Positions 1 through 64,000 of a stretch of DNA of 64,000 bases are shown piece by piece. The notes under the pieces were generated by a model. That model saw only the letters and a list, made by a program, of their open reading frames with translations. It was not told where the DNA came from and ran no database searches. How positions within the stretch are numbered: position 1 is the stretch's first letter; the number at the start of each line of letters is the position of its first letter. Position numbers and translations under genes: made by a program. Source of the stretch: an uncultured virus (IMG/VR IMGVR_UViG_3300032322_002129) (taxonomy: Duplodnaviria > Heunggongvirae > Uroviricota > Caudoviricetes); IMG/VR virus record IMGVR_UViG_3300032322_002129; one strand, 5' to 3'.

Positions 1-69
1 CATCAGCCGCGCATCCTGTCAAGGGGTTTTTGTTAGAGCTTTGTTAACAGGATGCGCGGCTATTATAAA

Positions 70-525
70 CTACTTTACAAAAACTGTCTTAAGTGTTTCA
101 AAAAGCTGATTTGCAACACTATTTGAAAAATCAATACGCAATTCAGCAAATCCTAGTTGCTTTTTCCCAAAATCTGGTACCTTTATTGCATGCCGTACCA
201 TAAAGTAAAATGGTACACTGTTATTATTTAATTGTGAAGCATTTACCCCTATTTTCAAATAAGGATTATTGTTTCGCCTATACCAATGATCGTAGTACGT
301 GTTATTGCTATCTGTAGTGATAAACTCATGCCGATCATCAGACAGCGTATACGCACGCACGTTGTGCGTGCGACGATCTACAGACACATTTACAATAGTA
401 TCATCACGCTTCACACCGTAAAGAACAAACTTGCTTGGAGTAATTACAAACTTAGCAGGATTTGTAATCACATAATATACATAGCTTTTGATATACGACG
501 TAGTACCGTCAAATTGGGTTTTCAT
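70..525 (-). CDS. Hypothetical protein, paralog of 4690-5166
   Basis: Shared motifs PAKF.ITP..F and VN.SVDRRTHN; own promoter and RBS. Confidence 0.8.
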   Translation of the reverse strand: MKTQFDGTTSYIKSYVYYVITNPAKFVITPSKFVLYGVKRDDTIVNVSVDRRTHNVRAYTLSDDRHEFITTDSNNTYYDHWYRRNNNPYLKIGVNASQLNNNSVPFYFMVRHAIKVPDFGKKQLGFAELRIDFSNSVANQLFETLKTVFVK

Positions 526-635
526 TACTTTTCCTTGTGTAACTTGATTACTCTGCCATTATACCATTTGCCGCGCACGATGTCAAGAGCTTTCTGTTAG
601 AGAAGTGTTAACATCGTGCGCGGTTAAAGTATAAC

Positions 636-1028
636 CTAATATAAAAACTTATACGTAGACTTTGCCAAAGGAGTATTACAAAGATATGTGATAAACTCCC
701 TGAAATCAGGGAAAATCTCCTGATGAAAGTACACATCTGCATACATAAAATCAAAGCTGTTACCAGTACGAGTGTTGATAGTAATCTCACAACTGTTTAC
801 TGGTGCGCATGGTTTCAAGACCACGACACCATTATCAAATTGTAAGATATATTCTGATCCTGACTCCTCCACACGTCGCAGGGTGTGCATTTGCGTTGAC
901 AGACCACCTATTGTCAACGTAAACGAAATATTAGACATGTAAATCTTACAAGGTTTCATACACACTTCGTCATTATGTCGTGATATCGTGGCGTGCGTGA
1001 AAAGACTCTCTGTTGAACTAGCAAGCAT
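636..1028 (-). CDS. Hypothetical beta-rich early protein
   Basis: ORF fills the space between two elements; RBS AGAAGG. Confidence 0.75.
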   Translation of the reverse strand: MLASSTESLFTHATISRHNDEVCMKPCKIYMSNISFTLTIGGLSTQMHTLRRVEESGSEYILQFDNGVVVLKPCAPVNSCEITINTRTGNSFDFMYADVYFHQEIFPDFREFITYLCNTPLAKSTYKFLY

Positions 1029-1141
1029 GTTTGTTACCTTCTATTTAACTTCGATTACTCTGCTATTATACCACGTGCCGCGCACGATGTCAAGAGCTTT
1101 CTGTTAGAGCTTTGTTAACATCGTGCGCGGCTAACATATTA

Positions 1142-1399
1142 TTACAAATACATCTCAAAATCTTCGATAGCGATCAATCCCTTCTTCGAAGAGATCACGC
1201 GATTCACGTGCGCAAGAAACTTCTTGGCAAACTTCTCATCAAAGAAGCTGATCCAATCGTTCGTGTGAAAATCATGACGGAAGTTGTAAATCTTCCCTCC
1301 CGGCTTCTTTTCCTGCATCACCTTGTATGCTACGCCATCATACTCCACATAGTAGGTAACGTACGCACCGCCGATGTCCTGCATGAAGATGTTACGCAT
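1142..1399 (-). CDS. Hypothetical protein
   Basis: ORF between elements, AAGGA RBS, higher GC than neighbours. Confidence 0.75.
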   Translation of the reverse strand: MRNIFMQDIGGAYVTYYVEYDGVAYKVMQEKKPGGKIYNFRHDFHTNDWISFFDEKFAKKFLAHVNRVISSKKGLIAIEDFEMYL

Positions 1400-1523
1400 T
1401 GGGTTTTTTGCTTTCCTTGATAACTTCGATTACATTCGTATTATAGCACAGCCGCGCATATTTGTCTACAGGTTTTTGTTAGAGAAGTGTTAACAGTATG
1501 CGCGGTTATTATATAACCTAGTA

Positions 1524-1910
1524 TTACATAACCTTCACATCAGGATTACACAAACTATTTATCCATAATCCCAATATCAAAGAGTCTGCAAAAGACAGCT
1601 CCACATGACTATGCTCCACACCACCAAGCCTGATATACCAAACTGCTTTGTAATTTTCAGTATAGTACTTGAATTGTAATATCAGCAAAGGATTTTCAAC
1701 ACTAAAGGTAGCGTTTGCATAACTGTAATTAAATACATACGTTGGATTCTCTTCTGCATTTTTTAAGAACGAAGTTGCTTTACGAAAGCCATGCGCATGG
1801 AACATTTGTTCGTATGCGTTTATACATACTGTCTTGTGATCCATGTATAACGACAGTAATGTTAAACTATCTTTACTATCACCCTTGATAAAAATATGAT
1901 CTCTTTCCAT
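1524..1910 (-). CDS. Hypothetical beta-rich early protein
   Basis: ORF between elements, GAAGG RBS. Confidence 0.75.
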   Translation of the reverse strand: MERDHIFIKGDSKDSLTLLSLYMDHKTVCINAYEQMFHAHGFRKATSFLKNAEENPTYVFNYSYANATFSVENPLLILQFKYYTENYKAVWYIRLGGVEHSHVELSFADSLILGLWINSLCNPDVKVM

Positions 1911-1999
1911 AACCTTCGGCTCTTTCTATTTCAATTGATTACACAAGCATCATACCATACTGATAGCTACGCTGTCAACTAGTTTGTGTTAGAGAAACG

Positions 2000-2377
2000 T
2001 TAACATACTCTCATCTTGACAAGCTCTGTCCCATTGTGGTATACTACGTAGGCTATACCAGATTCATATATTAAATCATAACATGATTGACAAGGTTTTG
2101 ATATTGTAGGTTTATTATTTTTATCTATCCTTGCGCTATAACATATAGTGTTTGTAATATCAGCACGCGCACGTATGATAGCGCGTGCTTCGGCATGGAT
2201 TGTACAAACACTTGATCTATAACGCTGCTGCACAGGATGCGTACGATAGCAATTGCACGCAGCAGAAAAGACACGCTTTCCTGAAGCTATAATACTACCG
2301 TGTTTATAATTGCATTGCGATAATTCGGCAACTTTGAGCGCTAATTGAAAATTAGTATAATCTCTGTTGGTAAGCAT
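2000..2377 (-). CDS. Cytidine/dCMP deaminase-family zinc protein
   Basis: HAE and PCQSC zinc motifs. Confidence 0.85.
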   Translation of the reverse strand: MLTNRDYTNFQLALKVAELSQCNYKHGSIIASGKRVFSAACNCYRTHPVQQRYRSSVCTIHAEARAIIRARADITNTICYSARIDKNNKPTISKPCQSCYDLIYESGIAYVVYHNGTELVKMRVC

Positions 2378-2416
2378 AAAAAAAAATAATCCCTATATAA
2401 ACATATAGGGATTATT
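2378..2416 (-). terminator. Intrinsic terminator candidate
   Basis: 14-bp stem AATAATCCCTATAT/ATATAGGGATTATT with a minus-strand T run. Confidence 0.6.
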
Positions 2417-2425
2417 GAAACAAAC

Positions 2426-2938
2426 CTACTTATCTACTGCTACGTAAAACTTTCCTACTTGTCCTAAATCTACTTCATAATTCCAAAATGTTTCACCATC
2501 ATGTACCATTTCAATTTCTGCTTTTACTTTACAGCGTGTGGTGATAATTCCCCCAATCCGATACACTCCTACGGTACCAGTATGAATACTCCCGTACAAT
2601 ACTGAAGTATTACGCTCCATAGCAGCATCATACTCCTCTTTTGTAATCTCTTTTTGTAAAAGCTGCCTCTCTAGGTTAATAGCGTGATATGTGCTATTAC
2701 ACCTAAGCACACGTAAATCTAATGTGTCTTGCTTTTCGCCAAGATATTCAAAACCATCTTCGAATACCTGGTTCAGAAACACTGTTGGCTTCTGAACTTT
2801 CCACACAAGCCATCCTGTTTCACGATCTACAATATAATAATTTCCTTTCTGCTCTTTACCATCACACTTGATAATCAAAAACCGTGATAGAAAACTAGCC
2901 TTGCGATCTTTCTTAGCCTTTGCTGCTACTGATGGCAT
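2426..2938 (-). CDS. Hypothetical protein
   Basis: 170-aa ORF with AAGGA RBS. Confidence 0.75.
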   Translation of the reverse strand: MPSVAAKAKKDRKASFLSRFLIIKCDGKEQKGNYYIVDRETGWLVWKVQKPTVFLNQVFEDGFEYLGEKQDTLDLRVLRCNSTYHAINLERQLLQKEITKEEYDAAMERNTSVLYGSIHTGTVGVYRIGGIITTRCKVKAEIEMVHDGETFWNYEVDLGQVGKFYVAVDK

Positions 2939-3070
2939 GAAACATTCCTTTGCTAAAAATCCTGAAAAGAGAATTGCTTACCTAGTTGCTTACCTTATGG
3001 TTTTATTATACCATACGTTGCGCGGGAGTAGTGTTAGAAAAGTATTATACTTACCCCCGCGCAATAGTAT

Positions 3071-3319
3071 TTACTTTGTTACAAAACTAAACTCATAAAG
3101 AGAATAATCATCACGTAGATCATCGATGTCCATAGAATATCCTAATGACTTACTGATATTCTTTAGCACATCATAGATCGTAGCTACACAACGATCGTAT
3201 GTGAAGTTAGGACTAGAAGCCCAATAGAGATTGTCTGAACCTGGAGTATGGTATAAAGCCATGTCGTTATCATACAATGCTGCCAACTTGCATCCTGAAA
3301 TAAAAAATGTGTTGTTCAT
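3071..3319 (-). CDS. Hypothetical protein
   Basis: GAGGAG RBS. Confidence 0.7.
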   Translation of the reverse strand: MNNTFFISGCKLAALYDNDMALYHTPGSDNLYWASSPNFTYDRCVATIYDVLKNISKSLGYSMDIDDLRDDYSLYEFSFVTK

Positions 3320-3536
3320 TATGCTTACTCCTCAAAGCTTTTATTCGAAGCTCTTCATTACAAGCCAAAGCACATACAAAATCACCAGTGTACCTAAAAC
3401 TACCATGATGCTGCTACCTAATCCATCCATAGGTTTTTACTCCTTTGCTTGATTACTCTGTTATTATACCACTAGCCGCGCAAGGTGTCAAGAGCTTTTT
3501 GTTAGAGAGGCGTTAACACCTTGCGCGGCAAATGTA

Positions 3537-4052
3537 TTACTTAGTACAATTGATCCATCTACACTCATCAAATGTACTAGTGTTCTTAATAACTACGCTC
3601 ATATCGGCTTCTCGAAACACAGACCTAGTAAACTCATTTTCTTCTAACTTTACACTAAAAAACCATGGTGAAGTAATGTCACATACAGTAAAATAATTGC
3701 GTAAGAATTGCGCGTTTGTCAAGTTACACTGAAACAAGTGTGCTCTGTTGAAATAACAATTAATAAACATACAATCACTAAACTCTACGTACCGTGCTTG
3801 TACAAAATCAAAGTAACAATTTACAAACACGCTACCGGAACAATTGCTACCAGAAAAATCACTACCGTTGAAACTTCCCTTATTAAAGACACATGATCGC
3901 ATGGTATCCGGCATCCTACATTCGTGAAACGCTACGCTTGTTGTGGTAAGATTGTCAAACGCTAGCCCATAAAACGACACACCAAGAAACGTATCATATG
4001 GAGTAGGGTTGGTAAGGCTGTCAATTTGTGCACTGGTAGGATTGGTAAGCAT
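3537..4052 (-). CDS. Pentapeptide-repeat protein
   Basis: Repeats such as FNGSDFSGSNCSGSVFVNC and CNLTNAQF. Confidence 0.85.
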   Translation of the reverse strand: MLTNPTSAQIDSLTNPTPYDTFLGVSFYGLAFDNLTTTSVAFHECRMPDTMRSCVFNKGSFNGSDFSGSNCSGSVFVNCYFDFVQARYVEFSDCMFINCYFNRAHLFQCNLTNAQFLRNYFTVCDITSPWFFSVKLEENEFTRSVFREADMSVVIKNTSTFDECRWINCTK

Positions 4053-4075
4053 TGTCTTTTACTTTCTATTTTAGA

Positions 4076-4270
4076 TTACTTCTCAAATCGATTGTTTACT
4101 GCTTGAGTTGTAGCAGCATACTCCGCCCTCGTGACGCATTTAGGATCTTTACGACAAGCCTCTTCTACTTGCTGTTGCGTCATATTCCTATGTGGCATAT
4201 CCGCTGCTCCGCATGCCAGAATAAACAGTAACATTCCGATTGACAGACCTACTACAATAATTCGCTTCAC
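4076..4270 (-). CDS. Putative lipoprotein
   Basis: Basic N-terminus, hydrophobic stretch and ILA-C lipobox. Confidence 0.65.
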   Translation of the reverse strand: MKRIIVVGLSIGMLLFILACGAADMPHRNMTQQQVEEACRKDPKCVTRAEYAATTQAVNNRFEK

Positions 4271-4382
4271 GATTAGTTTACTTTCTAACTAACTTAATTA
4301 CTCCATTATTATACCATACCCGCCCAACGTTGTCTACAGGTTTTTGTTAGAGAAACGTTAACGTTGGGCGGGTATGTAAGGC

Positions 4383-4580
4383 TTACTCCATCACGGTCTC
4401 ATACATAGCTACTGCGTCTAAATATTCACACGCAGTAATAAAATCACGAACAGGGCGGTATTCAAACGCATGCACCATGCCGTATACTGGATGCTCTTCT
4501 GATCGCACGTACCGACCAACACCCGGTAACTCTAATCGCTCATCTGTTTGCCGATCGTGAAACCATACTAGATACTTCAT
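4383..4580 (-). CDS. Hypothetical protein
   Basis: Own promoter element and AAGGA RBS. Confidence 0.7.
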   Translation of the reverse strand: MKYLVWFHDRQTDERLELPGVGRYVRSEEHPVYGMVHAFEYRPVRDFITACEYLDAVAMYETVME

Positions 4581-4689
4581 ACTTTTATCCTTTCTTGATT
4601 ACTTGATTACTCTGTTACTATACCACAGCCCGCGCATCCTGTCAATAGGCTTTTGTTAGAACTTTGTTAACAGGATGCGCGGCAATTAT

Positions 4690-5166
4690 TTAGTTACGAT
4701 ATATAAAAGCCATCTTTAACACCCTGAAAAGCTCTCTTCCTTCATCATTCGGAAAATAAATACAAGCTCCAATAGATTGTAGATGCTTTTCACGAAAGCC
4801 TCTAATACGTGTTGGTACGTGTGCTGTAAAGTAAAATGGTACGCTATCATCATCTAACTGTGAATCATATACAGTAATCATTAAACTAGGATTATCCAAA
4901 CGATTATGAATAGATTGGTAGTATTGTGATACAGTATCCATAGCAGTAAAGTTATTCATATGATCATAAATAACATCATGATCATCAGACAACGTACGTG
5001 AAACCCGCGTACATGTGTTGTGCGTGCGCCTATCTACAGACGCATTGACAATATCACCATACTTTGTAGCGGTAAATGAAAACCTATTTGGAGTAATCAG
5101 AAACTTAGCAGGGTAGTTTTCCCAAACGCCATTTACGATACGCTTTGAAAATCCTTCGAATTGCAT
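4690..5166 (-). CDS. Hypothetical protein, paralog of 70-525 (likely start MQFEGF)
   Basis: Shared motifs with 70-525; AGAAAGA upstream of ATG 5166. Confidence 0.75.
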   Translation of the reverse strand: MQFEGFSKRIVNGVWENYPAKFLITPNRFSFTATKYGDIVNASVDRRTHNTCTRVSRTLSDDHDVIYDHMNNFTAMDTVSQYYQSIHNRLDNPSLMITVYDSQLDDDSVPFYFTAHVPTRIRGFREKHLQSIGACIYFPNDEGRELFRVLKMAFIYRN

Positions 5167-5180
5167 GATAGTTATTCTTT

Positions 5181-5345
5181 CTATGGAATTAAAGTAAAAA
5201 CTTTTAGAATGATCCAAACAGTAAATGATAATGGTATAGCGATAACTACTATAGGCATGACAGACTCAAGCAGTTTTGTTTTTAATATAATCCAAACTAA
5301 AAACAGAGATGGTATAGCTATAATTAGTATAGGTGTAATGTTCAT
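5181..5345 (-). CDS. 54-aa two-TM membrane peptide with internal duplication
   Basis: MNITPILIIAIPSLFLVWIILKTKLLESVMPIVVIAIPLSFTVWIILKVFTLIP; below the ORF-track cutoff. Confidence 0.5.
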   Translation of the reverse strand: MNITPILIIAIPSLFLVWIILKTKLLESVMPIVVIAIPLSFTVWIILKVFTLIP

Positions 5346-5425
5346 TTATTATATCATCAGCCGCGCACGATGTCAAGAGCTTTCTGTTAGAGAAGCGTTA
5401 ACATCGTGCGCGGGAATATTATACA

Positions 5426-5797
5426 CTAGCCAATATAATACCCGTACAATCCGCTCAAATCATTTGTGTATTTGATAAGAGCGATTTCGATCGTGTCCAG
5501 TGTTACTGGAGTATCACCAGCAGCACCAGCACCACGCACACCACCAGCAGGGCGAACACCTAGCGCTAGCGTACTACCATCCCAGAAGCCACGCTTGGCT
5601 TCTGGCAAGCTAGGACAGAGATCACGTAGTACGTTTACCGTAGCTGCGTGTCCATTGAGATTTTCCGTAACACGTGCTAGCATAGCTGGCAATTCCGTAA
5701 TAGAAACGCGCTTCCATACCAGCATACCATCATCAAACGAGGGTGAAACGATCGTGCTAATCAGCGTGAGCTTGGTATCCTTGTGTAGTAAGAACAT
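5426..5797 (-). CDS. DUF1874/STIV B116-like protein, possible AcrIII-1-type ring nuclease
   Basis: ~120 aa, NLNGHAAT (GHxxT) motif, then L..LC and KR at the position of the family's NR motif. Confidence 0.55.
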   Translation of the reverse strand: MFLLHKDTKLTLISTIVSPSFDDGMLVWKRVSITELPAMLARVTENLNGHAATVNVLRDLCPSLPEAKRGFWDGSTLALGVRPAGGVRGAGAAGDTPVTLDTIEIALIKYTNDLSGLYGYYIG

Positions 5798-6026
5798 GGT
5801 TGTTGTCCTTTCTTGATTACATTGGTATTATACCATGAGCCGCGCAACTTGTCTACAGGTTTTTGTTAGAGATGTGTTAACAAAAATCGCTGTAATCAAT
5901 ACCGGTGTGTGTTGGATATTGCTTACTGTTGATCTTTACCAACTCATTCCATTGCGTGCGTGCAAGAATATAAAACATAACCATCTTGATAAACTTCATT
6001 GTATACACTCTTTCTAATTAGTTAGC

Positions 6027-6251
6027 TTATCGTGCTAGTACATCTTCCTTGACACCATCATACTCAAATTGCCAAGCTAGGATTGTAGGAAAATCTTCAC
6101 ACTTTTTGATAAAGGATGGTAGATCAATGTTCTTAAACTTTTCTGGTGCTACCTTCCACACCGTGAATGATCCACAATCTTTAATTTTGTCTAATCCCTT
6201 CACAGCTAGCTTTTCCTTATTGTCAATATATAGTCTAATTCCTACAATCAT
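6027..6251 (-). CDS. Hypothetical protein
   Basis: AAGGA RBS. Confidence 0.65.
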   Translation of the reverse strand: MIVGIRLYIDNKEKLAVKGLDKIKDCGSFTVWKVAPEKFKNIDLPSFIKKCEDFPTILAWQFEYDGVKEDVLAR

Positions 6252-6282
6252 GATAGTTATTCCTTGTTGTTATTTATTAGTA

Positions 6283-6630
6283 TTACACTGCGTGATATAC
6301 ATGATCGTCAAAATATGCTTCCATAGATTCATCATAATCACGATTATACCAATCGTTACTACATTCGCCATCAGCTAACAACTCCTGCATACATTCATGA
6401 TCATACGTTCGCCAAAACCTACCATTGGTAACATCAAACGTATGTTCACGAAAATCCGATCTACCGCGTGTTTCGAGAAACATAATTGCAAAATCTAACG
6501 CATCGTTCGCGGTATAGAAGATTTTACTATGATACTTCTCAAGATTTTCATCAACTCCAATAACAATAAAACTGTTATTTTCCGTGCTTGCGGTATGAAT
6601 GTAACACGCTGGCATACCTGGAGTAAGCAT
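6283..6630 (-). CDS. Hypothetical acidic protein
   Basis: Own promoter element and GAAGGA RBS. Confidence 0.7.
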   Translation of the reverse strand: MLTPGMPACYIHTASTENNSFIVIGVDENLEKYHSKIFYTANDALDFAIMFLETRGRSDFREHTFDVTNGRFWRTYDHECMQELLADGECSNDWYNRDYDESMEAYFDDHVYHAV

Positions 6631-6741
6631 TAGTAACTTCCTTCTATGTAAATTCGATTACACTGGTACTATACCATTTCCCGCGCAAGGTGTCAAGAGC
6701 TTTTTGTTAGAGAAGCGTTAACACCTTGCGCGGGAAATGTA

Positions 6742-7128
6742 TTACGTAAAATTGTTATACATAATACCAAGCTGCTCTTCTACCAGAAGACCAAAAGCAG
6801 CGCTATGCGTGAAGTATACTTCTAGGTGTGTGCTGTTGGAGTCTGCTTTTACGTACATCCCATCAGCTATCTTTTCAGGATTGAAAATCATTTCCCAACC
6901 ACGATCATCCCAAAAAATCAACACTGTCCCATTTTTGTACGTAATGCGATAACCGTTCTGACATTCACGTGAAATCTTTACCAATCCTTGCAAGCTATAT
7001 TTCTCATTCACACCATACTTCGAATTGTAAAACGATACGTCAAAAAACTCTAACCCTAGTGCAAACGTACCCTTATAGTGTGTGGAATAATCATCCTGTC
7101 CGTGAACTACCATGTCTGACATCAGCAT
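6742..7128 (-). CDS. Hypothetical beta-rich early protein
   Basis: ORF between elements. Confidence 0.75.
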   Translation of the reverse strand: MLMSDMVVHGQDDYSTHYKGTFALGLEFFDVSFYNSKYGVNEKYSLQGLVKISRECQNGYRITYKNGTVLIFWDDRGWEMIFNPEKIADGMYVKADSNSTHLEVYFTHSAAFGLLVEEQLGIMYNNFT

Positions 7129-7216
7129 TGCGTTTGCTCTTTCTAACTAGCTTCGATTACATTCGTATTATAGCACACGCGCCCAACGTTGTCTATAGGT
7201 TTTTGTTAGAGAAGTG

Positions 7217-7513
7217 TTAACAACTTTTGCGGGAGTAGCTAATTTCTAATACAGAAGATGAAATCTTATTCCCCCAAGACAGACCATTACACAAAACACA
7301 ATTACAATCCCAATTAGCAAAACCTTCTGTTAAAGCGTTTGCTGTGCTCTCACAAACACGCTTTGGAGTAGCAGATTCTAGATCATCATAGTTATGAATA
7401 ACAATACCCCTTGTCAAATTATTATCCAATTCAGAATTATTTTCTGCTTGGATAATATATGGATCTCCGCATGGCCAGCCACCATAAGCAAACTGGTGAA
7501 TGTAATAGTTCAT
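7217..7513 (-). CDS. Hypothetical protein
   Basis: Between elements; stop codon lies in the element's TTAAC. Confidence 0.65.
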   Translation of the reverse strand: MNYYIHQFAYGGWPCGDPYIIQAENNSELDNNLTRGIVIHNYDDLESATPKRVCESTANALTEGFANWDCNCVLCNGLSWGNKISSSVLEISYSRKSC

Positions 7514-7599
7514 ATACTGTCTCTTTTTTCGATTACGCTTGTATTATACCCTAGCCGCGCATACTTGTCTACTGGTTTTTGTTAGAGATTTGTTAACAT

Positions 7600-7980
7600 T
7601 TACAGGTACATTTTTTTATAAATTGTTTGTAGATTTGGTCGAAGCATACGTATTTGCTCTTCAGAGAAAATTACTTGCAGGTATAATGGATTTTTATTAT
7701 CATCTATTTTAATAATCCATATAATATCATAGGCATCTTCTGGAGTTATAGTAATTTTTGATGAAGAATAACCATCTTTTACATGTTGGTATGTAAGAAC
7801 ACACCCCTTGCCATGATCCACACGTTCAATACTTTCTAGTTTAAAGTATAATCTACGTACATTTGCAAATGTAAGAGAGAATACGTTTTGATCAATAATC
7901 AATTCTACTTCATAATTAAATGGTAGAACGTTAAGATCAAAATACTGCACTGCTTTAGCTATAATGTGTGTTTTTTGCAT
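7600..7980 (-). CDS. Hypothetical protein, paralog of 8018-8380
   Basis: MQKTHI..AVQYFD vs MKSLHL..VVQYFD; both have IW.I/V.I.D and VIFSEE/VVFSDE near the C-terminus. Confidence 0.8.
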   Translation of the reverse strand: MQKTHIIAKAVQYFDLNVLPFNYEVELIIDQNVFSLTFANVRRLYFKLESIERVDHGKGCVLTYQHVKDGYSSSKITITPEDAYDIIWIIKIDDNKNPLYLQVIFSEEQIRMLRPNLQTIYKKMYL

Positions 7981-8017
7981 ACTTTTCCTTTTTTTTTTAT
8001 TTTTACAAATACATTTT

Positions 8018-8380
8018 TTAAATTACTTGTAGATTTTCTCGAATTGCACACACTTCTTCATCGGAGAAAACTACATACATGTGCTGGGTAGGATTGCCAT
8101 CAAATATACTAACAGCCCAAATATTCAGATCGTTTTTTGTTACAGTCATCATAATTTTAGGAGAAACTATCCAATCTTTAGGATATTTGTATTTAATAAC
8201 ATAACCATCAGGATAATTTGTAAGACGAATACTCTGTAAGCAAAGATACTGTCTTTCTATATTTTTAAAATTAAATATAAACGAAGTTTTATCGATACCT
8301 ATGTTTGCATAAAGGTCTACTGATGAAAGATCAACATCAAAATATTGTACTACTCTTGGCATAAGGTGTAAACTTTTCAT
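8018..8380 (-). CDS. Hypothetical protein, paralog of 7600-7980
   Basis: As above; AAGGAG RBS. Confidence 0.8.
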   Translation of the reverse strand: MKSLHLMPRVVQYFDVDLSSVDLYANIGIDKTSFIFNFKNIERQYLCLQSIRLTNYPDGYVIKYKYPKDWIVSPKIMMTVTKNDLNIWAVSIFDGNPTQHMYVVFSDEEVCAIRENLQVI

Positions 8381-8646
8381 ATTTCTCCTTATTCTGTATT
8401 TAGATATGCGGTGTGTTTTTGGTATATTGGTATTTTACCATACCCCCGCGCATCCTGTCAACTACTTTTTGTTAGAAGATTGCTAACAGTTTGCGCGGGA
8501 ATACTATATTACTTTACACAACACCCAACTACCAGCTACAAACTTATAGACTAATCCAATACTGTCTTGATATACTGCTTTATACTGCATACCAAGTAAG
8601 GTATAGTAGTATACTGTTGTTGCTTGTTTTTTAACACATACCATAA

Positions 8647-9246
8647 TTATACTTCTACATAATTACATAGAGGCTTACCAACAAGCCTACCAGTGTAATT
8701 TATCCTAAAGTTACAATACTTATTGCTAATATCAGCACCAGCATATTCACCCCTACGAATAATATCACGATTGTTAGAATCAATGGATTCATCTGGCAAA
8801 TAAAGCAGGATAATAACATCCATTAGTGCTTCTAAACCTACCCAACGAAAAAACACATAATCCATATGAAATACAGTGTAACGAAGATTTGCAATACAGT
8901 ATTCTAAATCTTCGCTATCACGAAAGTAATCAAACGTGTCATGAAAATATAGTGGTAGTTCTCTTGCTATCACTTCTCGATTCTGCACCATCATACAAAG
9001 CTTACCATTATTTTCTAAATCATTCTTAAATAAAAGTTCTGCATGGTAGTGAAACCTTGTTAGATTAATCCATATATCACTGTAACTATAACCATTTTCT
9101 AGCATATCCATAACACGATTGTATTGCTTTAATGCTTCTTGTGCGTGATTCATTGTGTTGTCCTTTCTATATGCACAGTATAGCACATTGGGTAACAATG
9201 TGCTATACTCTTCTGCTAGAATATTGTTAGAGATTATACCGGCCAA
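8647..9246 (-). CDS. Hypothetical protein (start may be MNHAQ at ~9153)
   Basis: ORF; AAAGGA RBS before the internal ATG. Confidence 0.65.
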   Translation of the reverse strand: MAGIISNNILAEEYSTLLPNVLYCAYRKDNTMNHAQEALKQYNRVMDMLENGYSYSDIWINLTRFHYHAELLFKNDLENNGKLCMMVQNREVIARELPLYFHDTFDYFRDSEDLEYCIANLRYTVFHMDYVFFRWVGLEALMDVIILLYLPDESIDSNNRDIIRRGEYAGADISNKYCNFRINYTGRLVGKPLCNYVEV

Positions 9247-9644
9247 TAGTACTTACGTTCTGGTTTTTCTTCCCAGTTGTATTTACTATAGAATGTATAA
9301 TCTTTGTGTAGTAGTGCTGCTCTGTGCGTGGTGTGAATACCTTGTCCCCACCATGGGGGAATGTAGGTTTTTGTAAAGCTGTTATGGAATGCTTGGATTT
9401 TCTCTAAGCAGGTATCTTGAAACCCACGATCAATCCACGCATGGCAGATATACACACCATATTCTACTAACGCATTAGAATAACCTTTCCACATTCTAGT
9501 AGCAGGATGGTTTACCCATCCTTTTGACAGCCCATGCAGCGTATTGAGAATCTGTAGCGTTTCTACACGCTGTTTTCCTAAACGCTTGTCATCAAGCACA
9601 AACGCACACAAAGGCATATCAGGATATGGTACAAAGGTTTGCAT
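9234..9644 (-). CDS. Pyrimidine-dimer DNA glycosylase-like (MSMEG_6728/endonuclease V family)
   Basis: MQTF.PY, LDDKRLGKQRVETLQIL, HPATRMWKGY, YYWPV. Confidence 0.9.
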   Translation of the reverse strand: MQTFVPYPDMPLCAFVLDDKRLGKQRVETLQILNTLHGLSKGWVNHPATRMWKGYSNALVEYGVYICHAWIDRGFQDTCLEKIQAFHNSFTKTYIPPWWGQGIHTTHRAALLHKDYTFYSKYNWEEKPERKYYWPV

Positions 9645-9856
9645 TAGTCAATGCTTTCTACTACGTCACGCAGTGATTTTACATGACGCAAATTGATTTT
9701 GGTATCATCATCGGAAAGAATAACGTTTGTGTATTTTGGTTGCTTAACAACAGGCTTTTCTGTCTTTGGCATATTGCGCTGTGCCTTGTCTTTTAGTTTT
9801 CGCGCACGTCGTTTTGCCAGTTCCGATTTTACTTCACTTGTGGACTTGTCGTACAT
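9644..9856 (-). CDS. Small basic hypothetical protein
   Basis: AAGGA RBS; coupled to the next gene. Confidence 0.65.
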   Translation of the reverse strand: MYDKSTSEVKSELAKRRARKLKDKAQRNMPKTEKPVVKQPKYTNVILSDDDTKINLRHVKSLRDVVESID

Positions 9857-9951
9857 GATGTGATTCCTTGTCTAATTGATTACGCTGCTGATTACTTTAC
9901 TAGTATACCACACGTTGTTTCGTCTGTCAAGATGTTTGTGTTAGAGAAGCG

Positions 9952-10398
9952 TTAACGTGGCATCCATCGTATTTCCTTACCATGTGCAACTACAAGAGAG
10001 CCAAGAGCGCGTACAAATGACTCATGTTCTACGTGCGTGAACATAACACGAACAATTGATGTTCTGTTTTTAGAATCTGCTACTACAATCTCCCAGATAG
10101 GATTTCCCATATCAGCCCTACGAAAAATCGTAACATCAGATGTATAAACACTGTTATTTGTATATCTAAGCTCAAAATGATTATCTACATAATTAGCATA
10201 TTCCATAGTAGCTAAATTACATTCGTATGTATATCCTCCTCGAATGACGCTTAGCTCAAATGTGTCTTTATCAACTTCAATTTGTACTTGTGAAGAAGTT
10301 AAATCATAGTAGTCTACTGTTGTACCGGCATGCAGCATTGAACTGTATGCAAACGTAGAATACTTTACTGGTTTACCAGTAAACACTTTTGTTTCCAT
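9952..10398 (-). CDS. Hypothetical beta-rich early protein
   Basis: Between elements; IWEI.V.D and VMFT resemble the 7600/8018 paralogs. Confidence 0.75.
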   Translation of the reverse strand: METKVFTGKPVKYSTFAYSSMLHAGTTVDYYDLTSSQVQIEVDKDTFELSVIRGGYTYECNLATMEYANYVDNHFELRYTNNSVYTSDVTIFRRADMGNPIWEIVVADSKNRTSIVRVMFTHVEHESFVRALGSLVVAHGKEIRWMPR

Positions 10399-10511
10399 AG
10401 TTTATTCTTTCTGTGTGTTTTTGTTATGCTCTGATTATACCACTTCCCGCGCAAGGTGTCAAGAGCTTTTTGTTAGAGAAGCGTTAACACCTTGCGCGGA
10501 TAATGTATAAC

Positions 10512-10805
10512 CTAATTTAACTTCGACACATTACGTAACTCTGCATTAAGATTCAAATACACATCAGCTTTAGTTACTGCATCATCACGTAACATACGCA
10601 ATTCTGGAGTAGCACGATTCAGCACAGAGTCATACCGCGCATCCTGTGCTTTTCGCCCATACACTACTACCAGCTGTTGTGCATAACGCTTATCGGCTTC
10701 CATGGCTTCCACAAATGCTTTTACAACAAGGTTATACAAATCAGTGCTCATAATTACTCCTAGTCTACAATTTGTACTGGTACCAATTCCGATCGCTTTA
10801 CCCAT
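10512..10805 (-). CDS. Hypothetical helical protein (likely start MSTDL at ~10751)
   Basis: AGGAG RBS before the internal ATG. Confidence 0.65.
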   Translation of the reverse strand: MGKAIGIGTSTNCRLGVIMSTDLYNLVVKAFVEAMEADKRYAQQLVVVYGRKAQDARYDSVLNRATPELRMLRDDAVTKADVYLNLNAELRNVSKLN

Positions 10806-10957
10806 CCATAATAGTATTTAATTCCAGGATAGGTTTCTACCAACACATCATCTGGAGTAATCCCATACTCATGCTCATTAGGCTCTTCACGTATGATTAC
10901 GACAGGGTATTTTACTCCATACTTTGTATAAAGGTAAAGCTGTTGTGGTTGGCGCAT
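10760..10957 (-). CDS. Small hypothetical protein, possibly SH3-like
   Basis: AAAGGA RBS; YGWVKRSEL end. Confidence 0.6.
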   Translation of the reverse strand: MRQPQQLYLYTKYGVKYPVVIIREEPNEHEYGITPDDVLVETYPGIKYYYGWVKRSELVPVQIVD

Positions 10958-11164
10958 AGGCTGTCCTTTCGTCTTATTGCTTCACACGTATGCAGTATAG
11001 CACAGGCTATACTGCTAGTCAACTAGATTTTGTTAGAGAGGTGTTAGCAATAATAGTGCACAGTTTTATATCTCTGTATATATTGTACGCGCATGCATGC
11101 GTGCGCGGTTCTATTGCATACATGCGTGTGCGTGCGCCTATGTATTATGCACTCACGGAATATA

Positions 11165-11238
11165 GTAGAATAATTCATAACACTAGTACATTATTCCTGA
11201 TAGCTGCTGTAATGTACTAGTGTTATGAATTATCCTAC
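11165..11238. repeat. Long inverted repeat (29-bp arms, 1 mismatch, 16-nt loop)
   Basis: GTAGAATAATTCATAACACTAGTACATTA ... TAATGTACTAGTGTTATGAATTATCCTAC. Confidence 0.9.
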
Positions 11239-11248
11239 CTACTACAGG

Positions 11249-11941
11249 CTATAGACGCTTTCGATGTTGCCAAGTCTTAGGCCACAGCTGTTCCATGATT
11301 TCGCCTATAATGTGCGCATACTTTTTAATTTCTTGCTGAGCCTCTTCATGATCTCGAAGATTAACAAAATGTGCTACCGCTTGAAAACTTGCTGTCCAGT
11401 AAAAGTTGGTATACATTGCCATTCCTAGCATCGCTCGTGCTTGCTCTGGTGCAATACCATCTTCCACCATATCATTATACAGATCAATTTGCGCTTGCAT
11501 CAGATCTTCATACTTTCCCAACCAAAATAGTGAGTTTGGATGGGGCTTGTCAATACTTCCCTGCTTCTTGTTCTCTGCTGCAATTCGAAAGTACTCTGGC
11601 TTCCAGTATCCATCATACTCAATATACCTGCCACTCTGCTCACTCCATGGAGCATCTTTGTACTGTTCATGACTCCATTCACAGCCTACAAGGTGTTTTT
11701 GCCATTGCCGCGCAACAAAGAGTGGAGCTTTTACCTGGAAGGTGATCATCGCGTGTCGAAATGGTGTAGTGTGTGCTGGCTCTGCTTCTGCTAGGAACTT
11801 GATAAGACGCTCATCCTTGGAGTCTAGTGTTTCTTTCTGCTTATTAAAACTTGCCCGCGCAGCGTTTACCGCAGTAAGATCGCTTCCCATATAGTCAATT
11901 ACTCGTACAAACCCTACCTCATCATCTAGAAAATACTGCAT
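11249..11941 (-). CDS. thyX: Flavin-dependent thymidylate synthase
   Basis: VNAARASF, HTTPFRH, ARQW, SEQSGRY, APEQARAML, AQQEI. Confidence 0.93.
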   Translation of the reverse strand: MQYFLDDEVGFVRVIDYMGSDLTAVNAARASFNKQKETLDSKDERLIKFLAEAEPAHTTPFRHAMITFQVKAPLFVARQWQKHLVGCEWSHEQYKDAPWSEQSGRYIEYDGYWKPEYFRIAAENKKQGSIDKPHPNSLFWLGKYEDLMQAQIDLYNDMVEDGIAPEQARAMLGMAMYTNFYWTASFQAVAHFVNLRDHEEAQQEIKKYAHIIGEIMEQLWPKTWQHRKRL

Positions 11942-11986
11942 AAACTTTCTCCTTTTTTTTTATTTTCAAAAATTCTGAAAATAGAA

Positions 11987-12487
11987 CTATATGATATTTC
12001 CCTGTGCGTCAAGTTTTATCTCACCCCATACCACACGACCCTCTTGAATTGCACGCTGTACTGCCTTCTGGTGTTTTGATAGTTTTGATTCACCAGTCTT
12101 AATTTCCAGAAATACAATCTCTTTTACTTCAGAAGCAACTCCATCTTTTACATCAGTGTATCCATCAATAACAATATAGTCTGCAAAATCACCAAGGAAA
12201 CGATAATCATATGGATTATACTTTCCTGTAAGTGTAGGAATGAATTGTTGTAATACTTGCCCTCGAATAGCATTACGTGCTGCATCATTACTCTTCTTTG
12301 CCTTCTGTGCATATGCAGCCTCATACTCCTTCCGAATACTCTCTTTGCTAGTAGAAAGCTGATCCTCGTAGCGCTTCTTATAGGTTTCCTCTAGATACTG
12401 TTTTGTGCGGCGAATAAAATACACATAACCTACAATACATACAATAACAATACATCCTGTAATGATAATTTCTACTAGCATATCCAT
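11987..12487 (-). CDS. Holliday-junction resolvase-like endonuclease with N-terminal TM
   Basis: IRGQV.QQ..P, RFLG..ADYIV.DG, IVFLEIKTG.S.LS..Q. Confidence 0.8.
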   Translation of the reverse strand: MDMLVEIIITGCIVIVCIVGYVYFIRRTKQYLEETYKKRYEDQLSTSKESIRKEYEAAYAQKAKKSNDAARNAIRGQVLQQFIPTLTGKYNPYDYRFLGDFADYIVIDGYTDVKDGVASEVKEIVFLEIKTGESKLSKHQKAVQRAIQEGRVVWGEIKLDAQGNII

Positions 12488-12505
12488 AATGAGTACTCCT
12501 TTTGT

Positions 12506-12901
12506 TTAATGGTTTTGTGCGTGGTGTTTTAAATATCGCGCAAACTCTTCCAGCTTCGACCAAGCATACCGCTGCTTTGCACGTATCATCAACTGATTAT
12601 CAGATATACGTAGCATTGTAGCAATATCTTCAATGCTAATGGTAAGCATTGCACTAATATGCTCAACAGTTCTATTAGTAGCAGCAGCCAACTCATCCAC
12701 AGTAAATCCATACGCATAGAGTAAGAGTAGTCGTTTACGAAACGGTGGGATTTGTGTGAGGGCAACATCAATATCACACCGTGTTTCTACATCTACTTTA
12801 TTATCTACATAATCAATAAGCAACTCCTTCATATATGCTGACATAGTTGTACCTTTAATAACATGTTGAGAAGAACATACACTGCTTACACTCTTGATCA
12901 A
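12506..12901 (-). CDS. Sigma-70 region-4-like HTH protein
   Basis: DIDVALTQIP..RKRLLLLY.YGFTVDELA pattern. Confidence 0.6.
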   Translation of the reverse strand: MIKSVSSVCSSQHVIKGTTMSAYMKELLIDYVDNKVDVETRCDIDVALTQIPPFRKRLLLLYAYGFTVDELAAATNRTVEHISAMLTISIEDIATMLRISDNQLMIRAKQRYAWSKLEEFARYLKHHAQNH

Positions 12902-13646
12902 GCAGCCTGCGTGCGGGGGGGATAGTAAATACCCTACTCACCAAATCTTGTACATCACCAGTAAAGCGATCAAGCAGTACATCATAGTTTGAGAGATCTA
13001 CAGGAAAAAACTCATTAGTCTTTAAATGATGCCAAACGACACGATATGGAGCACTGCCATAAATCTGCTCATAAGCCCATCGATACACAAGAAATTGTGG
13101 ATCTTGCTTGAGATCTTTTTCTGAAGGAGCTTTGCTGTTACTCTTGTGATCTACAATGGTACCATCTTTGGTAATCATATCAATAATTCCTTCCATCCAG
13201 CAGATTGGTGATTCTGCATTTGGAAATGGAAGAGCAAAGCGATACTCCATAACATCTGGAACAAGTGTACGATAGGATAGTTTACGTAGGATTTCTTTTC
13301 CGTCTTTTAGTGCTGCCCCCGCATACTCTTCGCCTACTACTGGTGCTTCCTCCTGCCATGTGCTGAGTGTGGTAAGAAGTGTTTCCTGATACACTCCAAG
13401 AGCCTTGTTAAGCGCTTTTACCCCATCTGCATCTTTGTTGTACAGTGTGTAATAGGCTTCAATTGAAGCATGCAGTGCAGTACCTTTAAGTGCGTAGATA
13501 TTCTTCTGCTCTTCTGGACGTTGATCTTTTGGTAAGCCGTAGCGTAGGTAATACTTTCGCGCACACGTTCGGTACATCTTTACCCGAGAGACAGAAAGTG
13601 TAGGAAGATCATGAACATTAGGAACAATTGCTGGTTGTTTATACAT
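12855..13646 (-). CDS. PD-(D/E)XK exonuclease (RecB/Cas4-like, 4 Cys)
   Basis: LSVS...Y.TC, GT.LH, GIID, IVDHKS, Q..VY, C..C.F...C. Confidence 0.88.
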   Translation of the reverse strand: MYKQPAIVPNVHDLPTLSVSRVKMYRTCARKYYLRYGLPKDQRPEEQKNIYALKGTALHASIEAYYTLYNKDADGVKALNKALGVYQETLLTTLSTWQEEAPVVGEEYAGAALKDGKEILRKLSYRTLVPDVMEYRFALPFPNAESPICWMEGIIDMITKDGTIVDHKSNSKAPSEKDLKQDPQFLVYRWAYEQIYGSAPYRVVWHHLKTNEFFPVDLSNYDVLLDRFTGDVQDLVSRVFTIPPARRLLDQECKQCMFFSTCY

Positions 13647-14756
13647 TTACTTTTCCTCTTTATTTAATCGCTTATGAATAAGATCAATGTATGTAGGGTT
13701 TAGTTCAATAAGTATAGAACTTCGATTAAAGCGTTTTGCTACTGCTCCTACAGTACCGCTTCCAGCAAAAGGATCTAATACAACGCAAGAGATTGGTTGG
13801 TTATTTTCACAATTACACCCTGGTTTCCAACCAATAGTTTCTTTACGTAATACTTTTTGTGTGCTATCGTTATGAACAGTAAAAGATCCCCTTACACCTT
13901 TATCAATTTGATTATCACCCATCAAAGGATTACCATTGCTGTCATAATTATGCCTTCCTTGCATTTCTGCCTGTCTACCATCAGGACTAGTAACTAGTAT
14001 TCGTCTTTTGTAGGGAGTACCACAGCTTATACAACAACCATGCTCACTAGTACCGGCAAGTAAGCATGGCTCCACTAGTGCTTCCGGCATTACTGCAAAA
14101 TGAGCATCTTTGAATGGTTTTGTTGTAATTGTCCAAACAGAACGTCGGTTTCGGCCTAATTCACTATATCTATCAACATCCACACCAGCAGCATTATTAG
14201 AGTAAGCTGCGGCGTTTGGCTCTCTTACTGCTTCAGAGTCATAGTAATATTTCTCACTTTTAGCAAATAAAAATACATATTCATGTGATTTTGTACATCT
14301 GTCTGTAACACTCTCTGGCATTGGGTTTGGTTTATGCCAGATAATATCCTGTCTAAGCCACCAACCATCAGCTTGAAGGGCTAAAGCTACACGCCATGGT
14401 ATACCGATAAGATCTTTAGGCTTAAGACCTCTCCAAAGCTCTTTACGAAATGTGTCTGTGTTATGTCTCTTTGCACCAACATTCTGTTGAGTGTTTCCTA
14501 CTTTCATATTGTTATATGTATCTCCAAGATTCAACCACAACGTACCATCATTACGTAGTACTCGTCGTACTTCACGAAACACGTTTACCATAGATGCGAC
14601 ATAGGCTTCTGGTGTAGGTTCTAGTCCGATTTGTTTATCGTGCCCATAATCACGCAGACCCCAATATGGTGGGGATGTAATACAACAGTGAACACTGTTA
14701 TCTGGTAAAGATTGTAGTATTGTTAAACTATCTCCCTGTAAAACTTGATATGTCAT
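13647..14756 (-). CDS. N4-C/N6-A DNA methyltransferase
   Basis: TSPPY motif IV and DPFAGSGT motif I. Confidence 0.92.
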   Translation of the reverse strand: MTYQVLQGDSLTILQSLPDNSVHCCITSPPYWGLRDYGHDKQIGLEPTPEAYVASMVNVFREVRRVLRNDGTLWLNLGDTYNNMKVGNTQQNVGAKRHNTDTFRKELWRGLKPKDLIGIPWRVALALQADGWWLRQDIIWHKPNPMPESVTDRCTKSHEYVFLFAKSEKYYYDSEAVREPNAAAYSNNAAGVDVDRYSELGRNRRSVWTITTKPFKDAHFAVMPEALVEPCLLAGTSEHGCCISCGTPYKRRILVTSPDGRQAEMQGRHNYDSNGNPLMGDNQIDKGVRGSFTVHNDSTQKVLRKETIGWKPGCNCENNQPISCVVLDPFAGSGTVGAVAKRFNRSSILIELNPTYIDLIHKRLNKEEK

Positions 14757-14771
14757 AGATAAATCCTCTCA

Positions 14772-15197
14772 CTATACTCTTTCATCTAATTCAACACCGT
14801 CTTCAGTATACCACAATCTTGGTAATCCTGCAAGTCTCGCAATGTCAAACATGTGCTTTACTCCAGTATCATATTGTAGGTAGTTATGAAATACTATTAC
14901 AAGATCTGGTCTACCTTCAGAAAGCATCTGCTTATTGCGATATATTCCAGCAACTTTACCAAACCTATCCCAGTTTGCTGGAAACTTCTTTACTGGTATT
15001 TTAAAAACCACATCACATAGATGAATTACAATGGTATCTAATCCACGAGAACAACCACTTACTACAACAAAGTGATCGTAACGATCTTTACATTCCTGGA
15101 GTACTTGTCGGACTAATCCCACATTTTTCCAATCAAGATCGCCACAAAGTAGAATAGTATATGGTGCTGAAGGATCTCTTGGTACTGGCGGTAACAT
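14772..15197 (-). CDS. YspA/SLOG-family (DUF2493-like) protein
   Basis: LLCGD..W, VVSG..RGLD, PANW..FGK.AG..RN.QML, GV.HM. Confidence 0.85.
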   Translation of the reverse strand: MLPPVPRDPSAPYTILLCGDLDWKNVGLVRQVLQECKDRYDHFVVVSGCSRGLDTIVIHLCDVVFKIPVKKFPANWDRFGKVAGIYRNKQMLSEGRPDLVIVFHNYLQYDTGVKHMFDIARLAGLPRLWYTEDGVELDERV

Positions 15198-15199
15198 AG

Positions 15200-15592
15200 T
15201 TATTTCATGTCCGTTTTTGCTTTCAATGCGAATGTACTAGATGCGTACATATGACGAATATACTCCAGCTTTTTTACACGTGCATCGTATACTTCAATCT
15301 CTGCTTCAATAGTTGCTAACTCTTCTTGAAGATCTTGGGTGTGGATAATGATTTGTTTCTTTACCTCAGCTCCACGAGGCTTATCAGCATCGATTGTTAG
15401 CTTATCCTCTATCTCTGTAATTTGCCTACGTAATACTCTTGCTTGCTTTCGCAAGTTACCCAGTGTATCAAAAGCATTTACTACCGTATAGTAATCTGGA
15501 GGATTCTCAAGCCAGGAATTAAGACGATCTTCAATCACTTGATTAGGAGTTTTTTCCTGCTGTGCACGACCAGTTACAAGATCTAATTTCAT
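15200..15592 (-). CDS. Coiled-coil hypothetical protein
   Basis: Heptad pattern; AGGAG RBS. Confidence 0.7.
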   Translation of the reverse strand: MKLDLVTGRAQQEKTPNQVIEDRLNSWLENPPDYYTVVNAFDTLGNLRKQARVLRRQITEIEDKLTIDADKPRGAEVKKQIIIHTQDLQEELATIEAEIEVYDARVKKLEYIRHMYASSTFALKAKTDMK

Positions 15593-15798
15593 TTTTCACT
15601 CCTACACTGTGTAAGAATATCGGTAAGTCCAACAAGAAGCGTACGCAGCTCATTGATCTCTACACGGATCTCTTTCTTATCAAATGTATCTACAATAAAA
15701 ATCCACCAAGTATTACCAACATACACACGGCTAAGATGAAAACGATCATTGACAATAATTGGCTGCATAGCACTATCCTTTCTAACCAGTTATAGTTT

Positions 15799-16767
15799 TT
15801 AACTAATTCCTAGCTTTTCAATAACGAGTATACGTAGACGATCCATGTCGAATGTTTGCATTGCTTTTTCCATACCGTGTGCTTTGGTTTCTTCAAAAGT
15901 ATACCTTGCCCCCGCACGTTCTACAATACCCAACTCTTCACCCATTGCAATAAGATGCTGCTTGTAGTTAATCCCTTCACCATACTCTAATTGGAAATGT
16001 ACTTGCCTACCCTCTGGGCCTAGTTTAGTTTTTTCTACAGTAGCAACAACTTCTGCTTTTGTATCTTCATTCTTCACCCGCACCAGCTCAATAGTTACTC
16101 GTGATACGTACTGTACAATACGTGCACCATATGCTTTCTTTTCCTTTCTACTCATAGTAGAAATATTTGCGCGGTATTGATTAATAAGAATAACTAACGC
16201 ATCAGCAGCAGAGACAAGGTGAATAAGCCTTCGTAGAATACGAGTAAGCGGATTAGCGCTAGAGCTCATCTTTTCTGGATCAGTAAGCGCTTTGTCTTCT
16301 TCGCTTTTCGGCTCAAACATTGGAATACTATCGACAATAACAAGCTGTAATCCTTCAGTAAGAAATGCTTCTACCAGTGCAAATGCTTCCTCACCATAGC
16401 GTGATTCAACTACCAGTAACTTGTCAAGATCAATACCAATCTTTTTTGCATATACTGGATCAAAGCTATGCTCAAAGTCAAGCCAAATAGCATTGACAAA
16501 GCGTGTTGCTTTCTGGTATGGGATCTCTATTCCTTTAATATTGGTCTCTTGTGCGCGGGCTACAAAATCCGCAGCAAGAGTACTCTTCCCATGCTTCGGC
16601 TCTCCAATCAACTGAATAATACTTCCACCAGGAATATATCCACCAATACCAAGAGCTGCGTTTAGTCCAGGTAAACCTGTACGAAACTTGTGATGATCTA
16701 CATGCTCATTACCAAAGCGAATGGTATCTTTTTGATCTGCTAATAGTTTTGAAATAAGTTGGCTCAT
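15799..16767 (-). CDS. recA: RecA-like recombinase
   Basis: GEPKHGKST Walker A, DFEHSFDP.YA..IGID, IVDS, ILINQ.R. Confidence 0.9.
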   Translation of the reverse strand: MSQLISKLLADQKDTIRFGNEHVDHHKFRTGLPGLNAALGIGGYIPGGSIIQLIGEPKHGKSTLAADFVARAQETNIKGIEIPYQKATRFVNAIWLDFEHSFDPVYAKKIGIDLDKLLVVESRYGEEAFALVEAFLTEGLQLVIVDSIPMFEPKSEEDKALTDPEKMSSSANPLTRILRRLIHLVSAADALVILINQYRANISTMSRKEKKAYGARIVQYVSRVTIELVRVKNEDTKAEVVATVEKTKLGPEGRQVHFQLEYGEGINYKQHLIAMGEELGIVERAGARYTFEETKAHGMEKAMQTFDMDRLRILVIEKLGIS

Positions 16768-16770
16768 GTA

Positions 16771-17661
16771 CTACTCCTTATCTCCATGTATCCCAGACAA
16801 AATATGAGCAATTACATCAACAGTCCAACCATTACCGAGCATCTTATAGCGATGTGTTTTTGGATGTCCCTCAGTGTAATTGTCTGGTAATGTTTGTAGC
16901 CTTTCACATTCAACTGGTGTGAGTTTTCTTGTTGTGTATCTACCATCTGGTAGATTTATAAAGTACTGATTATATGAACCATCATCCTCTTCAATAGACA
17001 CAAACTTATTATACACAGTGTATGATTTGTCTTTAGTAGGTGGCTCAAACACTAATGTTCTCATATGATTTGTTTTTTTAACATGACGCTTCATGGTAGT
17101 ACCAAAAGAGTAATGAGCATCAACACAATATGATTTATCCCTATCAACAATACCAGACTCTACAATATCTTGCAGTACTAGTGTAGTAGGCTCTGGTAGT
17201 GGTAGTTGTGGTATGTTTGTCCAATAATAACGCTTTCTTAGCTGTGCTGAAAAGTGTGAAGAATTAATACATATAGGTTCAACACCAATAAGATTTGTTA
17301 TTATATCTAACCACTCTTTCTTCATTGATACATTTTCTAATAGAAAATATTTAGGTTTTACAGACTTTACTATATCTACAAAATTGTATAATAGAGCACT
17401 TCTTGGATCATCAAACCCTCTCCTCATTCCTACATTGCTAAAACCTTGACATGGAGATCCACCCATAACAAGATTTATATTTTCTGGTATTATTATACTT
17501 TGTATATCTCCTAACTGTATTGTATTAGGAAAATGTTTCTGTGTTACTTGGATCGCCCTCGTGTCAATTTCTGAAGCATAGTATTTACTATATTCAATAC
17601 CAGTACGTCGTAATGCAACTTGACCACAGCTAATACCATCAAATAAACTTAATACGTTCAT
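16771..17661 (-). CDS. C5-cytosine DNA methyltransferase
   Basis: LSLFDG, GGSPCQGFS, LLENV, Q.R.R.YW, ERLQ, GNGW. Confidence 0.93.
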   Translation of the reverse strand: MNVLSLFDGISCGQVALRRTGIEYSKYYASEIDTRAIQVTQKHFPNTIQLGDIQSIIIPENINLVMGGSPCQGFSNVGMRRGFDDPRSALLYNFVDIVKSVKPKYFLLENVSMKKEWLDIITNLIGVEPICINSSHFSAQLRKRYYWTNIPQLPLPEPTTLVLQDIVESGIVDRDKSYCVDAHYSFGTTMKRHVKKTNHMRTLVFEPPTKDKSYTVYNKFVSIEEDDGSYNQYFINLPDGRYTTRKLTPVECERLQTLPDNYTEGHPKTHRYKMLGNGWTVDVIAHILSGIHGDKE

Positions 17662-17670
17662 ACATCACTC

Positions 17671-19656
17671 CTATTTATCATACCTGCTGCTAACCTTTGG
17701 ATCTACTGATGTACCTTCATACTTTCCTACTTCATGTGCTACGTTTGGTAATACTTCTGCGATAGATTGTTCCATAGTAGTTTTTAGTAGTAGCGCGCAT
17801 GCTTCTACATACTCATCATCACATTCTACCACAATTTCATCATGAACGCAAATGATCATTGCCGCTTTGCTACGATCAACCTGCTCCCAAAACAATTGAA
17901 TTGCACGCTTGGTCATGGTAGCAGAACTGCTCTGAATACTTGCATTCTTCCCTTCACGCTCTGCTGCAAGCCTCTTCCATTTATCAAAGAATGTATTCTG
18001 ATCCCAGTTTCTACGTCTACCCCAAGCATCAACTACATATCCGTCACGTACCGCTTTACGAGCGTTACCATTCAGATACCCGGCAGTAGTAGGGAAGAGA
18101 GAATACCAGCGCTCAATAAGATCATCGCCATCTTGAGGGGTAATCTTATATCCTTGTGATGCAAGCATGACGTTCAATGTTTCAGCAAGGTTTCTACCAG
18201 TAGTTCCATAGGCAATTCCATAACTTAGAGTCTTTGCTGCATCTCTCCAGTACTTGTGTGGTTCTTTCTTCTTGTTTTGTGGAGTAATGTCAGTGTATTT
18301 TAGTACTTCGCGCACTACATACGTATGCACATCACCACGTAAGATCTCATCTAGTAGATTCTTGTCGTTACTTAGTGCAGCAAGGATAACTAACTCAATA
18401 CTTGCAAAGTCTGCAATAAGTAGCTTTCTTCCAGGTGGTGCTTCAATACAGTTGCGAATTGAATACTTTCCTAATCCTAACAGTTGTAGTTTCTTATCTG
18501 TAGGAACATTCTGGAAGTTCGGTCGTGTTGAAGAGTATCTTCCAGTAGCCATTGCACCAAGGCTGTTGAAGGATGGATGTACTCTACCAGTTTTTGGATT
18601 AACTGCATCAAGAATACCATGGATAAACGTACTAAGCAAGATGCGTGCGCCCTTCAAAAACCCTAATGCACGCAAATACTTATTCTCAATACCAGGATAC
18701 CCATCAATAGCAGAAGCAATCTCTTCATCATCAACAAAATCACTGTAGTTAAAGTCAAACTTTGTATTCTTTTTTTTCTTTTTACGCTGCTCTAATTCCC
18801 ATCGTTGAACATCCTTCACATTCAATGACGGAACATCTACACCAACTTTTAGCAGCATAGCCTTGAGCTGATCATTACTACTTGTGTTTACACAACTATA
18901 GCCATCTTTGGTAAAGACAATGGTGTCTGCTGCTCCTTGACTGATGAAGAGATCTTGTAGAACTTTATCAGCCACGCGCACATACTCACTAAATGGGCCG
19001 ATCATCGCAGACAGCATTTCAGTATTTACATACACACCAGCATATTCCATCATTGCGGTAGGAGCAATGATAGCCATCTCTAAGTGATAGACACGAGTAA
19101 GTCCCTTCTCCTTAATTTCTTTCATCTGTTGATCATAGATTGGTAGAAGATAGGTTGTATCATCTGCTGCATATTGTAGTTCTTCATTACTGAAGAATGA
19201 TTCTGTGCGATTGATAAAACCCTCGCGCACACTTTTATCTCTGGTGATACCAAGACGACGCTTGCTTACATCAGCAAGACTAAAACCAACCTTATATCCT
19301 ACTGCCCAGATAAGACGATCTGCAATCATCGTATCGTGCATAGATACCATAGCAATACTATGGTGATAGAAGATCTTATAATCATATGTAAGGTTATGAC
19401 CAATTTTAAGAATGTGCGGATTTTCCAATACTTCCTTGAAAATACTCATTGGTAGTTTTGTCATATCAAAGACAAAGCTGTCATCACCATCAATTGGTGC
19501 GCGGGTACTTAAAGACACCAACAACGGTCTAGCCTGATACGGATCAAGAGATGTCGTTTCAGTATCCACCCCAAGAATAGTATCATCCATCCAAGAGAGA
19601 TCCTGTATTGCTGATAGAATAATAGCTGCTTGTGATTTGTTTGTAATATACTTCAT
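17671..19656 (-). CDS. polA: Family A DNA polymerase with 3'-5' exonuclease
   Basis: DTET, GHNL.YD, YAADD, TGRYSS..PNFQN, ADFASIEL, AKTLSYGIAYG, VHDEI. Confidence 0.95.
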   Translation of the reverse strand: MKYITNKSQAAIILSAIQDLSWMDDTILGVDTETTSLDPYQARPLLVSLSTRAPIDGDDSFVFDMTKLPMSIFKEVLENPHILKIGHNLTYDYKIFYHHSIAMVSMHDTMIADRLIWAVGYKVGFSLADVSKRRLGITRDKSVREGFINRTESFFSNEELQYAADDTTYLLPIYDQQMKEIKEKGLTRVYHLEMAIIAPTAMMEYAGVYVNTEMLSAMIGPFSEYVRVADKVLQDLFISQGAADTIVFTKDGYSCVNTSSNDQLKAMLLKVGVDVPSLNVKDVQRWELEQRKKKKKNTKFDFNYSDFVDDEEIASAIDGYPGIENKYLRALGFLKGARILLSTFIHGILDAVNPKTGRVHPSFNSLGAMATGRYSSTRPNFQNVPTDKKLQLLGLGKYSIRNCIEAPPGRKLLIADFASIELVILAALSNDKNLLDEILRGDVHTYVVREVLKYTDITPQNKKKEPHKYWRDAAKTLSYGIAYGTTGRNLAETLNVMLASQGYKITPQDGDDLIERWYSLFPTTAGYLNGNARKAVRDGYVVDAWGRRRNWDQNTFFDKWKRLAAEREGKNASIQSSSATMTKRAIQLFWEQVDRSKAAMIICVHDEIVVECDDEYVEACALLLKTTMEQSIAEVLPNVAHEVGKYEGTSVDPKVSSRYDK

Positions 19657-20054
19657 ACGCGCACAAAACTTTCTTTGTCAGTGGTAGTTACAACTGATCC
19701 AGCAATCTTCACAACAAACGACCCAGTAGCCGACCCAGTCTCCGACCCAGTTACATTTGGTCTAATAGTAACACATGCGACGCCAATTGTCCAATCAACA
19801 TCTTCATCTACAAAAACCAACTCATTCTGATTATCAAAGACTAGTTTGATAAGTGTGGGTGAATAGGCTTTGCCATCTTCACCCACACGCTTCTCTGGAG
19901 CTAGTTTAAAACCTGTTGTTTTCTGTATGGCAATGTCAGTAAGTATACCACAAAACTCATGTGTGTCAAATGTGATTGTACACGTATGCCCTAACAGTGT
20001 ATAAAATAAACTACGAATAGCTTCAACTCTCTGCTGTTGTCCTTTTGTTGCCAT
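19653..20054 (-). CDS. Hypothetical protein
   Basis: AGGAG RBS, coupled to polA. Confidence 0.7.
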   Translation of the reverse strand: MATKGQQQRVEAIRSLFYTLLGHTCTITFDTHEFCGILTDIAIQKTTGFKLAPEKRVGEDGKAYSPTLIKLVFDNQNELVFVDEDVDWTIGVACVTIRPNVTGSETGSATGSFVVKIAGSVVTTTDKESFVRV

Positions 20055-20096
20055 ACATACTCCTAACTATTTATACTAACCGTTTATACTAACCGT

Positions 20097-21197
20097 TTAT
20101 ACTTCTACTGCTGATAGTACTTTATACATAAGATCTCGTAGGAAGTATAAAGGCATAAAGTATATCGTCTTTTCAGCCTTATTGATGTAGAGTGAGATCT
20201 TTGCAAATCGTACGCTTATACTTTCCCCCGCACTATCTTGAATAAACTGAACTTTCATAGCGTTCTCAATTGCATCGAGAAACATCATGATATTTGGTGA
20301 ATACTTTACTGAATTATCTTTTCTCATACTAGGATTACCACGATGTGTAGAGATGTATGACCAGTTCTCTGTAGTAGGTGATGAAAGCATATACTCTAGT
20401 ATAGCACGATCACAGTCATATGTCAAGAGCTTTCGCACAGCCTCTTCTGTTAACAACGCACAATAAAATGGTGTATCATGAAAATGCAGTACAATAGTAC
20501 CTAGCTTTGCGCGGGTAACGTATACCTCATTCTCTAGCTGATCAAACCATTCATCACCTTTAAAAATAATAGCAGGACGATTGTAACGTAGCTTTGCGGT
20601 CATCTTACATTCAACAATCATCATCCCATCTTCATAACGCTTATCATCTACCTGAACATACAAAGGTACCATTACATCACCCTTCCAACTTCTTCCTGCT
20701 CCTGATAATGGTACTCGTTTTCCTCGTAGATATTTTGCTACATAGTTTTCCATTCTCCGCGCACGATCTTTATTTAATCTATTTGTCTTTGCACGATCTT
20801 CCATAATTTCCTTTCTTCCAGCATTGCCTGATTTTGTCAGCTGCTTGGACGGCTTTCCTCGTACAAGCACTCGTGCTACAGACTGCTGGAATATGTATTC
20901 ATGAATATTATCCTTTCCCACTAATTTATATCGCTCATCAACAAAGCCAGGCTTTGTTACTGGAATATCCTTTGTCCTTGCATTAAACGCCTTAGACACC
21001 CCAGGATCAATGTCCTGGAGTGTCTTTGGAAAGCGTAGCGTAGTATCTGCTGGTTTAGGTGCTTTGCTGTGCATTGAACGCTGTAGAGTGTATTTTCTTG
21101 AGCGTACAATACCTAGTTTCTTTTCCAGCTTTTCTACCCCTAACAATTTTCCTTTAAACCTGCGTTTTACTTTTGTATTTACCTTTGTGCGCGGCAT
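20097..21197 (-). CDS. Hjc-like PD-(D/E)XK nuclease with basic N-terminus
   Basis: E..VAK, RVPLSGA, KGDV, IVECK. Confidence 0.7.
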   Translation of the reverse strand: MPRTKVNTKVKRRFKGKLLGVEKLEKKLGIVRSRKYTLQRSMHSKAPKPADTTLRFPKTLQDIDPGVSKAFNARTKDIPVTKPGFVDERYKLVGKDNIHEYIFQQSVARVLVRGKPSKQLTKSGNAGRKEIMEDRAKTNRLNKDRARRMENYVAKYLRGKRVPLSGAGRSWKGDVMVPLYVQVDDKRYEDGMMIVECKMTAKLRYNRPAIIFKGDEWFDQLENEVYVTRAKLGTIVLHFHDTPFYCALLTEEAVRKLLTYDCDRAILEYMLSSPTTENWSYISTHRGNPSMRKDNSVKYSPNIMMFLDAIENAMKVQFIQDSAGESISVRFAKISLYINKAEKTIYFMPLYFLRDLMYKVLSAVEV

Positions 21198-21199
21198 GA

Positions 21200-22447
21200 T
21201 TATACATCCATTCCCTTAAACCGCTGATATGGCCCACAGAAGAGGATAGACGTTGTACCAATAGGCCCAAAGCGATTCTTTAAGAAATTCACTTCTACAT
21301 TACGGACTTCTGTGTTGGTATCATCAGGATTAAGCAGAAACACCACATCTGCTACCTGTGCAATCTCACCACTATCACGAATACCATCAAGCCCTTGACC
21401 ATTGCGATTAAGCTGCGAGAGTGCTACAATGGTAATGTTTAATTCCTTAGCAAGGGCTTTCAGCGTCTCTGCTACTTCACCAAGATCACTATTAGTATTT
21501 CCTGTTGGATTATGATTTACGATCTGAATATAATCAAGGAATACTACACGCACACCATTCTGGATGACATGCTCCCTAATTTCCTTTACCATCTTATAGA
21601 GTGTAATCTTTCCATTGTCAATAACATACATTGGTAGCTTTTGCAGAGTAGTAACAACACGCTCAATATCCTGCGTCTGCTCTGGTGTCAGTCTACCACT
21701 TGCGATATATCGACTATCAATATTCAGTGTACCAGCAATCCATTTGACAAAGAGATCTTCTTTTGACATCTCAAGACTAAAGAATAGGCTTGGTGTAGGA
21801 TCGTGATTACCATTGGTGTTAACATGTCTTGCCATCTCTAGCATACTGTTCGCTACCAGTGTTGTCTTACCACCACCTGGCCCTGCTGCGAGTACAACAA
21901 AAGCTTTTGGCTTCCACTCACCACCCATTCGGATGTCCAACCAAGGCATACCTGTAGAAGCAAAACGATACTTCTTGCCTAGCTTTGCGTGAAGATTACC
22001 AAGGAACTCCACAGCACCACCAGTAGTTGAACTATCTTCACCAGCACCTACTGCATGGAAGGATAGTGATCTCATAATATCACCATCGCTAGGACTAAAC
22101 TGGCTTGCAATAAACTCAAACTCTTCTGCTTTCTGCCGTGCAACACGCTTCGTAGCTAGACGCACACAGTCATCAAACACAGCTGCAATAGATGTCGTGT
22201 GAGATGCAAGAAGCTCTCCTGGAACCTCACCCTTGAGATGCAGTGATAGTCCTCGAAGATCAAGAGAGCCATACTGAGTAAAGGTATCACGTAGTGCGCG
22301 GAAAACAGTAACACGCTCTTCAGTAAACATCACCTCATTAATACGATGAAGATAGATAGCGTTCTTTGGATCAAGAAGAGCTGCAAGTAGCTTCCACTCA
22401 CTTACCTCATCAACGAATACATTGCTGAAAGAAATACTTTTTGTCAT
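21200..22447 (-). CDS. dnaB: Replicative helicase, DnaB-like (start MTKSIS)
   Basis: AGPGGGKTT, FFSLEM, FLDYIQ, LSQLNR, DSGEIAQ.AD, KNRFGP; AGGAAGG RBS at 22447. Confidence 0.92.
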   Translation of the reverse strand: MTKSISFSNVFVDEVSEWKLLAALLDPKNAIYLHRINEVMFTEERVTVFRALRDTFTQYGSLDLRGLSLHLKGEVPGELLASHTTSIAAVFDDCVRLATKRVARQKAEEFEFIASQFSPSDGDIMRSLSFHAVGAGEDSSTTGGAVEFLGNLHAKLGKKYRFASTGMPWLDIRMGGEWKPKAFVVLAAGPGGGKTTLVANSMLEMARHVNTNGNHDPTPSLFFSLEMSKEDLFVKWIAGTLNIDSRYIASGRLTPEQTQDIERVVTTLQKLPMYVIDNGKITLYKMVKEIREHVIQNGVRVVFLDYIQIVNHNPTGNTNSDLGEVAETLKALAKELNITIVALSQLNRNGQGLDGIRDSGEIAQVADVVFLLNPDDTNTEVRNVEVNFLKNRFGPIGTTSILFCGPYQRFKGMDV

Positions 22448-22494
22448 AAAGAACCTTCCTAATAGAGAAACTAGCAGAGAAACTAACAGAGAGA

Positions 22495-23376
22495 TTAATA
22501 GCGAAACTGTAGCCACGTTTCATATGGCAGCGCAGCTTGGAGAATACAAGGGAATAAGTCTGGTGCTTGTAACAGGAATGAATCAATATCCATCTTCTCT
22601 TTACCTAGTGAAGGTAGTGTTGCTACTCGGCAGGTGTCGAAGTTGGATGCAATGTTTATCACTGCCCGCGCAATAGTATATCGCTGTTCTGGTTGTGTGT
22701 CAAATAGGATAATCACATCTTGACCATACTGCTGTCGAAAGCCCTTCCTCCATGTATTCATGCCCGGAAGTGCTATAGTGGGATACCCATGTTGCCATGC
22801 AATAGCAGCTTTAATTTCACCTTCTGTAAGAACTAGTGTTTTATTTTTTGATAGAAAGTAATTGTACGGATAATCTGCCCCTCTAAAATATGCACTATGA
22901 CGTGGTGATTTGTATTTTTGTTCAACTGTTTTTTCTAGTGTGCGCGCACGAATATCAGAAATCACACCATCAAAACCTATATAGGGAAACGTAACACGAT
23001 TAGCAAAAAATGCTTTTCCCTGAACTGCCAATCCAGCATGTCGTGCTACATCAGTACGATACCAGATAGCAGAATCATCAGGACAATATCCAATACGTAG
23101 TTGGACAATTGTACTATCTGTAAAGCCTCGTTGATATAACCATGCAGTAACTTCTGGTGTTAAGCAACTATGATAGTAGTTACTCATACGATCATAGTAA
23201 TCACGAATATGATCAAGTAATGGACTTCTACTTAGACTGCTATGATGTTCTGATCTATCAATATGTGTAGTGTACGTACAGTTGAAGCAGTATCCTAGAT
23301 TATTATGATTAGTGATGTAAAAATTACCACCACCACACTCTGGACATTCTTCTTTTCTTCCAGCCATAATATACAC
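22495..23376 (-). CDS. DNA primase (Zn finger + TOPRIM)
   Basis: CPECGG..CFNC, F.NRVTFP, KYKS, LTEGEIKA, FD. Confidence 0.9.
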   Translation of the reverse strand: MYIMAGRKEECPECGGGNFYITNHNNLGYCFNCTYTTHIDRSEHHSSLSRSPLLDHIRDYYDRMSNYYHSCLTPEVTAWLYQRGFTDSTIVQLRIGYCPDDSAIWYRTDVARHAGLAVQGKAFFANRVTFPYIGFDGVISDIRARTLEKTVEQKYKSPRHSAYFRGADYPYNYFLSKNKTLVLTEGEIKAAIAWQHGYPTIALPGMNTWRKGFRQQYGQDVIILFDTQPEQRYTIARAVINIASNFDTCRVATLPSLGKEKMDIDSFLLQAPDLFPCILQAALPYETWLQFRY

Positions 23377-23397
23377 CTTTATAACAGAAAGTATAAC

Positions 23398-23432
23398 AAA
23401 AAAGATAGGGCATAGCCGAAACTATGCCCTAT
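23398..23432 (-). terminator. Intrinsic terminator after the SSB gene
   Basis: ATAGGGCATAG-TTTCGG-CTATGCCCTAT-CTTTTTT. Confidence 0.85.
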
Positions 23433-23447
23433 AAATCCTGTCAATGA

Positions 23448-24311
23448 TTACTCAGAATCTTCAGACGATCCTTCTAGCTGCGGAAAGAGTACAATACCAG
23501 AGTCCTTCATCACCTCATCAAAATCTTCACCGTCAAGCAGTGCGTTGATCACGCTATGTGGCCAAGGCTTCACCCAACTCTTCAGATCGTAGCGAGGAAG
23601 ATTGACGTGCTCCTCTGCAATAGGACGAAAATCACCAGCCACCTGAAACGCACGACGAGTATCAGTGCCCTCACCAGTTACACGTAGCGCAATATCAAAC
23701 TCATACAACTGAAGCACACGATCCTCGTTATCTGGTGCGGTAACACTACCATCAAGATCATTGAGCCCTTGCAGCATATGCCTACCATCTGGCCTACCAT
23801 TACTACCCTCTAGGATACGTACCTGAAGCAGTGGTGCAGGAATACCATCTAGCTTTGTCGTAGTACCGTTGACTTCAGCATAGTATTGATTATTCTCTGA
23901 AGGATAAGCAAACTTGTTGTTCGGTAGCTTAATAACCTTCGTCTTATCCAGCACATTGATCGCAAAACGCTGCTTTGCCAGTACGCGATCACGATTAGGC
24001 TTACCATTCACCTCACGAGGAAGATCGTGGTACAGACGCTCCCAGATAGGATTACTGAAAGGCTTGTACGGATCAACCATTACACGCTGCTGCCGCTGCT
24101 GTCCCTGCTTCATCACTGGGATCCAGTACTCTGCAAACGGTACTTCATCCTGCATCACCATACCAACTGACGCAATCTGCGGGAGAATACGAAACACACG
24201 ACGCCCAGTACGATAGATACCACGCAGAGGATCAATCCAAGGGTTAACAAAATCTTCCGTAGAACCAGTACCAGCACCGCGAGTGTTCTTCATGCTGTCA
24301 CCAAATGCCAT
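23448..24311 (-). CDS. Putative single-stranded DNA-binding protein (gp32-like)
   Basis: FRILP, RFAINVLD, DI.L...G.G.DT, acidic tail, own promoter and terminator, next to primase. Confidence 0.65.
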   Translation of the reverse strand: MAFGDSMKNTRGAGTGSTEDFVNPWIDPLRGIYRTGRRVFRILPQIASVGMVMQDEVPFAEYWIPVMKQGQQRQQRVMVDPYKPFSNPIWERLYHDLPREVNGKPNRDRVLAKQRFAINVLDKTKVIKLPNNKFAYPSENNQYYAEVNGTTTKLDGIPAPLLQVRILEGSNGRPDGRHMLQGLNDLDGSVTAPDNEDRVLQLYEFDIALRVTGEGTDTRRAFQVAGDFRPIAEEHVNLPRYDLKSWVKPWPHSVINALLDGEDFDEVMKDSGIVLFPQLEGSSEDSE

Positions 24312-24369
24312 AAGAGACCTCCGTTCAGTATTGTCTAGCTGCTGTACATCAGCTGCTCTTCATATTGCC

Positions 24370-24423
24370 AGTATATCACGACCAAGGCTTGTTGTCAAGT
24401 GGTTTATGTTAGCGTTGTGTTAG
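24370..24423 (-). promoter_or_regulatory. Sigma-70 promoter with CTAACA-N5-CTAACA box
   Basis: CTAACA-CAACG-CTAACA-N8-TTGACA-N17-TATACT. Confidence 0.8.
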
Positions 24424-24725
24424 CGAATCAGTTTTGCCGCTGACTCTGGATTATAATCTTCTGCCTGCATAATCTTCTGCATCAACTGTTCAACTTCCTC
24501 AGGATCAAGGCTATTGATTGTAAGATCTACAGAATCCCAAGGCATTTGTAGAAGAATTGGCCCATTTGTTGCAACAATACCAGTAAGGATTTCATGCACT
24601 TCTGGATTCCAAATAATAACAGATTTCATATCTGCGGTGATTACTACAAATAGTTTTGGCTCTGCAAATGATAGTGTTTGTGTTTCTGTGTTTTCTTCAT
24701 TCTGATGTACTGGTTCTTGTGTCAT
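24420..24725 (-). CDS. Hypothetical protein
   Basis: AAGGAG RBS. Confidence 0.7.
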   Translation of the reverse strand: MTQEPVHQNEENTETQTLSFAEPKLFVVITADMKSVIIWNPEVHEILTGIVATNGPILLQMPWDSVDLTINSLDPEEVEQLMQKIMQAEDYNPESAAKLIR

Positions 24726-24755
24726 GTGTTACTCCTTTTTATTCTTGCCCGCGCA

Positions 24756-24989
24756 TTACGCACACCATCGTTCAAAACTCATTGCATCAACCTTCATAAT
24801 CTCTTGAGCCATCTCAATAAGATCCACGCGATCACAGTCCATGTGGTTTGCTACATAGTTTACAAACAGTTTGATTAATTCATCCTCTACAACATGCGCC
24901 GCTTCATGATCTCCAATTGATGCGTAGGTTGAGATCTCTTCTACACGTTCGCGCACATGCTCAATGGTTAGCATAAGTATCCTCCTCAC
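24756..24989 (-). CDS. Hypothetical protein
   Basis: GAGGAGG RBS; D.EAAH..ED.L and F.RWCA motifs typical of a small phage family. Confidence 0.7.
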   Translation of the reverse strand: MRRILMLTIEHVRERVEEISTYASIGDHEAAHVVEDELIKLFVNYVANHMDCDRVDLIEMAQEIMKVDAMSFERWCA

Positions 24990-25320
24990 CTGGATCCTTC
25001 TCTCCTGGATCCTTCTCTCCTGGATCGTTTACCATAAACTCCCACATAGCGTAATAGTGATCAAGTAAAACTACTTCTCGTAAACTTTGCTCTTCTCTTA
25101 CATAGTAGATAAAGCTCTCTTGAATAAGATCCATGACTAATTCACGTGCGTGATGTACTGCTAAGCCTAGATGATGTAGTGCAAGAAAATAGCTGTGGTA
25201 ATTTATTTGATTACAGTTTCGAAATGTATTCAGCCTGTTTTTTAACAGTCGATACTGAACATTCATCATGATAATAACTTCTATTGCTTGCTCTTCACTT
25301 GCTGTTCGCTCGTTACTCAT
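24961..25320 (-). CDS. Hypothetical helical protein (paralog trio), DPGEK repeats
   Basis: Start MSNE after the duplicated 33-bp RBS block. Confidence 0.7.
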   Translation of the reverse strand: MSNERTASEEQAIEVIIMMNVQYRLLKNRLNTFRNCNQINYHSYFLALHHLGLAVHHARELVMDLIQESFIYYVREEQSLREVVLLDHYYAMWEFMVNDPGEKDPGEKDPGEEDTYANH

Positions 25321-25350
25321 AGTGATCCTTTCTACTCTGTGCGCGCACAT

Positions 25351-25644
25351 CTAAAGATTACGAGTAATATAACGATGTTCTACATTTGATTGCCAGATAG
25401 AAAAACAAATGTGGACAGACATGTTACTAAAATCTAGATCTAAATTAGCTACACTCTTCAAACTCTGCTGCATATGCTTTTTTAATGAACTTTGAAGATG
25501 ATAAACTACAGACTGCATAGAGTACCGTGCTTGCGTAATATCATGATCTTCTGTATCATTTAGTTCGAAGAGAGAGATACGTTCAACAGTGACAAATCTT
25601 TGATACATTTTAACAATCATGTCCACATTTGCTACATCTGTCAT
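25351..25644 (-). CDS. Hypothetical helical protein (paralog trio)
   Basis: Same 33-bp upstream block. Confidence 0.7.
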   Translation of the reverse strand: MTDVANVDMIVKMYQRFVTVERISLFELNDTEDHDITQARYSMQSVVYHLQSSLKKHMQQSLKSVANLDLDFSNMSVHICFSIWQSNVEHRYITRNL

Positions 25645-25655
25645 AGTGATCCTTT

Positions 25656-26027
25656 CTACTCTGTGCGCGCACAGTATACACTACCATACCACAACTCATA
25701 GATAATATGTAGAGATGAAAGGGGTGAATAGGATACGTTATTCCTTTCTAGACTAGCAAGAAGTAAATCACGAACAAACTCTTGTGACATAATTTTACCT
25801 GCGTTTATCGCAGAGATGCTATCGGATACGCGAATTGGTAAGCTATATGGTGTATAGATAAGCGCAGAATCAAACGCATCAATAGTTCGCTCTAGTGCTA
25901 CGTAGCAATGATAGATGTCCATGATTTCATTTGGATCTGCATTATGAATAATCGATTCTTCAGGCTCATTCCGAAAAGCCTTTCGTTGATCATAAGCAAT
26001 AGGTGTTGAAAGATCTTTGTTATTCAT
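25656..26027 (-). CDS. Hypothetical helical protein (paralog trio)
   Basis: Similar residue pattern to its two neighbours. Confidence 0.7.
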   Translation of the reverse strand: MNNKDLSTPIAYDQRKAFRNEPEESIIHNADPNEIMDIYHCYVALERTIDAFDSALIYTPYSLPIRVSDSISAINAGKIMSQEFVRDLLLASLERNNVSYSPLSSLHIIYELWYGSVYCARTE

Positions 26028-26422
26028 TAAAATGCCTCAAAGCTATCAGAAGTATCACTAGGGGTATCGAAAAGCACTGCTGAATTAGTAAGCATAGCCA
26101 TATCAAGTGCGGCGATTACACGATCATCATCCTCTTCAAGATTTACTCCATTGGTTTTATTAAAGAGAGATACAAACTCAGCTTCCATAAGTTCAATAAC
26201 ATACTGATACCCGATACGCTCCCAAGGATGAAGGTTGTTGGTGTTGTTTTTTGCAGTTGTAATAAACCCGCCCACAAGCTCTAGAGCCTCTTCTAGAACC
26301 TCGTGTGATGATGCGTTATGAACTGTTGCTGTTGTACAAATAAAACCTGAAAGAAGCGGTATGCGTACATTCGCAATAAATGCATCCCTGCGATCCTCAA
26401 GCATCTTAATATGATCTTCCAT
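26027..26422 (-). CDS. Hypothetical acidic protein
   Basis: AGAGGA RBS. Confidence 0.7.
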   Translation of the reverse strand: MEDHIKMLEDRRDAFIANVRIPLLSGFICTTATVHNASSHEVLEEALELVGGFITTAKNNTNNLHPWERIGYQYVIELMEAEFVSLFNKTNGVNLEEDDDRVIAALDMAMLTNSAVLFDTPSDTSDSFEAF

Positions 26423-26469
26423 AATGCTTCCTCTCTTACTTTTTGTGCTTGCTTTTCCTTACCACGAAC

Positions 26470-26498
26470 ATCATAGCACAAGTCAAGCATCCTGTCAA
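26470..26498 (-). promoter_or_regulatory. Sigma-70 promoter
   Basis: TTGACA-N17-TATGAT. Confidence 0.7.
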
Positions 26499-26528
26499 TA
26501 GGCAATTGTACCTATGTGTGCGCGGGTA

Positions 26529-26714
26529 CTAATACCCTAATTCTTTCTCCACATCACGAGTAAAATCATTCATCCCATCAAGAATAATCTTACGTAGTGT
26601 AGGTGTAAGTAGATTTTGTTTTTCTAATTCTAAAAGCATACGCTTAATATACTTCCCGCGCAAATGTAGTAAAACCCTCTGAGTAATAGTTTTCTGTCGT
26701 AATTCTGTAAGCAT
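26529..26714 (-). CDS. Small hypothetical protein
   Basis: AAGGA RBS, follows the glycosyltransferase. Confidence 0.6.
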   Translation of the reverse strand: MLTELRQKTITQRVLLHLRGKYIKRMLLELEKQNLLTPTLRKIILDGMNDFTRDVEKELGY

Positions 26715-26719
26715 TCCTT

Positions 26720-27904
26720 TTATTCCTTAATAACACTGTGAAACACTGCTTCAAATTGTGCGGCTACGGTATCCCAGAGATACGAGGTTTGAGTAACCAA
26801 CGCATATCCAGATTCAGCAATATACTCACGATACAGCGAATCAGTATACATTTTTTCTAAACCATCAATATAACTTTGCATACTTGCTTGCGCGTGAATG
26901 GTATTTAGTCCATTGGTAGTAACGTATGGAATATCTGAAGGTTCGATATAATGCACTCCCCCGCGAGCCCATTCAGACAGTGCAGCAGTATTTACCACCA
27001 TATTGGCTGTTCGTGTAGCCATACTTTCCATTGTACACAAACCCCAGCCTTCACCACCACTGGTTGATACTCGCACATCAGCAGCATTGTAGACTGCATT
27101 TAGCACACTTGTACTAACTCCATGTGCAGGATCAAGATTCTTTACCGTATAGATCATACGATCGGTAATACCAAAAAACTCTGCAAGCTGGGCAATGTCA
27201 TATCCCACGTCAAGCAAAGCTCCATGATACCAGAGCTTTACATTCTTTGGCTTATTGTTTGACCAAAGAGCAAACCCATACATTGCGAGATCGATTCGTT
27301 TGCGTTGTGAGTTACGATCTACTACTTGTACAATGAAATCTTCTGGATCTACGTTGTCGGTAAGTGATCTGTTTTTAATCTCAGCCCGCACAGCTTTCTT
27401 ATCCATTGGGAAAAACTCTTGCAAATCAATTCCATGAGGAATAACCGCAAGATTTTTACTATATCCAGACTGCTGGAGTACTGATCCACCAAAATAGGTA
27501 TAAACTACTCCTTGAGTAAATGCATGGAGTGGTTCAACAAATGTTGATTTTACATTTACTGCATCAACTGGAGTATAGAACACATGTTTTGTTGGATAGG
27601 CTTTTGGTATTTCTTTTGCATACTGAGATAAAATCCAAGGATCATTGAGATAAAATACTACATCAGGTTTAATTTTTGTAGTAAGCTCTGGAATGCGGCT
27701 TAGCCCATATACATCATTAAAATCACGTAGCCTGGGATTAAATAGTTTTGCTACTTGTGAAATTGGATGATAATCTCCATCGTAGTTTACTCCAAGAATA
27801 TATAAATCCCAGTTATTAGCCCAACGATATGCAAGACTGTGGAGTACTTTTGCAAAGCCCGTATCAGCTGCTGCATCACCAACAAGAAGTAGTTTCTTTT
27901 TCAT
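26720..27904 (-). CDS. GT-B (GT4-like) glycosyltransferase
   Basis: TGFAKV, IPHGID, RNSQRKRID, YNAADV, GEGWGL..MESMA. Confidence 0.9.
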   Translation of the reverse strand: MKKKLLLVGDAAADTGFAKVLHSLAYRWANNWDLYILGVNYDGDYHPISQVAKLFNPRLRDFNDVYGLSRIPELTTKIKPDVVFYLNDPWILSQYAKEIPKAYPTKHVFYTPVDAVNVKSTFVEPLHAFTQGVVYTYFGGSVLQQSGYSKNLAVIPHGIDLQEFFPMDKKAVRAEIKNRSLTDNVDPEDFIVQVVDRNSQRKRIDLAMYGFALWSNNKPKNVKLWYHGALLDVGYDIAQLAEFFGITDRMIYTVKNLDPAHGVSTSVLNAVYNAADVRVSTSGGEGWGLCTMESMATRTANMVVNTAALSEWARGGVHYIEPSDIPYVTTNGLNTIHAQASMQSYIDGLEKMYTDSLYREYIAESGYALVTQTSYLWDTVAAQFEAVFHSVIKE

Positions 27905-27922
27905 AAAATATCCTTGTATAGA

Positions 27923-27956
27923 GTGGTATTATATGTGCGCGCACATATAATACCAC
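27923..27956. repeat. Perfect 34-bp palindrome centred on TGCGCGCA
   Basis: GTGGTATTATATGTGCG|CGCACATATAATACCAC. Confidence 0.9.
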
Positions 27957-27969
27957 ACATCCATCCTAA

Positions 27970-28611
27970 TTACAACTCACGAGAAACCAACACTGTATCA
28001 GTAATCTCTGAGAGATAAATATCATGCAAGCCTGGAATATATCCAATAGGATACTCCAGACGAACAGGAGAAGCTAGTTTCTTTCGGAAATAATCATCAA
28101 GAGCCTTAATATCAGCATCTAACAAGCGCTGAAGTGATCGCTCTTTACTAAGATTGGTAAAGCGAATATCTTCAGTTGACCAAGATACTAATTCCTCTGA
28201 TGAACTAGAAACTCTTGCTTTACGCAGCAAGTAAGTTGCCGCAAGAACAATAGGTGTTTCATCATCGGACAGCAATACTGGTTGTGGTACTGAAAAATCA
28301 AGATAAGGATTACGAAACACATCACCAGATGTTAAACCTGAAGGAATATAAGCTTGACCATCAACGGTGTTTGCTAACACATATCCAGCAGGTACATTTG
28401 GTGGTTGTGGTGAAACAACAATTGCAGTTTCAAACACTTGGTATTTTGATGACCATTTCTTTTGAAGATAACGAATAGCATTAACTAATGCTGTGCGTAC
28501 TGTAGTATCGGTGAAGATTGATCCATCAAGATCACCAAAGTTTAAACGAATCTGCGATAGTAAATACTCAATGTTAATTGGAGTACTATAATACGTAACA
28601 GAAGTTGGCAT
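27970..28611 (-). CDS. Putative head-tail adaptor
   Basis: IRL.FGD....FTD..V...L..A pattern of gp6-like adaptors. Confidence 0.5.
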   Translation of the reverse strand: MPTSVTYYSTPINIEYLLSQIRLNFGDLDGSIFTDTTVRTALVNAIRYLQKKWSSKYQVFETAIVVSPQPPNVPAGYVLANTVDGQAYIPSGLTSGDVFRNPYLDFSVPQPVLLSDDETPIVLAATYLLRKARVSSSSEELVSWSTEDIRFTNLSKERSLQRLLDADIKALDDYFRKKLASPVRLEYPIGYIPGLHDIYLSEITDTVLVSREL

Positions 28612-28760
28612 TATGCCTCCTCTGATTTTGTAAGTTTTTCTAACTCATTTGCAGCAGTAAGTAATGCAGTAATTTGTGTTTCTGCTTGTCGTTTTACTTC
28701 TTCTGCTTGTTGTTTTAATTCTTGCACGCGCTTTAGAATAGTTTCCTGTGGTACGTTCAT
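28611..28760 (-). CDS. 49-aa coiled-coil protein
   Basis: MNVPQETILKRVQELKQQAEEVK...; GGAG RBS; stop overlaps the next ATG. Confidence 0.6.
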   Translation of the reverse strand: MNVPQETILKRVQELKQQAEEVKRQAETQITALLTAANELEKLTKSEEA

Positions 28761-28814
28761 TTATTATACTCCATGAGCTGACAGCATAATTTAACTACTC
28801 GTTACATGATACAA

Positions 28815-29074
28815 CTACACACCACTCCCCCCTCCTGCGGCACTCATCTGCGCTTGGTAATCTGCAATTACCTCCGGTGTGTGGATAACATTACACACAG
28901 CCCTTACTTTTTCTGCCTCTTTGCTATAATCTTGGCCTGGAGCAATGGTGTGGCGGTGATAGAATCTGCTTAGCTCTTTACCATCTTCGACGATTTTGGT
29001 GGCTGTCCTGACCTGTACAATACCGCTTTCCACAACTTCAATCTGATCAACCATCGTTAGTTTTTCGAGTGACA
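28815..29074 (-). CDS. Tail-fibre-associated small protein (start MSLEK)
   Basis: VDQIEV.E.G.VQVRTAT...YHRH; AGGAG RBS. Confidence 0.7.
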
Positions 29075-29094
29075 TACTGAACTCCTGTGATGTA

Positions 29095-29835
29095 TTAAAC
29101 GAAGTAAGACATTGAAAACATAATAGCAGAGTTGTTAGCAAAATCTGCATTTGTCAACCCTGTAACTACTCCAGCGTTAGTTGTTTCGCTTAAAATAATG
29201 TTTGCACTGTTAATAGAACCGTATGCCTGCGGAAAATCCGCAAATGTGATGTTTTGAAGAAATCCTATCGATCCTGAAGGATATGCTGTAGTCAAGTTTA
29301 GCACTACAAATGGTAGTCCTGTTATTACAGCATTTCCAGTAGAAGTTCCTTTGTTTGAAAGAATTAAATAACCAGACGCCGTGACGTGTCTGCCGATTTT
29401 TGTATATGTTCCCGTATTGAGCGAGTAAGTTACCCCGACACTCGCCCCACCAAACGTAATACCAATCGTCCAGGTACCCTCCTCATAATCATTAAGTATT
29501 TCTGATGTCATCCCGGCCGCTTCTGACGTAGCAGCAAAGCTGAGACCAATACCGCTTGGAAAAACAATATTTTGATTGAATGTATTTATACCAGTAAATG
29601 TCTGATTTGCGTTCAGCCTAGCTGCTGTTCCTGTACCATCAACAGTTAGTGTATAGTTTCCTGTTGCGGGGGAAGTGGTAATTTTTATACCCCCGCCCCC
29701 GCCTTTTACCGTTGCAATATCACCATTTGTATCTGCATAGAGATTAATAAAGTTAGTTGCTACACCAGTGGGTGCGTTGATTTGATCTGCGAGTCGAATA
29801 CTCGTAATATTCGCTGCATTAATATTTACGGTCAT
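29095..29835 (-). CDS. Tail fibre / receptor-binding protein
   Basis: LNDYEEGTWT...GTYTKIGR.V...I.GLPF head-domain motif. Confidence 0.75.
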   Translation of the reverse strand: MTVNINAANITSIRLADQINAPTGVATNFINLYADTNGDIATVKGGGGGIKITTSPATGNYTLTVDGTGTAARLNANQTFTGINTFNQNIVFPSGIGLSFAATSEAAGMTSEILNDYEEGTWTIGITFGGASVGVTYSLNTGTYTKIGRHVTASGYLILSNKGTSTGNAVITGLPFVVLNLTTAYPSGSIGFLQNITFADFPQAYGSINSANIILSETTNAGVVTGLTNADFANNSAIMFSMSYFV

Positions 29836-29846
29836 GTAATTTTCTC

Positions 29847-32800
29847 CTACGGTGTTGGGCCGATGAGCCCGTGGGTGGTTAGATCGTCGATAAGTGCTTT
29901 GACACGCTCAGCCAATTGCGAGAGTGTCACCGTACCGGTAGCAAACGCAGTGCGCGTAGCGGTACCTGAAGGAGCGCCCCAACCAGTTCTGCGCGCCTTG
30001 ACTACATTAATTCCATTTACCATATAAGAACTATTAGTTGGTATATCTACATCACCCCCAAGTAACTCAAGACCTACACCACCAACATGTACCAGCGCGT
30101 AACCATCTGCGCCTATAAATGTAGATTGGCCAAAATCAGGTATTAATATAATACCATCTGTATCACTAAATCTTGCATATGTACTACCAGCATCCAACCT
30201 AATTTCTGACTTAGTACCAGTATTACCAGTTTGTATATTTAAAACAGATCTAACTGTTGGTGGTGGTTCTGTTACATCGTCTAAGTATGAGTTTATATAA
30301 CCTATAACATTTGCAACTGAATTATCATTTGTTGAATTAAATACAATTGTTTGTAATCCGGTTTGATCAGCTCCTATAAGATGTAACCCATCAATACCTA
30401 ACCTCACTGCACCAGCCCCGGCAAATAATTCTCCACCAGTAATAATGGCATTTGTTGCTATCATAGTACCATCAGACTCAACTTTAAATGTAGCTAAATT
30501 TGGATTTGCATTTCCAGCATAAATCCTCCATGTATTTTCTCTTAATAAATTAGTACCATCAGATAAATCATTTGCACCATCAGTTAGATTGCCGTCAAGC
30601 CCATTAAGTACAGCAACCTCATCACCACTTCCAGCTGTAATTGTGGTTGCCGATGAAATTTCATTTCCAGTAATTGTACCAGCAGCAATTTGCGTAGCAG
30701 TAATGGTGCCTGTATTAATCATATCCCCAGAAATAGCGGTTATACCTGCAACTACTCGGATACTTGCTAATGCAGCTCCAGAATTAACAATAGCAATAAG
30801 CACGTCGTTAGCTCCAGTGAGTGGAGTGGTTTGTACGCTGAGTACTGTGCTAGTAGTTGTCCAGTACAAATATCGCTGTCCAGTAAAACCAGTAGCTGTA
30901 CCGTTGGTAATACTTACGGAGCTACCATCACCTCTGTAAATTATTACCCCTGTCCAGATAATTGCTCCTGGGCCAGTTGGAGTCCATGTACCAGCAACAC
31001 CAGTAATTCTCCGAGTATTTGCATATGTATTTGCATCAGCTTCAGCAGTATCTACATAACTGGTAGTTGCTGCATTACCACCAGTAACTGTGATGTTTCC
31101 AGTAATTGTAGCATTCGTAGCTACCAGTGCTCCAGATTGGCTTACTCGGAAAGGAGCACTGGCTGGAGTAGCATTACCTGCATAGATTCTCCACGTAACA
31201 TCAGCACCATTTAGTACTCCGACATTATTTCCAGTACCGGCAGTAATAGTAGTAGCAGAAGAGATTTTATCACCAGTGATAGTATTTCCTTCAATCTGTA
31301 ATGCAGTAATACTACCAGTAGTAATCTTACCCCCACTAATAGTAGTAACGTTAGCATTAACATCGGCAGCAGCTCCACCAGTGGTAATTTTAGTGCTTGG
31401 ATCATAACTTGCCGCAAACGTAACATCACCATCTATTGTAATTCTATTTCCAGCAATACGAATACCCTCTGTTGATGCGTTAATAGAAGCTACGACGTTA
31501 CCAGTTTGCACTGGGGTGAAGTTAAGATTTGTTACAGTAATCGTATTTACAGCTATTTCATCACCAGTAATGCTTCTTGCAGATATTTGTGCAGCAGTAA
31601 TTGTTTTTGCTGCAATGTTAATAGCTTTAATTGCTTCTGCTTCAATATCATCTGACTGCACTAACCTGCGTGGATAAAACTCTGCTATGGTGTAATTGCT
31701 TGTCGTGTTTCTATGGTATAGCCGCACAAAGCGAGCTTCCACAATAACTGGTAAATCCCAGCGTGTGGTTAAACTTGCTGAGCTAGCGCTAATCGCATTA
31801 CTTGCTGCTGAGGATTGATCTGGTTGCTCGGTAAGGGTTGCCCCAGCAGCGCTTACATTTACTAGATCTCTAGCAAACCACCTCCAATTACTACCATCAA
31901 TAGATGTAGCAAAATAAAATTGTGTATTTGTTGGATTAAATAATCCAGCAGTAATGGTGCGATAGCGCTCTAGAAGAGCCCTACTCATTTGAGTCCAGCG
32001 ATATGTTGAACCTACTGTATACGCTACTTCAGGAGATGTAAGATTGTTATCTGCTAGTACTTGTTTTAGTTGTTGATCTGGTGTTGGTGGTGTAAGGCTA
32101 TCGGTGTATTTTGCTTCAGCGCGCAACTCTTCAAGTGTTAGTGCATCCGCAATTGCAATATTGCTTGATGTTTCAGCAGACGTTCTACCAAACACATCAA
32201 CTTCAGCAACATGTACTTGATATGATCCATCAGTAATAATTGCAACAGAATAAATACTTTGAGGAATAAGTGCATTGTAATTACTACCTGTCTCATACCC
32301 TAATTGCTGTGCTGGAGAGCTGCTATCAAGAAGAATATTTGAACTATCTGTTAAAACAGTAAGTGCTGATGGATCAGTTGTTGTAGTACCACCAATAGTT
32401 ACTCGATATTGATAAAACTCAGTAAATACAGTACGTGCATGTGCAACTGTTGCAGTTAGCACATCAAAATACACTTGCAGTGTAACTGCATCTGGTTGTG
32501 TAGGTGCTGGAGCAGTAGCACTAGCAGTAGCAGCTGATGTAGATATTTGTCCTAGCGCATCAATTGCCCATAACTCAATATCTAATGTTGCATCCGCTGT
32601 ACCATTGTGTTCGATCCTGTTTTGTGCTAGCGTATAAACATACCTATTTGTGTATCCTATCTCTCTAGAAAGATTATCTACCTCCATCCTGTAACCGACT
32701 ACACTTGTTGAGACAGTCCAATTGACAACCAAGTCTGGTGCAGTAAAGTTTAACGTTAAATTTTCTGGTTGTGCAGGAGGGCTTAACGTAGCAGTTCCAG

Positions 32801-34085
32801 TTACCGCAGTGGGTGATACTCTGCCCAAACCATTCACACCTACAATACTCCATGACAGTGTAGGATCAGCAGTGCTGTTATGCTCTGCACGATTTTGATC
32901 AATAGTATAGGTATATGATGTACCAGTAACAGTGCGGGCTACATTATCAATCGTTAAACGATAGCTAGTAGTATTTGCTAATGCATCCCATTTCCATGTG
33001 CACTCACCAGTTGCACCATTCCAAGTAGCACTCACATTTTGTACTGTTCCAGGATCATTCAGTGTAGCAGTACTTGATGTAACGGTACTAGATACTTGAC
33101 CGAAAGCATCAACACCAACGATATTCCATGATAATACATTATCTGCTGTACCGTTGTGCTCTGATGTGTTCTGCTGAGCACTGTAGGTATAGGTAGTACT
33201 GTAAACATCTCTGGCAATGTCATCAATAGTGAGTCTGTAGTAACTTGCCCGCTCAGCAGCACCCCAGCGCCATGTTGCACTACCTGTGACAAAATCAAAT
33301 GTAGGAGATCCAGCCACCAACGTAACATTCGCAGGTACGCTAAGAGCTGTAGTTAGATTGACAGGAGTGCTATAAACGGTACCACTTGAAGCCCAACTAC
33401 GTGCTTCAAGGATAACGTAGATTGATGGATCACCTCCCGTAGAATCACTTATATTTTGTGCGCGAGTATAGATATACGATTGACCACTTACAAACACTGT
33501 TCTGTAAAGTGTAGTTTGTGCGGAACTGTTAAATATACGTAGCCGCACATCACGAAAGTTTACATCAGTAGGATTAGTCCAGGTAATAGTAAGATCTCCA
33601 GTAAGACTATCCCATGTACCAGCGGGTGAACTTACTGGAGCAGTTGCAACTGCGTCATCTTCGCTTTCTATTTGTACAGTATCAGTCCATTGGCTAACGA
33701 CGTTTCTATGCACAGCCCGCACACGAAAACGATAAAACGTCTTTAGTCCAACAGAGATAGTAGCAGCAACATTATACGATACTACTCGTTGTGGATCAGA
33801 AAATGTTTTTGTGGTATTATTCCACTCGCTACTTCTACCATACTCAATCTCGTAGTAGGTTGGAACAATACCTACTGGTGCTCTCCATGTAAGATTGATG
33901 TACGCTTCAGGTTTTACTGGAGATCGTGCAATACCACCATTTGCTGCTTGTAGGTTTGTTGGCTTTGCAATATTTCCAGAAGGTGGAGGAACAACCGTTA
34001 CAGACTGACTGCGTAATGATCCACCCCCAGTTACTTCTGGTTGCACGTCAATGATACGTAGTGTATCTTTTTTCGATCTTGGCAT
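29847..34085 (-). CDS. Central tail fibre / host-specificity protein with FN3 repeats
   Basis: 1412 aa Thr/Gly-rich, repeated FN3-like domains, ITA..I repeats. Confidence 0.85.
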   Translation of the reverse strand: MPRSKKDTLRIIDVQPEVTGGGSLRSQSVTVVPPPSGNIAKPTNLQAANGGIARSPVKPEAYINLTWRAPVGIVPTYYEIEYGRSSEWNNTTKTFSDPQRVVSYNVAATISVGLKTFYRFRVRAVHRNVVSQWTDTVQIESEDDAVATAPVSSPAGTWDSLTGDLTITWTNPTDVNFRDVRLRIFNSSAQTTLYRTVFVSGQSYIYTRAQNISDSTGGDPSIYVILEARSWASSGTVYSTPVNLTTALSVPANVTLVAGSPTFDFVTGSATWRWGAAERASYYRLTIDDIARDVYSTTYTYSAQQNTSEHNGTADNVLSWNIVGVDAFGQVSSTVTSSTATLNDPGTVQNVSATWNGATGECTWKWDALANTTSYRLTIDNVARTVTGTSYTYTIDQNRAEHNSTADPTLSWSIVGVNGLGRVSPTAVTGTATLSPPAQPENLTLNFTAPDLVVNWTVSTSVVGYRMEVDNLSREIGYTNRYVYTLAQNRIEHNGTADATLDIELWAIDALGQISTSAATASATAPAPTQPDAVTLQVYFDVLTATVAHARTVFTEFYQYRVTIGGTTTTDPSALTVLTDSSNILLDSSSPAQQLGYETGSNYNALIPQSIYSVAIITDGSYQVHVAEVDVFGRTSAETSSNIAIADALTLEELRAEAKYTDSLTPPTPDQQLKQVLADNNLTSPEVAYTVGSTYRWTQMSRALLERYRTITAGLFNPTNTQFYFATSIDGSNWRWFARDLVNVSAAGATLTEQPDQSSAASNAISASSASLTTRWDLPVIVEARFVRLYHRNTTSNYTIAEFYPRRLVQSDDIEAEAIKAINIAAKTITAAQISARSITGDEIAVNTITVTNLNFTPVQTGNVVASINASTEGIRIAGNRITIDGDVTFAASYDPSTKITTGGAAADVNANVTTISGGKITTGSITALQIEGNTITGDKISSATTITAGTGNNVGVLNGADVTWRIYAGNATPASAPFRVSQSGALVATNATITGNITVTGGNAATTSYVDTAEADANTYANTRRITGVAGTWTPTGPGAIIWTGVIIYRGDGSSVSITNGTATGFTGQRYLYWTTTSTVLSVQTTPLTGANDVLIAIVNSGAALASIRVVAGITAISGDMINTGTITATQIAAGTITGNEISSATTITAGSGDEVAVLNGLDGNLTDGANDLSDGTNLLRENTWRIYAGNANPNLATFKVESDGTMIATNAIITGGELFAGAGAVRLGIDGLHLIGADQTGLQTIVFNSTNDNSVANVIGYINSYLDDVTEPPPTVRSVLNIQTGNTGTKSEIRLDAGSTYARFSDTDGIILIPDFGQSTFIGADGYALVHVGGVGLELLGGDVDIPTNSSYMVNGINVVKARRTGWGAPSGTATRTAFATGTVTLSQLAERVKALIDDLTTHGLIGPTP

Positions 34086-34111
34086 TGTGTTTTTACCCTT
34101 GCGCGCAACTA

Positions 34112-35608
34112 TTAAACATCACTTAAAAACTCAGCAGCATACACTACATCACCATAGAGAAAATATTCTACTCCAGGAAATAATCCTTCAAATTGATTAA
34201 GAGAAAATACTTTTGTTTCAAGATCATTACTTGTTAGCGTATGCTCGTAGTCGTATGTGATGTCGATGTCTACTTCATCACCACTGATTGGTTTATATGA
34301 TGTTGTACCATATCCTAGTTTTATATTTCTTCCCCGCACCCAAAGAACATTACCAACACGTACTTTACGATGTTGATACTCTTCTTCAAAGAAATCTAAT
34401 TGAAAATCATCAACTGCAAACGATGAACGAAATATTTCTGCCTTATTCCATACATTAGTATTTGTATTAATAAGCGTTTCAGCATTATTTGCAATAGTGA
34501 TGTATGTGTTTAATGCAGGAATAATAGTACTGTATAATTGATTTGACAGTGATGTAAACGTTGTTACTGGTGTTATTACAGCTTCAGTAGCTTTGTAAAC
34601 TTCTACACCACTAAGAATAATACGATCTGCTCGTGTTGATGTACCAGCATCAAAATCTTGATCAATGCGTACAAATAAATCTGCGTTTGCAGCTGGGGGA
34701 TTACCAGTTTCAGGATTAACAAAGGTACTTAATGGTAACTCAATAACTCCATTTGTAGGATATGATGTATTTTGTGTTATTGTGTATGATTGTGTATATC
34801 CATTTAATTGGATACGTAATCTTGTACTTGAGTGATAGCAAAAATAGGTAATGTAAATCCTAAGATGTGTTGCAGTACCAGTGTTAATTTTTGTATAGTA
34901 TAATTCTAGTGTTGCTGGGCCGTCGTTATCTGCATAGCGCCCACACATAGCCATTTTATAACACGGTTGAGGATTCATTGGTACTATGGACATCCTATCA
35001 ACCAACCAGTCTAATTTATTTGAAAGATCATTAAGTTTTGATGTATTTAACGTAACTGATGTAGATGGGCCAGGAGTAGCAAATGTGGTAAGTGTGGGAT
35101 TGACAATTGGTAAACTTACCGTATTTAACGGAAATACATATGCGTCAAACACAGTAATAATACCAGTAAGGTCATTTGGATCAGCAGTATTGGCAGGATC
35201 ATAAGAAACCTTAATAAGTACTGTTACAATTTCTTGATCAGCAAATCCGTATGTATCAATTGGTAGTGTAATTCCAAAAGTTCCTGTAATATCCGCACGT
35301 TGACTATGACGCACAGTGTCATTTAGCAATATTTGTAAATTATTACCAGATCCCATATTTCCGGCTGTAAGAATATTTATAACAAAATACGCATCTTCTA
35401 TCCCTGTGCGATACTGAAATGCTCCACGAAAAATCCATGTTTCAGTAACCCATGGCCCTGAAATCCTTGCAAACGGTACTACGCCAGGATACCTCCTGCT
35501 CATAGACTCGACAGCTGTAGCATCTGTTGCTAGTGTGTTAAGATCTTTGGCAGAAAGTGTGGTACCTGTGTAAAACGTAGGACTATCAATGTATGCTTGA
35601 ATTGCCAT
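34112..35608 (-). CDS. Minor tail protein
   Basis: Position and beta-rich composition. Confidence 0.65.
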   Translation of the reverse strand: MAIQAYIDSPTFYTGTTLSAKDLNTLATDATAVESMSRRYPGVVPFARISGPWVTETWIFRGAFQYRTGIEDAYFVINILTAGNMGSGNNLQILLNDTVRHSQRADITGTFGITLPIDTYGFADQEIVTVLIKVSYDPANTADPNDLTGIITVFDAYVFPLNTVSLPIVNPTLTTFATPGPSTSVTLNTSKLNDLSNKLDWLVDRMSIVPMNPQPCYKMAMCGRYADNDGPATLELYYTKINTGTATHLRIYITYFCYHSSTRLRIQLNGYTQSYTITQNTSYPTNGVIELPLSTFVNPETGNPPAANADLFVRIDQDFDAGTSTRADRIILSGVEVYKATEAVITPVTTFTSLSNQLYSTIIPALNTYITIANNAETLINTNTNVWNKAEIFRSSFAVDDFQLDFFEEEYQHRKVRVGNVLWVRGRNIKLGYGTTSYKPISGDEVDIDITYDYEHTLTSNDLETKVFSLNQFEGLFPGVEYFLYGDVVYAAEFLSDV

Positions 35609-37180
35609 TTAGAATGATACCTTTTTATTATCTGTGGAAACATAGCTATTTCCAACAATATACATATCATCTGTTTTTAACATACCATCAACAGTAATTA
35701 AATCAATATCCATAGACGTACCTGTTGCGTTATGGCTTATTCTGATAATACGATAGAGTGTGGTATCTTGAACAAATGTTGTTCCATTGTATGTTACATT
35801 GTCGATGTTGTTGATTTGTACTAACTCCCCCACAAATCTATCTGGATCGTAAATACAATTTGATAGGGTAATAATTCTTCGCGCACTACTAAAAAACGTA
35901 TGCACCATAGTAGCTAATTGTAGTGCATGCGATCTGCTTTGAATATATGGATTATCTTCAATTGTCTGTACTGGTGTTGTAGAACCAACTTCAACTTCAC
36001 CATCTTCATCTACTGCTAGTGGTTTACCTCGCAGTGTGATACCAGTCATCACTACAGGAAAACTACCACTATTTGTTACACTTAAAACAACTTGACCAGC
36101 ATACTGACTAGTAACAGTTACGCTTAATGTAGCAGCAGCACTAGTAATTGTTTGGAATGCTGAAACAACGCTATTGGTAATTGTCTCATACTCAAACACA
36201 GGTAATGAAGTATTGCAAGTAAATGTTTTTGTTTCAGAAGGAAGAAATAAATACGGTGTTTTATCGGAGTACACGTCTTGCAATGGCTGGATTCTACGTG
36301 TTGCAAACTTGCATGTTACCTTACCAGCAATGTTTTCAATAGAAAGTGACTTAGAGAAATTACCATAGGTACTTTCACTAAAATTGTAATAACTTGTATA
36401 TCCGGTTGTATCAGCAAATGCAAGTGGATTAATAAAACGAAGAACAGAATATCCAGCACCTCCACTAACATCTACTGATTCGTAAATCTGCCCACCTGTT
36501 GCGCGGGCAAGAAGAAACATCTCATCAACAAGGTTTTCACCAGAAACCCATAACCATTCTGGATTGATAAGACTCTGATTACAAGAATACCAGAAAGGAG
36601 GATTAGAAGCACTGTAATCAACAAACCTCTCCCAAGGTCTACCTCCAGCCTCCCAAAATATACGATTGATAATACCAGCAGCATATCCAGGAGCAGAAGG
36701 ATCTTCAATGCTTGACGCAGTAGTTAGTGTAGCAATTGGTCTATTGTAGAAGATTGTAGTATAAAACTTGATATTTCGAAAATATTCAAGCACGCCCACA
36801 ATTTCGTATACTAAATCTTCACCAGTAATGTTGTATGATGTAATTACTCCAATAAAAATTGGTTTATACGTACTTGTTTCAAATGCTTGAGAAATGCGGA
36901 TACGTCTGTTAATCCAGTAGCTATCATCATATCCATAAGTAATACTTGGATGTGCTGATTTTAATACCAATCTACGTAGTACTGTAACTGATGCAGATGG
37001 CTCTACATACGATCCAAAAGAAAGCCCATTTTGAATATTACCAGAACTAATCATACTTCCATTGATACTAAGAATATGATCATCTGGTATTTGATAAAAT
37101 GTTCCTTGGTGATCTATTTCTACACGATACTTTGGTTGATTGAAGTTTCGTGTGATTTGTGCTCTTGTTGGTAATGTCAT
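35609..37180 (-). CDS. Tail tip / baseplate hub protein
   Basis: Follows the Dit-like gene; PIF.G.I, IEDNPYIQ. Confidence 0.65.
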   Translation of the reverse strand: MTLPTRAQITRNFNQPKYRVEIDHQGTFYQIPDDHILSINGSMISSGNIQNGLSFGSYVEPSASVTVLRRLVLKSAHPSITYGYDDSYWINRRIRISQAFETSTYKPIFIGVITSYNITGEDLVYEIVGVLEYFRNIKFYTTIFYNRPIATLTTASSIEDPSAPGYAAGIINRIFWEAGGRPWERFVDYSASNPPFWYSCNQSLINPEWLWVSGENLVDEMFLLARATGGQIYESVDVSGGAGYSVLRFINPLAFADTTGYTSYYNFSESTYGNFSKSLSIENIAGKVTCKFATRRIQPLQDVYSDKTPYLFLPSETKTFTCNTSLPVFEYETITNSVVSAFQTITSAAATLSVTVTSQYAGQVVLSVTNSGSFPVVMTGITLRGKPLAVDEDGEVEVGSTTPVQTIEDNPYIQSRSHALQLATMVHTFFSSARRIITLSNCIYDPDRFVGELVQINNIDNVTYNGTTFVQDTTLYRIIRISHNATGTSMDIDLITVDGMLKTDDMYIVGNSYVSTDNKKVSF

Positions 37181-37201
37181 GATGTTTCCTTGTTATACAT
37201 A

Positions 37202-37258
37202 ACGCGCACATTATTCTACTTTTTAACAAGCTCTTTTCTAACAAAATAATGTGCGCGT
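37202..37258. repeat. Inverted repeat with 14-bp arms containing CGCGCA
   Basis: ACGCGCACATTATT ... AATAATGTGCGCGT. Confidence 0.85.
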
Positions 37259-37262
37259 CGTA

Positions 37263-37613
37263 CTAAACCTGATCTAACCTCAATGTAACATCATAATAGA
37301 AAAACCCATCTCTACGCATCTTATCAGCAGCTAATGCTACTTCAAAGCCACCAGGAGGAACAAGTACGGTATAGTTAGTGTTGGTTTCATCAGTAAATGT
37401 AAAACTACTGGTAAGCTCTCCAATAGCTCTAATTGCAGATAAATCAGTTTCTGGTAAACTAGCCCACACAAGCTCCCAGTTACGTTTATTTGCGCGGTGA
37501 TAGTAATATAATGTACCATTCGCCGCACGCTTGAGATCACCAATTTTATCCAATGAAGATGTAATAGCAGTTGGATAAAAGTTGGTGCTATTTAATACAA
37601 TATAATTATTCAT
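37263..37613 (-). CDS. Distal tail (Dit-like) protein
   Basis: R.ANGTL....RA.KR.W.L.W..L; immediately after the tape measure. Confidence 0.65.
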   Translation of the reverse strand: MNNYIVLNSTNFYPTAITSSLDKIGDLKRAANGTLYYYHRANKRNWELVWASLPETDLSAIRAIGELTSSFTFTDETNTNYTVLVPPGGFEVALAADKMRRDGFFYYDVTLRLDQV

Positions 37614-37620
37614 AATTTAT

Positions 37621-40600
37621 TTATCTTGAAACAATCTGAGGAGCAGGTAGACGAATCTTACCAATAGCATCTACTGTTGTTCCTGCACTATCGTATACTG
37701 CGGTGATAACTTCAGCTAGTTTACTCTCTAGCCGCGCACCAATAGTCTGTAGTGTTGCAGTAAGTACACGGTCATGCACTTCAGATAGTGCTTGCATTGA
37801 TGTTACCGCAGTAGGAGTTGCGTTTGATGGTGCTATTGCTGAAGGCTGGGGGGCTTGAATAATAACATTTGGTGTATCAATCTTCAATTCTGGTACTGTA
37901 TATTCTGTAGCAGCAGGAGCTGTCGGTGCTCCAGGTGCTAGTGCTGGTGGTACCGAATTAGTCGTAATTCCTACTGCTTTATTTGCTGCATCTTTACCAA
38001 GTAATTTATAAATATCATAGTAAAGATCTAATTGCTTTTGTAGCAGTTGATTTTCTTCACCAATAACTTTCTTTGATCGCTCAGCAGCAGTAATTTTTGC
38101 ATCGGCTTGATCCTTTGCAGCAGTAGCAATTTTCTGCGTTTGCTCTCCATACTGCTTTGCCTCTTCAGCAAGCTGATCGGTAAGCTCTGTTTGATTTTTA
38201 TCTCCACCCTCCATAAGTTGCTTCAGCTCTTCAGCTTGTGCATCTTCAAGCAGCTTTTTAATACCTTGTAGATATTCTAGCTTTGCTTGTTTTGTTGTTT
38301 CTGGAAGATCTTTATCTGTGCGCACATCAGCCATTTCTTTTTCAAGATCAATCATTTCTTGAAGTTGGCTTTGTCGAAGATCAAGGAACTCTTTTGAAAG
38401 TGCTGCTTTACCTTCTTGTGCAATACGCTGTGCTTCTAGGAAGATTTGCTCATATTGCGCGGAAAAGGTAGTAACATCAATACCCTCTACATCAGTAAGT
38501 GATTGATAGAATGATGCTCTACTACGTCGTTTATCACGTTCGTTGGCTTGTTCTGCTTCTTTCTGTTTCCGCGCAAACTCTTTCTGGATATCCAACACGT
38601 TCTGCTGGTATTCCTTCTCAGCATCCTCCATATCGCTGTAAAACTCTGTGCGAATATCAGAAAGCTCGTAAAGTAACTTTTCTAGTTCGGTTACTTGCTC
38701 TTCCTTTGTAGCAGTACTACCACCCCCACCACCAGTACCCGCACGCTCTCGTGCTAGCTGTTCTTCTAGTTGTTTAATTTGGCTAAGCGTTGACCAGTAT
38801 TCTTTGTTGCTTGTTGTCAATCCTTTAAGTTTTGCATTAAGTGCAGTAATTTTATCAGTAGTGGTTAGTAAGCTAAACTCATAATCAGCCTGTGCATCTG
38901 CTGCATCAGCTATTGCTTTTGCTTCCTCCTCTGCTAATTTTGCTGCTTCTTCTTTAGCTTTTATATGATCTTCCCAGATTTTTTTCTGATCTTCTAAATC
39001 TAAACCTAAATCAATATATTGTTGTACTAAATTACTTGCCTCTGATCCTGAAAAACCTTCTCCTTGGAGTATGTTTATTAAATCTGTTTCATTTTGCCAA
39101 GATTTAACTTGTTTAAGAGCTTCAATTAAAAGTAAAGCATCTCCTTTAGCAATATTAAATCTAGATGCCATAATTAGCGCTGCTTCTCCTGCTCCTAACA
39201 TACCAGATGCAGCAAGCTCTGCGTAAAAAGTTAAAAGTTGGTTGGCTTCTGACAATAACTGAGACTGTGCTGTTGCTGCTATCTCAGATTGTATAAGTGC
39301 ATTATTCTCATCAATAAAACTACGCACAACATCTTGAGCACTCTCCATTGTTTGCCTGGACAATTCAAGTGCTGCCTTTCGATCTATCTCTGCTTGTATA
39401 AGCCTACTAATTGCAACAATTGCATCATTAGTTAATACAGTACCATTTTCCATTGCTACTGTGTAGTTAATAATATTATTTTCAAGCTCTGGGTATAAAA
39501 CTATATTTTGCACTAACCAAGTTTGCAATTTAGCAAGCGTGTCTATTTCACCAGACTGAATATTTTGTAAGTTTCTTGTATTTTCACCAACTCTGTTAAT
39601 AAGATTTTCATATTGCTGTATGTATGTAATAACATCTTGTAATGAAGTACCAGTTTTATAAAGCTCTGATGCTAAATCAATTTGAGTTTTAGTAAATTGT
39701 TTAAGAGATACGCCGAGTACATTAGCCTTCATAATCAAGTTAATCATTTGCTCGTTGTAACTATCAAAACCACCACCAGATTTAATAACTCCCTCTAATA
39801 TAGCTGTATTTTGACTATCAATCTCTTTGCCTAATTCAACAAACTGTTTATTGACTTTATCTATAATATTAGCTACAATACTGAAAGCATTAGAAGTTTT
39901 TTCAGCTACATGTTCAAAGCGAAGGGATAAAAATTGTCCAGCATTATCATACGCGTTTCCAAAAGATCCAGCAAGCTTATCCCAAGTTGTAGCAGTAAGT
40001 TGAGTCCTTTCATTTAAAATACCCATACCGATACCCATATCAGTCAAAAGCTCTTCGAGACCTTGTAGCCTTTCTCCAGCAGTTGTTAACGTTTTAATAC
40101 CATTAAGTGTAGTTCTATCAATTTCAAAACGCCTTGAAAGTGAAGTTATATCCCCACTAAAGAATTCTTTTAATGCAACAGAAGCACCCTTCATTCCTTG
40201 TACTGGATCAATAATTGCTAACCTTCGAGCTGCATCAGCAAGTCTATCTACTGCAATTCCTGTTTGATTTGAAATATAAATAAATCCTGAAAGATCGTCA
40301 AGGTTCTCTCGTAAACTACCACCATACAACTTTTGTTGATTAGCAGCAGCATCCATAACCTCGTTAAATCTTTCTTGTGTTTTACTCAAAGCGCGAATGG
40401 TGCTTGTGATTTTTTCAAGCTCATTACCAGCAGTAATAACTGCTCCAACATTTGTAAATACTGCATTAAGTGCGTACGCTGCACCGACGTATGAGTTTAG
40501 ACCTTTTACTGCTGCAAATAGTGTACCATTTAATCTACGTGAATCGGAGTCTGTTTGTTTCTGATAGCGCGCAAGCTGTGCTTGTGCATTTGACCATTGA

Positions 40601-41304
40601 ACAGTTTTAGTAATAACATCACCAAACTCTTTTTCAAGAGTATTAAGAGATGTTTGTAAATCACGAATAGCTTGAATGTGATTCTTTGCTGCTGCCTGCG
40701 CTCGTGCATCGGCCTGAGCTTTTTGTAGTGTTGCTACAGCACCTTGTTGTATTTTCTGTCTTGCTCTTTCTTCCTCCTGCGCACGCTTATTTAAAGCAGC
40801 CGTGTTTTGTTTATTTAAATCATTAATTTTATTAAGTGTATTAATATATTGATTTGTAGTATTATCAAGATTATTAAACTCCACCATTAACTTGTCAAGA
40901 GCATCACTAAAACCTTCAGTACCAATTGCAAGTTTTACGTTTGCAGCTGCCAAGTCAATAGCAGCTTGACGAGAAGCTTGAAGCGTTGTTTGATACAATG
41001 CAGAGTATCTAGCTGCTGTAATTGTTTCACCAGCAAACTGAAGTGAGTTTTTTGTCAATATCCCCATCGCGCTATCTAATTGACCGACAGCACCACGCTG
41101 TTTTACGATAGCGCTAATATATGCAAGACTTGCAGCTTTTGCACGCTCATCTGCTGCCTCTTGTTTTGTCAAACTCTGAGTAAGTGTTTGAGCCCCTTGA
41201 GCAGCCTGCTGCATAGCCTGTGATGCCTCACGCATCACTTGACCAAGTCCAACATCTTTACCAGAAATAGTTACCTGAACTGTTCCTAAATCGGCTGTTG
41301 TCAT
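37621..41304 (-). CDS. Tape measure protein
   Basis: 1227-aa Ala/Gln-rich helical protein after the tail chaperones. Confidence 0.9.
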   Translation of the reverse strand: MTTADLGTVQVTISGKDVGLGQVMREASQAMQQAAQGAQTLTQSLTKQEAADERAKAASLAYISAIVKQRGAVGQLDSAMGILTKNSLQFAGETITAARYSALYQTTLQASRQAAIDLAAANVKLAIGTEGFSDALDKLMVEFNNLDNTTNQYINTLNKINDLNKQNTAALNKRAQEEERARQKIQQGAVATLQKAQADARAQAAAKNHIQAIRDLQTSLNTLEKEFGDVITKTVQWSNAQAQLARYQKQTDSDSRRLNGTLFAAVKGLNSYVGAAYALNAVFTNVGAVITAGNELEKITSTIRALSKTQERFNEVMDAAANQQKLYGGSLRENLDDLSGFIYISNQTGIAVDRLADAARRLAIIDPVQGMKGASVALKEFFSGDITSLSRRFEIDRTTLNGIKTLTTAGERLQGLEELLTDMGIGMGILNERTQLTATTWDKLAGSFGNAYDNAGQFLSLRFEHVAEKTSNAFSIVANIIDKVNKQFVELGKEIDSQNTAILEGVIKSGGGFDSYNEQMINLIMKANVLGVSLKQFTKTQIDLASELYKTGTSLQDVITYIQQYENLINRVGENTRNLQNIQSGEIDTLAKLQTWLVQNIVLYPELENNIINYTVAMENGTVLTNDAIVAISRLIQAEIDRKAALELSRQTMESAQDVVRSFIDENNALIQSEIAATAQSQLLSEANQLLTFYAELAASGMLGAGEAALIMASRFNIAKGDALLLIEALKQVKSWQNETDLINILQGEGFSGSEASNLVQQYIDLGLDLEDQKKIWEDHIKAKEEAAKLAEEEAKAIADAADAQADYEFSLLTTTDKITALNAKLKGLTTSNKEYWSTLSQIKQLEEQLARERAGTGGGGGSTATKEEQVTELEKLLYELSDIRTEFYSDMEDAEKEYQQNVLDIQKEFARKQKEAEQANERDKRRSRASFYQSLTDVEGIDVTTFSAQYEQIFLEAQRIAQEGKAALSKEFLDLRQSQLQEMIDLEKEMADVRTDKDLPETTKQAKLEYLQGIKKLLEDAQAEELKQLMEGGDKNQTELTDQLAEEAKQYGEQTQKIATAAKDQADAKITAAERSKKVIGEENQLLQKQLDLYYDIYKLLGKDAANKAVGITTNSVPPALAPGAPTAPAATEYTVPELKIDTPNVIIQAPQPSAIAPSNATPTAVTSMQALSEVHDRVLTATLQTIGARLESKLAEVITAVYDSAGTTVDAIGKIRLPAPQIVSR

Positions 41305-41313
41305 GAGTACACC

Positions 41314-41784
41314 TTATTGTTTTTGTTGTTGTTTAAGTAATTCGAGGATCTTTGCCTCGTTTTCTACCTGCCGCGCACGCTGATGTTCTTTTTTTGCATT
41401 TATCCTGCTTTCGATAACAAGCCTCCTTGCCACCAATTCACGTGCTAACATACCAGTTGTCATATAACCAAACTGAGAAAGGGATTTTTCACCAGTTTCA
41501 ATTTGCTGTGAATAAAGAATAAGAAGAATAGAAAGCATTTCTGTAGTAAAAAACTTTCTATTTTCTCTCTGTATTGTAGTGTTTTTAAATTGTGTGGGCG
41601 GGGGTGTATTTCTTTTTTCGCGCACAGTAATAAACCCTCTGCACATCATAGAAGGAATAGCAGGAATAACAGGTAAAGTTGGAGCGTTTAATCTCCAACT
41701 CTTCCGCTGTTTAGTTACCTGGTTAAATACTGTCGAAAGGTTATTACTTCTTTCGTTTTTCTTCAAGTTCTTTTTCCACATCAC
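41314..41784 (-). CDS. Pre-tape-measure ORF (possible frameshift extension of tail chaperone; start uncertain)
   Basis: Overlaps the chaperone 3' end in the +1 frame. Confidence 0.5.
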   Translation of the reverse strand: MMWKKNLKKNERSNNLSTVFNQVTKQRKSWRLNAPTLPVIPAIPSMMCRGFITVREKRNTPPPTQFKNTTIQRENRKFFTTEMLSILLILYSQQIETGEKSLSQFGYMTTGMLARELVARRLVIESRINAKKEHQRARQVENEAKILELLKQQQKQ

Positions 41785-42160
41785 TTAGTTCCTTTAGCTT
41801 TGCAATATAGTCATCAAATACCTGCTTTGGAATACGCCCAATATTCCAGATCTCATCAGCAAGTGTAGAAATAACTTGTCCGTTCTTACTAAGTAATTGT
41901 TTTGCTTGTGCGTATGTTACCGCTGGTCGCACAATACCGTGTACCAATGTCCAAAGCACCCATTCTAAATGATTAAGATTTCCATCCTTATCAGTGCTTT
42001 TTTGATTAACTTCTTCTTGCTTTTCAAATGAGAGTGCGCGAATACGAAACTTTTTCTTTAACCCAGTAACGTGAACATCTGTTTCTACGAGATCACTTTC
42101 AACAAGATATTCTTCAATTGCATCGTAATAATCAACTGATGTGTTATGATGTTGCAGCAT
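41744..42160 (-). CDS. Tail assembly chaperone
   Basis: Between major tail and TMP; FRIRALS, GIV.P, L...I..I. Confidence 0.75.
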   Translation of the reverse strand: MLQHHNTSVDYYDAIEEYLVESDLVETDVHVTGLKKKFRIRALSFEKQEEVNQKSTDKDGNLNHLEWVLWTLVHGIVRPAVTYAQAKQLLSKNGQVISTLADEIWNIGRIPKQVFDDYIAKLKELSDVEKELEEKRKK

Positions 42161-42174
42161 ATATTCTCCATAAT

Positions 42175-42211
42175 AAAAAAAAATGCCCTACGGTATATTG
42201 TAGGGCATTTT
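42175..42211 (-). terminator. Intrinsic terminator after the major tail gene
   Basis: AAATGCCCTAC...GTAGGGCATTT plus T run. Confidence 0.8.
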
Positions 42212-42225
42212 CTCCTTATAACTAA

Positions 42226-42630
42226 TTACACAACAGTAAACGAGCCGTTAGACATAAAGTCAGCACTAAAACTTGCAGTCTCACCAGCATCCTGCCCAAG
42301 GGTGAATGATGTAATAAGCCCGCTAGGAACAGTGATGGTATAACCACCAGTAGTAGTTAGTACTAGCTTAACGTAAGTAGAATTAAGCCCACCGCTTACA
42401 AGGATTGTCTGCCCTGCATTTTTGCTTGATGGAACAACTCCATCAAACGATCCATTCAATGATGTAGATGTGTTATACGTATACATCTGACCATTATCAT
42501 TGATGAATGGGCCAATTGTCTGATTATCACTTTCTATACTTACTTCCCAAGAAGTAATCCACCCAACAGGTGTATCCGCTGCACCGGCAGTAATTGTACC
42601 AGCAAAGCCGCGAATAGGAGTACCACTCAT
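42226..42630 (-). CDS. Major tail tube protein
   Basis: G..GTI, I.SWEV.IE, SF.ADF..NG; synteny and terminator. Confidence 0.8.
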   Translation of the reverse strand: MSGTPIRGFAGTITAGAADTPVGWITSWEVSIESDNQTIGPFINDNGQMYTYNTSTSLNGSFDGVVPSSKNAGQTILVSGGLNSTYVKLVLTTTGGYTITVPSGLITSFTLGQDAGETASFSADFMSNGSFTVV

Positions 42631-42651
42631 AGTAAAACCTCACTATACTTG

Positions 42652-43065
42652 TTAGTTATATATTTCAACATCTGCTAATACTGCTGCGGTATAGTATGTT
42701 TGTGCAGATGATCGTTCAATTGGGAATTGTTGTGGGGTGCGTAGGGTGATTTGTACTGAATACCCCCCACTAATAGTTGTTAATCCTTGAAGTGCTTGCA
42801 CTGCGGAAAGCAGTTTATTCATTGCTCCACTTTGTGTCGTATCAATACTGCGAAATGCCATAAATCCTGTCCAACCATTTTGATCAAGAAAATCTGTTCG
42901 TTGTCCAAAAATATCTTGCTGTTGGTAAATCAGTAATGGAAAAGTTGCAGTAGGCGGAGCAGTGACAGAATATACACGACCACTGTATACAGGGCCTAAT
43001 GTTTGTGCTAATCCTTGTTGCAGTGCAGACATGATTTTTGCTTGGAATGAGTGATCGTATGGCAT
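42652..43065 (-). CDS. Tail terminator / completion protein
   Basis: GRVY...AP..A.FPL.IYQ motif (DUF3168-like). Confidence 0.75.
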   Translation of the reverse strand: MPYDHSFQAKIMSALQQGLAQTLGPVYSGRVYSVTAPPTATFPLLIYQQQDIFGQRTDFLDQNGWTGFMAFRSIDTTQSGAMNKLLSAVQALQGLTTISGGYSVQITLRTPQQFPIERSSAQTYYTAAVLADVEIYN

Positions 43066-43068
43066 TGT

Positions 43069-43563
43069 TTATTTTTTCTTTTTACCTTTTCCGCGCATCC
43101 TACTTTGTATTGTTTTTTCTACAATGCGAACAACAGGAACTTTACGTGCTGCTGGATAGAGATATGGTTGCGCTGGATGATTAACCGTACCAAACTCCTG
43201 GAAAACTGCGCGGGCATCAGGTAAATGTCTTCCAAACATAATCATAAGCCCACCAGCAACAGGACGAATATGCCCGCTTTCTTGTAAAGCACCAGTATCT
43301 ACTGGAACGTTTTCTACTGCCTGATCAAGTATTTTACCAGCTGCTATAGAGATACCTTCAGCCATTGCGGCTATTGCTTCATCATAAAATGCAGCAAATG
43401 CACTAAGATTTTCTTCGATCTTAATTGTTCTCGTAGAATTAGGCCAGGCTTTTCTACCTTTATGAGGAAATAAATGAAGCCTACGGTAATTAAGAATACC
43501 ACCCTCAGCTTTAAGCATTGCTTCAGGTATTCCAGTAGGTACTTTTCTGCGTCTGCGTGCCAT
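43069..43563 (-). CDS. HK97 gp10-like tail completion protein
   Basis: PVDTGAL..S, FQEFGT...AQPYL.PA. Confidence 0.85.
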   Translation of the reverse strand: MARRRRKVPTGIPEAMLKAEGGILNYRRLHLFPHKGRKAWPNSTRTIKIEENLSAFAAFYDEAIAAMAEGISIAAGKILDQAVENVPVDTGALQESGHIRPVAGGLMIMFGRHLPDARAVFQEFGTVNHPAQPYLYPAARKVPVVRIVEKTIQSRMRGKGKKKK

Positions 43564-43565
43564 GA

Positions 43566-43967
43566 CTACACTATCTCCTCAGCACCAATAATAAACGCAC
43601 CCATTAAATCATGTTGTGTTGGTACAAACACCACATCAAGAACATATGTTTTTACACTATCAGTATACTCTAATCGATCTCCAACTTTTATACCAGTACC
43701 ATAGGGAAGTTGAATACGATACGTTGAGTCAAAGTAGCTGTACTTTGGTTGACGATACTGAGATGATGTAGTAACACGAGATTCACCAGATCGTACAATG
43801 ACGCGACATCGTACAGTAACTGGTGAGGCATACTGTGTAACACTCTCACCATCGATAACGACATCAGGTAATCTGCGTTTGAGTGTTATTGTATCCGCGC
43901 AAAAAACATCAGCAGCAGTACGTATCTGTTGTACTTGTGAGAGTAGTTGTGCTTCAGTAAATGCCAC
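43566..43967 (-). CDS. Head-closure (stopper) protein
   Basis: I.LP.GT.IKVGDR; synteny. Confidence 0.7.
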   Translation of the reverse strand: MAFTEAQLLSQVQQIRTAADVFCADTITLKRRLPDVVIDGESVTQYASPVTVRCRVIVRSGESRVTTSSQYRQPKYSYFDSTYRIQLPYGTGIKVGDRLEYTDSVKTYVLDVVFVPTQHDLMGAFIIGAEEIV

Positions 43968-43990
43968 AGGTTGTGTCCTTATTTATTTGT

Positions 43991-44545
43991 TTATTTGTTT
44001 AACGTAAGAAGATGTTCTTCTGCTGCTTTGATGTATGATGCGCTTTTATCTAGCCGCGCAAGCACTGCAATAAGCCTTCCAACAGTTACTGGGCTGCTAA
44101 TACCATACAACTGCTTTTTGTATGCAGTAATTGGAGAAAAGTTTGCAATTGCTTCAAGATTAGCATCAGACATACTGTTGGTAGTATCTACTCCTGATGC
44201 TTCACCATCATACAAACGAATCAGTCCACGTTCAATAAGTGTTTTATTAAACCTTCGGAATAATCGAACTTCATTATCGCTGTACAATTCCAATACTTCA
44301 TCTTCATAGACCAGTGTAACTTTACTACTACTGTCTGGAAAATCTTTCTTATTTAATTTTGTAAAATCAAAGTTTGTTGGATTGGTGCGAAGAACAAAAT
44401 CGATTGATTCCGAAGGCTTATATGGATTAAGACGTTTTCCACTTACCATATGAGAAACCGTCTTAATCCATCGTTCAACTACTTGTTGATCAAACTCAAT
44501 AAATTGATGATTTTTTGACATACCTATTCCTTGTAGCAAACACAT
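43991..44545 (-). CDS. Hypothetical head-region protein (likely start MSKN at 44521)
   Basis: Directly after the capsid gene; AAGGA RBS. Confidence 0.65.
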   Translation of the reverse strand: MCLLQGIGMSKNHQFIEFDQQVVERWIKTVSHMVSGKRLNPYKPSESIDFVLRTNPTNFDFTKLNKKDFPDSSSKVTLVYEDEVLELYSDNEVRLFRRFNKTLIERGLIRLYDGEASGVDTTNSMSDANLEAIANFSPITAYKKQLYGISSPVTVGRLIAVLARLDKSASYIKAAEEHLLTLNK

Positions 44546-44592
44546 GTTTGCCTCTATCGTATAGTTTCTAAAACTATACTATCAATACACTG

Positions 44593-45336
44593 TTAGTGCG
44601 TGAGCTTTAGCACACCAATGCCTTCGGGATCATCAACCATCATACCGTATGCCTGCCAGCAATGCAGCACATAGTTAGGTGGCTGAGTAGAAGGATCGGT
44701 GTAATCCTGAAACTCTGTTGCCCCATAGAGAGCAATGATACCAGGATTATCAGCAATAATCAGCACCTTGTCATCAGGGATAAGACGATCAGCGCGAAGA
44801 TTACCGCTGTACGCATTTGCAGGTAGCAGGTTACGTGTTACCTGTGGTAGTTCGATAACGGGAATACCCGTGTAGCGAGTAACCTTGCGGGTGTTGGTAA
44901 ACTCGTTAAATGCAGCTTCAATAGGAAATGCTACAGCATCCGTGTTGCTACCAGCTAGCTCAAACTCACGAAACTGACCAAAGGTGTACATTGGTCGAAG
45001 AGCCTTGCGCGTACCCATAATAGCACGAACGTTCTGACCATTATCCAGCATTGACTCGATCATCGTATCAAGAGGAGTCTGGGTAAGAGGGCCAGCAAGG
45101 TCTTCATAGTTGTTGGGAGTATCGCTTTCGTTCCAGGTCGTGGTAAGTAGGTTAAACACTTTGCTTACCAGATTGTCGAAAATATCAGCGCGAAGATCAT
45201 TGCGCATCTGAGCAACACTGCCAACTTCGCCAGAGTTAACTTCCCAGAGTGAGTGAGAAGTACCGGCGATAAGACGATCAAACACAAACGTGTACTTATC
45301 TACGAATGATGTTTGATCAGTAAGATGCTTTGAACC
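44593..45336 (-). CDS. Major capsid protein, exon 2 (GSKHLTDQ...)
   Basis: In-frame join to exon 1 after intron removal gives ~327 aa; HK97-like C-terminus (YTGIPVIEL, YGMMVDDPEGI). Confidence 0.85.
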   Translation of the reverse strand, partial: GSKHLTDQTSFVDKYTFVFDRLIAGTSHSLWEVNSGEVGSVAQMRNDLRADIFDNLVSKVFNLLTTTWNESDTPNNYEDLAGPLTQTPLDTMIESMLDNGQNVRAIMGTRKALRPMYTFGQFREFELAGSNTDAVAFPIEAAFNEFTNTRKVTRYTGIPVIELPQVTRNLLPANAYSGNLRADRLIPDDKVLIIADNPGIIALYGATEFQDYTDPSTQPPNYVLHCWQAYGMMVDDPEGIGVLKLTH

Positions 45337-46353
45337 CAAAAGTGTTATGAATATATCGTTAAATATATTCCTTCCTATCACTAGGAAGATCAGACTATAT
45401 CATCATCTCTTCGTATAGAAGAGAGCCTAACACGCGGTATGGTTATCTCTTGTGTTTACAGCTTCCCGCGCAGCGGTTTCGCGGAGAGCTTTTCGTTCCT
45501 TTAACCGACTGTACACGATAGTTTTATCAACTTTATACGTAAAACTTGGTTGTACAAATGGGGTGACAATATCAAGCATGCGATCAACATCTTTTGTTGA
45601 CAATTGCAGATAGTATAACAATGAACCAACTTTTGAACGATACTGCTTGACGTTCCAGTCTAAATTAAACTTCTCTTTTAATGCACTGCGTAGTAACATT
45701 TGTTCTGCATAGCAGAATGATTCAGTTGAAAGTGCAATTTCATGACGAAAGGTATTTTTTCGGAATGATCCACTATGCCATCCATCTTGTACAAACCAGA
45801 TAGCAAGAAACTCTGCATCTAGTAATGTAAGATGATGTGGATCAATAACTTTACGTCCGATAGGATACATTCTTTCACGAAAGTTTGTGTAGAATGGATG
45901 ATGTCGTGATCGTATGCGTATAGTTGGTTTGATTGTTTTTGTTGCTGTTTTTACACCAGCCCGCACATCGTAACGAATACTGGTGATGTGTGATAAGCGA
46001 TCTGCAATATAATCTAAATGATCAAGATGCTCTGATGTTTGTCCAAGTTCAAATCCGCTGTTTTCCTTATTCTTGCACGCAGTAACGTGCGCGTCTCCAA
46101 ATAAACAAGCAGCTACAATCTTTGTAAGTTCTTTTCTATTTGGTGTAATGACAAGTGGTGCTTGAGTAACCACCTTCCTTGGTAGATTGACAGTAAGAAC
46201 CTCTGTTTCTACTTCTTGTTCTAAACATACCATAGTCGTTGCTCTTCTCCATCAGGAGTAAGATCAGGATTGTCAACAATTAATATTGATGTTCCCTGAG
46301 TTCTGTTAGGTGAAACATACAGCATCACTACTGTACGGCCCAGTTCAGCAGCT
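45337..46353 (-). mobile_element. Group I intron (1017 nt) in the major capsid gene
   Basis: Exon ends in U with P1 U.G pair; P2 and P9 with GUGA loops; P4 UCAGGG/UCCUGA; P7 GACUA/UAGUC; P3 CCUAAC/GUUAGG; P8; terminal G; P10 UGAACU/GGUUCA. Confidence 0.92.
45427..46233 (-). CDS. Intron-encoded LAGLIDADG homing endonuclease (start uncertain)
   Basis: ACLFGDAH and LAIWFVQDG motifs, GRKVI, L.TE.F. Confidence 0.88.
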   Translation of the reverse strand: MVCLEQEVETEVLTVNLPRKVVTQAPLVITPNRKELTKIVAACLFGDAHVTACKNKENSGFELGQTSEHLDHLDYIADRLSHITSIRYDVRAGVKTATKTIKPTIRIRSRHHPFYTNFRERMYPIGRKVIDPHHLTLLDAEFLAIWFVQDGWHSGSFRKNTFRHEIALSTESFCYAEQMLLRSALKEKFNLDWNVKQYRSKVGSLLYYLQLSTKDVDRMLDIVTPFVQPSFTYKVDKTIVYSRLKERKALRETAAREAVNTRDNHTAC

Positions 46354-46593
46354 AGGCACCATCGTGCGAACAGGATACATACCACGTCGTACCCGGCGAG
46401 CAATTTCATCACCAGGGGCAATAGTCATGGTGGGCATGAAAGAGCTAAACAGATCAAGCGTAAGCTTGTTTGGCTGAATAACATCCATCATCACTTCTGC
46501 ATAGCTACTGCGACGGTTAGGGGCATTACCAGCACCGCGTGCATGTTCCGCAAGTGCCTTGACATATTTCTCTTCTAGCATTGACTTCTCCAT
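46354..46593 (-). CDS. Major capsid protein, exon 1 (...RTMVP)
   Basis: 80 codons ending at the 5' splice site. Confidence 0.85.
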
Positions 46594-46599
46594 AATAGA

Positions 46600-47139
46600 T
46601 TACTGGCTAAGGGTGAACACAAGCACGCCGAGGGAACTATTGTACTCTTCGGTATATCCGACAGCTTCAGACTCGGTAGCAGTGTATTCCCACTTACCAC
46701 TTGCACCAACCTTAATCTTGTTACCAGGAACACGAATGTTTGAGCTATCAGTAAATGCACCGGAAGGTACGGCGTAGGTACCCCCACGCTGCGCGGTAGC
46801 AAGAACACCAGAGGGAAGCGTGGGGTTCCATAGCGTGCTCATACCAACAAGATACTGATTGCCAAGGTTGCGAATAGGATCAGCGTACCCACTGTTACGA
46901 TCCATCACCACACTGGGATTAGCAGTGTAGAAGGCTTCACGAGTAGGGCGTGAAAAATCATCTGGCGCGGCGATAAGAATAAACACGTTCACCGTTTCAC
47001 CAGCAGTTGCAAGCGTAGCAGTAGGAAGATCAGGCTTGAGTGCATTTGCTGCACCAAGTTTCACTGCAAGACCTTCCTGAAATGCACCACCTAGACGTAC
47101 ACCACGTGAAACGTCAGAAAGACGACTAACATAAGCCAT
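46600..47139 (-). CDS. Head decoration / capsid-associated protein
   Basis: Between scaffold and capsid genes, Gly/Ala-rich beta protein, AGGAG RBS. Confidence 0.6.
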   Translation of the reverse strand: MAYVSRLSDVSRGVRLGGAFQEGLAVKLGAANALKPDLPTATLATAGETVNVFILIAAPDDFSRPTREAFYTANPSVVMDRNSGYADPIRNLGNQYLVGMSTLWNPTLPSGVLATAQRGGTYAVPSGAFTDSSNIRVPGNKIKVGASGKWEYTATESEAVGYTEEYNSSLGVLVFTLSQ

Positions 47140-47157
47140 GGATAATCTCCTACAATG

Positions 47158-48792
47158 TTATACAATTTTACGTAATGCTTCAGCTAGTGAAGCATGCGTG
47201 ATAAGTGATTCGGTAAAGATTGGTTCTGGAATTGGTTGGTGGATAGATGCTTGTGATTTATTTTTTTCCCGCGCAAAATCACGAACATATTGTTCGAATA
47301 CGCGGTCAGTCATCTCCAAAATGACATCTTCGCGCTCAGCCCATTCAGCTTCGCGCATCACCACACCAGCTGAACTTAGTTGCTGTTTGCGTTGAACGAT
47401 AAGCGATGCCTTTCGTTCTGCCTCTGCTTTTACTCGTTCAATTTCTGCGAGGGTGAGTTGTGCTCTGTTTAGATCTTCGCGCACACCTGCAAGCTCAGCT
47501 TGTGATTTACTAAGCTCTTGCTGAAGTGATGTAATTCGCTGAACAAGATCTTGCAAACTTGCAGAAAACGATTCGGCAAATGGCTTCATATCCATGTACT
47601 TCTTTTTCTTCTTTTTGTAGGCTTCTACTTCTGGTAGTAAATTATCAAATACGCCTACCATGGATGTTTGAAGCTGATTCATCATCATGTAAAACAACTC
47701 AATAAGTGCTTCAAACTCTTCTTCTAATGGATCTTCCATATCATTCTCAGGCATAACACCAGGAGTATCACCAGGCATATCACCTGAATATGGTTCATCC
47801 ATGCTTGATTCTGCTTCAAGTACAGGATCTACATTTTGATCTTCAATAGTATCTTCAGTAGTATTTGACATTGATTCACTTTTTGGTTCTTCACTTTGGC
47901 TTTCTGCCCAACTCATTGCACGTCGTGAGCTGGTAGAAGATCCACCACCCCAGAGCGCGTGGGCAACAACACCAGGTGAAGGATAATCTTTGTGTCCAGG
48001 CTTTGCAGACGGAGCAGTAAGATCAACCATATGACGAGCAAACCATGCAGCCATACGTTTTGCTTTATCACGACTAATTGATCCAGAAGCCATCTGCCTT
48101 GCTTCACGCACAGTTTGTGCTGTTACCCCATCTCCGGATTTTCCTTCTTCGTGCCACTTTAATCCACGCCGCGCATTATTTCTAATCCATTGAGGAACAC
48201 TTACTGCTGCAACTTCATGCTCTTGTTCAGCTTCTTGTTCAATATTTTGTTCTTTCTTTGCAATAGTTTCTGCAATAGCAAGAATACGTGTTCTGTTTGG
48301 GCCATATGCGGGGGTATCAACAATACACGTTCCAGCAAGGATACAATCACTTAACCATTCAACACCAGATTCATCTACCGTTGAATCGCTGTGATAGATT
48401 TCCCAAGATGTTCCAACACCTTCAGCAAACATTTCTTTAAGGTATGTAGCAATATCGGAATGATCTTCTGTCCAAATAACTGCTTCCCCTTTTACTACTT
48501 CCCGCCCATTATCAGTATCTTCATATACTCGTACAATTGGGCCTAAAGGGATTGCTCCAGAATGACCATGAAATTGCTCACCATCAAAGTTAATGCGAAG
48601 CGGCATGTTTAATGCAGATCGCATAATGTTTGCTTTTTCACGTAATGGAATAGCTTGATTGTTAATATTTGGCTCAAAGTCGGTAAGAATAAGCCCTACT
48701 CTTGTCTGTAGTGGGTTGTTTGATTCACTCACTGCGGCTGATGATTGAATATACCCACGAGCGAGTGCTTTATGCACTCTGGCTTCTGTCAT
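47158..48792 (-). CDS. Prohead protease-scaffold fusion with an inserted helical domain
   Basis: H, SWEI and IVDTPAY protease-like motifs; acidic linker; C-terminal coiled coil. Confidence 0.75.
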   Translation of the reverse strand: MTEARVHKALARGYIQSSAAVSESNNPLQTRVGLILTDFEPNINNQAIPLREKANIMRSALNMPLRINFDGEQFHGHSGAIPLGPIVRVYEDTDNGREVVKGEAVIWTEDHSDIATYLKEMFAEGVGTSWEIYHSDSTVDESGVEWLSDCILAGTCIVDTPAYGPNRTRILAIAETIAKKEQNIEQEAEQEHEVAAVSVPQWIRNNARRGLKWHEEGKSGDGVTAQTVREARQMASGSISRDKAKRMAAWFARHMVDLTAPSAKPGHKDYPSPGVVAHALWGGGSSTSSRRAMSWAESQSEEPKSESMSNTTEDTIEDQNVDPVLEAESSMDEPYSGDMPGDTPGVMPENDMEDPLEEEFEALIELFYMMMNQLQTSMVGVFDNLLPEVEAYKKKKKKYMDMKPFAESFSASLQDLVQRITSLQQELSKSQAELAGVREDLNRAQLTLAEIERVKAEAERKASLIVQRKQQLSSAGVVMREAEWAEREDVILEMTDRVFEQYVRDFAREKNKSQASIHQPIPEPIFTESLITHASLAEALRKIV

Positions 48793-48851
48793 AGCACACC
48801 CCTTGAGATAAAAAGTATCTCTATATAATATGTAATAGTTTTTTCACAAAA

Positions 48852-49625
48852 TTAAAATACCGTACTACAGATACCAACACATTCAGTACTTGGATCGTAG
48901 GAAAATAAATCTAATTGAAGTGATTCATGCTCTAACTGAATGCGTAAATCTTCTAAACTTATTGAGGAATGAAATGTAGACTTTCTTCCAATTTCTTTGG
49001 AAAACTCTTTTTCTACTCGTTCTCTTTCTGCATATACTTCTGGAAGTGTTCGGTAGAGATGTTTCCAGCTATTTATACCTTGGCGCACACATCCACCAGC
49101 ACAGTTGTTATGAGTAAAACCTAATTTGTATAATAAAGGTTGTTCAATATTTGCATCTTTAAGAAATTGATCTATCTGTTCATCAGTAACATTTTCAGTT
49201 ATTAAAGGAAAACGTAGGTAACAAGGTTTATTATTTCTAGCAGAAAGAGAAGCGTATACGTCTGTTATTCGTTTTGCACGATGTGATTCGTGCGGGGCAA
49301 TACCAAAAACAAGAATATCATGCGGTTGATAGAACTCCTGTAATCTCTTACCTTTTAACGTTGAAGAGCAGAATGGATGACGATCTGAGCCAAGCATACC
49401 TTGCTCAAAAAAAAGATCTTCAGGAGTTCTACCATCTACATCATATACAATTTCTTTAGTAAAGTACGCAGAAAGATCTTGTAGAAATCGATATAGATCG
49501 CTATGTTCCCATTTTGTATCGTTAAAATACAGAATAACTGAATCTTTAGGATAGGTCTTTAATGCCCAGTCTGCACACCATGCACTTGCTTTTCCTCCAC
49601 TAAGTGCGACGATAACTCTTGACAT
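48852..49625 (-). CDS. PAPS-reductase-like (PP-loop) protein with Cys cluster
   Basis: LSGGKAS, DT.WEH.DLYRFL, CS..LK, HNNC.GGCV. Confidence 0.82.
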   Translation of the reverse strand: MSRVIVALSGGKASAWCADWALKTYPKDSVILYFNDTKWEHSDLYRFLQDLSAYFTKEIVYDVDGRTPEDLFFEQGMLGSDRHPFCSSTLKGKRLQEFYQPHDILVFGIAPHESHRAKRITDVYASLSARNNKPCYLRFPLITENVTDEQIDQFLKDANIEQPLLYKLGFTHNNCAGGCVRQGINSWKHLYRTLPEVYAERERVEKEFSKEIGRKSTFHSSISLEDLRIQLEHESLQLDLFSYDPSTECVGICSTVF

Positions 49626-50026
49626 GCTTCTCCTTTAGATCGGTATTTTTTAACAATAGCGCGCACTGTTTGATAACTTACTGGATCATCTAGTAGCTTT
49701 GCGAGGGAACGATATGATAGATTCTTATTTTTCATTCCACGCACAACTAAATCTCTGTCTTGATCATACAGCGCTAGAATGTCATTTACTATTTTCCAGG
49801 AAATAGGAGGTCTTCCATTACGTTTCTGTATTTCTACTAAATTACCAGTATGATCAGTATAAAGAGAGTAACATTCTTTTTGATCAATTGTTTGTTGTAC
49901 ATTATCCATACGCAATAAACTAGTAAACCATGATTCTTTCATTGAATTACCGTACTGAAGAAAACACGATTTACATAACTTCATCTTTGGTGCAATCTTT
50001 GTAGTACAAAGAATACATGTTCTCAT
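49559..50026 (-). CDS. Zn-finger + HTH putative regulator
   Basis: C..C...LC..C; GRPP; LSYRSLAK..VSYQTVRAI. Confidence 0.65.
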   Translation of the reverse strand: MRTCILCTTKIAPKMKLCKSCFLQYGNSMKESWFTSLLRMDNVQQTIDQKECYSLYTDHTGNLVEIQKRNGRPPISWKIVNDILALYDQDRDLVVRGMKNKNLSYRSLAKLLDDPVSYQTVRAIVKKYRSKGEACQELSSHLVEEKQVHGVQTGH

Positions 50027-50110
50027 AGAGAAACTCCTTTACATGTATATAAGTAATAGTTTTTTCACACTTTTGTAGATACTTTTGCGCGCAAAAAGTA
50101 TTACCTACAT

Positions 50111-50139
50111 ACTATAGCACAAAATACTATATTTGTCAA
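50111..50139 (-). promoter_or_regulatory. Sigma-70 promoter (leftward)
   Basis: TTGACA-N17-TATAGT. Confidence 0.7.
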
Positions 50140-50599
50140 CTACTGCGTATTTTTAAAAACTCTTTACACTCTACCAGTAAGCTATCTGATAAGCTATCCA
50201 GTAAGCTACCAGGTATTCTTTGTATATTCTTTATATATGCTTTCTGTACATGCTCTTTGTATATTCTTTCTGGTTATTCTTTCTGGTTATAGCTATCTGG
50301 ATGATCATGTATATAATATATATTATACATGCGCACGCGCACACGCATGAGAGCATTATGTAAAGTTATACTAGTAGCTATTGTTGATAGAATATCTCAA
50401 TAAATGCAAAATGCCCTGTAAGCCTCAAAAAGGGCATTTCTAGGCATTTTAAATCAAAACCCTAGTCAGGGTACCAAAAGTACTTTTCCGTAGCTCCTAG
50501 ACCCCTTCACGGCCCTCACAGAGGCATTGTAGAATATCGATAGTTGGCGGAGTAATTTGGTGGATGGTTTTTGAGATAATTTACTCACCCGCACATAAA

Positions 50600-50648
50600 A
50601 ATAGGGTAAAATTACCCTATTGACAATACTTAGTACATGTACTATAAT
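50600..50648 (+). promoter_or_regulatory. Sigma-70 promoter with a stem-loop overlapping -35
   Basis: AATAGGGTAA-AA-TTACCCTA-TTGACA-N17-TATAAT. Confidence 0.85.
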
Positions 50649-50699
50649 TACAGCACAATTTTAATGAGTATAAACTAGTTTTAAAGATAGTGAGGTTTT

Positions 50700-51146
50700 A
50701 TGGCAGATTTTAATCAAAATAGATTTAAAAGCAATAATCAATCTTGGGAAACACCAGATTATTTATTTGATAGATTAAATAAAATATTTAATTTTACAAG
50801 AGATGTTTGTGCTTCAAAAGATAATACAAAGTGTGAACAATATTGGTCTGAAGAAGATTCTTGTTTAGATAAACAGTGGGATGGTGTAAACTGGATGAAT
50901 CCACCATATAAAAATATGAAGTTTTTTATTAAAAAAGCATATGAAGAAAGAAAAAATGCTATAACTGTATGTTTAATTCCAGCAAGAACTAACACTCGTT
51001 GGTGGCACGATTATTGTATGAAGGGAGAGGTTTTGTTTATTTGTGGTAGACCAAAGTTTAAAGGATGTACACATGGTCTTCCTCAACCTTTAGCTTTAGT
51101 TATTTTTGGAAAAACTAGTAAGGTTATGGATTCTTTTTATTTGTAA
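50700..51146 (+). CDS. Phage N6-adenine DNA methyltransferase (Dam-like)
   Basis: WETP, D.CA, WMNPPY, LIPART.T.WW. Confidence 0.92.
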   Translation: MADFNQNRFKSNNQSWETPDYLFDRLNKIFNFTRDVCASKDNTKCEQYWSEEDSCLDKQWDGVNWMNPPYKNMKFFIKKAYEERKNAITVCLIPARTNTRWWHDYCMKGEVLFICGRPKFKGCTHGLPQPLALVIFGKTSKVMDSFYL

Positions 51147-51147
51147 A

Positions 51148-51197
51148 AATAGGGGAAAAATTACCCTATTGACAGAATACTTTGTGCGTGCTATAAT
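51148..51197 (+). promoter_or_regulatory. Second copy of the stem-loop sigma-70 promoter
   Basis: AATAGGG...CCCTA-TTGACA-N17-TATAAT. Confidence 0.85.
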
Positions 51198-51230
51198 AAA
51201 ACCTGAAAGCAACTAACAAAGGGAGGTGAT

Positions 51231-51572
51231 ATGGTAAAGATTAAAGTTGCATCGAAAGAGTTCTATATCCCAAAAGAAATTATGTTCTACCCGGATCAGA
51301 TCCTTGATGAGCGTACGAATATGTGGAGGATTTCATTCAATAGCGTTACAGAGCCAAGCCTTACACAAACACTCGCAACATTTGCAGCAAGTGTTAATTA
51401 TCAAGTAAGCCATATTTTTATCCATACTCCGAGTGTTACTGTAAAATATTACAATGTCAACATTCGTGTTACTCGTGATAGTGTATTATTTGTAGATTTT
51501 GAAACAGAGGCTAAACCATCAAATGTTGTTGTATCATTTAAATCAAAGCAGCAACATGTGGGGGTAATGTAA
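51231..51572 (+). CDS. Hypothetical protein
   Basis: GGAGG RBS. Confidence 0.75.
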   Translation: MVKIKVASKEFYIPKEIMFYPDQILDERTNMWRISFNSVTEPSLTQTLATFAASVNYQVSHIFIHTPSVTVKYYNVNIRVTRDSVLFVDFETEAKPSNVVVSFKSKQQHVGVM

Positions 51573-51593
51573 AATACTAACAAGGAGTATCGT

Positions 51594-52217
51594 ATGAAGA
51601 TCAGTGACTACCCAACCCTAGCTATGCGAACCGCAGTATATCCTAAAGAGCACAGCTTGAGCTATCCAATTCTTGGACTTATCAGTGAGCTTATCGAACT
51701 ACATGACAAGGCTTCACAGACTACGCCAAAGTATGTACAGCACAATACACTTATTCGTGACAACATCCGTGCTGAACTTGGTGATGTGTATTGGTACATG
51801 GCTGCTATCTGTGTTCATTTTGATTGGAAGTTTGAAGAGCTTATTGATCCCGCGCACATGTCAAACACTGGATACAATGCAAACTTTTATCTTCCTGATA
51901 ATTATCTTCTTGTCCATATCGGAGATCTCGCCGGTAAGGCAAAGAAGCTGTTGCGCGGTGATTATACTGGTACGTCTGGAGCAGAAGATTATATCTGGCG
52001 CTCACTAAAGGCAATTCACACCATTCTGCTAGAGTGGATGTTGTACTTGTGTATTGATGAAGATCTGCCAGAAGCACCACGAGATCTCTTTCCTGAGCCA
52101 AGCGTATGGCTGACTCGTGACTACGCTCTTATCTACGCAACATTGAATGAAAATATCGCAAAGCTGTCACAGCGTCTAGATCGTGGAACCATTCAGGGTG
52201 ATGGTGATAATCGGTAA
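51594..52217 (+). CDS. MazG-like NTP pyrophosphohydrolase (internally duplicated)
   Basis: RTA.YP, LGL.SE, ELGDV.WY, N..KL..R..RG.I.G.GDNR. Confidence 0.88.
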   Translation: MKISDYPTLAMRTAVYPKEHSLSYPILGLISELIELHDKASQTTPKYVQHNTLIRDNIRAELGDVYWYMAAICVHFDWKFEELIDPAHMSNTGYNANFYLPDNYLLVHIGDLAGKAKKLLRGDYTGTSGAEDYIWRSLKAIHTILLEWMLYLCIDEDLPEAPRDLFPEPSVWLTRDYALIYATLNENIAKLSQRLDRGTIQGDGDNR

Positions 52218-52381
52218 CTATTGTGCGCGTGAACATTAACAACTACACTTTTGTGTAAACGACATATTATGTAAACATAAGTGTGAAAAAAGTCTATCCT
52301 ATATATACAGGATAAACAAGTAAATAGGTAAGCAAGTACGTATGGATGTTGGGCATATGAAAATATGCCCAACTATTTTTC

Positions 52382-52741
52382 ATGAAAGGGATAATCATGC
52401 AATATCTTTTAGTTAATAACGCGAGTGTGCTAAAACAGATTGGCGATGGTATTCTTGTACGCTACTCTGTTTCTGCGTATGAAGGATCTCCTACAATTAC
52501 GAATAGTGATTATTCTTCTGGTTTGTTTTTGGGTGATTATGAGTTAGTTATTCTTGTGCGCGCACAAGATACTACAGAAATGATCAAAAACGCACTTATC
52601 GAAGCATTTCAAGCAATTACTATTTCTAACGACAAAGCACTTGCATTACGTGGTCAACGTGTGGATTGTTTGCTTACTGAAACTGCAAAACCTAAGTTAC
52701 CAAATTACACATTAAGCTATGGTGATAGCAATGGTAGCTAA
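52382..52741 (+). CDS. Hypothetical protein
   Basis: ORF with RBS, coupled to the next gene. Confidence 0.65.
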   Translation: MKGIIMQYLLVNNASVLKQIGDGILVRYSVSAYEGSPTITNSDYSSGLFLGDYELVILVRAQDTTEMIKNALIEAFQAITISNDKALALRGQRVDCLLTETAKPKLPNYTLSYGDSNGS

Positions 52742-53072
52742 AACATTACCAAACCTTCGCGCATATCCTGTACGTAATGCAATTGTTGTTATGACAGATT
52801 TTACGTACAAACATCGTCGTGTTGGGGTATTGTGGGTAGATAAAGATACTCACAAAAGCCTACAAGATTACTACGTAGGAGTAGTGTGCGCGAATGATAA
52901 TACAGAAGCAATTCTTCACTTCATGATCAACACCAACGCTATTACAACATATGGGAAGGAGTATGTATTTGATGAATTAGTATTTTATTTTGAAAATTAT
53001 CAACATCAACTCCCAAAAATGTGTATATGGGATGATGATTCTTATTGTATTATTGATGAGTATGAACAATGA
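52719..53072 (+). CDS. Hypothetical protein
   Basis: Coupled ORF. Confidence 0.65.
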   Translation: MVIAMVAKTLPNLRAYPVRNAIVVMTDFTYKHRRVGVLWVDKDTHKSLQDYYVGVVCANDNTEAILHFMINTNAITTYGKEYVFDELVFYFENYQHQLPKMCIWDDDSYCIIDEYEQ

Positions 53073-53782
53073 TTACATTACATCACAAAGACTGTCTAGA
53101 AGTGCTTGCAAGATTACCAAATAGCTCAATAAACCTAATTCTACAAGATCCTCCATATAATACAACAGCTTGTTCTTGGGAGTGGGATATATTCACACAA
53201 ATAGATACTTTCTGGTATGAATGGAAAAGAGTTCTTACACCAAATGGTGTTGTCGTCATGACCGCAAGTCAACCATTTACAAGTAAGTTAGTTGTAAGTA
53301 ATTTACCAATGTTTAAGTATGAGTTTGTGTGGGATAAAGTAATACCAAGAGGACATCTTGTTGCTAAAAAGCGCCCAATGCAACAGACTGAAAGTCTGCT
53401 TGTATTCTACGCAAAAGCACCGACGTATAATCCGCAAATGGTAGAAAGAGAGAAGCCAATTAGAGGTACTGAAGGAAAACGAACATCTATTATGGGTGGA
53501 GTATCAAAAGGCTACCCTAAAAAAGTATATACTCACAAATACCCTACAAACTTGTTAAAAATTAAACCAGAAAAAGAAAAACTACATCCTACTCAAAAAC
53601 CGGTTGATTTAATGAGTTATATTATTAAAACATACACTAATGAGAACGATGTAGTATTTGATGGATTTATGGGATCTGGTACCGTTGGAGTAGCTTGTAA
53701 AAAGTTAAGTAGGCAGTTTATTGGATGTGAGTTAAATCATAAGTATTTTGAAATAGCAAAAACAAGAATATATGGAGTATAA
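53069..53782 (+). CDS. N6-A/N4-C DNA methyltransferase (beta class)
   Basis: DPPY, HPTQKP, FMGSGT. Confidence 0.93.
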   Translation: MITLHHKDCLEVLARLPNSSINLILQDPPYNTTACSWEWDIFTQIDTFWYEWKRVLTPNGVVVMTASQPFTSKLVVSNLPMFKYEFVWDKVIPRGHLVAKKRPMQQTESLLVFYAKAPTYNPQMVEREKPIRGTEGKRTSIMGGVSKGYPKKVYTHKYPTNLLKIKPEKEKLHPTQKPVDLMSYIIKTYTNENDVVFDGFMGSGTVGVACKKLSRQFIGCELNHKYFEIAKTRIYGV

Positions 53783-54587
53783 TTTGACAACAATACTACA
53801 CCACAAAGACTGTCTAGAAATACTGAAAACACTACCAGATGCAAGTATTGATGCAGTAATTACCGATCCTCCATATCTTACTACTGATTTACACTTTGAC
53901 AAAGCAGGTAATGCGTTACACAATCCTCTACAATGGGTTCATGAGCTTTTACGAGTAGTTAAACCAAATGGCTATTTAGCACTCTTTTCACCAGTAGAAA
54001 TGCAAGCACAAGTTGCACAGATTTGGTCAATGCGTTTTAGTGGGGCTTGGGTAAAACCAGCTGGCTCTATGCGTACACACTCCGCAAAGAAGCCTATGAA
54101 CCAATGGGAGTTATACTGCGTTTTTGCTCATCCAAAACATAAAGTATCAGAGTTAACTTGGAATAAAGCAACATATGAAACTGGTAAGCCTTGGAAAAAA
54201 GTAAAAAGAAACCTTGGTTATAAGCGTGATGGAAAAGATCAACTAGACCGTTCTGATACTTCTGCTTGGACAGAAGAAGGGTATGTAGGATCAAGCGATG
54301 GGCGTAGATATTATACTGATACACTTTTTGGTGGTCAGAAAGCCTATATGCCAATGGCAGAACGTACTATTCATCCTACACAGAAACCAATTGCAGTAGT
54401 AGAAGTATTAGTACAGTGGTTAACGAATACTGGTGAAACAGTACTTGATCCGTTTATGGGGTCTGGTACTACAGGAGTTGCTGCAAAGAAGTTTGATCGT
54501 CAGTTTATTGGTGTGGAATGTAATCATGCGTATTTTTGTATTGCGAGAGATCGTATTGAGAGTTATACTGTGCGCGCACAAGAATAA
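53772..54587 (+). CDS. N6-A/N4-C DNA methyltransferase (beta class)
   Basis: TDPPY, HPTQKP, DPFMGSGT. Confidence 0.93.
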   Translation: MEYNLTTILHHKDCLEILKTLPDASIDAVITDPPYLTTDLHFDKAGNALHNPLQWVHELLRVVKPNGYLALFSPVEMQAQVAQIWSMRFSGAWVKPAGSMRTHSAKKPMNQWELYCVFAHPKHKVSELTWNKATYETGKPWKKVKRNLGYKRDGKDQLDRSDTSAWTEEGYVGSSDGRRYYTDTLFGGQKAYMPMAERTIHPTQKPIAVVEVLVQWLTNTGETVLDPFMGSGTTGVAAKKFDRQFIGVECNHAYFCIARDRIESYTVRAQE

Positions 54588-54598
54588 GGGGAAATTGC

Positions 54599-57500
54599 AT
54601 GTCAACATTTAGTGATACTATTTTAGCTCATAAGTACCTAAACAAAGATCTTGGTGAAACATCATGGGATGATGTTGCTCGTCGTGTTGCTTGGGAGGTT
54701 GTGGGGAAGAACTATCCGAGGGCTTACAAAGAAGTCTACCAGATTATTAAAGATAAGAAGTTTATTCCTGGTGGACGTTACCTGTATGCTGCTGGACGTC
54801 CGTATCATCAGACACAGAACTGTTTTGCTGCTGAAACACGTGTTCCATTTTATGAAAATAATCAATTTTGTGTAAAAACTGCACCAATTAAAGATCTTGT
54901 TGGAAAGCCAGATCTAGTGATTATGACAACTGGTGGTACGTGGACACAGGCAGAGATTAAGTCATTTGGTGTGCAAAAGCTCTCAAAGATTACACTTCAA
55001 CGACAGATTAACATTTATATGATTTCTGATGGTGGTACGTTAGAGACGTATGAAGAGAAAGTGATTTATGCTACACCAGGTCACTCTTGGCGTGTGCGCG
55101 CTGTAAACACAGATACCAAAGAAGTAAAGAAGCAAGAAGTACAGACAAAACATCTGAAGCCTAAGATGGAGTTGTGGGATGTATACGATCGCGCACATCG
55201 TTGGACTGTGATGTCTGTAGAAAAGACGGATCGTGAAGAGGAAGTATTTTGCGCGGTAGTAGAAAATACCCGTGAGTTTGTCATTGATGGAGATATTCTC
55301 ACAGGAAACTGTCTACTGCTTGATGTAGAAGATACTCGCCAAGCATGGGCTGATCTCTCTCGCAGATCGGTAGAAGGTCTTTCTACTGGTGCTGGTATTG
55401 GTGTGGTGTATTCAAAGATCCGCCCAAATGGAAGCCCTATCCGTGGTATGGGTGGTAAGGCTACTGGCCCTATTGCATTGATGCAGATGATCAATGAGCT
55501 TGGTAGGCATATTCAGCAGGGTGGAAGTAGGCGGTCGGCTCTCTGGGCTGGGCTTCACTGGAACCATGCAGATGTTCATGATTTTATTGCATTGAAGAAT
55601 TGGATTCCTGAAGTGCGTGCGCTAAAGGAAAAAGATTTTAATTTCCCCGCACCAATGGATGGTACAAACATTAGTGTTATTCTTGATGATGATTTCTTCA
55701 AAGCATATCATGATACCAATAACCCACAACATGTTCATGCACATGATGTGCATAAAAAAGTTGTGAAAAGTATGCTAAAGACTGGGGAGCCCGGCTACAG
55801 TGCCGACGTTGGTAAGAATGCCGGTGAGCATCTTCGAAATGCACCAGTAACCGCTGATACGTATGTATTGACTAAGCAGGGATACAAAAAGGTGCGCGAT
55901 ATTGTAAACACTTCAACAGAGCTATGGACAGGAAAACAGTGGGCTGTAGCTACATTTACCAAGACTGGTGAGAACGTTCCAGTAGTACGAGTAGAGATGA
56001 CTGGTGGGCGTGTTATTCGATGTGATCCTTCTCATGAGTTTTTTGTGAATGTATTTTCTTTAGAAAATGCTCGTAGGAAATTTAGTGATGTTATGAAAGT
56101 CCGCGCACAAGATCTAGAACCAGATATGGTGCTTCATACATCACTACCACCAGTACACAACGAGCAGCAAGTAGATCGTGATGCGTACACGTTAGGCTAT
56201 CTGTATGCTGATGGAGTATTTACCAAAAACAGCGCATATGTACATGTACCATGTAACACTGATGCTGCTGCAAGGCTATACACCAATTTACTTGTTTCAA
56301 GTAGGTATAAGTCTGCTAAAGTTATCAATGAGGGAGGTTTAGCCAAAGTTATTTACAAATCAGATAAGGAATATTGGTCTGGTAGAAAGAAAACTATCTT
56401 TCCAGAAGAGGTATACACCTACAACACAAATCAAATTGTTTCATTTCTTGCTGGACTATTTGATGGTGCTGGTGTATTCAACGCAGATCAAGCGCGTGTG
56501 CGGCTAGTTTCAAAAGACAAAACCTTTCTTCGATCAATTGCACGTCTACTAGAACAAGTAGGTATCTTTGCAGGAGTTGGTAAATCTGGATATTCAAAAA
56601 CTGGCATGCAGCGATGGTGTTTAAATATTATGCACGATTACCTTTCTGCATTTGTTACAACTATCCCATGCCAGATTTTTAAACCTGATGTCAGTGAGTA
56701 TGAGTCATATCGCGCATCAGATATTCGTGTACTCTCTGTTACAGAAGACGGTGCAGAGGATGTGTTTTGCTGTGATGTGGGTGTTCCAGAGCACTCCTTT
56801 ATGGCTGAAGGTATTATTATTTCTAACTGCACTGAGGTAACAAGTGCTGATGATTCGGATGTTTGTAACATTAGCTCTATCAATCTTGCTCGTATTGAAA
56901 CGCTGGATGAGTTTAAGCATGTAGTCAATCTTGCAATGATCTTCCTACTCTGCGGTACCTTATACAGCAAAGTGCCGTTTGCAGAAGTTGCAGCAACACG
57001 CGAGAAGAATAGACGTCTTGGATTAGGTTTAATGGGCATGCATGAATGGCTTCTTGTGCGCGGGAAGAAGTATGGCCCAGATCCAGAATTAGCCACATGG
57101 CTAGAACACTATAGCACATCAACAGATATTGCAGCAGGATATGCTGATGAGCTTGGTATTAGCCGTTCGGTAAAGACACGGGCTATTGCTCCAACAGGCA
57201 CCATTAGTATTATTGCAGAAACAACATCTGGTATCGAACCATTGTTCTGCTCTGCATTTAAGCGCCGATACTTGAAGGGAAATACCTGGCATTACCAATA
57301 TGTGGTCGATGCAACAGCACAGCGTATTATTGAGCGTGGTGTTGATCCTGATAGCATTGAAGACGCATATTCACTGGCAAATGATGTAGAACGCCGATTG
57401 GCATTCCAGTCGTTTGTACAGCAGTATGTTGACCACGGTATTTCTAGCACGATCAATCTTCCTGCTTGGGGAAGTGATTTGAATAATGAAACACGGGTTG

Positions 57501-57688
57501 ACTCATTCGCTGACATGTTGATGAAGTACCTTCCAACACTTCGCGGTATTACGACGTATCCTGATGGTGCTCGTGGTGGGCAGCCGTTGGTAGCAGTACC
57601 ATATCGTGAAGCAGTGAATCAAACTGGTACTGAGTTTATTGAGTATGGGAATGAGAATGCGTGTGTAAGTGGGGTGTGTGGGATTTAG
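54599..57688 (+). CDS. nrdJ: Class II (B12-dependent) ribonucleotide reductase with two inteins; ~538 aa after splicing
   Basis: PGGR, QGGSRRSA, spliced N-C and NA-CTEV, APTGT, SGIEP, ISSTINL, C-terminal C..G.C. Confidence 0.92.
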   Translation: MSTFSDTILAHKYLNKDLGETSWDDVARRVAWEVVGKNYPRAYKEVYQIIKDKKFIPGGRYLYAAGRPYHQTQNCFAAETRVPFYENNQFCVKTAPIKDLVGKPDLVIMTTGGTWTQAEIKSFGVQKLSKITLQRQINIYMISDGGTLETYEEKVIYATPGHSWRVRAVNTDTKEVKKQEVQTKHLKPKMELWDVYDRAHRWTVMSVEKTDREEEVFCAVVENTREFVIDGDILTGNCLLLDVEDTRQAWADLSRRSVEGLSTGAGIGVVYSKIRPNGSPIRGMGGKATGPIALMQMINELGRHIQQGGSRRSALWAGLHWNHADVHDFIALKNWIPEVRALKEKDFNFPAPMDGTNISVILDDDFFKAYHDTNNPQHVHAHDVHKKVVKSMLKTGEPGYSADVGKNAGEHLRNAPVTADTYVLTKQGYKKVRDIVNTSTELWTGKQWAVATFTKTGENVPVVRVEMTGGRVIRCDPSHEFFVNVFSLENARRKFSDVMKVRAQDLEPDMVLHTSLPPVHNEQQVDRDAYTLGYLYADGVFTKNSAYVHVPCNTDAAARLYTNLLVSSRYKSAKVINEGGLAKVIYKSDKEYWSGRKKTIFPEEVYTYNTNQIVSFLAGLFDGAGVFNADQARVRLVSKDKTFLRSIARLLEQVGIFAGVGKSGYSKTGMQRWCLNIMHDYLSAFVTTIPCQIFKPDVSEYESYRASDIRVLSVTEDGAEDVFCCDVGVPEHSFMAEGIIISNCTEVTSADDSDVCNISSINLARIETLDEFKHVVNLAMIFLLCGTLYSKVPFAEVAATREKNRRLGLGLMGMHEWLLVRGKKYGPDPELATWLEHYSTSTDIAAGYADELGISRSVKTRAIAPTGTISIIAETTSGIEPLFCSAFKRRYLKGNTWHYQYVVDATAQRIIERGVDPDSIEDAYSLANDVERRLAFQSFVQQYVDHGISSTINLPAWGSDLNNETRVDSFADMLMKYLPTLRGITTYPDGARGGQPLVAVPYREAVNQTGTEFIEYGNENACVSGVCGI
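54821..55309 (+). mobile_element. Mini-intein (163 aa) in RNR
   Basis: Starts CFAAET, ATPGHSW block B, VFC block F, ends LTGN/C. Confidence 0.9.
55844..56827 (+). mobile_element. Intein (328 aa) with LAGLIDADG endonuclease at the RNR catalytic Cys
   Basis: Starts PVTADT, CDPSHEF, LGYLYADG and LAGLFDGAG, VFCC, ends IISN/C. Confidence 0.88.
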
Positions 57689-57768
57689 CGTTATACTATT
57701 GGCGCACACAGGAATATAACTTGTGTGCGCCTTATATTACAAAGTATATTTACACACAGTAGTAAACT

Positions 57769-58599
57769 ATGCAAGAAATACATAAAATAGAACCAGCATC
57801 AGAAGAATGGTGGCTTTTCCGGAAACCTATCTCAGAAGCAACGATTACAGACAATGTACTTCACTGGGGTACTGGTGGGTTGAATATTGATGGGTGTAGG
57901 ATTGAACTTGATGATGCCTCCAAAGAGATGGCTGGTAAGTTGAAGCAGAGAACTAACAAACCTTCAGGGAGAGGACTTCATCACAATCCTAAATCAGATA
58001 TTCAAAGAATAAAATTGGATCGAGAGATTGACACTTTTAAGTTGTCTGGTCGATGGCCAGCGAATGTAGTGCACGATGGTAGTGATGAGGTGGTGGGGAT
58101 GTTTCCAGATACTTTACCTGCAAAACAAGCAGAACGTGGTAAAGGTATTGACAGATCTACATTTCGACATAAATCTGGAGAATTACATGGTGTGAGAGGT
58201 CATAATGATTCTGGAGGTTCAGCAGCACGCTTCTTTTATGGGGCAAAGGCAAGTGTGCGTGATAGGGATGAGGGGTTGAGTAATTTTACCAAAAAACGTT
58301 CTGGTGGTATGTCTGCTACATTGGATGGATCAATGCTTACTGGTAGTGGTAATGAACGTACTACTACCCGCGCAAATATTCATCCTACGGTAAAGAGTAC
58401 TGAGTTGATGCGGTATTTGTGTCGTTTAATTACTCCCCCGCACGGAATAGTTCTTGATCCGTTTGCTGGTAGTGGAAGTACTGGAAAGGGTGCATTGAAA
58501 GAAGGTTTTCAGTTTATTGGTATTGAGATGGATGAGGAGTATTATACTATTGCCCGCGCAAGGCTGGAGCATGTACTTCAGCAGAAAGGATCTTCATGA
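57769..58599 (+). CDS. C-terminal half of a DNA methyltransferase (no motif IV)
   Basis: GTGGLNID, GRWPAN, HPTVK, DPFAGSGST; no DPPY-type motif. Confidence 0.75.
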   Translation: MQEIHKIEPASEEWWLFRKPISEATITDNVLHWGTGGLNIDGCRIELDDASKEMAGKLKQRTNKPSGRGLHHNPKSDIQRIKLDREIDTFKLSGRWPANVVHDGSDEVVGMFPDTLPAKQAERGKGIDRSTFRHKSGELHGVRGHNDSGGSAARFFYGAKASVRDRDEGLSNFTKKRSGGMSATLDGSMLTGSGNERTTTRANIHPTVKSTELMRYLCRLITPPHGIVLDPFAGSGSTGKGALKEGFQFIGIEMDEEYYTIARARLEHVLQQKGSS

Positions 58600-59537
58600 G
58601 CTTTTATGCAGACTTTGAAGATGTGATGATCGTTCCAACGTTTAGCCATCTAACAAGTAGGAAAGATGCAGAACTTACTGTTACGTATAAGTTTCTTTAT
58701 TCAATGTATCCATTTACTGGTGTTCCGATTGTAGCTTCAAATATGGATGGTGTTGGTACTCCTCAGATGGCTGAAGCACTAGCATCACATGGTATGCTTA
58801 CGTGTCTTACAAAGTCATATACAAGTCCCGCACATGGAATACGAACATTTGGCTTACGTGAAGGTATTTCGGCTGTAGAGCAGTATATTCTACAACATAA
58901 TCCAGAAATGATCTGTCTTGATGTAGCAAATGGGTATATGAGTACATTTGTTAATTTTGTACATGATGTGCGGGCTGTGTATAGCGGAACAATCATTGCA
59001 GGAAACGTTGTAACTCCTTCAGGAGTAGAAGCACTAACAAACGCTGGCGCAGATATTGTGAAGATTGGTATTGGATCTGGAAGCATGTGTACTACAAGGT
59101 TAAAGGCTGGTGTGGGTGTTCCACAACTTACAGCAATTATCACATGCGCTGAAGCACATCCTGAGGCATGTCTTATGAGTGATGGAGGATGTAGAAATCC
59201 AGGTGATGTAGTAAAAGCGTTTGCTGCTGGTGCATCTTTTGTAATGCTTGGTGGAATGTTTGCAGGTCATACAGAGGGTGGACACGTGCAAGGAGATCCA
59301 TTCTACGGCATGTCTAGCCATGTGGCTATGGAAAAGCACTATGGAAGTGTTGATGATTATCGCACATCTGAGGGAAGGGTAGTGCTTGTTGATCATAAAG
59401 GATCAGTACATGGTACTGTGCGTGATATTCTTGGTGGTTTAAGGAGTGGTATGTCATACATCGGCGCACGCACAATTCCAGAAATTGCACGTAAAGCACG
59501 GTTTATTTACGCTAATCGTCAAGTTAATCATCCATAA
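58596..59537 (+). CDS. guaC: GMP reductase / IMPDH-family enzyme
   Basis: ASNMD, DVANGY, AGNVVT, KIGIGSGSMCTTR, SDGG, FYGMSS, SEG. Confidence 0.88.
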   Translation: MSFYADFEDVMIVPTFSHLTSRKDAELTVTYKFLYSMYPFTGVPIVASNMDGVGTPQMAEALASHGMLTCLTKSYTSPAHGIRTFGLREGISAVEQYILQHNPEMICLDVANGYMSTFVNFVHDVRAVYSGTIIAGNVVTPSGVEALTNAGADIVKIGIGSGSMCTTRLKAGVGVPQLTAIITCAEAHPEACLMSDGGCRNPGDVVKAFAAGASFVMLGGMFAGHTEGGHVQGDPFYGMSSHVAMEKHYGSVDDYRTSEGRVVLVDHKGSVHGTVRDILGGLRSGMSYIGARTIPEIARKARFIYANRQVNHP

Positions 59538-59551
59538 AAAGGAGCTTATAT

Positions 59552-59776
59552 ATGCCAATGCCGAAACCACGTCCACGAGAGAATGAACAGGATTTTATTA
59601 CACGCTGCATGGGCAATGATACCATGGTTACTGACTTCCCAGAGAATAATCAGCGTTCTGCGGTGTGTTATCAGCAGTGGAGAGATGGCCGTCGTCCACG
59701 CAGTCCTGCTGAAAAGACTGAAGCAAAAGCTCCTTCACGTTTTGATAGTCTTAATACTGGTGAAGTTGATCAGTGA
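59552..59776 (+). CDS. Small phage head-associated domain protein
   Basis: P.P...E...DFI.RCM...QR.AVCY..W motif. Confidence 0.7.
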   Translation: MPMPKPRPRENEQDFITRCMGNDTMVTDFPENNQRSAVCYQQWRDGRRPRSPAEKTEAKAPSRFDSLNTGEVDQ

Positions 59777-59790
59777 TAGTAATTTTTGGT

Positions 59791-59831
59791 AAAAAACATC
59801 CTCTTATATAGATAGGAGGATGTTTTTTTTT
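59791..59831 (+). terminator. Intrinsic terminator
   Basis: AACATCCTC...GAGGATGTT plus T run. Confidence 0.75.
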
Positions 59832-59893
59832 ATTTAGTTTGCGCATAGTTTACAGATAGTTTACAGGCAGTTTGCAGGTAGTTTACGTATACT

Positions 59894-60712
59894 TTGTGCA
59901 ATGTTTACCAAGGATATATTATGGGAAGAAGAAAAATTACTCAAACACAGCAAACACAAGCTCCTCAACCAGCTGTGCGCGTGACAGAAAAAGAAGAAAA
60001 ACCAACACCACCACAATTCAGTACACTTACAAAAGATCAAATTATCGAAGAGTATAAACGATCGTACGACATCGATAACCTAACAACACCAAATGATAGA
60101 GCTAATCTTGATACGATGATTATGAACGCATTAGCTATTCGATCACTACAAGAAAAGCTCTTAGAGTTAGCAGTAGAAAACGTTATTGATAATGCTTCTG
60201 ATATTAAACGCATCAATGACAGTATTCGCGATCTTACACAAACCAATCTTGCCATTGAACGACAGTTAAGTATTGACCGCAAGACAAGAAGGTCAGAATC
60301 TGAACAATCAGTACTTGAATATATTAACTGGTTAAAAGATGCAGCATCAGAGTTTCTTAGCGATACTCCACGTCTCACAAAGATCTCTTGTAAGCGCTGT
60401 AATATTATGGTTGGTAGAATTAGTGGTGTGTATGATACCACATTCTTTTCTGCGGAGTTTCAATGTCCACAATGTAAAAAACATATCTATATTCGCAGAG
60501 ATGAGCGTGACACATTCTATGACATCAGAGATCCAGATTGGCGTAGAAAGTATCCTATTGAAATTATTCAGCCAAATAACGCTATCCTGGATGCACCGTT
60601 GGATACTGCATTAGTAGAAGATGATGTAATTATTAGTAATACGGTACAGGATGTTACAGAGTATGAGGATAAGGTAGTTGAGGTTTTTAGTGAGCCGCGC
60701 ACACAGGAATAA
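59894..60712 (+). CDS. Putative terminase small subunit (start likely 59921), with Zn ribbon
   Basis: Directly upstream of terL; helical region, L.I.RK.R, CxxC..CxxC. Confidence 0.45.
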   Translation: MCNVYQGYIMGRRKITQTQQTQAPQPAVRVTEKEEKPTPPQFSTLTKDQIIEEYKRSYDIDNLTTPNDRANLDTMIMNALAIRSLQEKLLELAVENVIDNASDIKRINDSIRDLTQTNLAIERQLSIDRKTRRSESEQSVLEYINWLKDAASEFLSDTPRLTKISCKRCNIMVGRISGVYDTTFFSAEFQCPQCKKHIYIRRDERDTFYDIRDPDWRRKYPIEIIQPNNAILDAPLDTALVEDDVIISNTVQDVTEYEDKVVEVFSEPRTQE

Positions 60713-60714
60713 CT

Positions 60715-63294
60715 ATGCCTATACGAAAAAAGCTAGATGAAAAGGATTTAGACCTTTTAGAAGTACTAGAAGATGAAGTGTGGTTAACTGAGTTTTTACG
60801 CAACACATCAGACGGTGAGTATAATCGTGCGCTTTGGCCAGCACAACCATGGAAGTATCGAGACTATCAAAAACAAATACTTACTGATAAATCAAAATAC
60901 ATTTCTCTTACTGGTGGGCGTGCTATTGGTAAGTGTGAGCCGGGTGAAGCAAAGATCCTTACCGTAGGGCGTGGATATATGATGTTGAAAGACCTGGTGA
61001 AAGAAACATCATTTCCCGTGTATGCGCTGGATCAATACTCAAACCTTGTTCAGCGTAGAGCAAGAGTTACACCAGATGATATGGCTCCAGTAAAAAAGAT
61101 TTATACTCGTGCGGGGCATTTAATACACGTTACAGCAGAACATCCAATCCTTACACCAGATGGATGGGTAAAAGCAGAAAACATTGATGTAGGATCGCTA
61201 GTTGGTGTATTGACACAAATACCCAACGATATGATTAGTCAAACATTTGCCTGGCATGAATTACGATTTTTTGGATATATTTTACTAGATCCCCCATTGC
61301 GTGAAAGTACTGTTTTTGTGCCGAAGTATAAAAAGATTGGTGAAGAGTTTAAGTATATTTGTTCTCTTTTACCAGTAGATGTATTTCCTCGTGAGAATGG
61401 GTTTGGTGTGCGTAGGGTTAAGGGTGGGTATTTTTCTACAATCCGCGCACTTTACAATGATGTAGGCTTTGATGATGACTACGTATTTTCCTTGCGTATG
61501 TCAAGCATGCCTGAACTATTGATGCTAGAGTGTAAAGATAATCTTAAAGTATTTCTTGAAGCACTGTTTGCTCAGTTTGCAGAGGTATCTGCGCGGGAGA
61601 TTAGTATATTTACACGCTACGAATCACTTACCTTTGCACTACAAACAATGCTCTTGCGCTTTGGTATTGAATCACGCATTACTACAAAAGACGAACCAAA
61701 TAGTTATAGCCTTGAAATACTTGATTACGAAAATGTGTATGATTTCTGGAAAACATTTACATTACCCGGTGTATCTGTTGATCAACTAGAAGAGCCTGTA
61801 CGTAAAGCACGAGTAAATGCACATCTTCGATATGATGAAGTGGTGTATGTGGATATGCCAATATATCCAGTACAAACATATGCTGTCCATGTGCGCGAAG
61901 ATAATAACTATATCTCCAGTAACATCTATGTACATAACACTGTAGTACTTGAAGATAAAATTATCTACGAGGTAGTAAACTATGAACGTGAGTTTCCTGT
62001 TACACCAGAGCAGGTACTTACCACAGCCAACCAGTCGCAGATGCAGCCATTGCTGTCAAAACTTATACAACGTTTTACTTCAAGCCCACTACTAAAACAT
62101 TATTTACAGAACAATGTAAATAAACAAGATGGTACGATGAGGTTTCCTGCACGAAGTAAACCATTCACGTTTTACTTTCGTATCGCAGGTAGTAAAGGCG
62201 AAAACAACGTCGTAGGGCTTCACGTACCAAAAGTGAAAATTGATGAAGCACAACTGTACCCACCAAATGCGTACACACAACTGCTTCCGATTATTAACTA
62301 TTGGGAACCTAAAACACAGCTTCTTATTACTGGAGTATCAAATGGTTTACGTAATTCTGTGTTGTATTTAGTAGATCAAAAAGATCCGAAGTTTAAGAAA
62401 TATCGTATTCCCTCGCACAATAACCCATTCTACTCACGAGAGCAGGATTTACAGAACTTACGTGACTGGGGCGGTGAGAATGATGATCGCTATGTTCAGC
62501 TTGTACTTGGTAGACACGGATCAGCAGCATTTCAAATCCTTACCAGAGATGATTTTAAAGTAGAAAGTTTTCCATTTCATAATTATCGATACCAGAGTAA
62601 TCAGAAGATGAAAGGTATTCATTATCACGAAGTATTAGGAACACCAGCTATTCCAGAATCAATCCAGCTTGTCATGGCTATTGATACAGGATTTGTTGAT
62701 CCTACCATTATTCAGCTTATTGGTATGGATAAGTATCACATTTGGAGAACCTACTGTAGGTATCACCTAAATCGTATTGACTTTACTGAGCAGAGAAAGA
62801 TTATTCATTGGTTAGCTACAGAATATAATGTACAAACAATTGCGATGGATATTGGTGCTGGTGGTGGTGGTGCTGGTATTATGCACGCACTACTCCATGA
62901 GGACGAATATAAAAACGATAACTATAACCAACGAATTGTACCAGTCATTTTTAATGAAAAGATTGTTGTAGGATTACGCGAATCTGGTGAGGAAGTAGCA
63001 GATGATGCAAAGTCACATGGTACAAAAGTACTAGTGACCGAAGTTCAATCAAGCCGATTAGTATTTAGTGATGTAGATCATGAGGGGATTTCACAACTTG
63101 AAAGAATATCGAAGCAAAAACTTAGTACTGGAAAAGATCGTTATTTTGTACTATCCGATCGCGGAAGTGGTGCAGATTCAAATGATCACATTTATGCCAG
63201 TTATATTTGTTTTGGCATTGCAATTGATCGTGGTTTAGTAAAGCCCGCGCAAGCTACACGAAAGCTACCAACAGTATCTGGAGTGTATACCTAA
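60715..63294 (+). CDS. terL: Terminase large subunit with intein
   Basis: R.YQ, GRAIGK/T Walker A after splicing, KIDEAQ Walker B, AIDTG nuclease, NDH. Confidence 0.9.
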   Translation: MPIRKKLDEKDLDLLEVLEDEVWLTEFLRNTSDGEYNRALWPAQPWKYRDYQKQILTDKSKYISLTGGRAIGKCEPGEAKILTVGRGYMMLKDLVKETSFPVYALDQYSNLVQRRARVTPDDMAPVKKIYTRAGHLIHVTAEHPILTPDGWVKAENIDVGSLVGVLTQIPNDMISQTFAWHELRFFGYILLDPPLRESTVFVPKYKKIGEEFKYICSLLPVDVFPRENGFGVRRVKGGYFSTIRALYNDVGFDDDYVFSLRMSSMPELLMLECKDNLKVFLEALFAQFAEVSAREISIFTRYESLTFALQTMLLRFGIESRITTKDEPNSYSLEILDYENVYDFWKTFTLPGVSVDQLEEPVRKARVNAHLRYDEVVYVDMPIYPVQTYAVHVREDNNYISSNIYVHNTVVLEDKIIYEVVNYEREFPVTPEQVLTTANQSQMQPLLSKLIQRFTSSPLLKHYLQNNVNKQDGTMRFPARSKPFTFYFRIAGSKGENNVVGLHVPKVKIDEAQLYPPNAYTQLLPIINYWEPKTQLLITGVSNGLRNSVLYLVDQKDPKFKKYRIPSHNNPFYSREQDLQNLRDWGGENDDRYVQLVLGRHGSAAFQILTRDDFKVESFPFHNYRYQSNQKMKGIHYHEVLGTPAIPESIQLVMAIDTGFVDPTIIQLIGMDKYHIWRTYCRYHLNRIDFTEQRKIIHWLATEYNVQTIAMDIGAGGGGAGIMHALLHEDEYKNDNYNQRIVPVIFNEKIVVGLRESGEEVADDAKSHGTKVLVTEVQSSRLVFSDVDHEGISQLERISKQKLSTGKDRYFVLSDRGSGADSNDHIYASYICFGIAIDRGLVKPAQATRKLPTVSGVYT
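60934..61938 (+). mobile_element. Intein (335 aa) in the terminase Walker A, degenerate LAGLIDADG
   Basis: Starts CEPGEA, VTAEHP block B, ends YVHN/T. Confidence 0.9.
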
Positions 63295-63325
63295 ATGTGC
63301 GCGTACGAATAAAAGATTATGATAT

Positions 63326-64000
63326 ATGAATAATGATACACCAAAACGAGTAGCAAAGGCTTCATACTTTACCAGTTACCTTGCTACACAACCAATTTAT
63401 ACTCCTCCAGTAAATAAATCACTTATTTCTGGATACTATAATCCGTCAGTAAAGCTGTTTGACTATCACGAGCTTATTAAAGTATGTCGATGGTTTTACA
63501 CGTTTGATCCTATTGCAGGAACCGTTATTGAACGTATGGCTGATATGTCGGTAACAGAGATACGTAATCGCAGAAAGGGTAAGCGGAATACTGCACCAGT
63601 TGATGATACAACACTTGCATATTACAATGCTATTGCAAAGCGTATTCGTCCACTGATTAAAGCCATGGCTCTTGAGTATTTTATCCATGGGCTTGCAGTA
63701 CCAGATTATACATTTGAACGTGTGCGAGGTGATCTGCTGTCAGAACATCTTGGTAGGCGTCGTGTGTGGGCTCCTGCAAAGGCTTGGGTGCGTAACCCAG
63801 AGAATATTGTACTAGAGCGTAAACCTGCTGGATTGGATCGTGCAGTCTTTCTTAAAATCCCATCACAAGATATTTCCTTTGTAAAAAACAAAGGATACTA
63901 TGAAGACGGGAACTACGATCCAGAAACATATCAGAAACTTCTTCGAGAGTTTCCAGAATATGTACGTGCAATTGAAAGCGGAAAAACAACTATCCTACTT
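63326..64000 (+). CDS. Portal protein, N-terminal part (runs off the window)
   Basis: Open frame MNNDTPKRV...CRWFYTFDPIAGTVIERM directly after terL. Confidence 0.65.
   Translation, partial: MNNDTPKRVAKASYFTSYLATQPIYTPPVNKSLISGYYNPSVKLFDYHELIKVCRWFYTFDPIAGTVIERMADMSVTEIRNRRKGKRNTAPVDDTTLAYYNAIAKRIRPLIKAMALEYFIHGLAVPDYTFERVRGDLLSEHLGRRRVWAPAKAWVRNPENIVLERKPAGLDRAVFLKIPSQDISFVKNKGYYEDGNYDPETYQKLLREFPEYVRAIESGKTTILL

Follow-up and report, generated by a model that had tools for sequence, protein, structure and literature searches.

The window and its genes

The stretch of DNA that we analysed (the window; 64,000 nt, 39.2% G+C) comes from an uncultured phage and opens with an array of about 25 small early genes on the minus strand (1..11200), most of whose intergenic spacers carry a common module. 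Read on the minus strand, this module runs CCGCGCA-nnn-TGTTAAC ... CTTGACA-n'n'n'-TGCGCGG-n4-TGGTATAAT, and its promoter is a consensus sigma-70 promoter with a consensus -35 hexamer, a 17-nt spacer that holds TGCGCGG at -26..-20 and an extended -10 box. The array contains 30 matches to the motif, 26 of them intergenic, and ten inverted motif pairs 45-46 nt apart. Its modules form covarying hairpins with the motif as the stem base, in agreement with an earlier note on this DNA, which had seen in the motif the core of the promoter hairpins. The module at 560..640 (minus strand), for example, folds as RNA into a 16-bp stem (-32.6 kcal/mol; z = -5.9 against shuffles), and two parts of the following promoter, the -35 hexamer and the TGCGCGG element in its spacer, lie in the 3' arm. 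The other sigma-70-like promoters in the window are without the word.

The window also encodes a DnaG/T7-type primase (22495..23376, minus strand) with an N-terminal CxxC...CxxC zinc ribbon, a DNAG_N match and a Toprim-like domain; the gene for a DnaB helicase (21200-22516) adjoins it. Two recombination genes on the minus strand, for a PD-(D/E)XK nuclease (12855-13646) and a RecA-like protein (15799-16767), flank a methylase cassette, and a resolvase-like endonuclease is encoded as well. A 155-aa ORF (49559..50026, minus strand) has an N-terminal Cys-rich ribbon and weak helix-turn-helix (HTH) matches (E 0.003-0.05) that fall below the Pfam cut-offs. The 64 kb of this incomplete genome gave no match to an integrase or repressor family, and no HU/IHF-type gene turned up in the same 64 kb or in 25 further ORFs scanned in G001, a related contig (estimated to be 63% complete) that we used for comparison.

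CGCGCA is over-represented and under selection

Exact matches to CGCGCA/TGCGCG on both strands number 119 in the window, 30 up to 11.2 kb and 89 beyond (11709..63303; 50 on the plus strand and 39 on the minus strand). The 89 dispersed matches make up 81 loci when each overlapping TGCGCGCA palindrome (n = 8) is counted once; counting by eye, the earlier note had arrived at about 80 such loci plus about 30 in the array, and the ten positions that it gave as examples all recur in our match list. The window-wide excess that it claimed is borne out by dinucleotide-preserving shuffles (n = 100), which yield 12.59±3.41 matches and at most 22. Its expectation of about 10 assumed a G+C content of about 37%, which was too low. 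Under a maximal-order Markov model, CGCGCA ranks top among 6-mers (119 against 57.9; z = 13). The variant CCCGCA, rightly described as common too, occurs 23 times against 9.1±2.8 expected.

The excess does not stem from codon choice. The 83 called ORFs contain 79 of the sites, whereas synonymous-codon shuffling, which keeps codon usage and proteins, hence dipeptides, leaves 17.5±4.3 (n = 300; maximum, 32), codon-order shuffling 14.8±3.9 (n = 300; maximum, 25) and synonymous shuffling that also keeps dinucleotides 27.2±4.1 (n = 60; maximum, 37). Disappearance of the enrichment under codon- or dipeptide-preserving shuffles had been named as the outcome that would tell against a signal; with 79 sites against 17.5±4.3, this test therefore does not refute it. 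These data support CGCGCA as a genuine DNA-level signal under selection rather than a codon artefact.

Of the 119 sites, the remaining 40 fall in non-coding DNA, which totals 5.8 kb, and the 79 coding sites spread over all six frame and orientation classes, a distribution that agrees with the earlier description of the motif in coding and intergenic DNA and in both orientations. Read on the coding strand, 45 of the coding sites are TGCGCG and 34 are CGCGCA. Strand totals for CGCGCA are 67 plus and 52 minus in the window and 90 and 74 in G001; this asymmetric word is present on both strands throughout both sequences, with no strand switch, and outnumbers its reversed word by 64:1 in the window. 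Dispersed sites on one strand lie 1.05-1.24 kb apart on average, with a Poisson-like spacing (CV, 0.80-0.98) within the random range.

The word belongs to a composite element

With CGCGCA as its core, a strand-specific element of some 70 nt comprises, from 5' to 3', a G+T-rich ramp (~-60..-14), a T-block (-12..-8) and (C)CGCGCA(C/A)A. Both the T-block and the ramp, which the earlier note missed, are confined to the 5' side of the word. The T-block keeps a fixed distance to the core (z = 12) and is common to the variant CCCGCA but not to other one-letter variants; G is nearly absent at -9..-7. Read in the other sense, as TGCGCGG, the element shows an A-block in the 3' flank, some 7-11 nt beyond the word. 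In the array, the T/A block coincides with the -10 box, at a spacing of 8 nt rather than the 7 nt of the dispersed sites.

The G+T fraction climbs from 0.50 to 0.66-0.69 solely 5' of CGCGCA (z = 10), in a gradient that decays with distance, that is replicated at 34 independent sites of G001 and that is present for sense as well as antisense sites. Third codon positions show it most strongly (+0.17 to +0.23), and the changes there are chiefly loss of A and gain of T. Among the 903 6-mers compared, this ramp is unique to CGCGCA (+6.6 SD), and we found no counterpart of such a one-sided 50-nt ramp, imposed mainly via silent codon positions, in the literature considered. The T-block and the one-sided ramp make a signal that is read on a single strand more likely than a simple duplex binding site.

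Core phage DNA keeps the word and new cassettes lack it

The 92%-identical relative G001 keeps 102 of 112 aligned CGCGCA sites, against 69% of all 6-mers. As noted earlier, there is not a single site in four methyltransferase genes: an N6/N4 DNA methylase cassette (13647..14756, minus strand), a C5 methylase (16771-17661), a Dam-like methylase (50700-51146) and a second N6/N4 methylase (53069-53782). All four are absent from G001, relative to which they are indels or insertions, as expected of the recent acquisitions that they had been taken for. The gene at 48852-49625 likewise lacks CGCGCA/TGCGCG. The word thus separates core phage DNA from recent imports. That the word owes its excess to being a methyltransferase target is not supported, since the only C5 methylase and the three other enzymes are absent from the relative that keeps the motif.

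Related phages carry other GC-rich words, without T-block or ramp; across the sister lineages, the words are CGCGCA, GGCGTWW, CCGCGT and GGCGGT. A search for a host word found no comparable bias in 251 Cyanobacteriota and 201 Pseudomonadota genomes (452 in total), and the largest ratio of CGCGCA to its reversed word among the sampled bacterial genomes was about 3, against 64:1 in the window. A phage-like excess occurs in none of 5 + 251 + 201 genomes, a sample that covers <0.3% of the species in the database and may not include the host.

A possible signal for lagging-strand priming

CGCGCA points to an undescribed signal that is read by the phage DNA replication or recombination machinery. 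Our leading but tentative suggestion is that it marks the lagging-strand primer starts of the phage zinc-ribbon DnaG-type primase, working with the DnaB helicase. The enrichment of the word, the selection on it, its composite surroundings, its lack in new cassettes and its presence in early promoters are shown; that the element is read as single-stranded DNA, that the primase reads it and that it serves priming is inferred. CGCGCA would be the 3' anchor of the strand-specific element on single-stranded DNA; the zinc ribbon of the primase would grip the GC-rich core, and primer synthesis would begin at the T-block, some 7-12 nt closer to the 5' end of the template, and proceed into a stretch that is T/G-rich and A/C-poor and therefore unstructured. 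Sites on both strands, about one per kb per strand, would suit replication through recombination or concatemers.

The mean per-strand gap of 1.0-1.2 kb falls in the range for bacterial and phage Okazaki fragments. Those of T7 measure 1-6 kb according to PMC12839067, which also describes a second element that lies in the 3' flank at a distance of about 10 nt and that the zinc-binding domain reads across an 8-nt discriminator. G/T-rich flanks raise binding by T7 primase up to 10-fold and lengthen its primers (PMC6136900). By analogy, the geometry of the CGCGCA element matches these reports: like T7 primase sites (Afek 2018; Zhang 2026), it would be a strand-specific single-strand signal, with a favourable G/T-rich flank and, some 8-10 nt towards the 3' side, a second element, in a phage that encodes a primase with a zinc-binding domain. 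Unlike the T7 core, a tri- or pentanucleotide that is not over-represented, the word described here is a conserved, roughly tenfold enriched 6-7-mer with a flank bias of about 50 nt. The lagging-strand region of T7 holds 177 pentanucleotide sites (PMC12839067). By our own arithmetic, this is close to the chance expectation. With T7 primase sites near their chance number, we therefore know of no precedent for a tenfold-enriched primase word; nor do we know of a primer as long as the ramp of about 50 nt.

Both of these points tell against priming, as do several observations. The sites are spaced in a Poisson-like rather than a regular manner. A strong word is missing from at least 12 of the roughly 20 distinct relatives whose primases belong to the same family, and the four relatives that have one lack T-block and ramp. 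Priming also leaves unexplained why every early promoter has the core in its spacer, with the T/A block at the -10 box, a placement that fits a duplex-binding repressor better.

In a wider reading, which we advance with equal reserve, a widespread and apparently freshwater lineage of uncultured phages may encode its own replication or recombination map, a composite single-strand signal of ramp, T-block and anchor that the phage's own primase-helicase or recombinase would read. Such a signal, at about one per kb per strand, would cost silent and some non-silent codon choices; the anchor would drift into dialects between lineages, and the early-promoter cassettes would have co-opted CGCGCA, both for the spacer and as a clamp of the hairpin.

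Genome-wide words such as Chi, uptake sequences, KOPS and stoperators have each revealed a DNA-reading machine, and the phage studied here writes its own very densely. Should the primase be the reader, no earlier case would be known of a virus visibly selected for its Okazaki start sites, and the element would offer a natural template of high affinity with which to study site choice by primases. With a nuclease-helicase or a repressor as the reader, the word would define a system of the Chi or shut-off type that is new, in phages present in many aquatic metagenomes.

Other candidate readers

The earlier note had likened the word to HIP1, Chi or stoperator sites, and of these three only the Chi-like reading remains live. 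It is rather doubtful in our estimation. A helicase-nuclease, either host RecBCD/AddAB or a phage enzyme, would read the unwound strand as a recombination or anti-degradation signal, and the ramp would serve as a landing zone for RecA, whether the host protein or the phage RecA-like protein. As in Chi-type signals, the word is short, asymmetric and strongly over-represented (119 against 12.6; 79 against 17.5). Chi-rich phages are known: according to PMC12315714, Chi is the most frequent octamer both of P1 (50 in 94.8 kb) and of LLS (23, one per 1.86 kb). Chi shares with CGCGCA a density of about one per 1-2 kb and a place on both strands (15 plus and 12 minus in the first 50 kb of P1); it is selected for use by DNA-end-processing machinery, and the word varies between our relatives as Chi varies between hosts. 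Flanking context modulates Chi in E. coli, where A/G at nt 4-7 of the 3' flank matters (PMC5041463), and TGCGCGG has its A-block in the 3' flank. RecA itself prefers a TGG-repeat sequence that resembles Chi (PMC3763553), and the phage encodes both RecA-like and PD-(D/E)XK proteins. These same genes, together with the resolvase-like endonuclease, set it apart from Chi-rich lambdoid phages, which are those without their own Rec genes or recombination module (Zheng et al. 2025; PMC12315714). The C/G-alternating core of 6-7 nt is moreover 2-4 times denser than Chi, and P1 Chi sites (n = 27) have no G+T ramp to compare with the fixed T-block and one-sided 50-nt ramp of the window. The two flank features imply opposite choices of the "Chi" strand, and none of the 251 Cyanobacteriota and 201 Pseudomonadota genomes, which may not include the host, shows a comparable excess.

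Also unlikely is that the sites are half-sites of a phage duplex-DNA-binding protein that blocks early promoters at the spacer and -10 box and binds genome-wide like a nucleoid protein, in the manner of TF1 of phage SPO1. The candidate reader would be the product of ORF 49559-50026. The position of TGCGCGG and of the T/A block in the array promoters (at 8 against 7 nt) favours this view, as do the two inverted motif copies per array module and the A-tract one helical turn from the core, a layout known from IHF sites. Eight TGCGCGCA palindromes (22941, 25340, 25664, 27936, 34100, 50086, 52557 and 54571) offer full sites, of which six coincide with gene borders or spacers. One is the centre of a perfect 34-bp palindrome (27923..27956) in the spacer upstream of a glycosyltransferase gene. 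Another lies in a near-palindrome (50075..50100) directly downstream of the TTGACA-N17-TATAGT promoter of a minus-strand operon that begins with the zinc-ribbon/HTH ORF, a layout that resembles an operator.

A duplex binder is hard to square with 50 nt of flanking DNA in which G+T is raised on one strand alone, and about 200 intragenic sites per genome follow no regulatory logic. The word is missing from the other sigma-70-like promoters, the HTH matches are below threshold and HU/IHF-type genes were absent from the ORFs scanned. The palindromes, moreover, are no commoner than predicted from their own 7-mers (8 against 8.6). This count and the asymmetric core also leave the HIP1-like reading unsupported: the iterated unit is not palindromic, and none of the 452 cyanobacterial and proteobacterial genomes sampled has a comparable bias. 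In Cluster A mycobacteriophages, which are temperate and have a known repressor, the stoperators, about 25-35 in number, all point in the direction of transcription. Like them, CGCGCA has dozens of asymmetric copies in spacers and genes and the same site at an early promoter; unlike them, it has mixed orientation (45:34), about 120 copies in 64 kb and no repressor or integrase seen there, and given the mixed orientation the stoperator-like reading is not supported.

Site-specific nicks of the T5 type, with the ramp as the trace of repeated one-way resection or resynthesis from the nick, are improbable. The T5 major-nick consensus, 5'-R/GCGCRGG-3' (PMC3517423), comes close to TGCGCGG(G/A), and the two GC-rich heptamers occur at a phage G+C content of about 39%; a one-sided gradient that decays with distance is the expected trace of a process starting at a fixed point. 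The known nick systems of T5, the phiKMV group and tf nick one strand only, at few sites (PMC3517423), unlike the hundreds of sites here, which lie about every kb on both strands (67 plus and 52 minus in the window; 90 and 74 in G001). Nicking at the eight palindromes would produce double-strand breaks, and the loss of A and gain of T at third positions differ from the C-to-T and A-to-G changes of deamination.

Pasteurellaceae USS and Neisseria DUS occur about once per kb, in both orientations and all frames, with an AT-rich flank and inverted pairs in spacers, a layout that the window shares; even so, a passively carried host word of this or another kind is very improbable, because uptake-sequence drive requires repeated uptake and recombination of chromosomal DNA and is inapplicable to a phage whose 64 kb showed neither an integrase nor a repressor, because none of the sampled genomes has the bias and because newly acquired phage cassettes are without the word.

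The array also recalls the PeSL (promoter-early stem-loop) cassettes that Arbiol et al. reportedly described in T4-type phages in 2010. In both, small early ORFs are each bracketed by a strong early promoter and a stem-loop, and gene content varies among closely related phages, as seen in the whole cassettes that distinguish the window from G001. Unlike in PeSL cassettes, the stem-loop of the window phage is built on a word that is also spread genome-wide.

Over-representation of CGCGCA

The hexamer CGCGCA and its reverse complement TGCGCG, counted together as sites, occur 119 times in the window against an expectation of 12.59±3.41, a count that none of 100 dinucleotide-preserving shuffles attained, and a maximal-order Markov model ranks CGCGCA first among 6-mers (119 versus 57.9, z=13). 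These data confirm the over-representation that an earlier note had claimed from reading the sequence, and every example coordinate in that note is present among the computed sites. Up to 11.2 kb there are 30 sites, and the remaining DNA has 89; the 5.8 kb of noncoding DNA holds 40, and the 79 coding sites fill all six classes of frame and orientation. The loss of enrichment in codon- or dipeptide-preserving shuffles that the earlier note had named as its refutation was not found: a synonymous shuffle, in which codons were permuted within each gene so that every protein, and so every dipeptide, was kept, predicts 17.5±4.3 coding sites. A codon-order shuffle predicts 14.8±3.9 and a synonymous, dinucleotide-preserving shuffle 27.2±4.1, again versus 79 observed.

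A codon effect is rejected for CGCGCA, which is not frame-locked, unlike CTGGTG, TACCAG, and TACTGG. These three words are ~2-fold enriched window-wide even after synonymous shuffling and are locked to one frame (NCT-GGT); their excess is a codon-pair bias and no DNA signal. TGCGCA and GCGCGC seem depleted under the Markov model, largely because the motif inflates their subwords. Among the matches listed for “TGCGCG” in the phage literature, no paper on such a motif was evident from titles and the opening lines of abstracts.

A larger, strand-specific element

CGCGCA forms just the core of a longer element that is strand-specific. With positions oriented on CGCGCA, T occupies −12 to −8 in 52 to 62% of the 123 sites compared, and G is down to 2 to 7% at −9 to −7; the T count of this block is 2.87, compared with 1.51 in the background (z=12). 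A T-block is also present at the variant CCCGCA (n=22, z=5.5) but is lacking at CGCGTA, CGTGCA, CGCGCT, and other variants. The G+T fraction 5′ of the word climbs from 0.50 near −70 to 0.66 to 0.69 at −20 to −11 (z=10), and on the 3′ side it is flat at 0.48 to 0.51. Where a collinear IMG/VR contig, G001, extends beyond the window, 34 independent sites replicate this ramp, which is present whichever strand, coding or template, bears the word. It is unique among the 903 6-mers that occur 40 times or more: upstream G+T averages 0.499 (SD 0.015) and reaches 0.598 for CGCGCA, the only outliers being CGCGCA and its two overlapping words. By codon position the ramp is strongest at the third (+0.17, +0.23, versus +0.06 to +0.08 at positions 1 and 2), where mainly A declines and T rises, with G also up and C down. 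Both strands carry sites throughout, without a switch, at a per-strand mean gap of 1.05 to 1.24 kb and with a Poisson-like spread. Iterative refinement of a position weight matrix drifted to overlapping CGCACA matches and was abandoned.

The flank is rich in G+T on one strand only, its bias fades with distance on one side, and it is imposed via silent sites; these features argue that the element is read, or acted on, as single-stranded DNA. Three other identities were rejected. The dispersed sites are not promoters, given an A-rich block without T at the last −10 position and no co-orientation with genes; they are not RNA elements, given both orientations relative to transcription and zero Rfam matches in the window; and they are not a dispersed repeat or MITE, given flanks alike in composition and not in sequence and sites in all reading frames.

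Promoters and hairpins of the early array

In the early array (window 1-11200, small genes on the minus strand), the spacers carry a module that reads, on the minus (coding) strand, CCGCGCA-nnn-TGTTAAC ... CTTGACA-n'n'n'-TGCGCGG-n4-TGGTATAAT, after which come a conserved leader and a Shine-Dalgarno sequence. The promoter comprises a consensus −35 box, a 17-nt spacer with TGCGCGG at about −26 to −20, and an extended −10, and the T/A block of the element falls on the −10 box. Two inverted copies of the word pair into a stem of 16 bp (−32.6 kcal/mol, z=−5.9). The variable triplet is identical in both arms in 8 of 10 window pairs, which use three triplets (TCC, CGA, and AGG), and in 5 of 12 in G001; because the arms agree despite different triplets, the stem has been kept by compensatory change. 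No Rfam family matches these hairpins, and the other sigma-70-like promoters of the window are without the word.

The pattern TTGACA-N3-TGCGCGG-N5-GGTATA is also found in three unrelated IMG/VR phages (five contigs), in which the word is at most 2-fold above its reversed control. An identical promoter spacer, TGCGCGGAGCGTGG, precedes TATAAT in two unrelated IMG/VR phage contigs (L012/L013 and L014/L017), which hints that TGCGCGG in the spacer may act at host promoters of some bacterial group. The window further holds eight TGCGCGCA palindromes, six of them at gene borders and their number as predicted by their 7-mers; among the eight are a perfect 34-bp palindrome at 27.9 kb and a near-palindrome at 50.1 kb, directly downstream of a promoter.

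The array (1-15700 in G001) is hyperplastic, its small open reading frames (ORFs) each being flanked by a consensus sigma-70 promoter and a hairpin; the two contigs differ in which whole cassettes they contain (631-1052 and 7222-8014, for example, are window-only). The array resembles the PeSL cassettes of T4-type phages. One of its genes (3537-4052) encodes a pentapeptide-repeat protein, possibly a DNA mimic aimed at a host DNA enzyme.

Relatives and conservation

The window is 64 kb of a large tailed-phage genome, with a G+C content of 39.2% and ~91% coding by simple ORF calls; the minus strand carries the genes up to ~50 kb, and from 50.7 kb onward they are on the plus strand. They encode ThyX, a family A DNA polymerase (PolA), DnaB helicase, primase, a PD-(D/E)XK nuclease, a RecA-like protein, a class II ribonucleotide reductase and a large terminase (each with an intein), a glycosyltransferase, a PAPS-reductase-like protein, and six methylases, five of N6/N4 or Dam type and one C5. 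We found no close GenBank phage: megablast with 11.5 kb of the window returned zero matches, and the best PolA relatives among GenBank phages are 24 to 28% identical. A PolA search of metagenome contigs gave one relative (29% identical). The comparisons that follow are those with one close relative, G001 (85,328 bp, estimated 63% complete, collinear at ~92% identity across 55.5 kb), and four distant ones (G017 to G020).

G001 has 164 copies of the word versus 26 of the reversed word. Of 112 aligned window sites, 102 (91%) are unchanged, against 69% of all 6-mers, 63% of 6-mers with five G/C, and 68% of those with two CpGs; single transitions account for most of the ten losses and 14 gains of sites. 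Conservation is raised in the core and at +6 to +8 and −11 to −8. Four methylase genes in which the earlier note had seen no sites (13647-14756, 16771-17661, 50700-51146, and 53069-53782) prove to be exactly the segments absent from G001, and in window-specific DNA past 11.2 kb, 5 sites stand against 12.8 expected (P=0.0125); the word therefore marks old, core DNA. Compared with G001, the four genes are clean insertions; G001 has other methylases at other places, and the orphan methylase set is turning over rapidly. The best PDB matches of the 296-amino-acid C5 methylase are DNMT3A/B catalytic domains (E about 1e-22).

A profile search with the primase family yielded 32 IMG/VR loci. The four distant relatives, whole contigs, have the replication and structural core in common with the window and not the early array. 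Each shows an over-represented GC-rich word of its own that occurs across frames and orientations: relative to synonymous-shuffle expectations, and with z-scores made optimistic by choosing top words from the same data, ORFs hold 58 copies of CGCGCA in G017 (19.5 expected), 58 of GGCGTTA (also given as GGCGTWW) in G018 (10.2), 95 of CCGCGT in G019 (27.8), and 75 of GGCGGT in G020 (27.5). The G018 word favors the coding strand 2:1, the G020 word is partly a Gly-Gly codon pair, and G017 has 17 TGCGCGCA sites. The T-block and ramp are absent from all four. At least a dozen other primase-family relatives have no strong word, and more distant PolA relatives show no excess.

Possible roles of the element

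We rank first, tentatively, a role as a candidate priming signal for the phage primase, because of parallels with T7 geometry, a predicted zinc-ribbon primase gene at 22495-23376 that adjoins the DnaB gene at 21200-22516, and a density of ~1 site per kb per strand. In T7, according to PMC6136900, G/T-rich flanks raise primase binding and primer length, and PMC12839067 has the zinc-binding domain reading a second element ~10 nt into the 3′ flank. Both geometries, a G/T-rich flank and a second element, fit the window element.

A Chi-like site is a lesser possibility. Chi-rich phages provide a precedent (PMC12315714). The Chi of P1 also sits on both strands, although its sites are without a ramp, and the window phage has its own Rec genes. 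We consider more doubtful a duplex-binding repressor of early promoters or a nucleoid protein, which best accounts for the promoter placement but leaves the ramp and the number of sites unexplained. A T5-like nick site is unlikely: the word resembles the T5 consensus quoted in PMC3517423, but both strands carry sites.

It is most improbable that CGCGCA is a passive host word; a phage-like excess was present in none of 457 sampled bacterial genomes (those of 5 C5 methylase relatives, 251 from the cyanobacterial phylum, and 201 Pseudomonadota). The 196 relatives of the C5 methylase in genome contigs are scattered over many phyla, the best segments of full-length matches being 29 to 62% identical, and a search of genome contigs found no relative of the GMP-reductase-like protein.

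Other features of the window

A set of window genes (2000-2377, 11249-11941, 26720-27904, and 51594-52217) encodes dCMP deaminase, ThyX, a MazG-like pyrophosphatase, and the glycosyltransferase, the last kept in all four distant relatives; beyond the window, G001 (L009 9408-14485) adds two more glycosyltransferases, a DegT aminotransferase, a GNAT protein, and a “nucleotide modification associated domain 1” protein. Together these gene sets suggest modified DNA. Several six-base palindromes are strongly avoided window-wide (GATATC, 4 versus 37.8; AAGCTT, 14 versus 50; ATGCAT, 10 versus 48.5), as is GTAC, as expected under restriction pressure.

The inteins of the ribonucleotide reductase (54599-57688) and large terminase (60715-63294) contain LAGLIDADG domains, the reductase intein region (55792-56827) has no aligned counterpart in G001, and a free-standing LAGLIDADG endonuclease lies at 45427-46233. 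Three sets of iteron-like tandem repeats with 11- to 13-nt units occupy the divergent intergenic region at 50174-50290, a candidate origin because gene strand and GC skew switch there, and ~5.5 copies of an 11-nt unit (59835-59896) lie upstream of the gene preceding the large terminase. Finally, contigs assembled from 11 other public runs contain 23 to 52% of the words sampled from 17671-27600; the runs come from nine studies, one possibly the source's own, and are labeled mostly as freshwater or aquatic metagenomes.

What the first reader, a model, noticed from the sequence alone, without database searches (positions are those of the whole stretch)
44593..46593. Group I intron with homing endonuclease splits the major capsid gene
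Seen: complete ribozyme core, splice sites at 46354/46353 and 45337/45336 restoring RTMVP-GSKHL, and the LAGLIDADG ORF inserted between P7 and the 3' strand of P3. Phage introns mostly sit in DNA-metabolism genes; here the most abundant virion protein depends on splicing. A hairpin overlapping the SD-like AAGGAAGG near 46155-46181 may damp endonuclease translation (inference).
Basis: partly seen in the sequence, partly recalled or inferred. Interest (0 to 1): 0.7.

Follow-up and report, generated by a model that had tools for sequence, protein, structure and literature searches.

The report
Mobile intron splits phage capsid gene
The only major capsid gene seen in this uncultured phage is interrupted by a self-splicing-type (group I) intron carrying its own homing endonuclease gene; the element is well supported, but it is a kind already known in phages.

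Summary
Exon 1 is 46593..46354, the intron is 46353..45337 (1017 nt) and exon 2 is 45336..44593. Intron-less homologs of about 325 aa run straight across RTMVP|GSKHL. A model of the family has the HK97 capsid fold.

The intron follows the group I rules:
- It has U before the 5' splice site and G as its last base.
- P1 and P10 pairing aligns both exons.
- Helices P1-P9 are supported by compensatory changes in three diverged relatives (independently).

Rfam RF00028 stays below its gathering score of 50 bits: 29.4 bits in the window and at most 49.5 bits in relatives.

The 268-codon ORF (46233..45427) is an I-SceI-like LAGLIDADG_2 endonuclease. It lies between P7 and P3', and its stop codon lies inside P3'. 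It appears to be under purifying selection.

The kind is already known. The LittleE capsid intron was shown experimentally to splice (PMC3706429), and this scan has 27 similar notes on other DNA. This is a new member of a known kind. Splicing and cleavage remain untested.

The parts
46354..46593 (-). Major capsid gene, exon 1. The longest ORF starts at ATG 46593. The likely true start is ATG 46581, which gives a 323-aa spliced product.
   Evidence: ATG 46593 has no SD-like motif upstream. ATG 46581 has GGAG 6 nt upstream and matches the N-termini of homologs.
45337..46353 (-). Group I intron, 1017 nt.
   Evidence: The junction is defined by intron-less homologs. U lies at -1 and G is the last base. 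Rfam partial matches. Covariation.
44593..45336 (-). Major capsid gene, exon 2 (247 codons plus stop).
   Evidence: HK97 fold of the family model.
45427..46233 (-). Intron ORF of 268 codons: an I-SceI-like LAGLIDADG_2 homing endonuclease. In-frame start candidates are 46233, 46227 and GTG 46173.
   Evidence: PF03161 at 91.3 bits and phrog_11023. I-SceI is the best solved relative, E 4e-7. It is 62% identical to the L052 intron ORF, with the alignment beginning at residue 27. 9 synonymous against 3 nonsynonymous differences to L001.
46338..46357 (-). P1 hairpin: the last 4 exon bases plus the first 2 intron bases pair with 46343..46338. The internal guide 46347..46342 also pairs with the first 6 bases of exon 2 (P10).
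   Evidence: Read. P1 is kept in 4 of 4 diverged introns for 5 of its 6 pairs.
46317..46336 (-). P2 hairpin, 8 pairs, GUGA loop.
   Evidence: 6 of 8 pairs have both-sides changes in relatives.
46304..46310 (-). P3, 5' strand.
   Evidence: Pairs with 45432..45426. 4 of 7 pairs have both-sides changes.
46244..46299 (-). P4-P5-P6 domain.
   Evidence: Rfam partial match at 16.4 bits. RNAalifold predicts it with no hand fitting: 8 of 15 pairs have both-sides changes.
46232..46237 (-). P7, 5' strand. It overlaps the first two bases of the ORF's ATG.
   Evidence: Pairs with 45398..45393. L074 carries two adjacent compensatory pairs.
45426..45432 (-). P3, 3' strand. It contains the ORF's stop codon TAG (45429..45427).
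45406..45424 (-). P8 hairpin.
45393..45398 (-). P7, 3' strand, inside the conserved J8/7-P7 core motif.
   Evidence: Rfam alignment. The motif occurs in at least 122 other viral contig stretches.
45349..45388 (-). P9 hairpin (45388..45371, GUGA loop) and a further hairpin (45370..45349).
   Evidence: Reading by eye, each relative also has a hairpin after P9.

Best explanation
A mobile group I intron sits in the HK97-fold major capsid gene of an uncultured tailed phage.

Inferred steps:
- After late transcription the pre-mRNA folds into the P1-P9 core.
- A free guanosine attacks after U46354, which is held in a G.U pair in P1.
- The terminal G45337 then docks. The two exons, aligned on one internal guide (P1 plus P10), are ligated.
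- The product is an mRNA for a capsid protein of 323-327 aa.
- The endonuclease cuts intron-less capsid alleles of co-infecting relatives at the conserved site that encodes MVP|GSKHL. Repair then copies the intron in (homing).

What is shown:
- The intron carries an intact I-SceI-like LAGLIDADG endonuclease gene between P7 and P3'.
- The exact junction, the paired core with covariation, the intact and constrained ORF, the capsid fold, and the presence of intron-plus, ORF-less and intron-minus alleles in relatives.

Splicing, cleavage and homing were not tested.
For: - **Junction.** All 9 full-length homologs aligned are contiguous across VP|GS. This includes P0003, which is 85% identical to exon 2; its locus L051 has no insert.
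- **Group I rules.** U lies at -1 and G is the last base. P1 has 6 pairs and P10 has 6 pairs, both on one guide sequence.
- **Core.** Of 60 pairs in P1-P9, 33 have both-sides changes, and 93.3% of cells are paired against 31-41% when the partner is slid. RNAalifold without hand fitting recovers P4-P6, P8 and P9.
- **Rfam RF00028 E-values.** 5.7e-5 for the window, 8.8e-7 for L052, 1.6e-6 for L074 and 3.4e-10 for L049.
- **Other alleles at the same site.** L001 is 95% identical in DNA. L052 has about 67% core identity and a 62% identical ORF. L074 has an ORF-less 242-nt intron. The database ORF P0113 ends RTMVP+2.
- **Endonuclease.** PF03161 at 91.3 bits. I-SceI is the nearest solved structure. 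dN/dS against L001 is 0.09, and pN/pS against L052 is 0.34.
- **Capsid identity.** 342 Foldseek matches at E<=0.001, led by phage capsid proteins. The gene lies upstream of a Neck1/tail-completion gene and the likely tail genes.
- **Copy number.** There is no second capsid copy in the window or in the 85-kb relative G001.
- **Target.** The first and second codon positions around the insertion site are near-invariant in 43 distinct intron-less sites.
Against: - No match reaches Rfam's gathering score of 50 bits. The best is 49.5 bits, in L049, which sits at another site. The window scores 29.4 bits.
- The covariation count was made on an alignment that I fitted to the structure. It has only four diverged sequences, so it leans towards the model.
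- No RNA evidence was obtained; splicing itself is inferred.
- The endonuclease's start codon is unresolved, and none of the three candidates has a well-placed SD, although 32 of 46 genes here have one.
- The AlphaFold model is of medium confidence (pLDDT 73.9, TM 0.38-0.50 to the hits).
- The window's genome is incomplete here. Its own assembly is not held, and relative G001 is estimated 63% complete. A second capsid gene elsewhere cannot be excluded.
Confidence: 0.9

Rival explanations
1. The element is a decayed or splicing-incompetent intron. The capsid gene would be broken and the phage defective, or splicing would depend wholly on a protein cofactor.
For: Rfam scores lie below gathering. 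Nearly 800 nt lie between P7 and P3', which could hinder folding. No RNA evidence was obtained.
Against: All core helices are intact, and pairing is maintained by compensatory changes across relatives. The capsid exons are under strong purifying selection, with dN/dS about 0.05 against L001 and L052, which is not expected for a dead gene. The same arrangement occurs in three separate contigs.
Confidence: 0.06
2. The endonuclease gene splits the capsid gene without RNA splicing, and the capsid protein is made as two polypeptides that assemble. The Aeromonas phage Aeh1 NrdA split by mobE is described this way in PMC7344957 (passages read).
For: Gene callers in public data call the halves as separate proteins: P0001 (262 aa) and P0111 (82 aa). 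An in-frame GTG at 45381 opens an ORF into exon 2.
Against: A complete ribozyme core with covariation flanks the ORF. ORF-less introns of 242 and 210 nt split relatives' genes in the same way, and a free-standing endonuclease cannot explain that. The break falls inside the most conserved motif of the family.
Confidence: 0.03
3. The split is an assembly or chimera artefact that joins unrelated DNA into the capsid gene.
For: The window is from an uncultured source, and its own assembly is not held.
Against: The same insert at the same base is found in L001 (95% identical) and in the diverged L052 from other collections. The insert ends obey the group I rules.
Confidence: 0.01

Closest known systems
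Capsid-gene intron of mycobacteriophage LittleE (Cluster J), Pope et al. 2013, PMC3706429 (passages read)
   Same: A probable group I intron in a major capsid gene. It has U before the 5' splice site and G at the intron end, and it carries a LAGLIDADG ORF. It is absent from close relatives. Its splicing was shown by RT-PCR and N-terminal sequencing.
   Different: The LittleE ORF lies on the opposite strand; here it is on the sense strand and threaded between P7 and P3'. The capsid family differs: LittleE has a delta domain and 478 mature residues. LittleE has a cultured host and is temperate. No sequence relation was tested.
Capsid subunit gene intron of lactococcal phage Tuc2009 (known to me only as cited in PMC3706429; the paper itself was not seen)
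   Same: A group I intron in a phage capsid gene.
   Different: Details were not seen here, and no comparison was possible.
Phage subgroup IA2 introns such as T4 td and Twort orf142-I2 (recalled, not tested)
   Same: They share the conserved J8/7-P7 core motif. Extra sequence lies between P7 and P3', where IA introns, as I recall, carry P7.1/P7.2. Sense-strand endonuclease ORFs are looped out of the core.
   Different: Those sit mostly in nucleotide-metabolism genes. As I recall, their ORFs lie in P6 or P9 loops and encode GIY-YIG or HNH enzymes. Here L049 has 1 nt and L074 has 19 nt at that place, so P7.1/P7.2 are not a constant feature. Subgroup membership was not tested.
I-SceI (PDB 1r7m, 3oor and others)
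   Same: It is the best solved relative of the ORF (E 4e-7, aligned over residues 120-239). It has the same Pfam family as I recall it, and is a monomeric two-motif LAGLIDADG enzyme.
   Different: I-SceI is encoded by a yeast mitochondrial rRNA intron. Only the C-terminal half aligns by sequence, and target specificity is unrelated.

Membership tests
Group I intron (Rfam RF00028) | Covariance-model score at or above the curated gathering score (50 bits) | tested here: not met
   The window scores 29.4 and 16.4 bits in two pieces, with 0 matches at gathering. Relatives score 29.2 (L001), 37.5 (L052), 36.6 (L074) and 49.5 (L049). I attribute the window's low score largely to the 799-nt ORF insert (not tested); the ORF-less relatives also stay below 50 bits.
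Group I intron (Rfam RF00028) | U as the last exon base, paired G.U in P1; G as the last intron base | tested here: met
   U46354 and G45337. The G.U pair is kept in all 4 diverged introns (pair 12:26).
Group I intron (Rfam RF00028) | Core helices P3-P9, including the crossing P3/P7 arrangement, supported by covariation | tested here: met
   33 of 60 pairs have both-sides changes. P3 has 4 such pairs of 7, P7 has 2 of 6, P4 has 3 of 6 and P9 has 4 of 7. Searches give independent predictions of P4-P6, P8 and P9. Caveat: only four diverged sequences, on an alignment that I fitted.
Group I intron (Rfam RF00028) | An internal guide sequence pairs with both exons (P1 and P10) | tested here: met
   Six pairs each in the window, read. 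By my reading, P10 is only 4 pairs in L052.
Group I intron (Rfam RF00028) | Removal restores the host reading frame exactly as in intron-less alleles | tested here: met
Group I intron (Rfam RF00028) | Guanosine-dependent self-splicing | not testable with these tools
   No RNA evidence was obtained; see Tried and rejected.
Group I intron, subgroup IA2 | P7.1/P7.2 between P7 and P3' (feature recalled) | tested here: inconclusive
   The ORF insert lies at that place. L074 has a small hairpin there and L049 has 1 nt. In the window no hairpin there beats shuffles.
LAGLIDADG homing endonuclease (PF03161, I-SceI-like) | Profile match above the curated cut-off | tested here: met
   91.3 bits against a cut-off of 25, residues 39-217 of 268. 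phrog_11023 E 3.7e-13. I-SceI E 4e-7.
LAGLIDADG homing endonuclease (PF03161, I-SceI-like) | Two LAGLIDADG-type motifs, each ending in an acidic residue | tested here: met
   Read by eye...LFGDAH... and ...WFVQDGWH..., both conserved in the L052 ORF. The assignment of the catalytic residues is recalled, not computed.
LAGLIDADG homing endonuclease (PF03161, I-SceI-like) | Site-specific cleavage of the intron-less allele | not testable with these tools
   Only the conservation of the target DNA was measured.
HK97-fold major capsid protein | HK97 fold | tested here: met
   AlphaFold model of intron-less homolog P0003 with 63 sequences: pLDDT 73.9. Foldseek against PDB: 342 matches at E<=0.001, led by phage capsid proteins and encapsulins, TM 0.38-0.50.
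HK97-fold major capsid protein | Position in a head-morphogenesis module, and the only such gene | tested here: met
   A Neck1/tail-completion gene, small ORFs and a 1227-aa ORF lie downstream; by position I read these as tail genes and the tape measure. No second copy in the window or in G001. Both records are incomplete genomes.

The most novel reading that the evidence does not exclude
The endonuclease ORF is threaded through the catalytic core. Its first ATG shares two bases with P7, the guanosine-binding helix, and its stop codon lies inside the 3' strand of P3. Ribosome transit and ribozyme folding would then exclude each other, which would give a built-in switch between capsid mRNA maturation and endonuclease synthesis.

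The relatives look like snapshots of how the ORF arrived at this unusual place. L049 has 1 nt between P7 and P3', L074 has a 19-nt hairpin, and L052 and the window have 704-799 nt with the ORF.

The wider genome adds to this picture. It has inteins in the terminase and the ribonucleotide reductase. A 95%-identical relative lacks the reductase intein and instead has an intron with a LAGLIDADG ORF about 40 nt away. This phage lineage could therefore be an unusually active arena of competing selfish elements.
Probability: 0.25. Interest if true: 0.5.

Novelty: new member of a known kind. Interest (0 to 1): 0.3.

Why it matters
There are three practical points.

1. **Annotation.** Public gene calls split this capsid gene into two unnamed proteins: P0001 (262 aa, starting at a GTG inside the intron) and P0111 (82 aa). 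Capsid-based detection and classification of such phages can therefore miss or truncate the marker gene.
2. **A recurrent target.** This capsid family is hit at two or more sites. Site A (VP|GS) is occupied in the window, L001, L052, L074 and P0113. Site B (after ..SHS) is occupied in L049, P0112 and P0114. Intron-plus, ORF-less and intron-minus alleles are all on hand, which makes a natural series for studying intron gain, endonuclease invasion and loss.
3. **Splicing efficiency.** A structural protein needed in hundreds of copies depends on splicing here, so the ribozyme must be efficient. That argument was already made for LittleE (PMC3706429).

None of this changes what is known about the mechanism.

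Tried and rejected
- **Rfam at gathering threshold** over the whole window: 0 matches. At E<=0.1 only the capsid intron and one chance microRNA-family match appeared.
- **'phages' collection:** no tblastn match to exon 2 and no blastn match to 44400..46800.
- **Genome contigs:** 38 pattern hits, and none encodes a relative. No prophage copy and no host clue.
- **The window's own assembly** is not held. I used the nearest record, G001, instead.
- **RNA evidence:** no RNA holder is listed. Two runs of one study held small shares (0.10 and 0.05 of words). Laid on 44400..46800, they gave six short contig pieces and no joint. This says nothing about expression.
- **Core-motif scan of viral contigs:** None of the 122 loci read carries this capsid family, and two carry a weak relative of the endonuclease. 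The motif is generic.
z -0.85. Rejected as a supported feature.
- **A P7.1-like hairpin at 46190..46232:** z +0.80. Rejected.
- **Promoter-like sites in 44400..47300:** 5 found against 6.4 expected, so there is no sign of an intron-internal promoter. One 'terminator-like' hit is simply P9.
- **Mismatch profile, window against L001.** I looked for a co-conversion tract. The intron has 0-5 mismatches per 100 nt and exon 2 has 1-9, within a patchy genome-wide pattern. This is not decisive.
- **Core identities.** I asked whether the ORF-less site-A intron (L074) is nearer to the site-B intron (L049, 64.5%) than to L052 (64.0%) or the window (56.7%). There is no clear lineage signal.
- **PF27364.1** is precomputed on some homologs but was not matched in the local Pfam copy. 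Its name is unknown to me.
- **Earlier notes by place and by sequence:** nothing on this genome, this capsid family or this endonuclease.
Full report
**What is there.** All features lie on the minus strand.
- An ORF from 46593 reads MEKS...RTMVP and stops two codons later.
- A 268-codon ORF follows at 46233..45427.
- A third ORF, from a GTG at 45381, reads 15 unrelated residues and then GSKHL... to 44593.

A search with the GSKHL... part found 110 proteins at E<=0.001 among 329 candidates. Most are 311-338 aa long. All nine full-length ones that I aligned with the two window pieces cover both pieces without a gap, reading ...R(T/S)M(V/T)PG(S/A)KHL... across the break. In a 63-sequence alignment, P75, H79 and L80 are invariant and G76 is nearly so.

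Exon 1 ends in U and the insert ends in G. Shifting the junction by one base would still encode Pro-Gly but would break both group I rules.

**The gene is the major capsid gene.** Profile evidence alone was weak: phrog_29 E 0.0024 and SU10_MCP E 0.063 on a homolog. An AlphaFold model of the intron-less homolog P0003, built with the 63-sequence alignment, reached pLDDT 73.9 and pTM 0.65. Foldseek against the PDB gave 342 matches at E<=0.001. The list is led by HK97-fold capsid proteins (P4/P2 procapsid, mycobacteriophages Ogopogo and Douge, cyanophages, HK97 itself) and encapsulins, with modest TM-scores of 0.38-0.50.

The neighbours fit. Downstream on the same strand are a Neck1/tail-completion protein, small ORFs, and a 1227-aa ORF that I take to be the tape measure from its size and position alone. 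The window also encodes DNA polymerase, primase, helicase, several methyltransferases, ribonucleotide reductase and a large terminase. No second capsid copy is in the window or in the 85-kb relative G001. Both are incomplete genomes.

The likely true start is the second ATG, at 46581. ATG 46593 has no SD-like motif, whereas 32 of 46 genes here have one. ATG 46581 has GGAG six bases upstream and matches the homologs' N-termini. The spliced product would then be 323 aa.

**The insert is a group I intron.** Rfam RF00028 matches it only below the gathering score of 50 bits. The P8-P7'-P9 end scores 29.4 bits (E 5.7e-5) and P4-P6-P7 scores 16.4 bits (E 0.45). Nothing appears at gathering. I attribute the low score largely to the 799 nt that lie between the two strands of the core, although the ORF-less relatives also stay below 50 bits.

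Reading the sequence gives these elements:

| Element | Window coordinates |
|---|---|
| P1 | last four exon bases plus two intron bases, paired with 46343..46338, including the U.G pair at the splice site |
| P10 | 46347..46342 paired with the first six bases of exon 2, so one guide sequence holds both exons |
| P2 | 46336..46317 |
| P3 | 46310..46304 with 45432..45426 |
| P4-P6 | 46299..46244 |
| P7 | 46237..46232 with 45398..45393 |
| P8 | 45424..45406 |
| P9 | 45388..45371 |
| Further hairpin | 45370..45349 |

**Relatives test this structure.** A tblastn of P0003 over 100 related loci found four loci with a split gene. Some of the 100 are the same contig held in both collections.

| Locus | Site | Insert | Rfam RF00028 |
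|---|---|---|---|
| L001 | same as window | intron plus ORF; 95% DNA identity to the window | 29.2 bits |
| L052 | same as window | intron plus ORF; core about 67% identical | 37.5 bits |
| L074 | same as window | 242-nt ORF-less intron | 36.6 bits |
| L049 | about 30 codons downstream | 210-nt ORF-less intron | 49.5 bits, E 3.4e-10 |

I aligned the two core halves and justified each hairpin from its ends. I then counted 60 pairs over the window, L052, L074 and L049. L001 was shown but not counted, because it is nearly identical to the window.
- 224 of 240 cells are standard pairs (93.3%). With the 3' partner slid by 1-3 columns the figure is 31-41%.
- 33 pairs carry a change on both sides in at least one relative.
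- Examples: P7 in L074 swaps two adjacent pairs; P4 in L074 and L049 changes three of six pairs; P2 has different sequences in each lineage but always forms 7-8 pairs.

This alignment was fitted to the model and has few sequences, so it leans towards the structure. As an unfitted check, I ran RNAalifold on plain MAFFT alignments of the halves.
- It predicts P4, P5 and P6, with 8 of 15 pairs changed on both sides.
- It predicts P8 and P9, with 7 both-sides changes among the 20 predicted pairs.
- It also predicts a few spurious pairs where P3' and P7' lack their partners in a half-molecule.

**The ORF.** It is PF03161 LAGLIDADG_2 (91.3 bits, cut-off 25) and phrog_11023. Its best solved relatives are I-SceI chains (E 4e-7). 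Two LAGLIDADG-type motifs, each with its acidic residue, are visible and conserved in L052.

It appears to be under purifying selection. There are 9 synonymous against 3 nonsynonymous differences to L001 (dN/dS 0.09). Against L052, pN is 0.275 and pS is a saturated 0.81.

At that place L049 has 1 nt and L074 has 19 nt with a small hairpin. The stop codon TAG lies inside P3' in the window, L001 and L052. The first ATG shares two bases with P7.

The real start is open. The L052 ORF begins at the position of window residue 25, and homology starts at residue 27. The in-frame candidates are ATG 46233, ATG 46227 and GTG 46173, and none has a well-spaced SD.

A hairpin does form at 46150..46185 (-8.4 kcal/mol), but 39 of 200 shuffles do as well. 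The region is absent from L052. In L001 the substitution at 46152 removes what I read as its closing pair. The AAGGAAGG motif abuts GTG 46173 with no spacer. I do not regard it as a supported regulatory feature.

**Mobility.**
- *Allele types.* Intron-less alleles (such as L051, 73-80% DNA identity in the exons), intron-plus-ORF alleles and ORF-less alleles coexist in the family.
- *Target conservation.* I located the insertion site in 59 of the 100 loci, giving 43 distinct intron-less 30-mers. In these, the first and second codon positions around the site are near-invariant. This is the kind of target homing endonucleases favour, as I recall it.
- *Further split genes in the database.* P0113 ends RTMVP+2 (site A). 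P0112 and P0114 end just after ..SH(N/S) (site B). Exon-2-only ORFs such as P0002, P0004, P0077 and P0094 begin at or just before GSKHL. I could not fetch their DNA.
- *What remains inferred.* Homing itself.

**Comparison with what is known.** Pope et al. 2013 (PMC3706429; passages read) describe an 819-bp probable group I intron with a LAGLIDADG ORF in the major capsid gene of mycobacteriophage LittleE. Its splicing was proven by RT-PCR and N-terminal sequencing. They also cite a capsid-gene intron in lactococcal phage Tuc2009. My three literature searches found no paper on this capsid family. This scan's own notes hold 27 findings of capsid-gene group I introns with LAGLIDADG genes in at least 26 other genomes, none on this family by sequence.

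**Verdict.** This is a well-supported new member of a known kind. It is ordinary in mechanism. It is mildly notable for the ORF's placement through the core and for the two-site, three-state allele series in one capsid family.

Noticed in passing
window 54599..57688 (+): The ribonucleotide reductase large-subunit ORF (1029 aa) contains an intein with a LAGLIDADG_3 endonuclease domain. Intein_splicing matches residues 447-742 and the barrel domain is split around it. By comparison with G001, the intein DNA is about 55843..56827.
   Followed up: partly
L223 (G001:C1:57177-60315), about 791..1684; window equivalent 55791..55805: The 95%-identical relative G001 lacks the reductase intein. About 40 nt upstream of the intein site it instead has an insert of roughly 890 nt, with an RF00028 match (30.2 bits) and a 234-aa LAGLIDADG_2 ORF. 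Two close strains thus carry an intron or an intein at neighbouring sites of the same gene.
   Followed up: partly
window 60715..63294 (+): The large terminase ORF (859 aa) carries an intein: Intein_splicing over residues 91-408, plus LAGLIDADG_3. Three essential genes of this phage host selfish elements.
   Followed up: partly
L049 4315..4524; proteins P0112, P0114, P0105, P0012, P0029: There is a second intron site in the same capsid family, inside the Val codon after ..AGTSHS. In L049 it is occupied by a 210-nt ORF-less group I intron (Rfam 49.5 bits). Truncated ORFs in other contigs suggest the same site is occupied there too.
   Followed up: partly
window 46581 vs 46593 (-): The capsid gene's longest-ORF start (46593) has no ribosome-binding motif. 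The ATG four codons downstream (46581) has GGAG at the usual distance and fits the homolog N-termini.
   Followed up: yes
window 13647..14756, 16771..17661, 50700..51146, 53069..54587, 57769..58599: The window holds an unusually large set of DNA methyltransferase genes, at least six ORFs with methyltransferase PHROG matches, together with a PAPS-reductase-like gene at 48852..49625 next to the head genes.
   Followed up: no
window 46600..47139 and 47158..48792 (-): Two ORFs lie directly upstream of the capsid gene (179 aa and 544 aa) and have no informative family match. Their position suggests decoration, scaffold or protease roles. The 544-aa protein matches only PHROGs of unknown function.
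   Followed up: no
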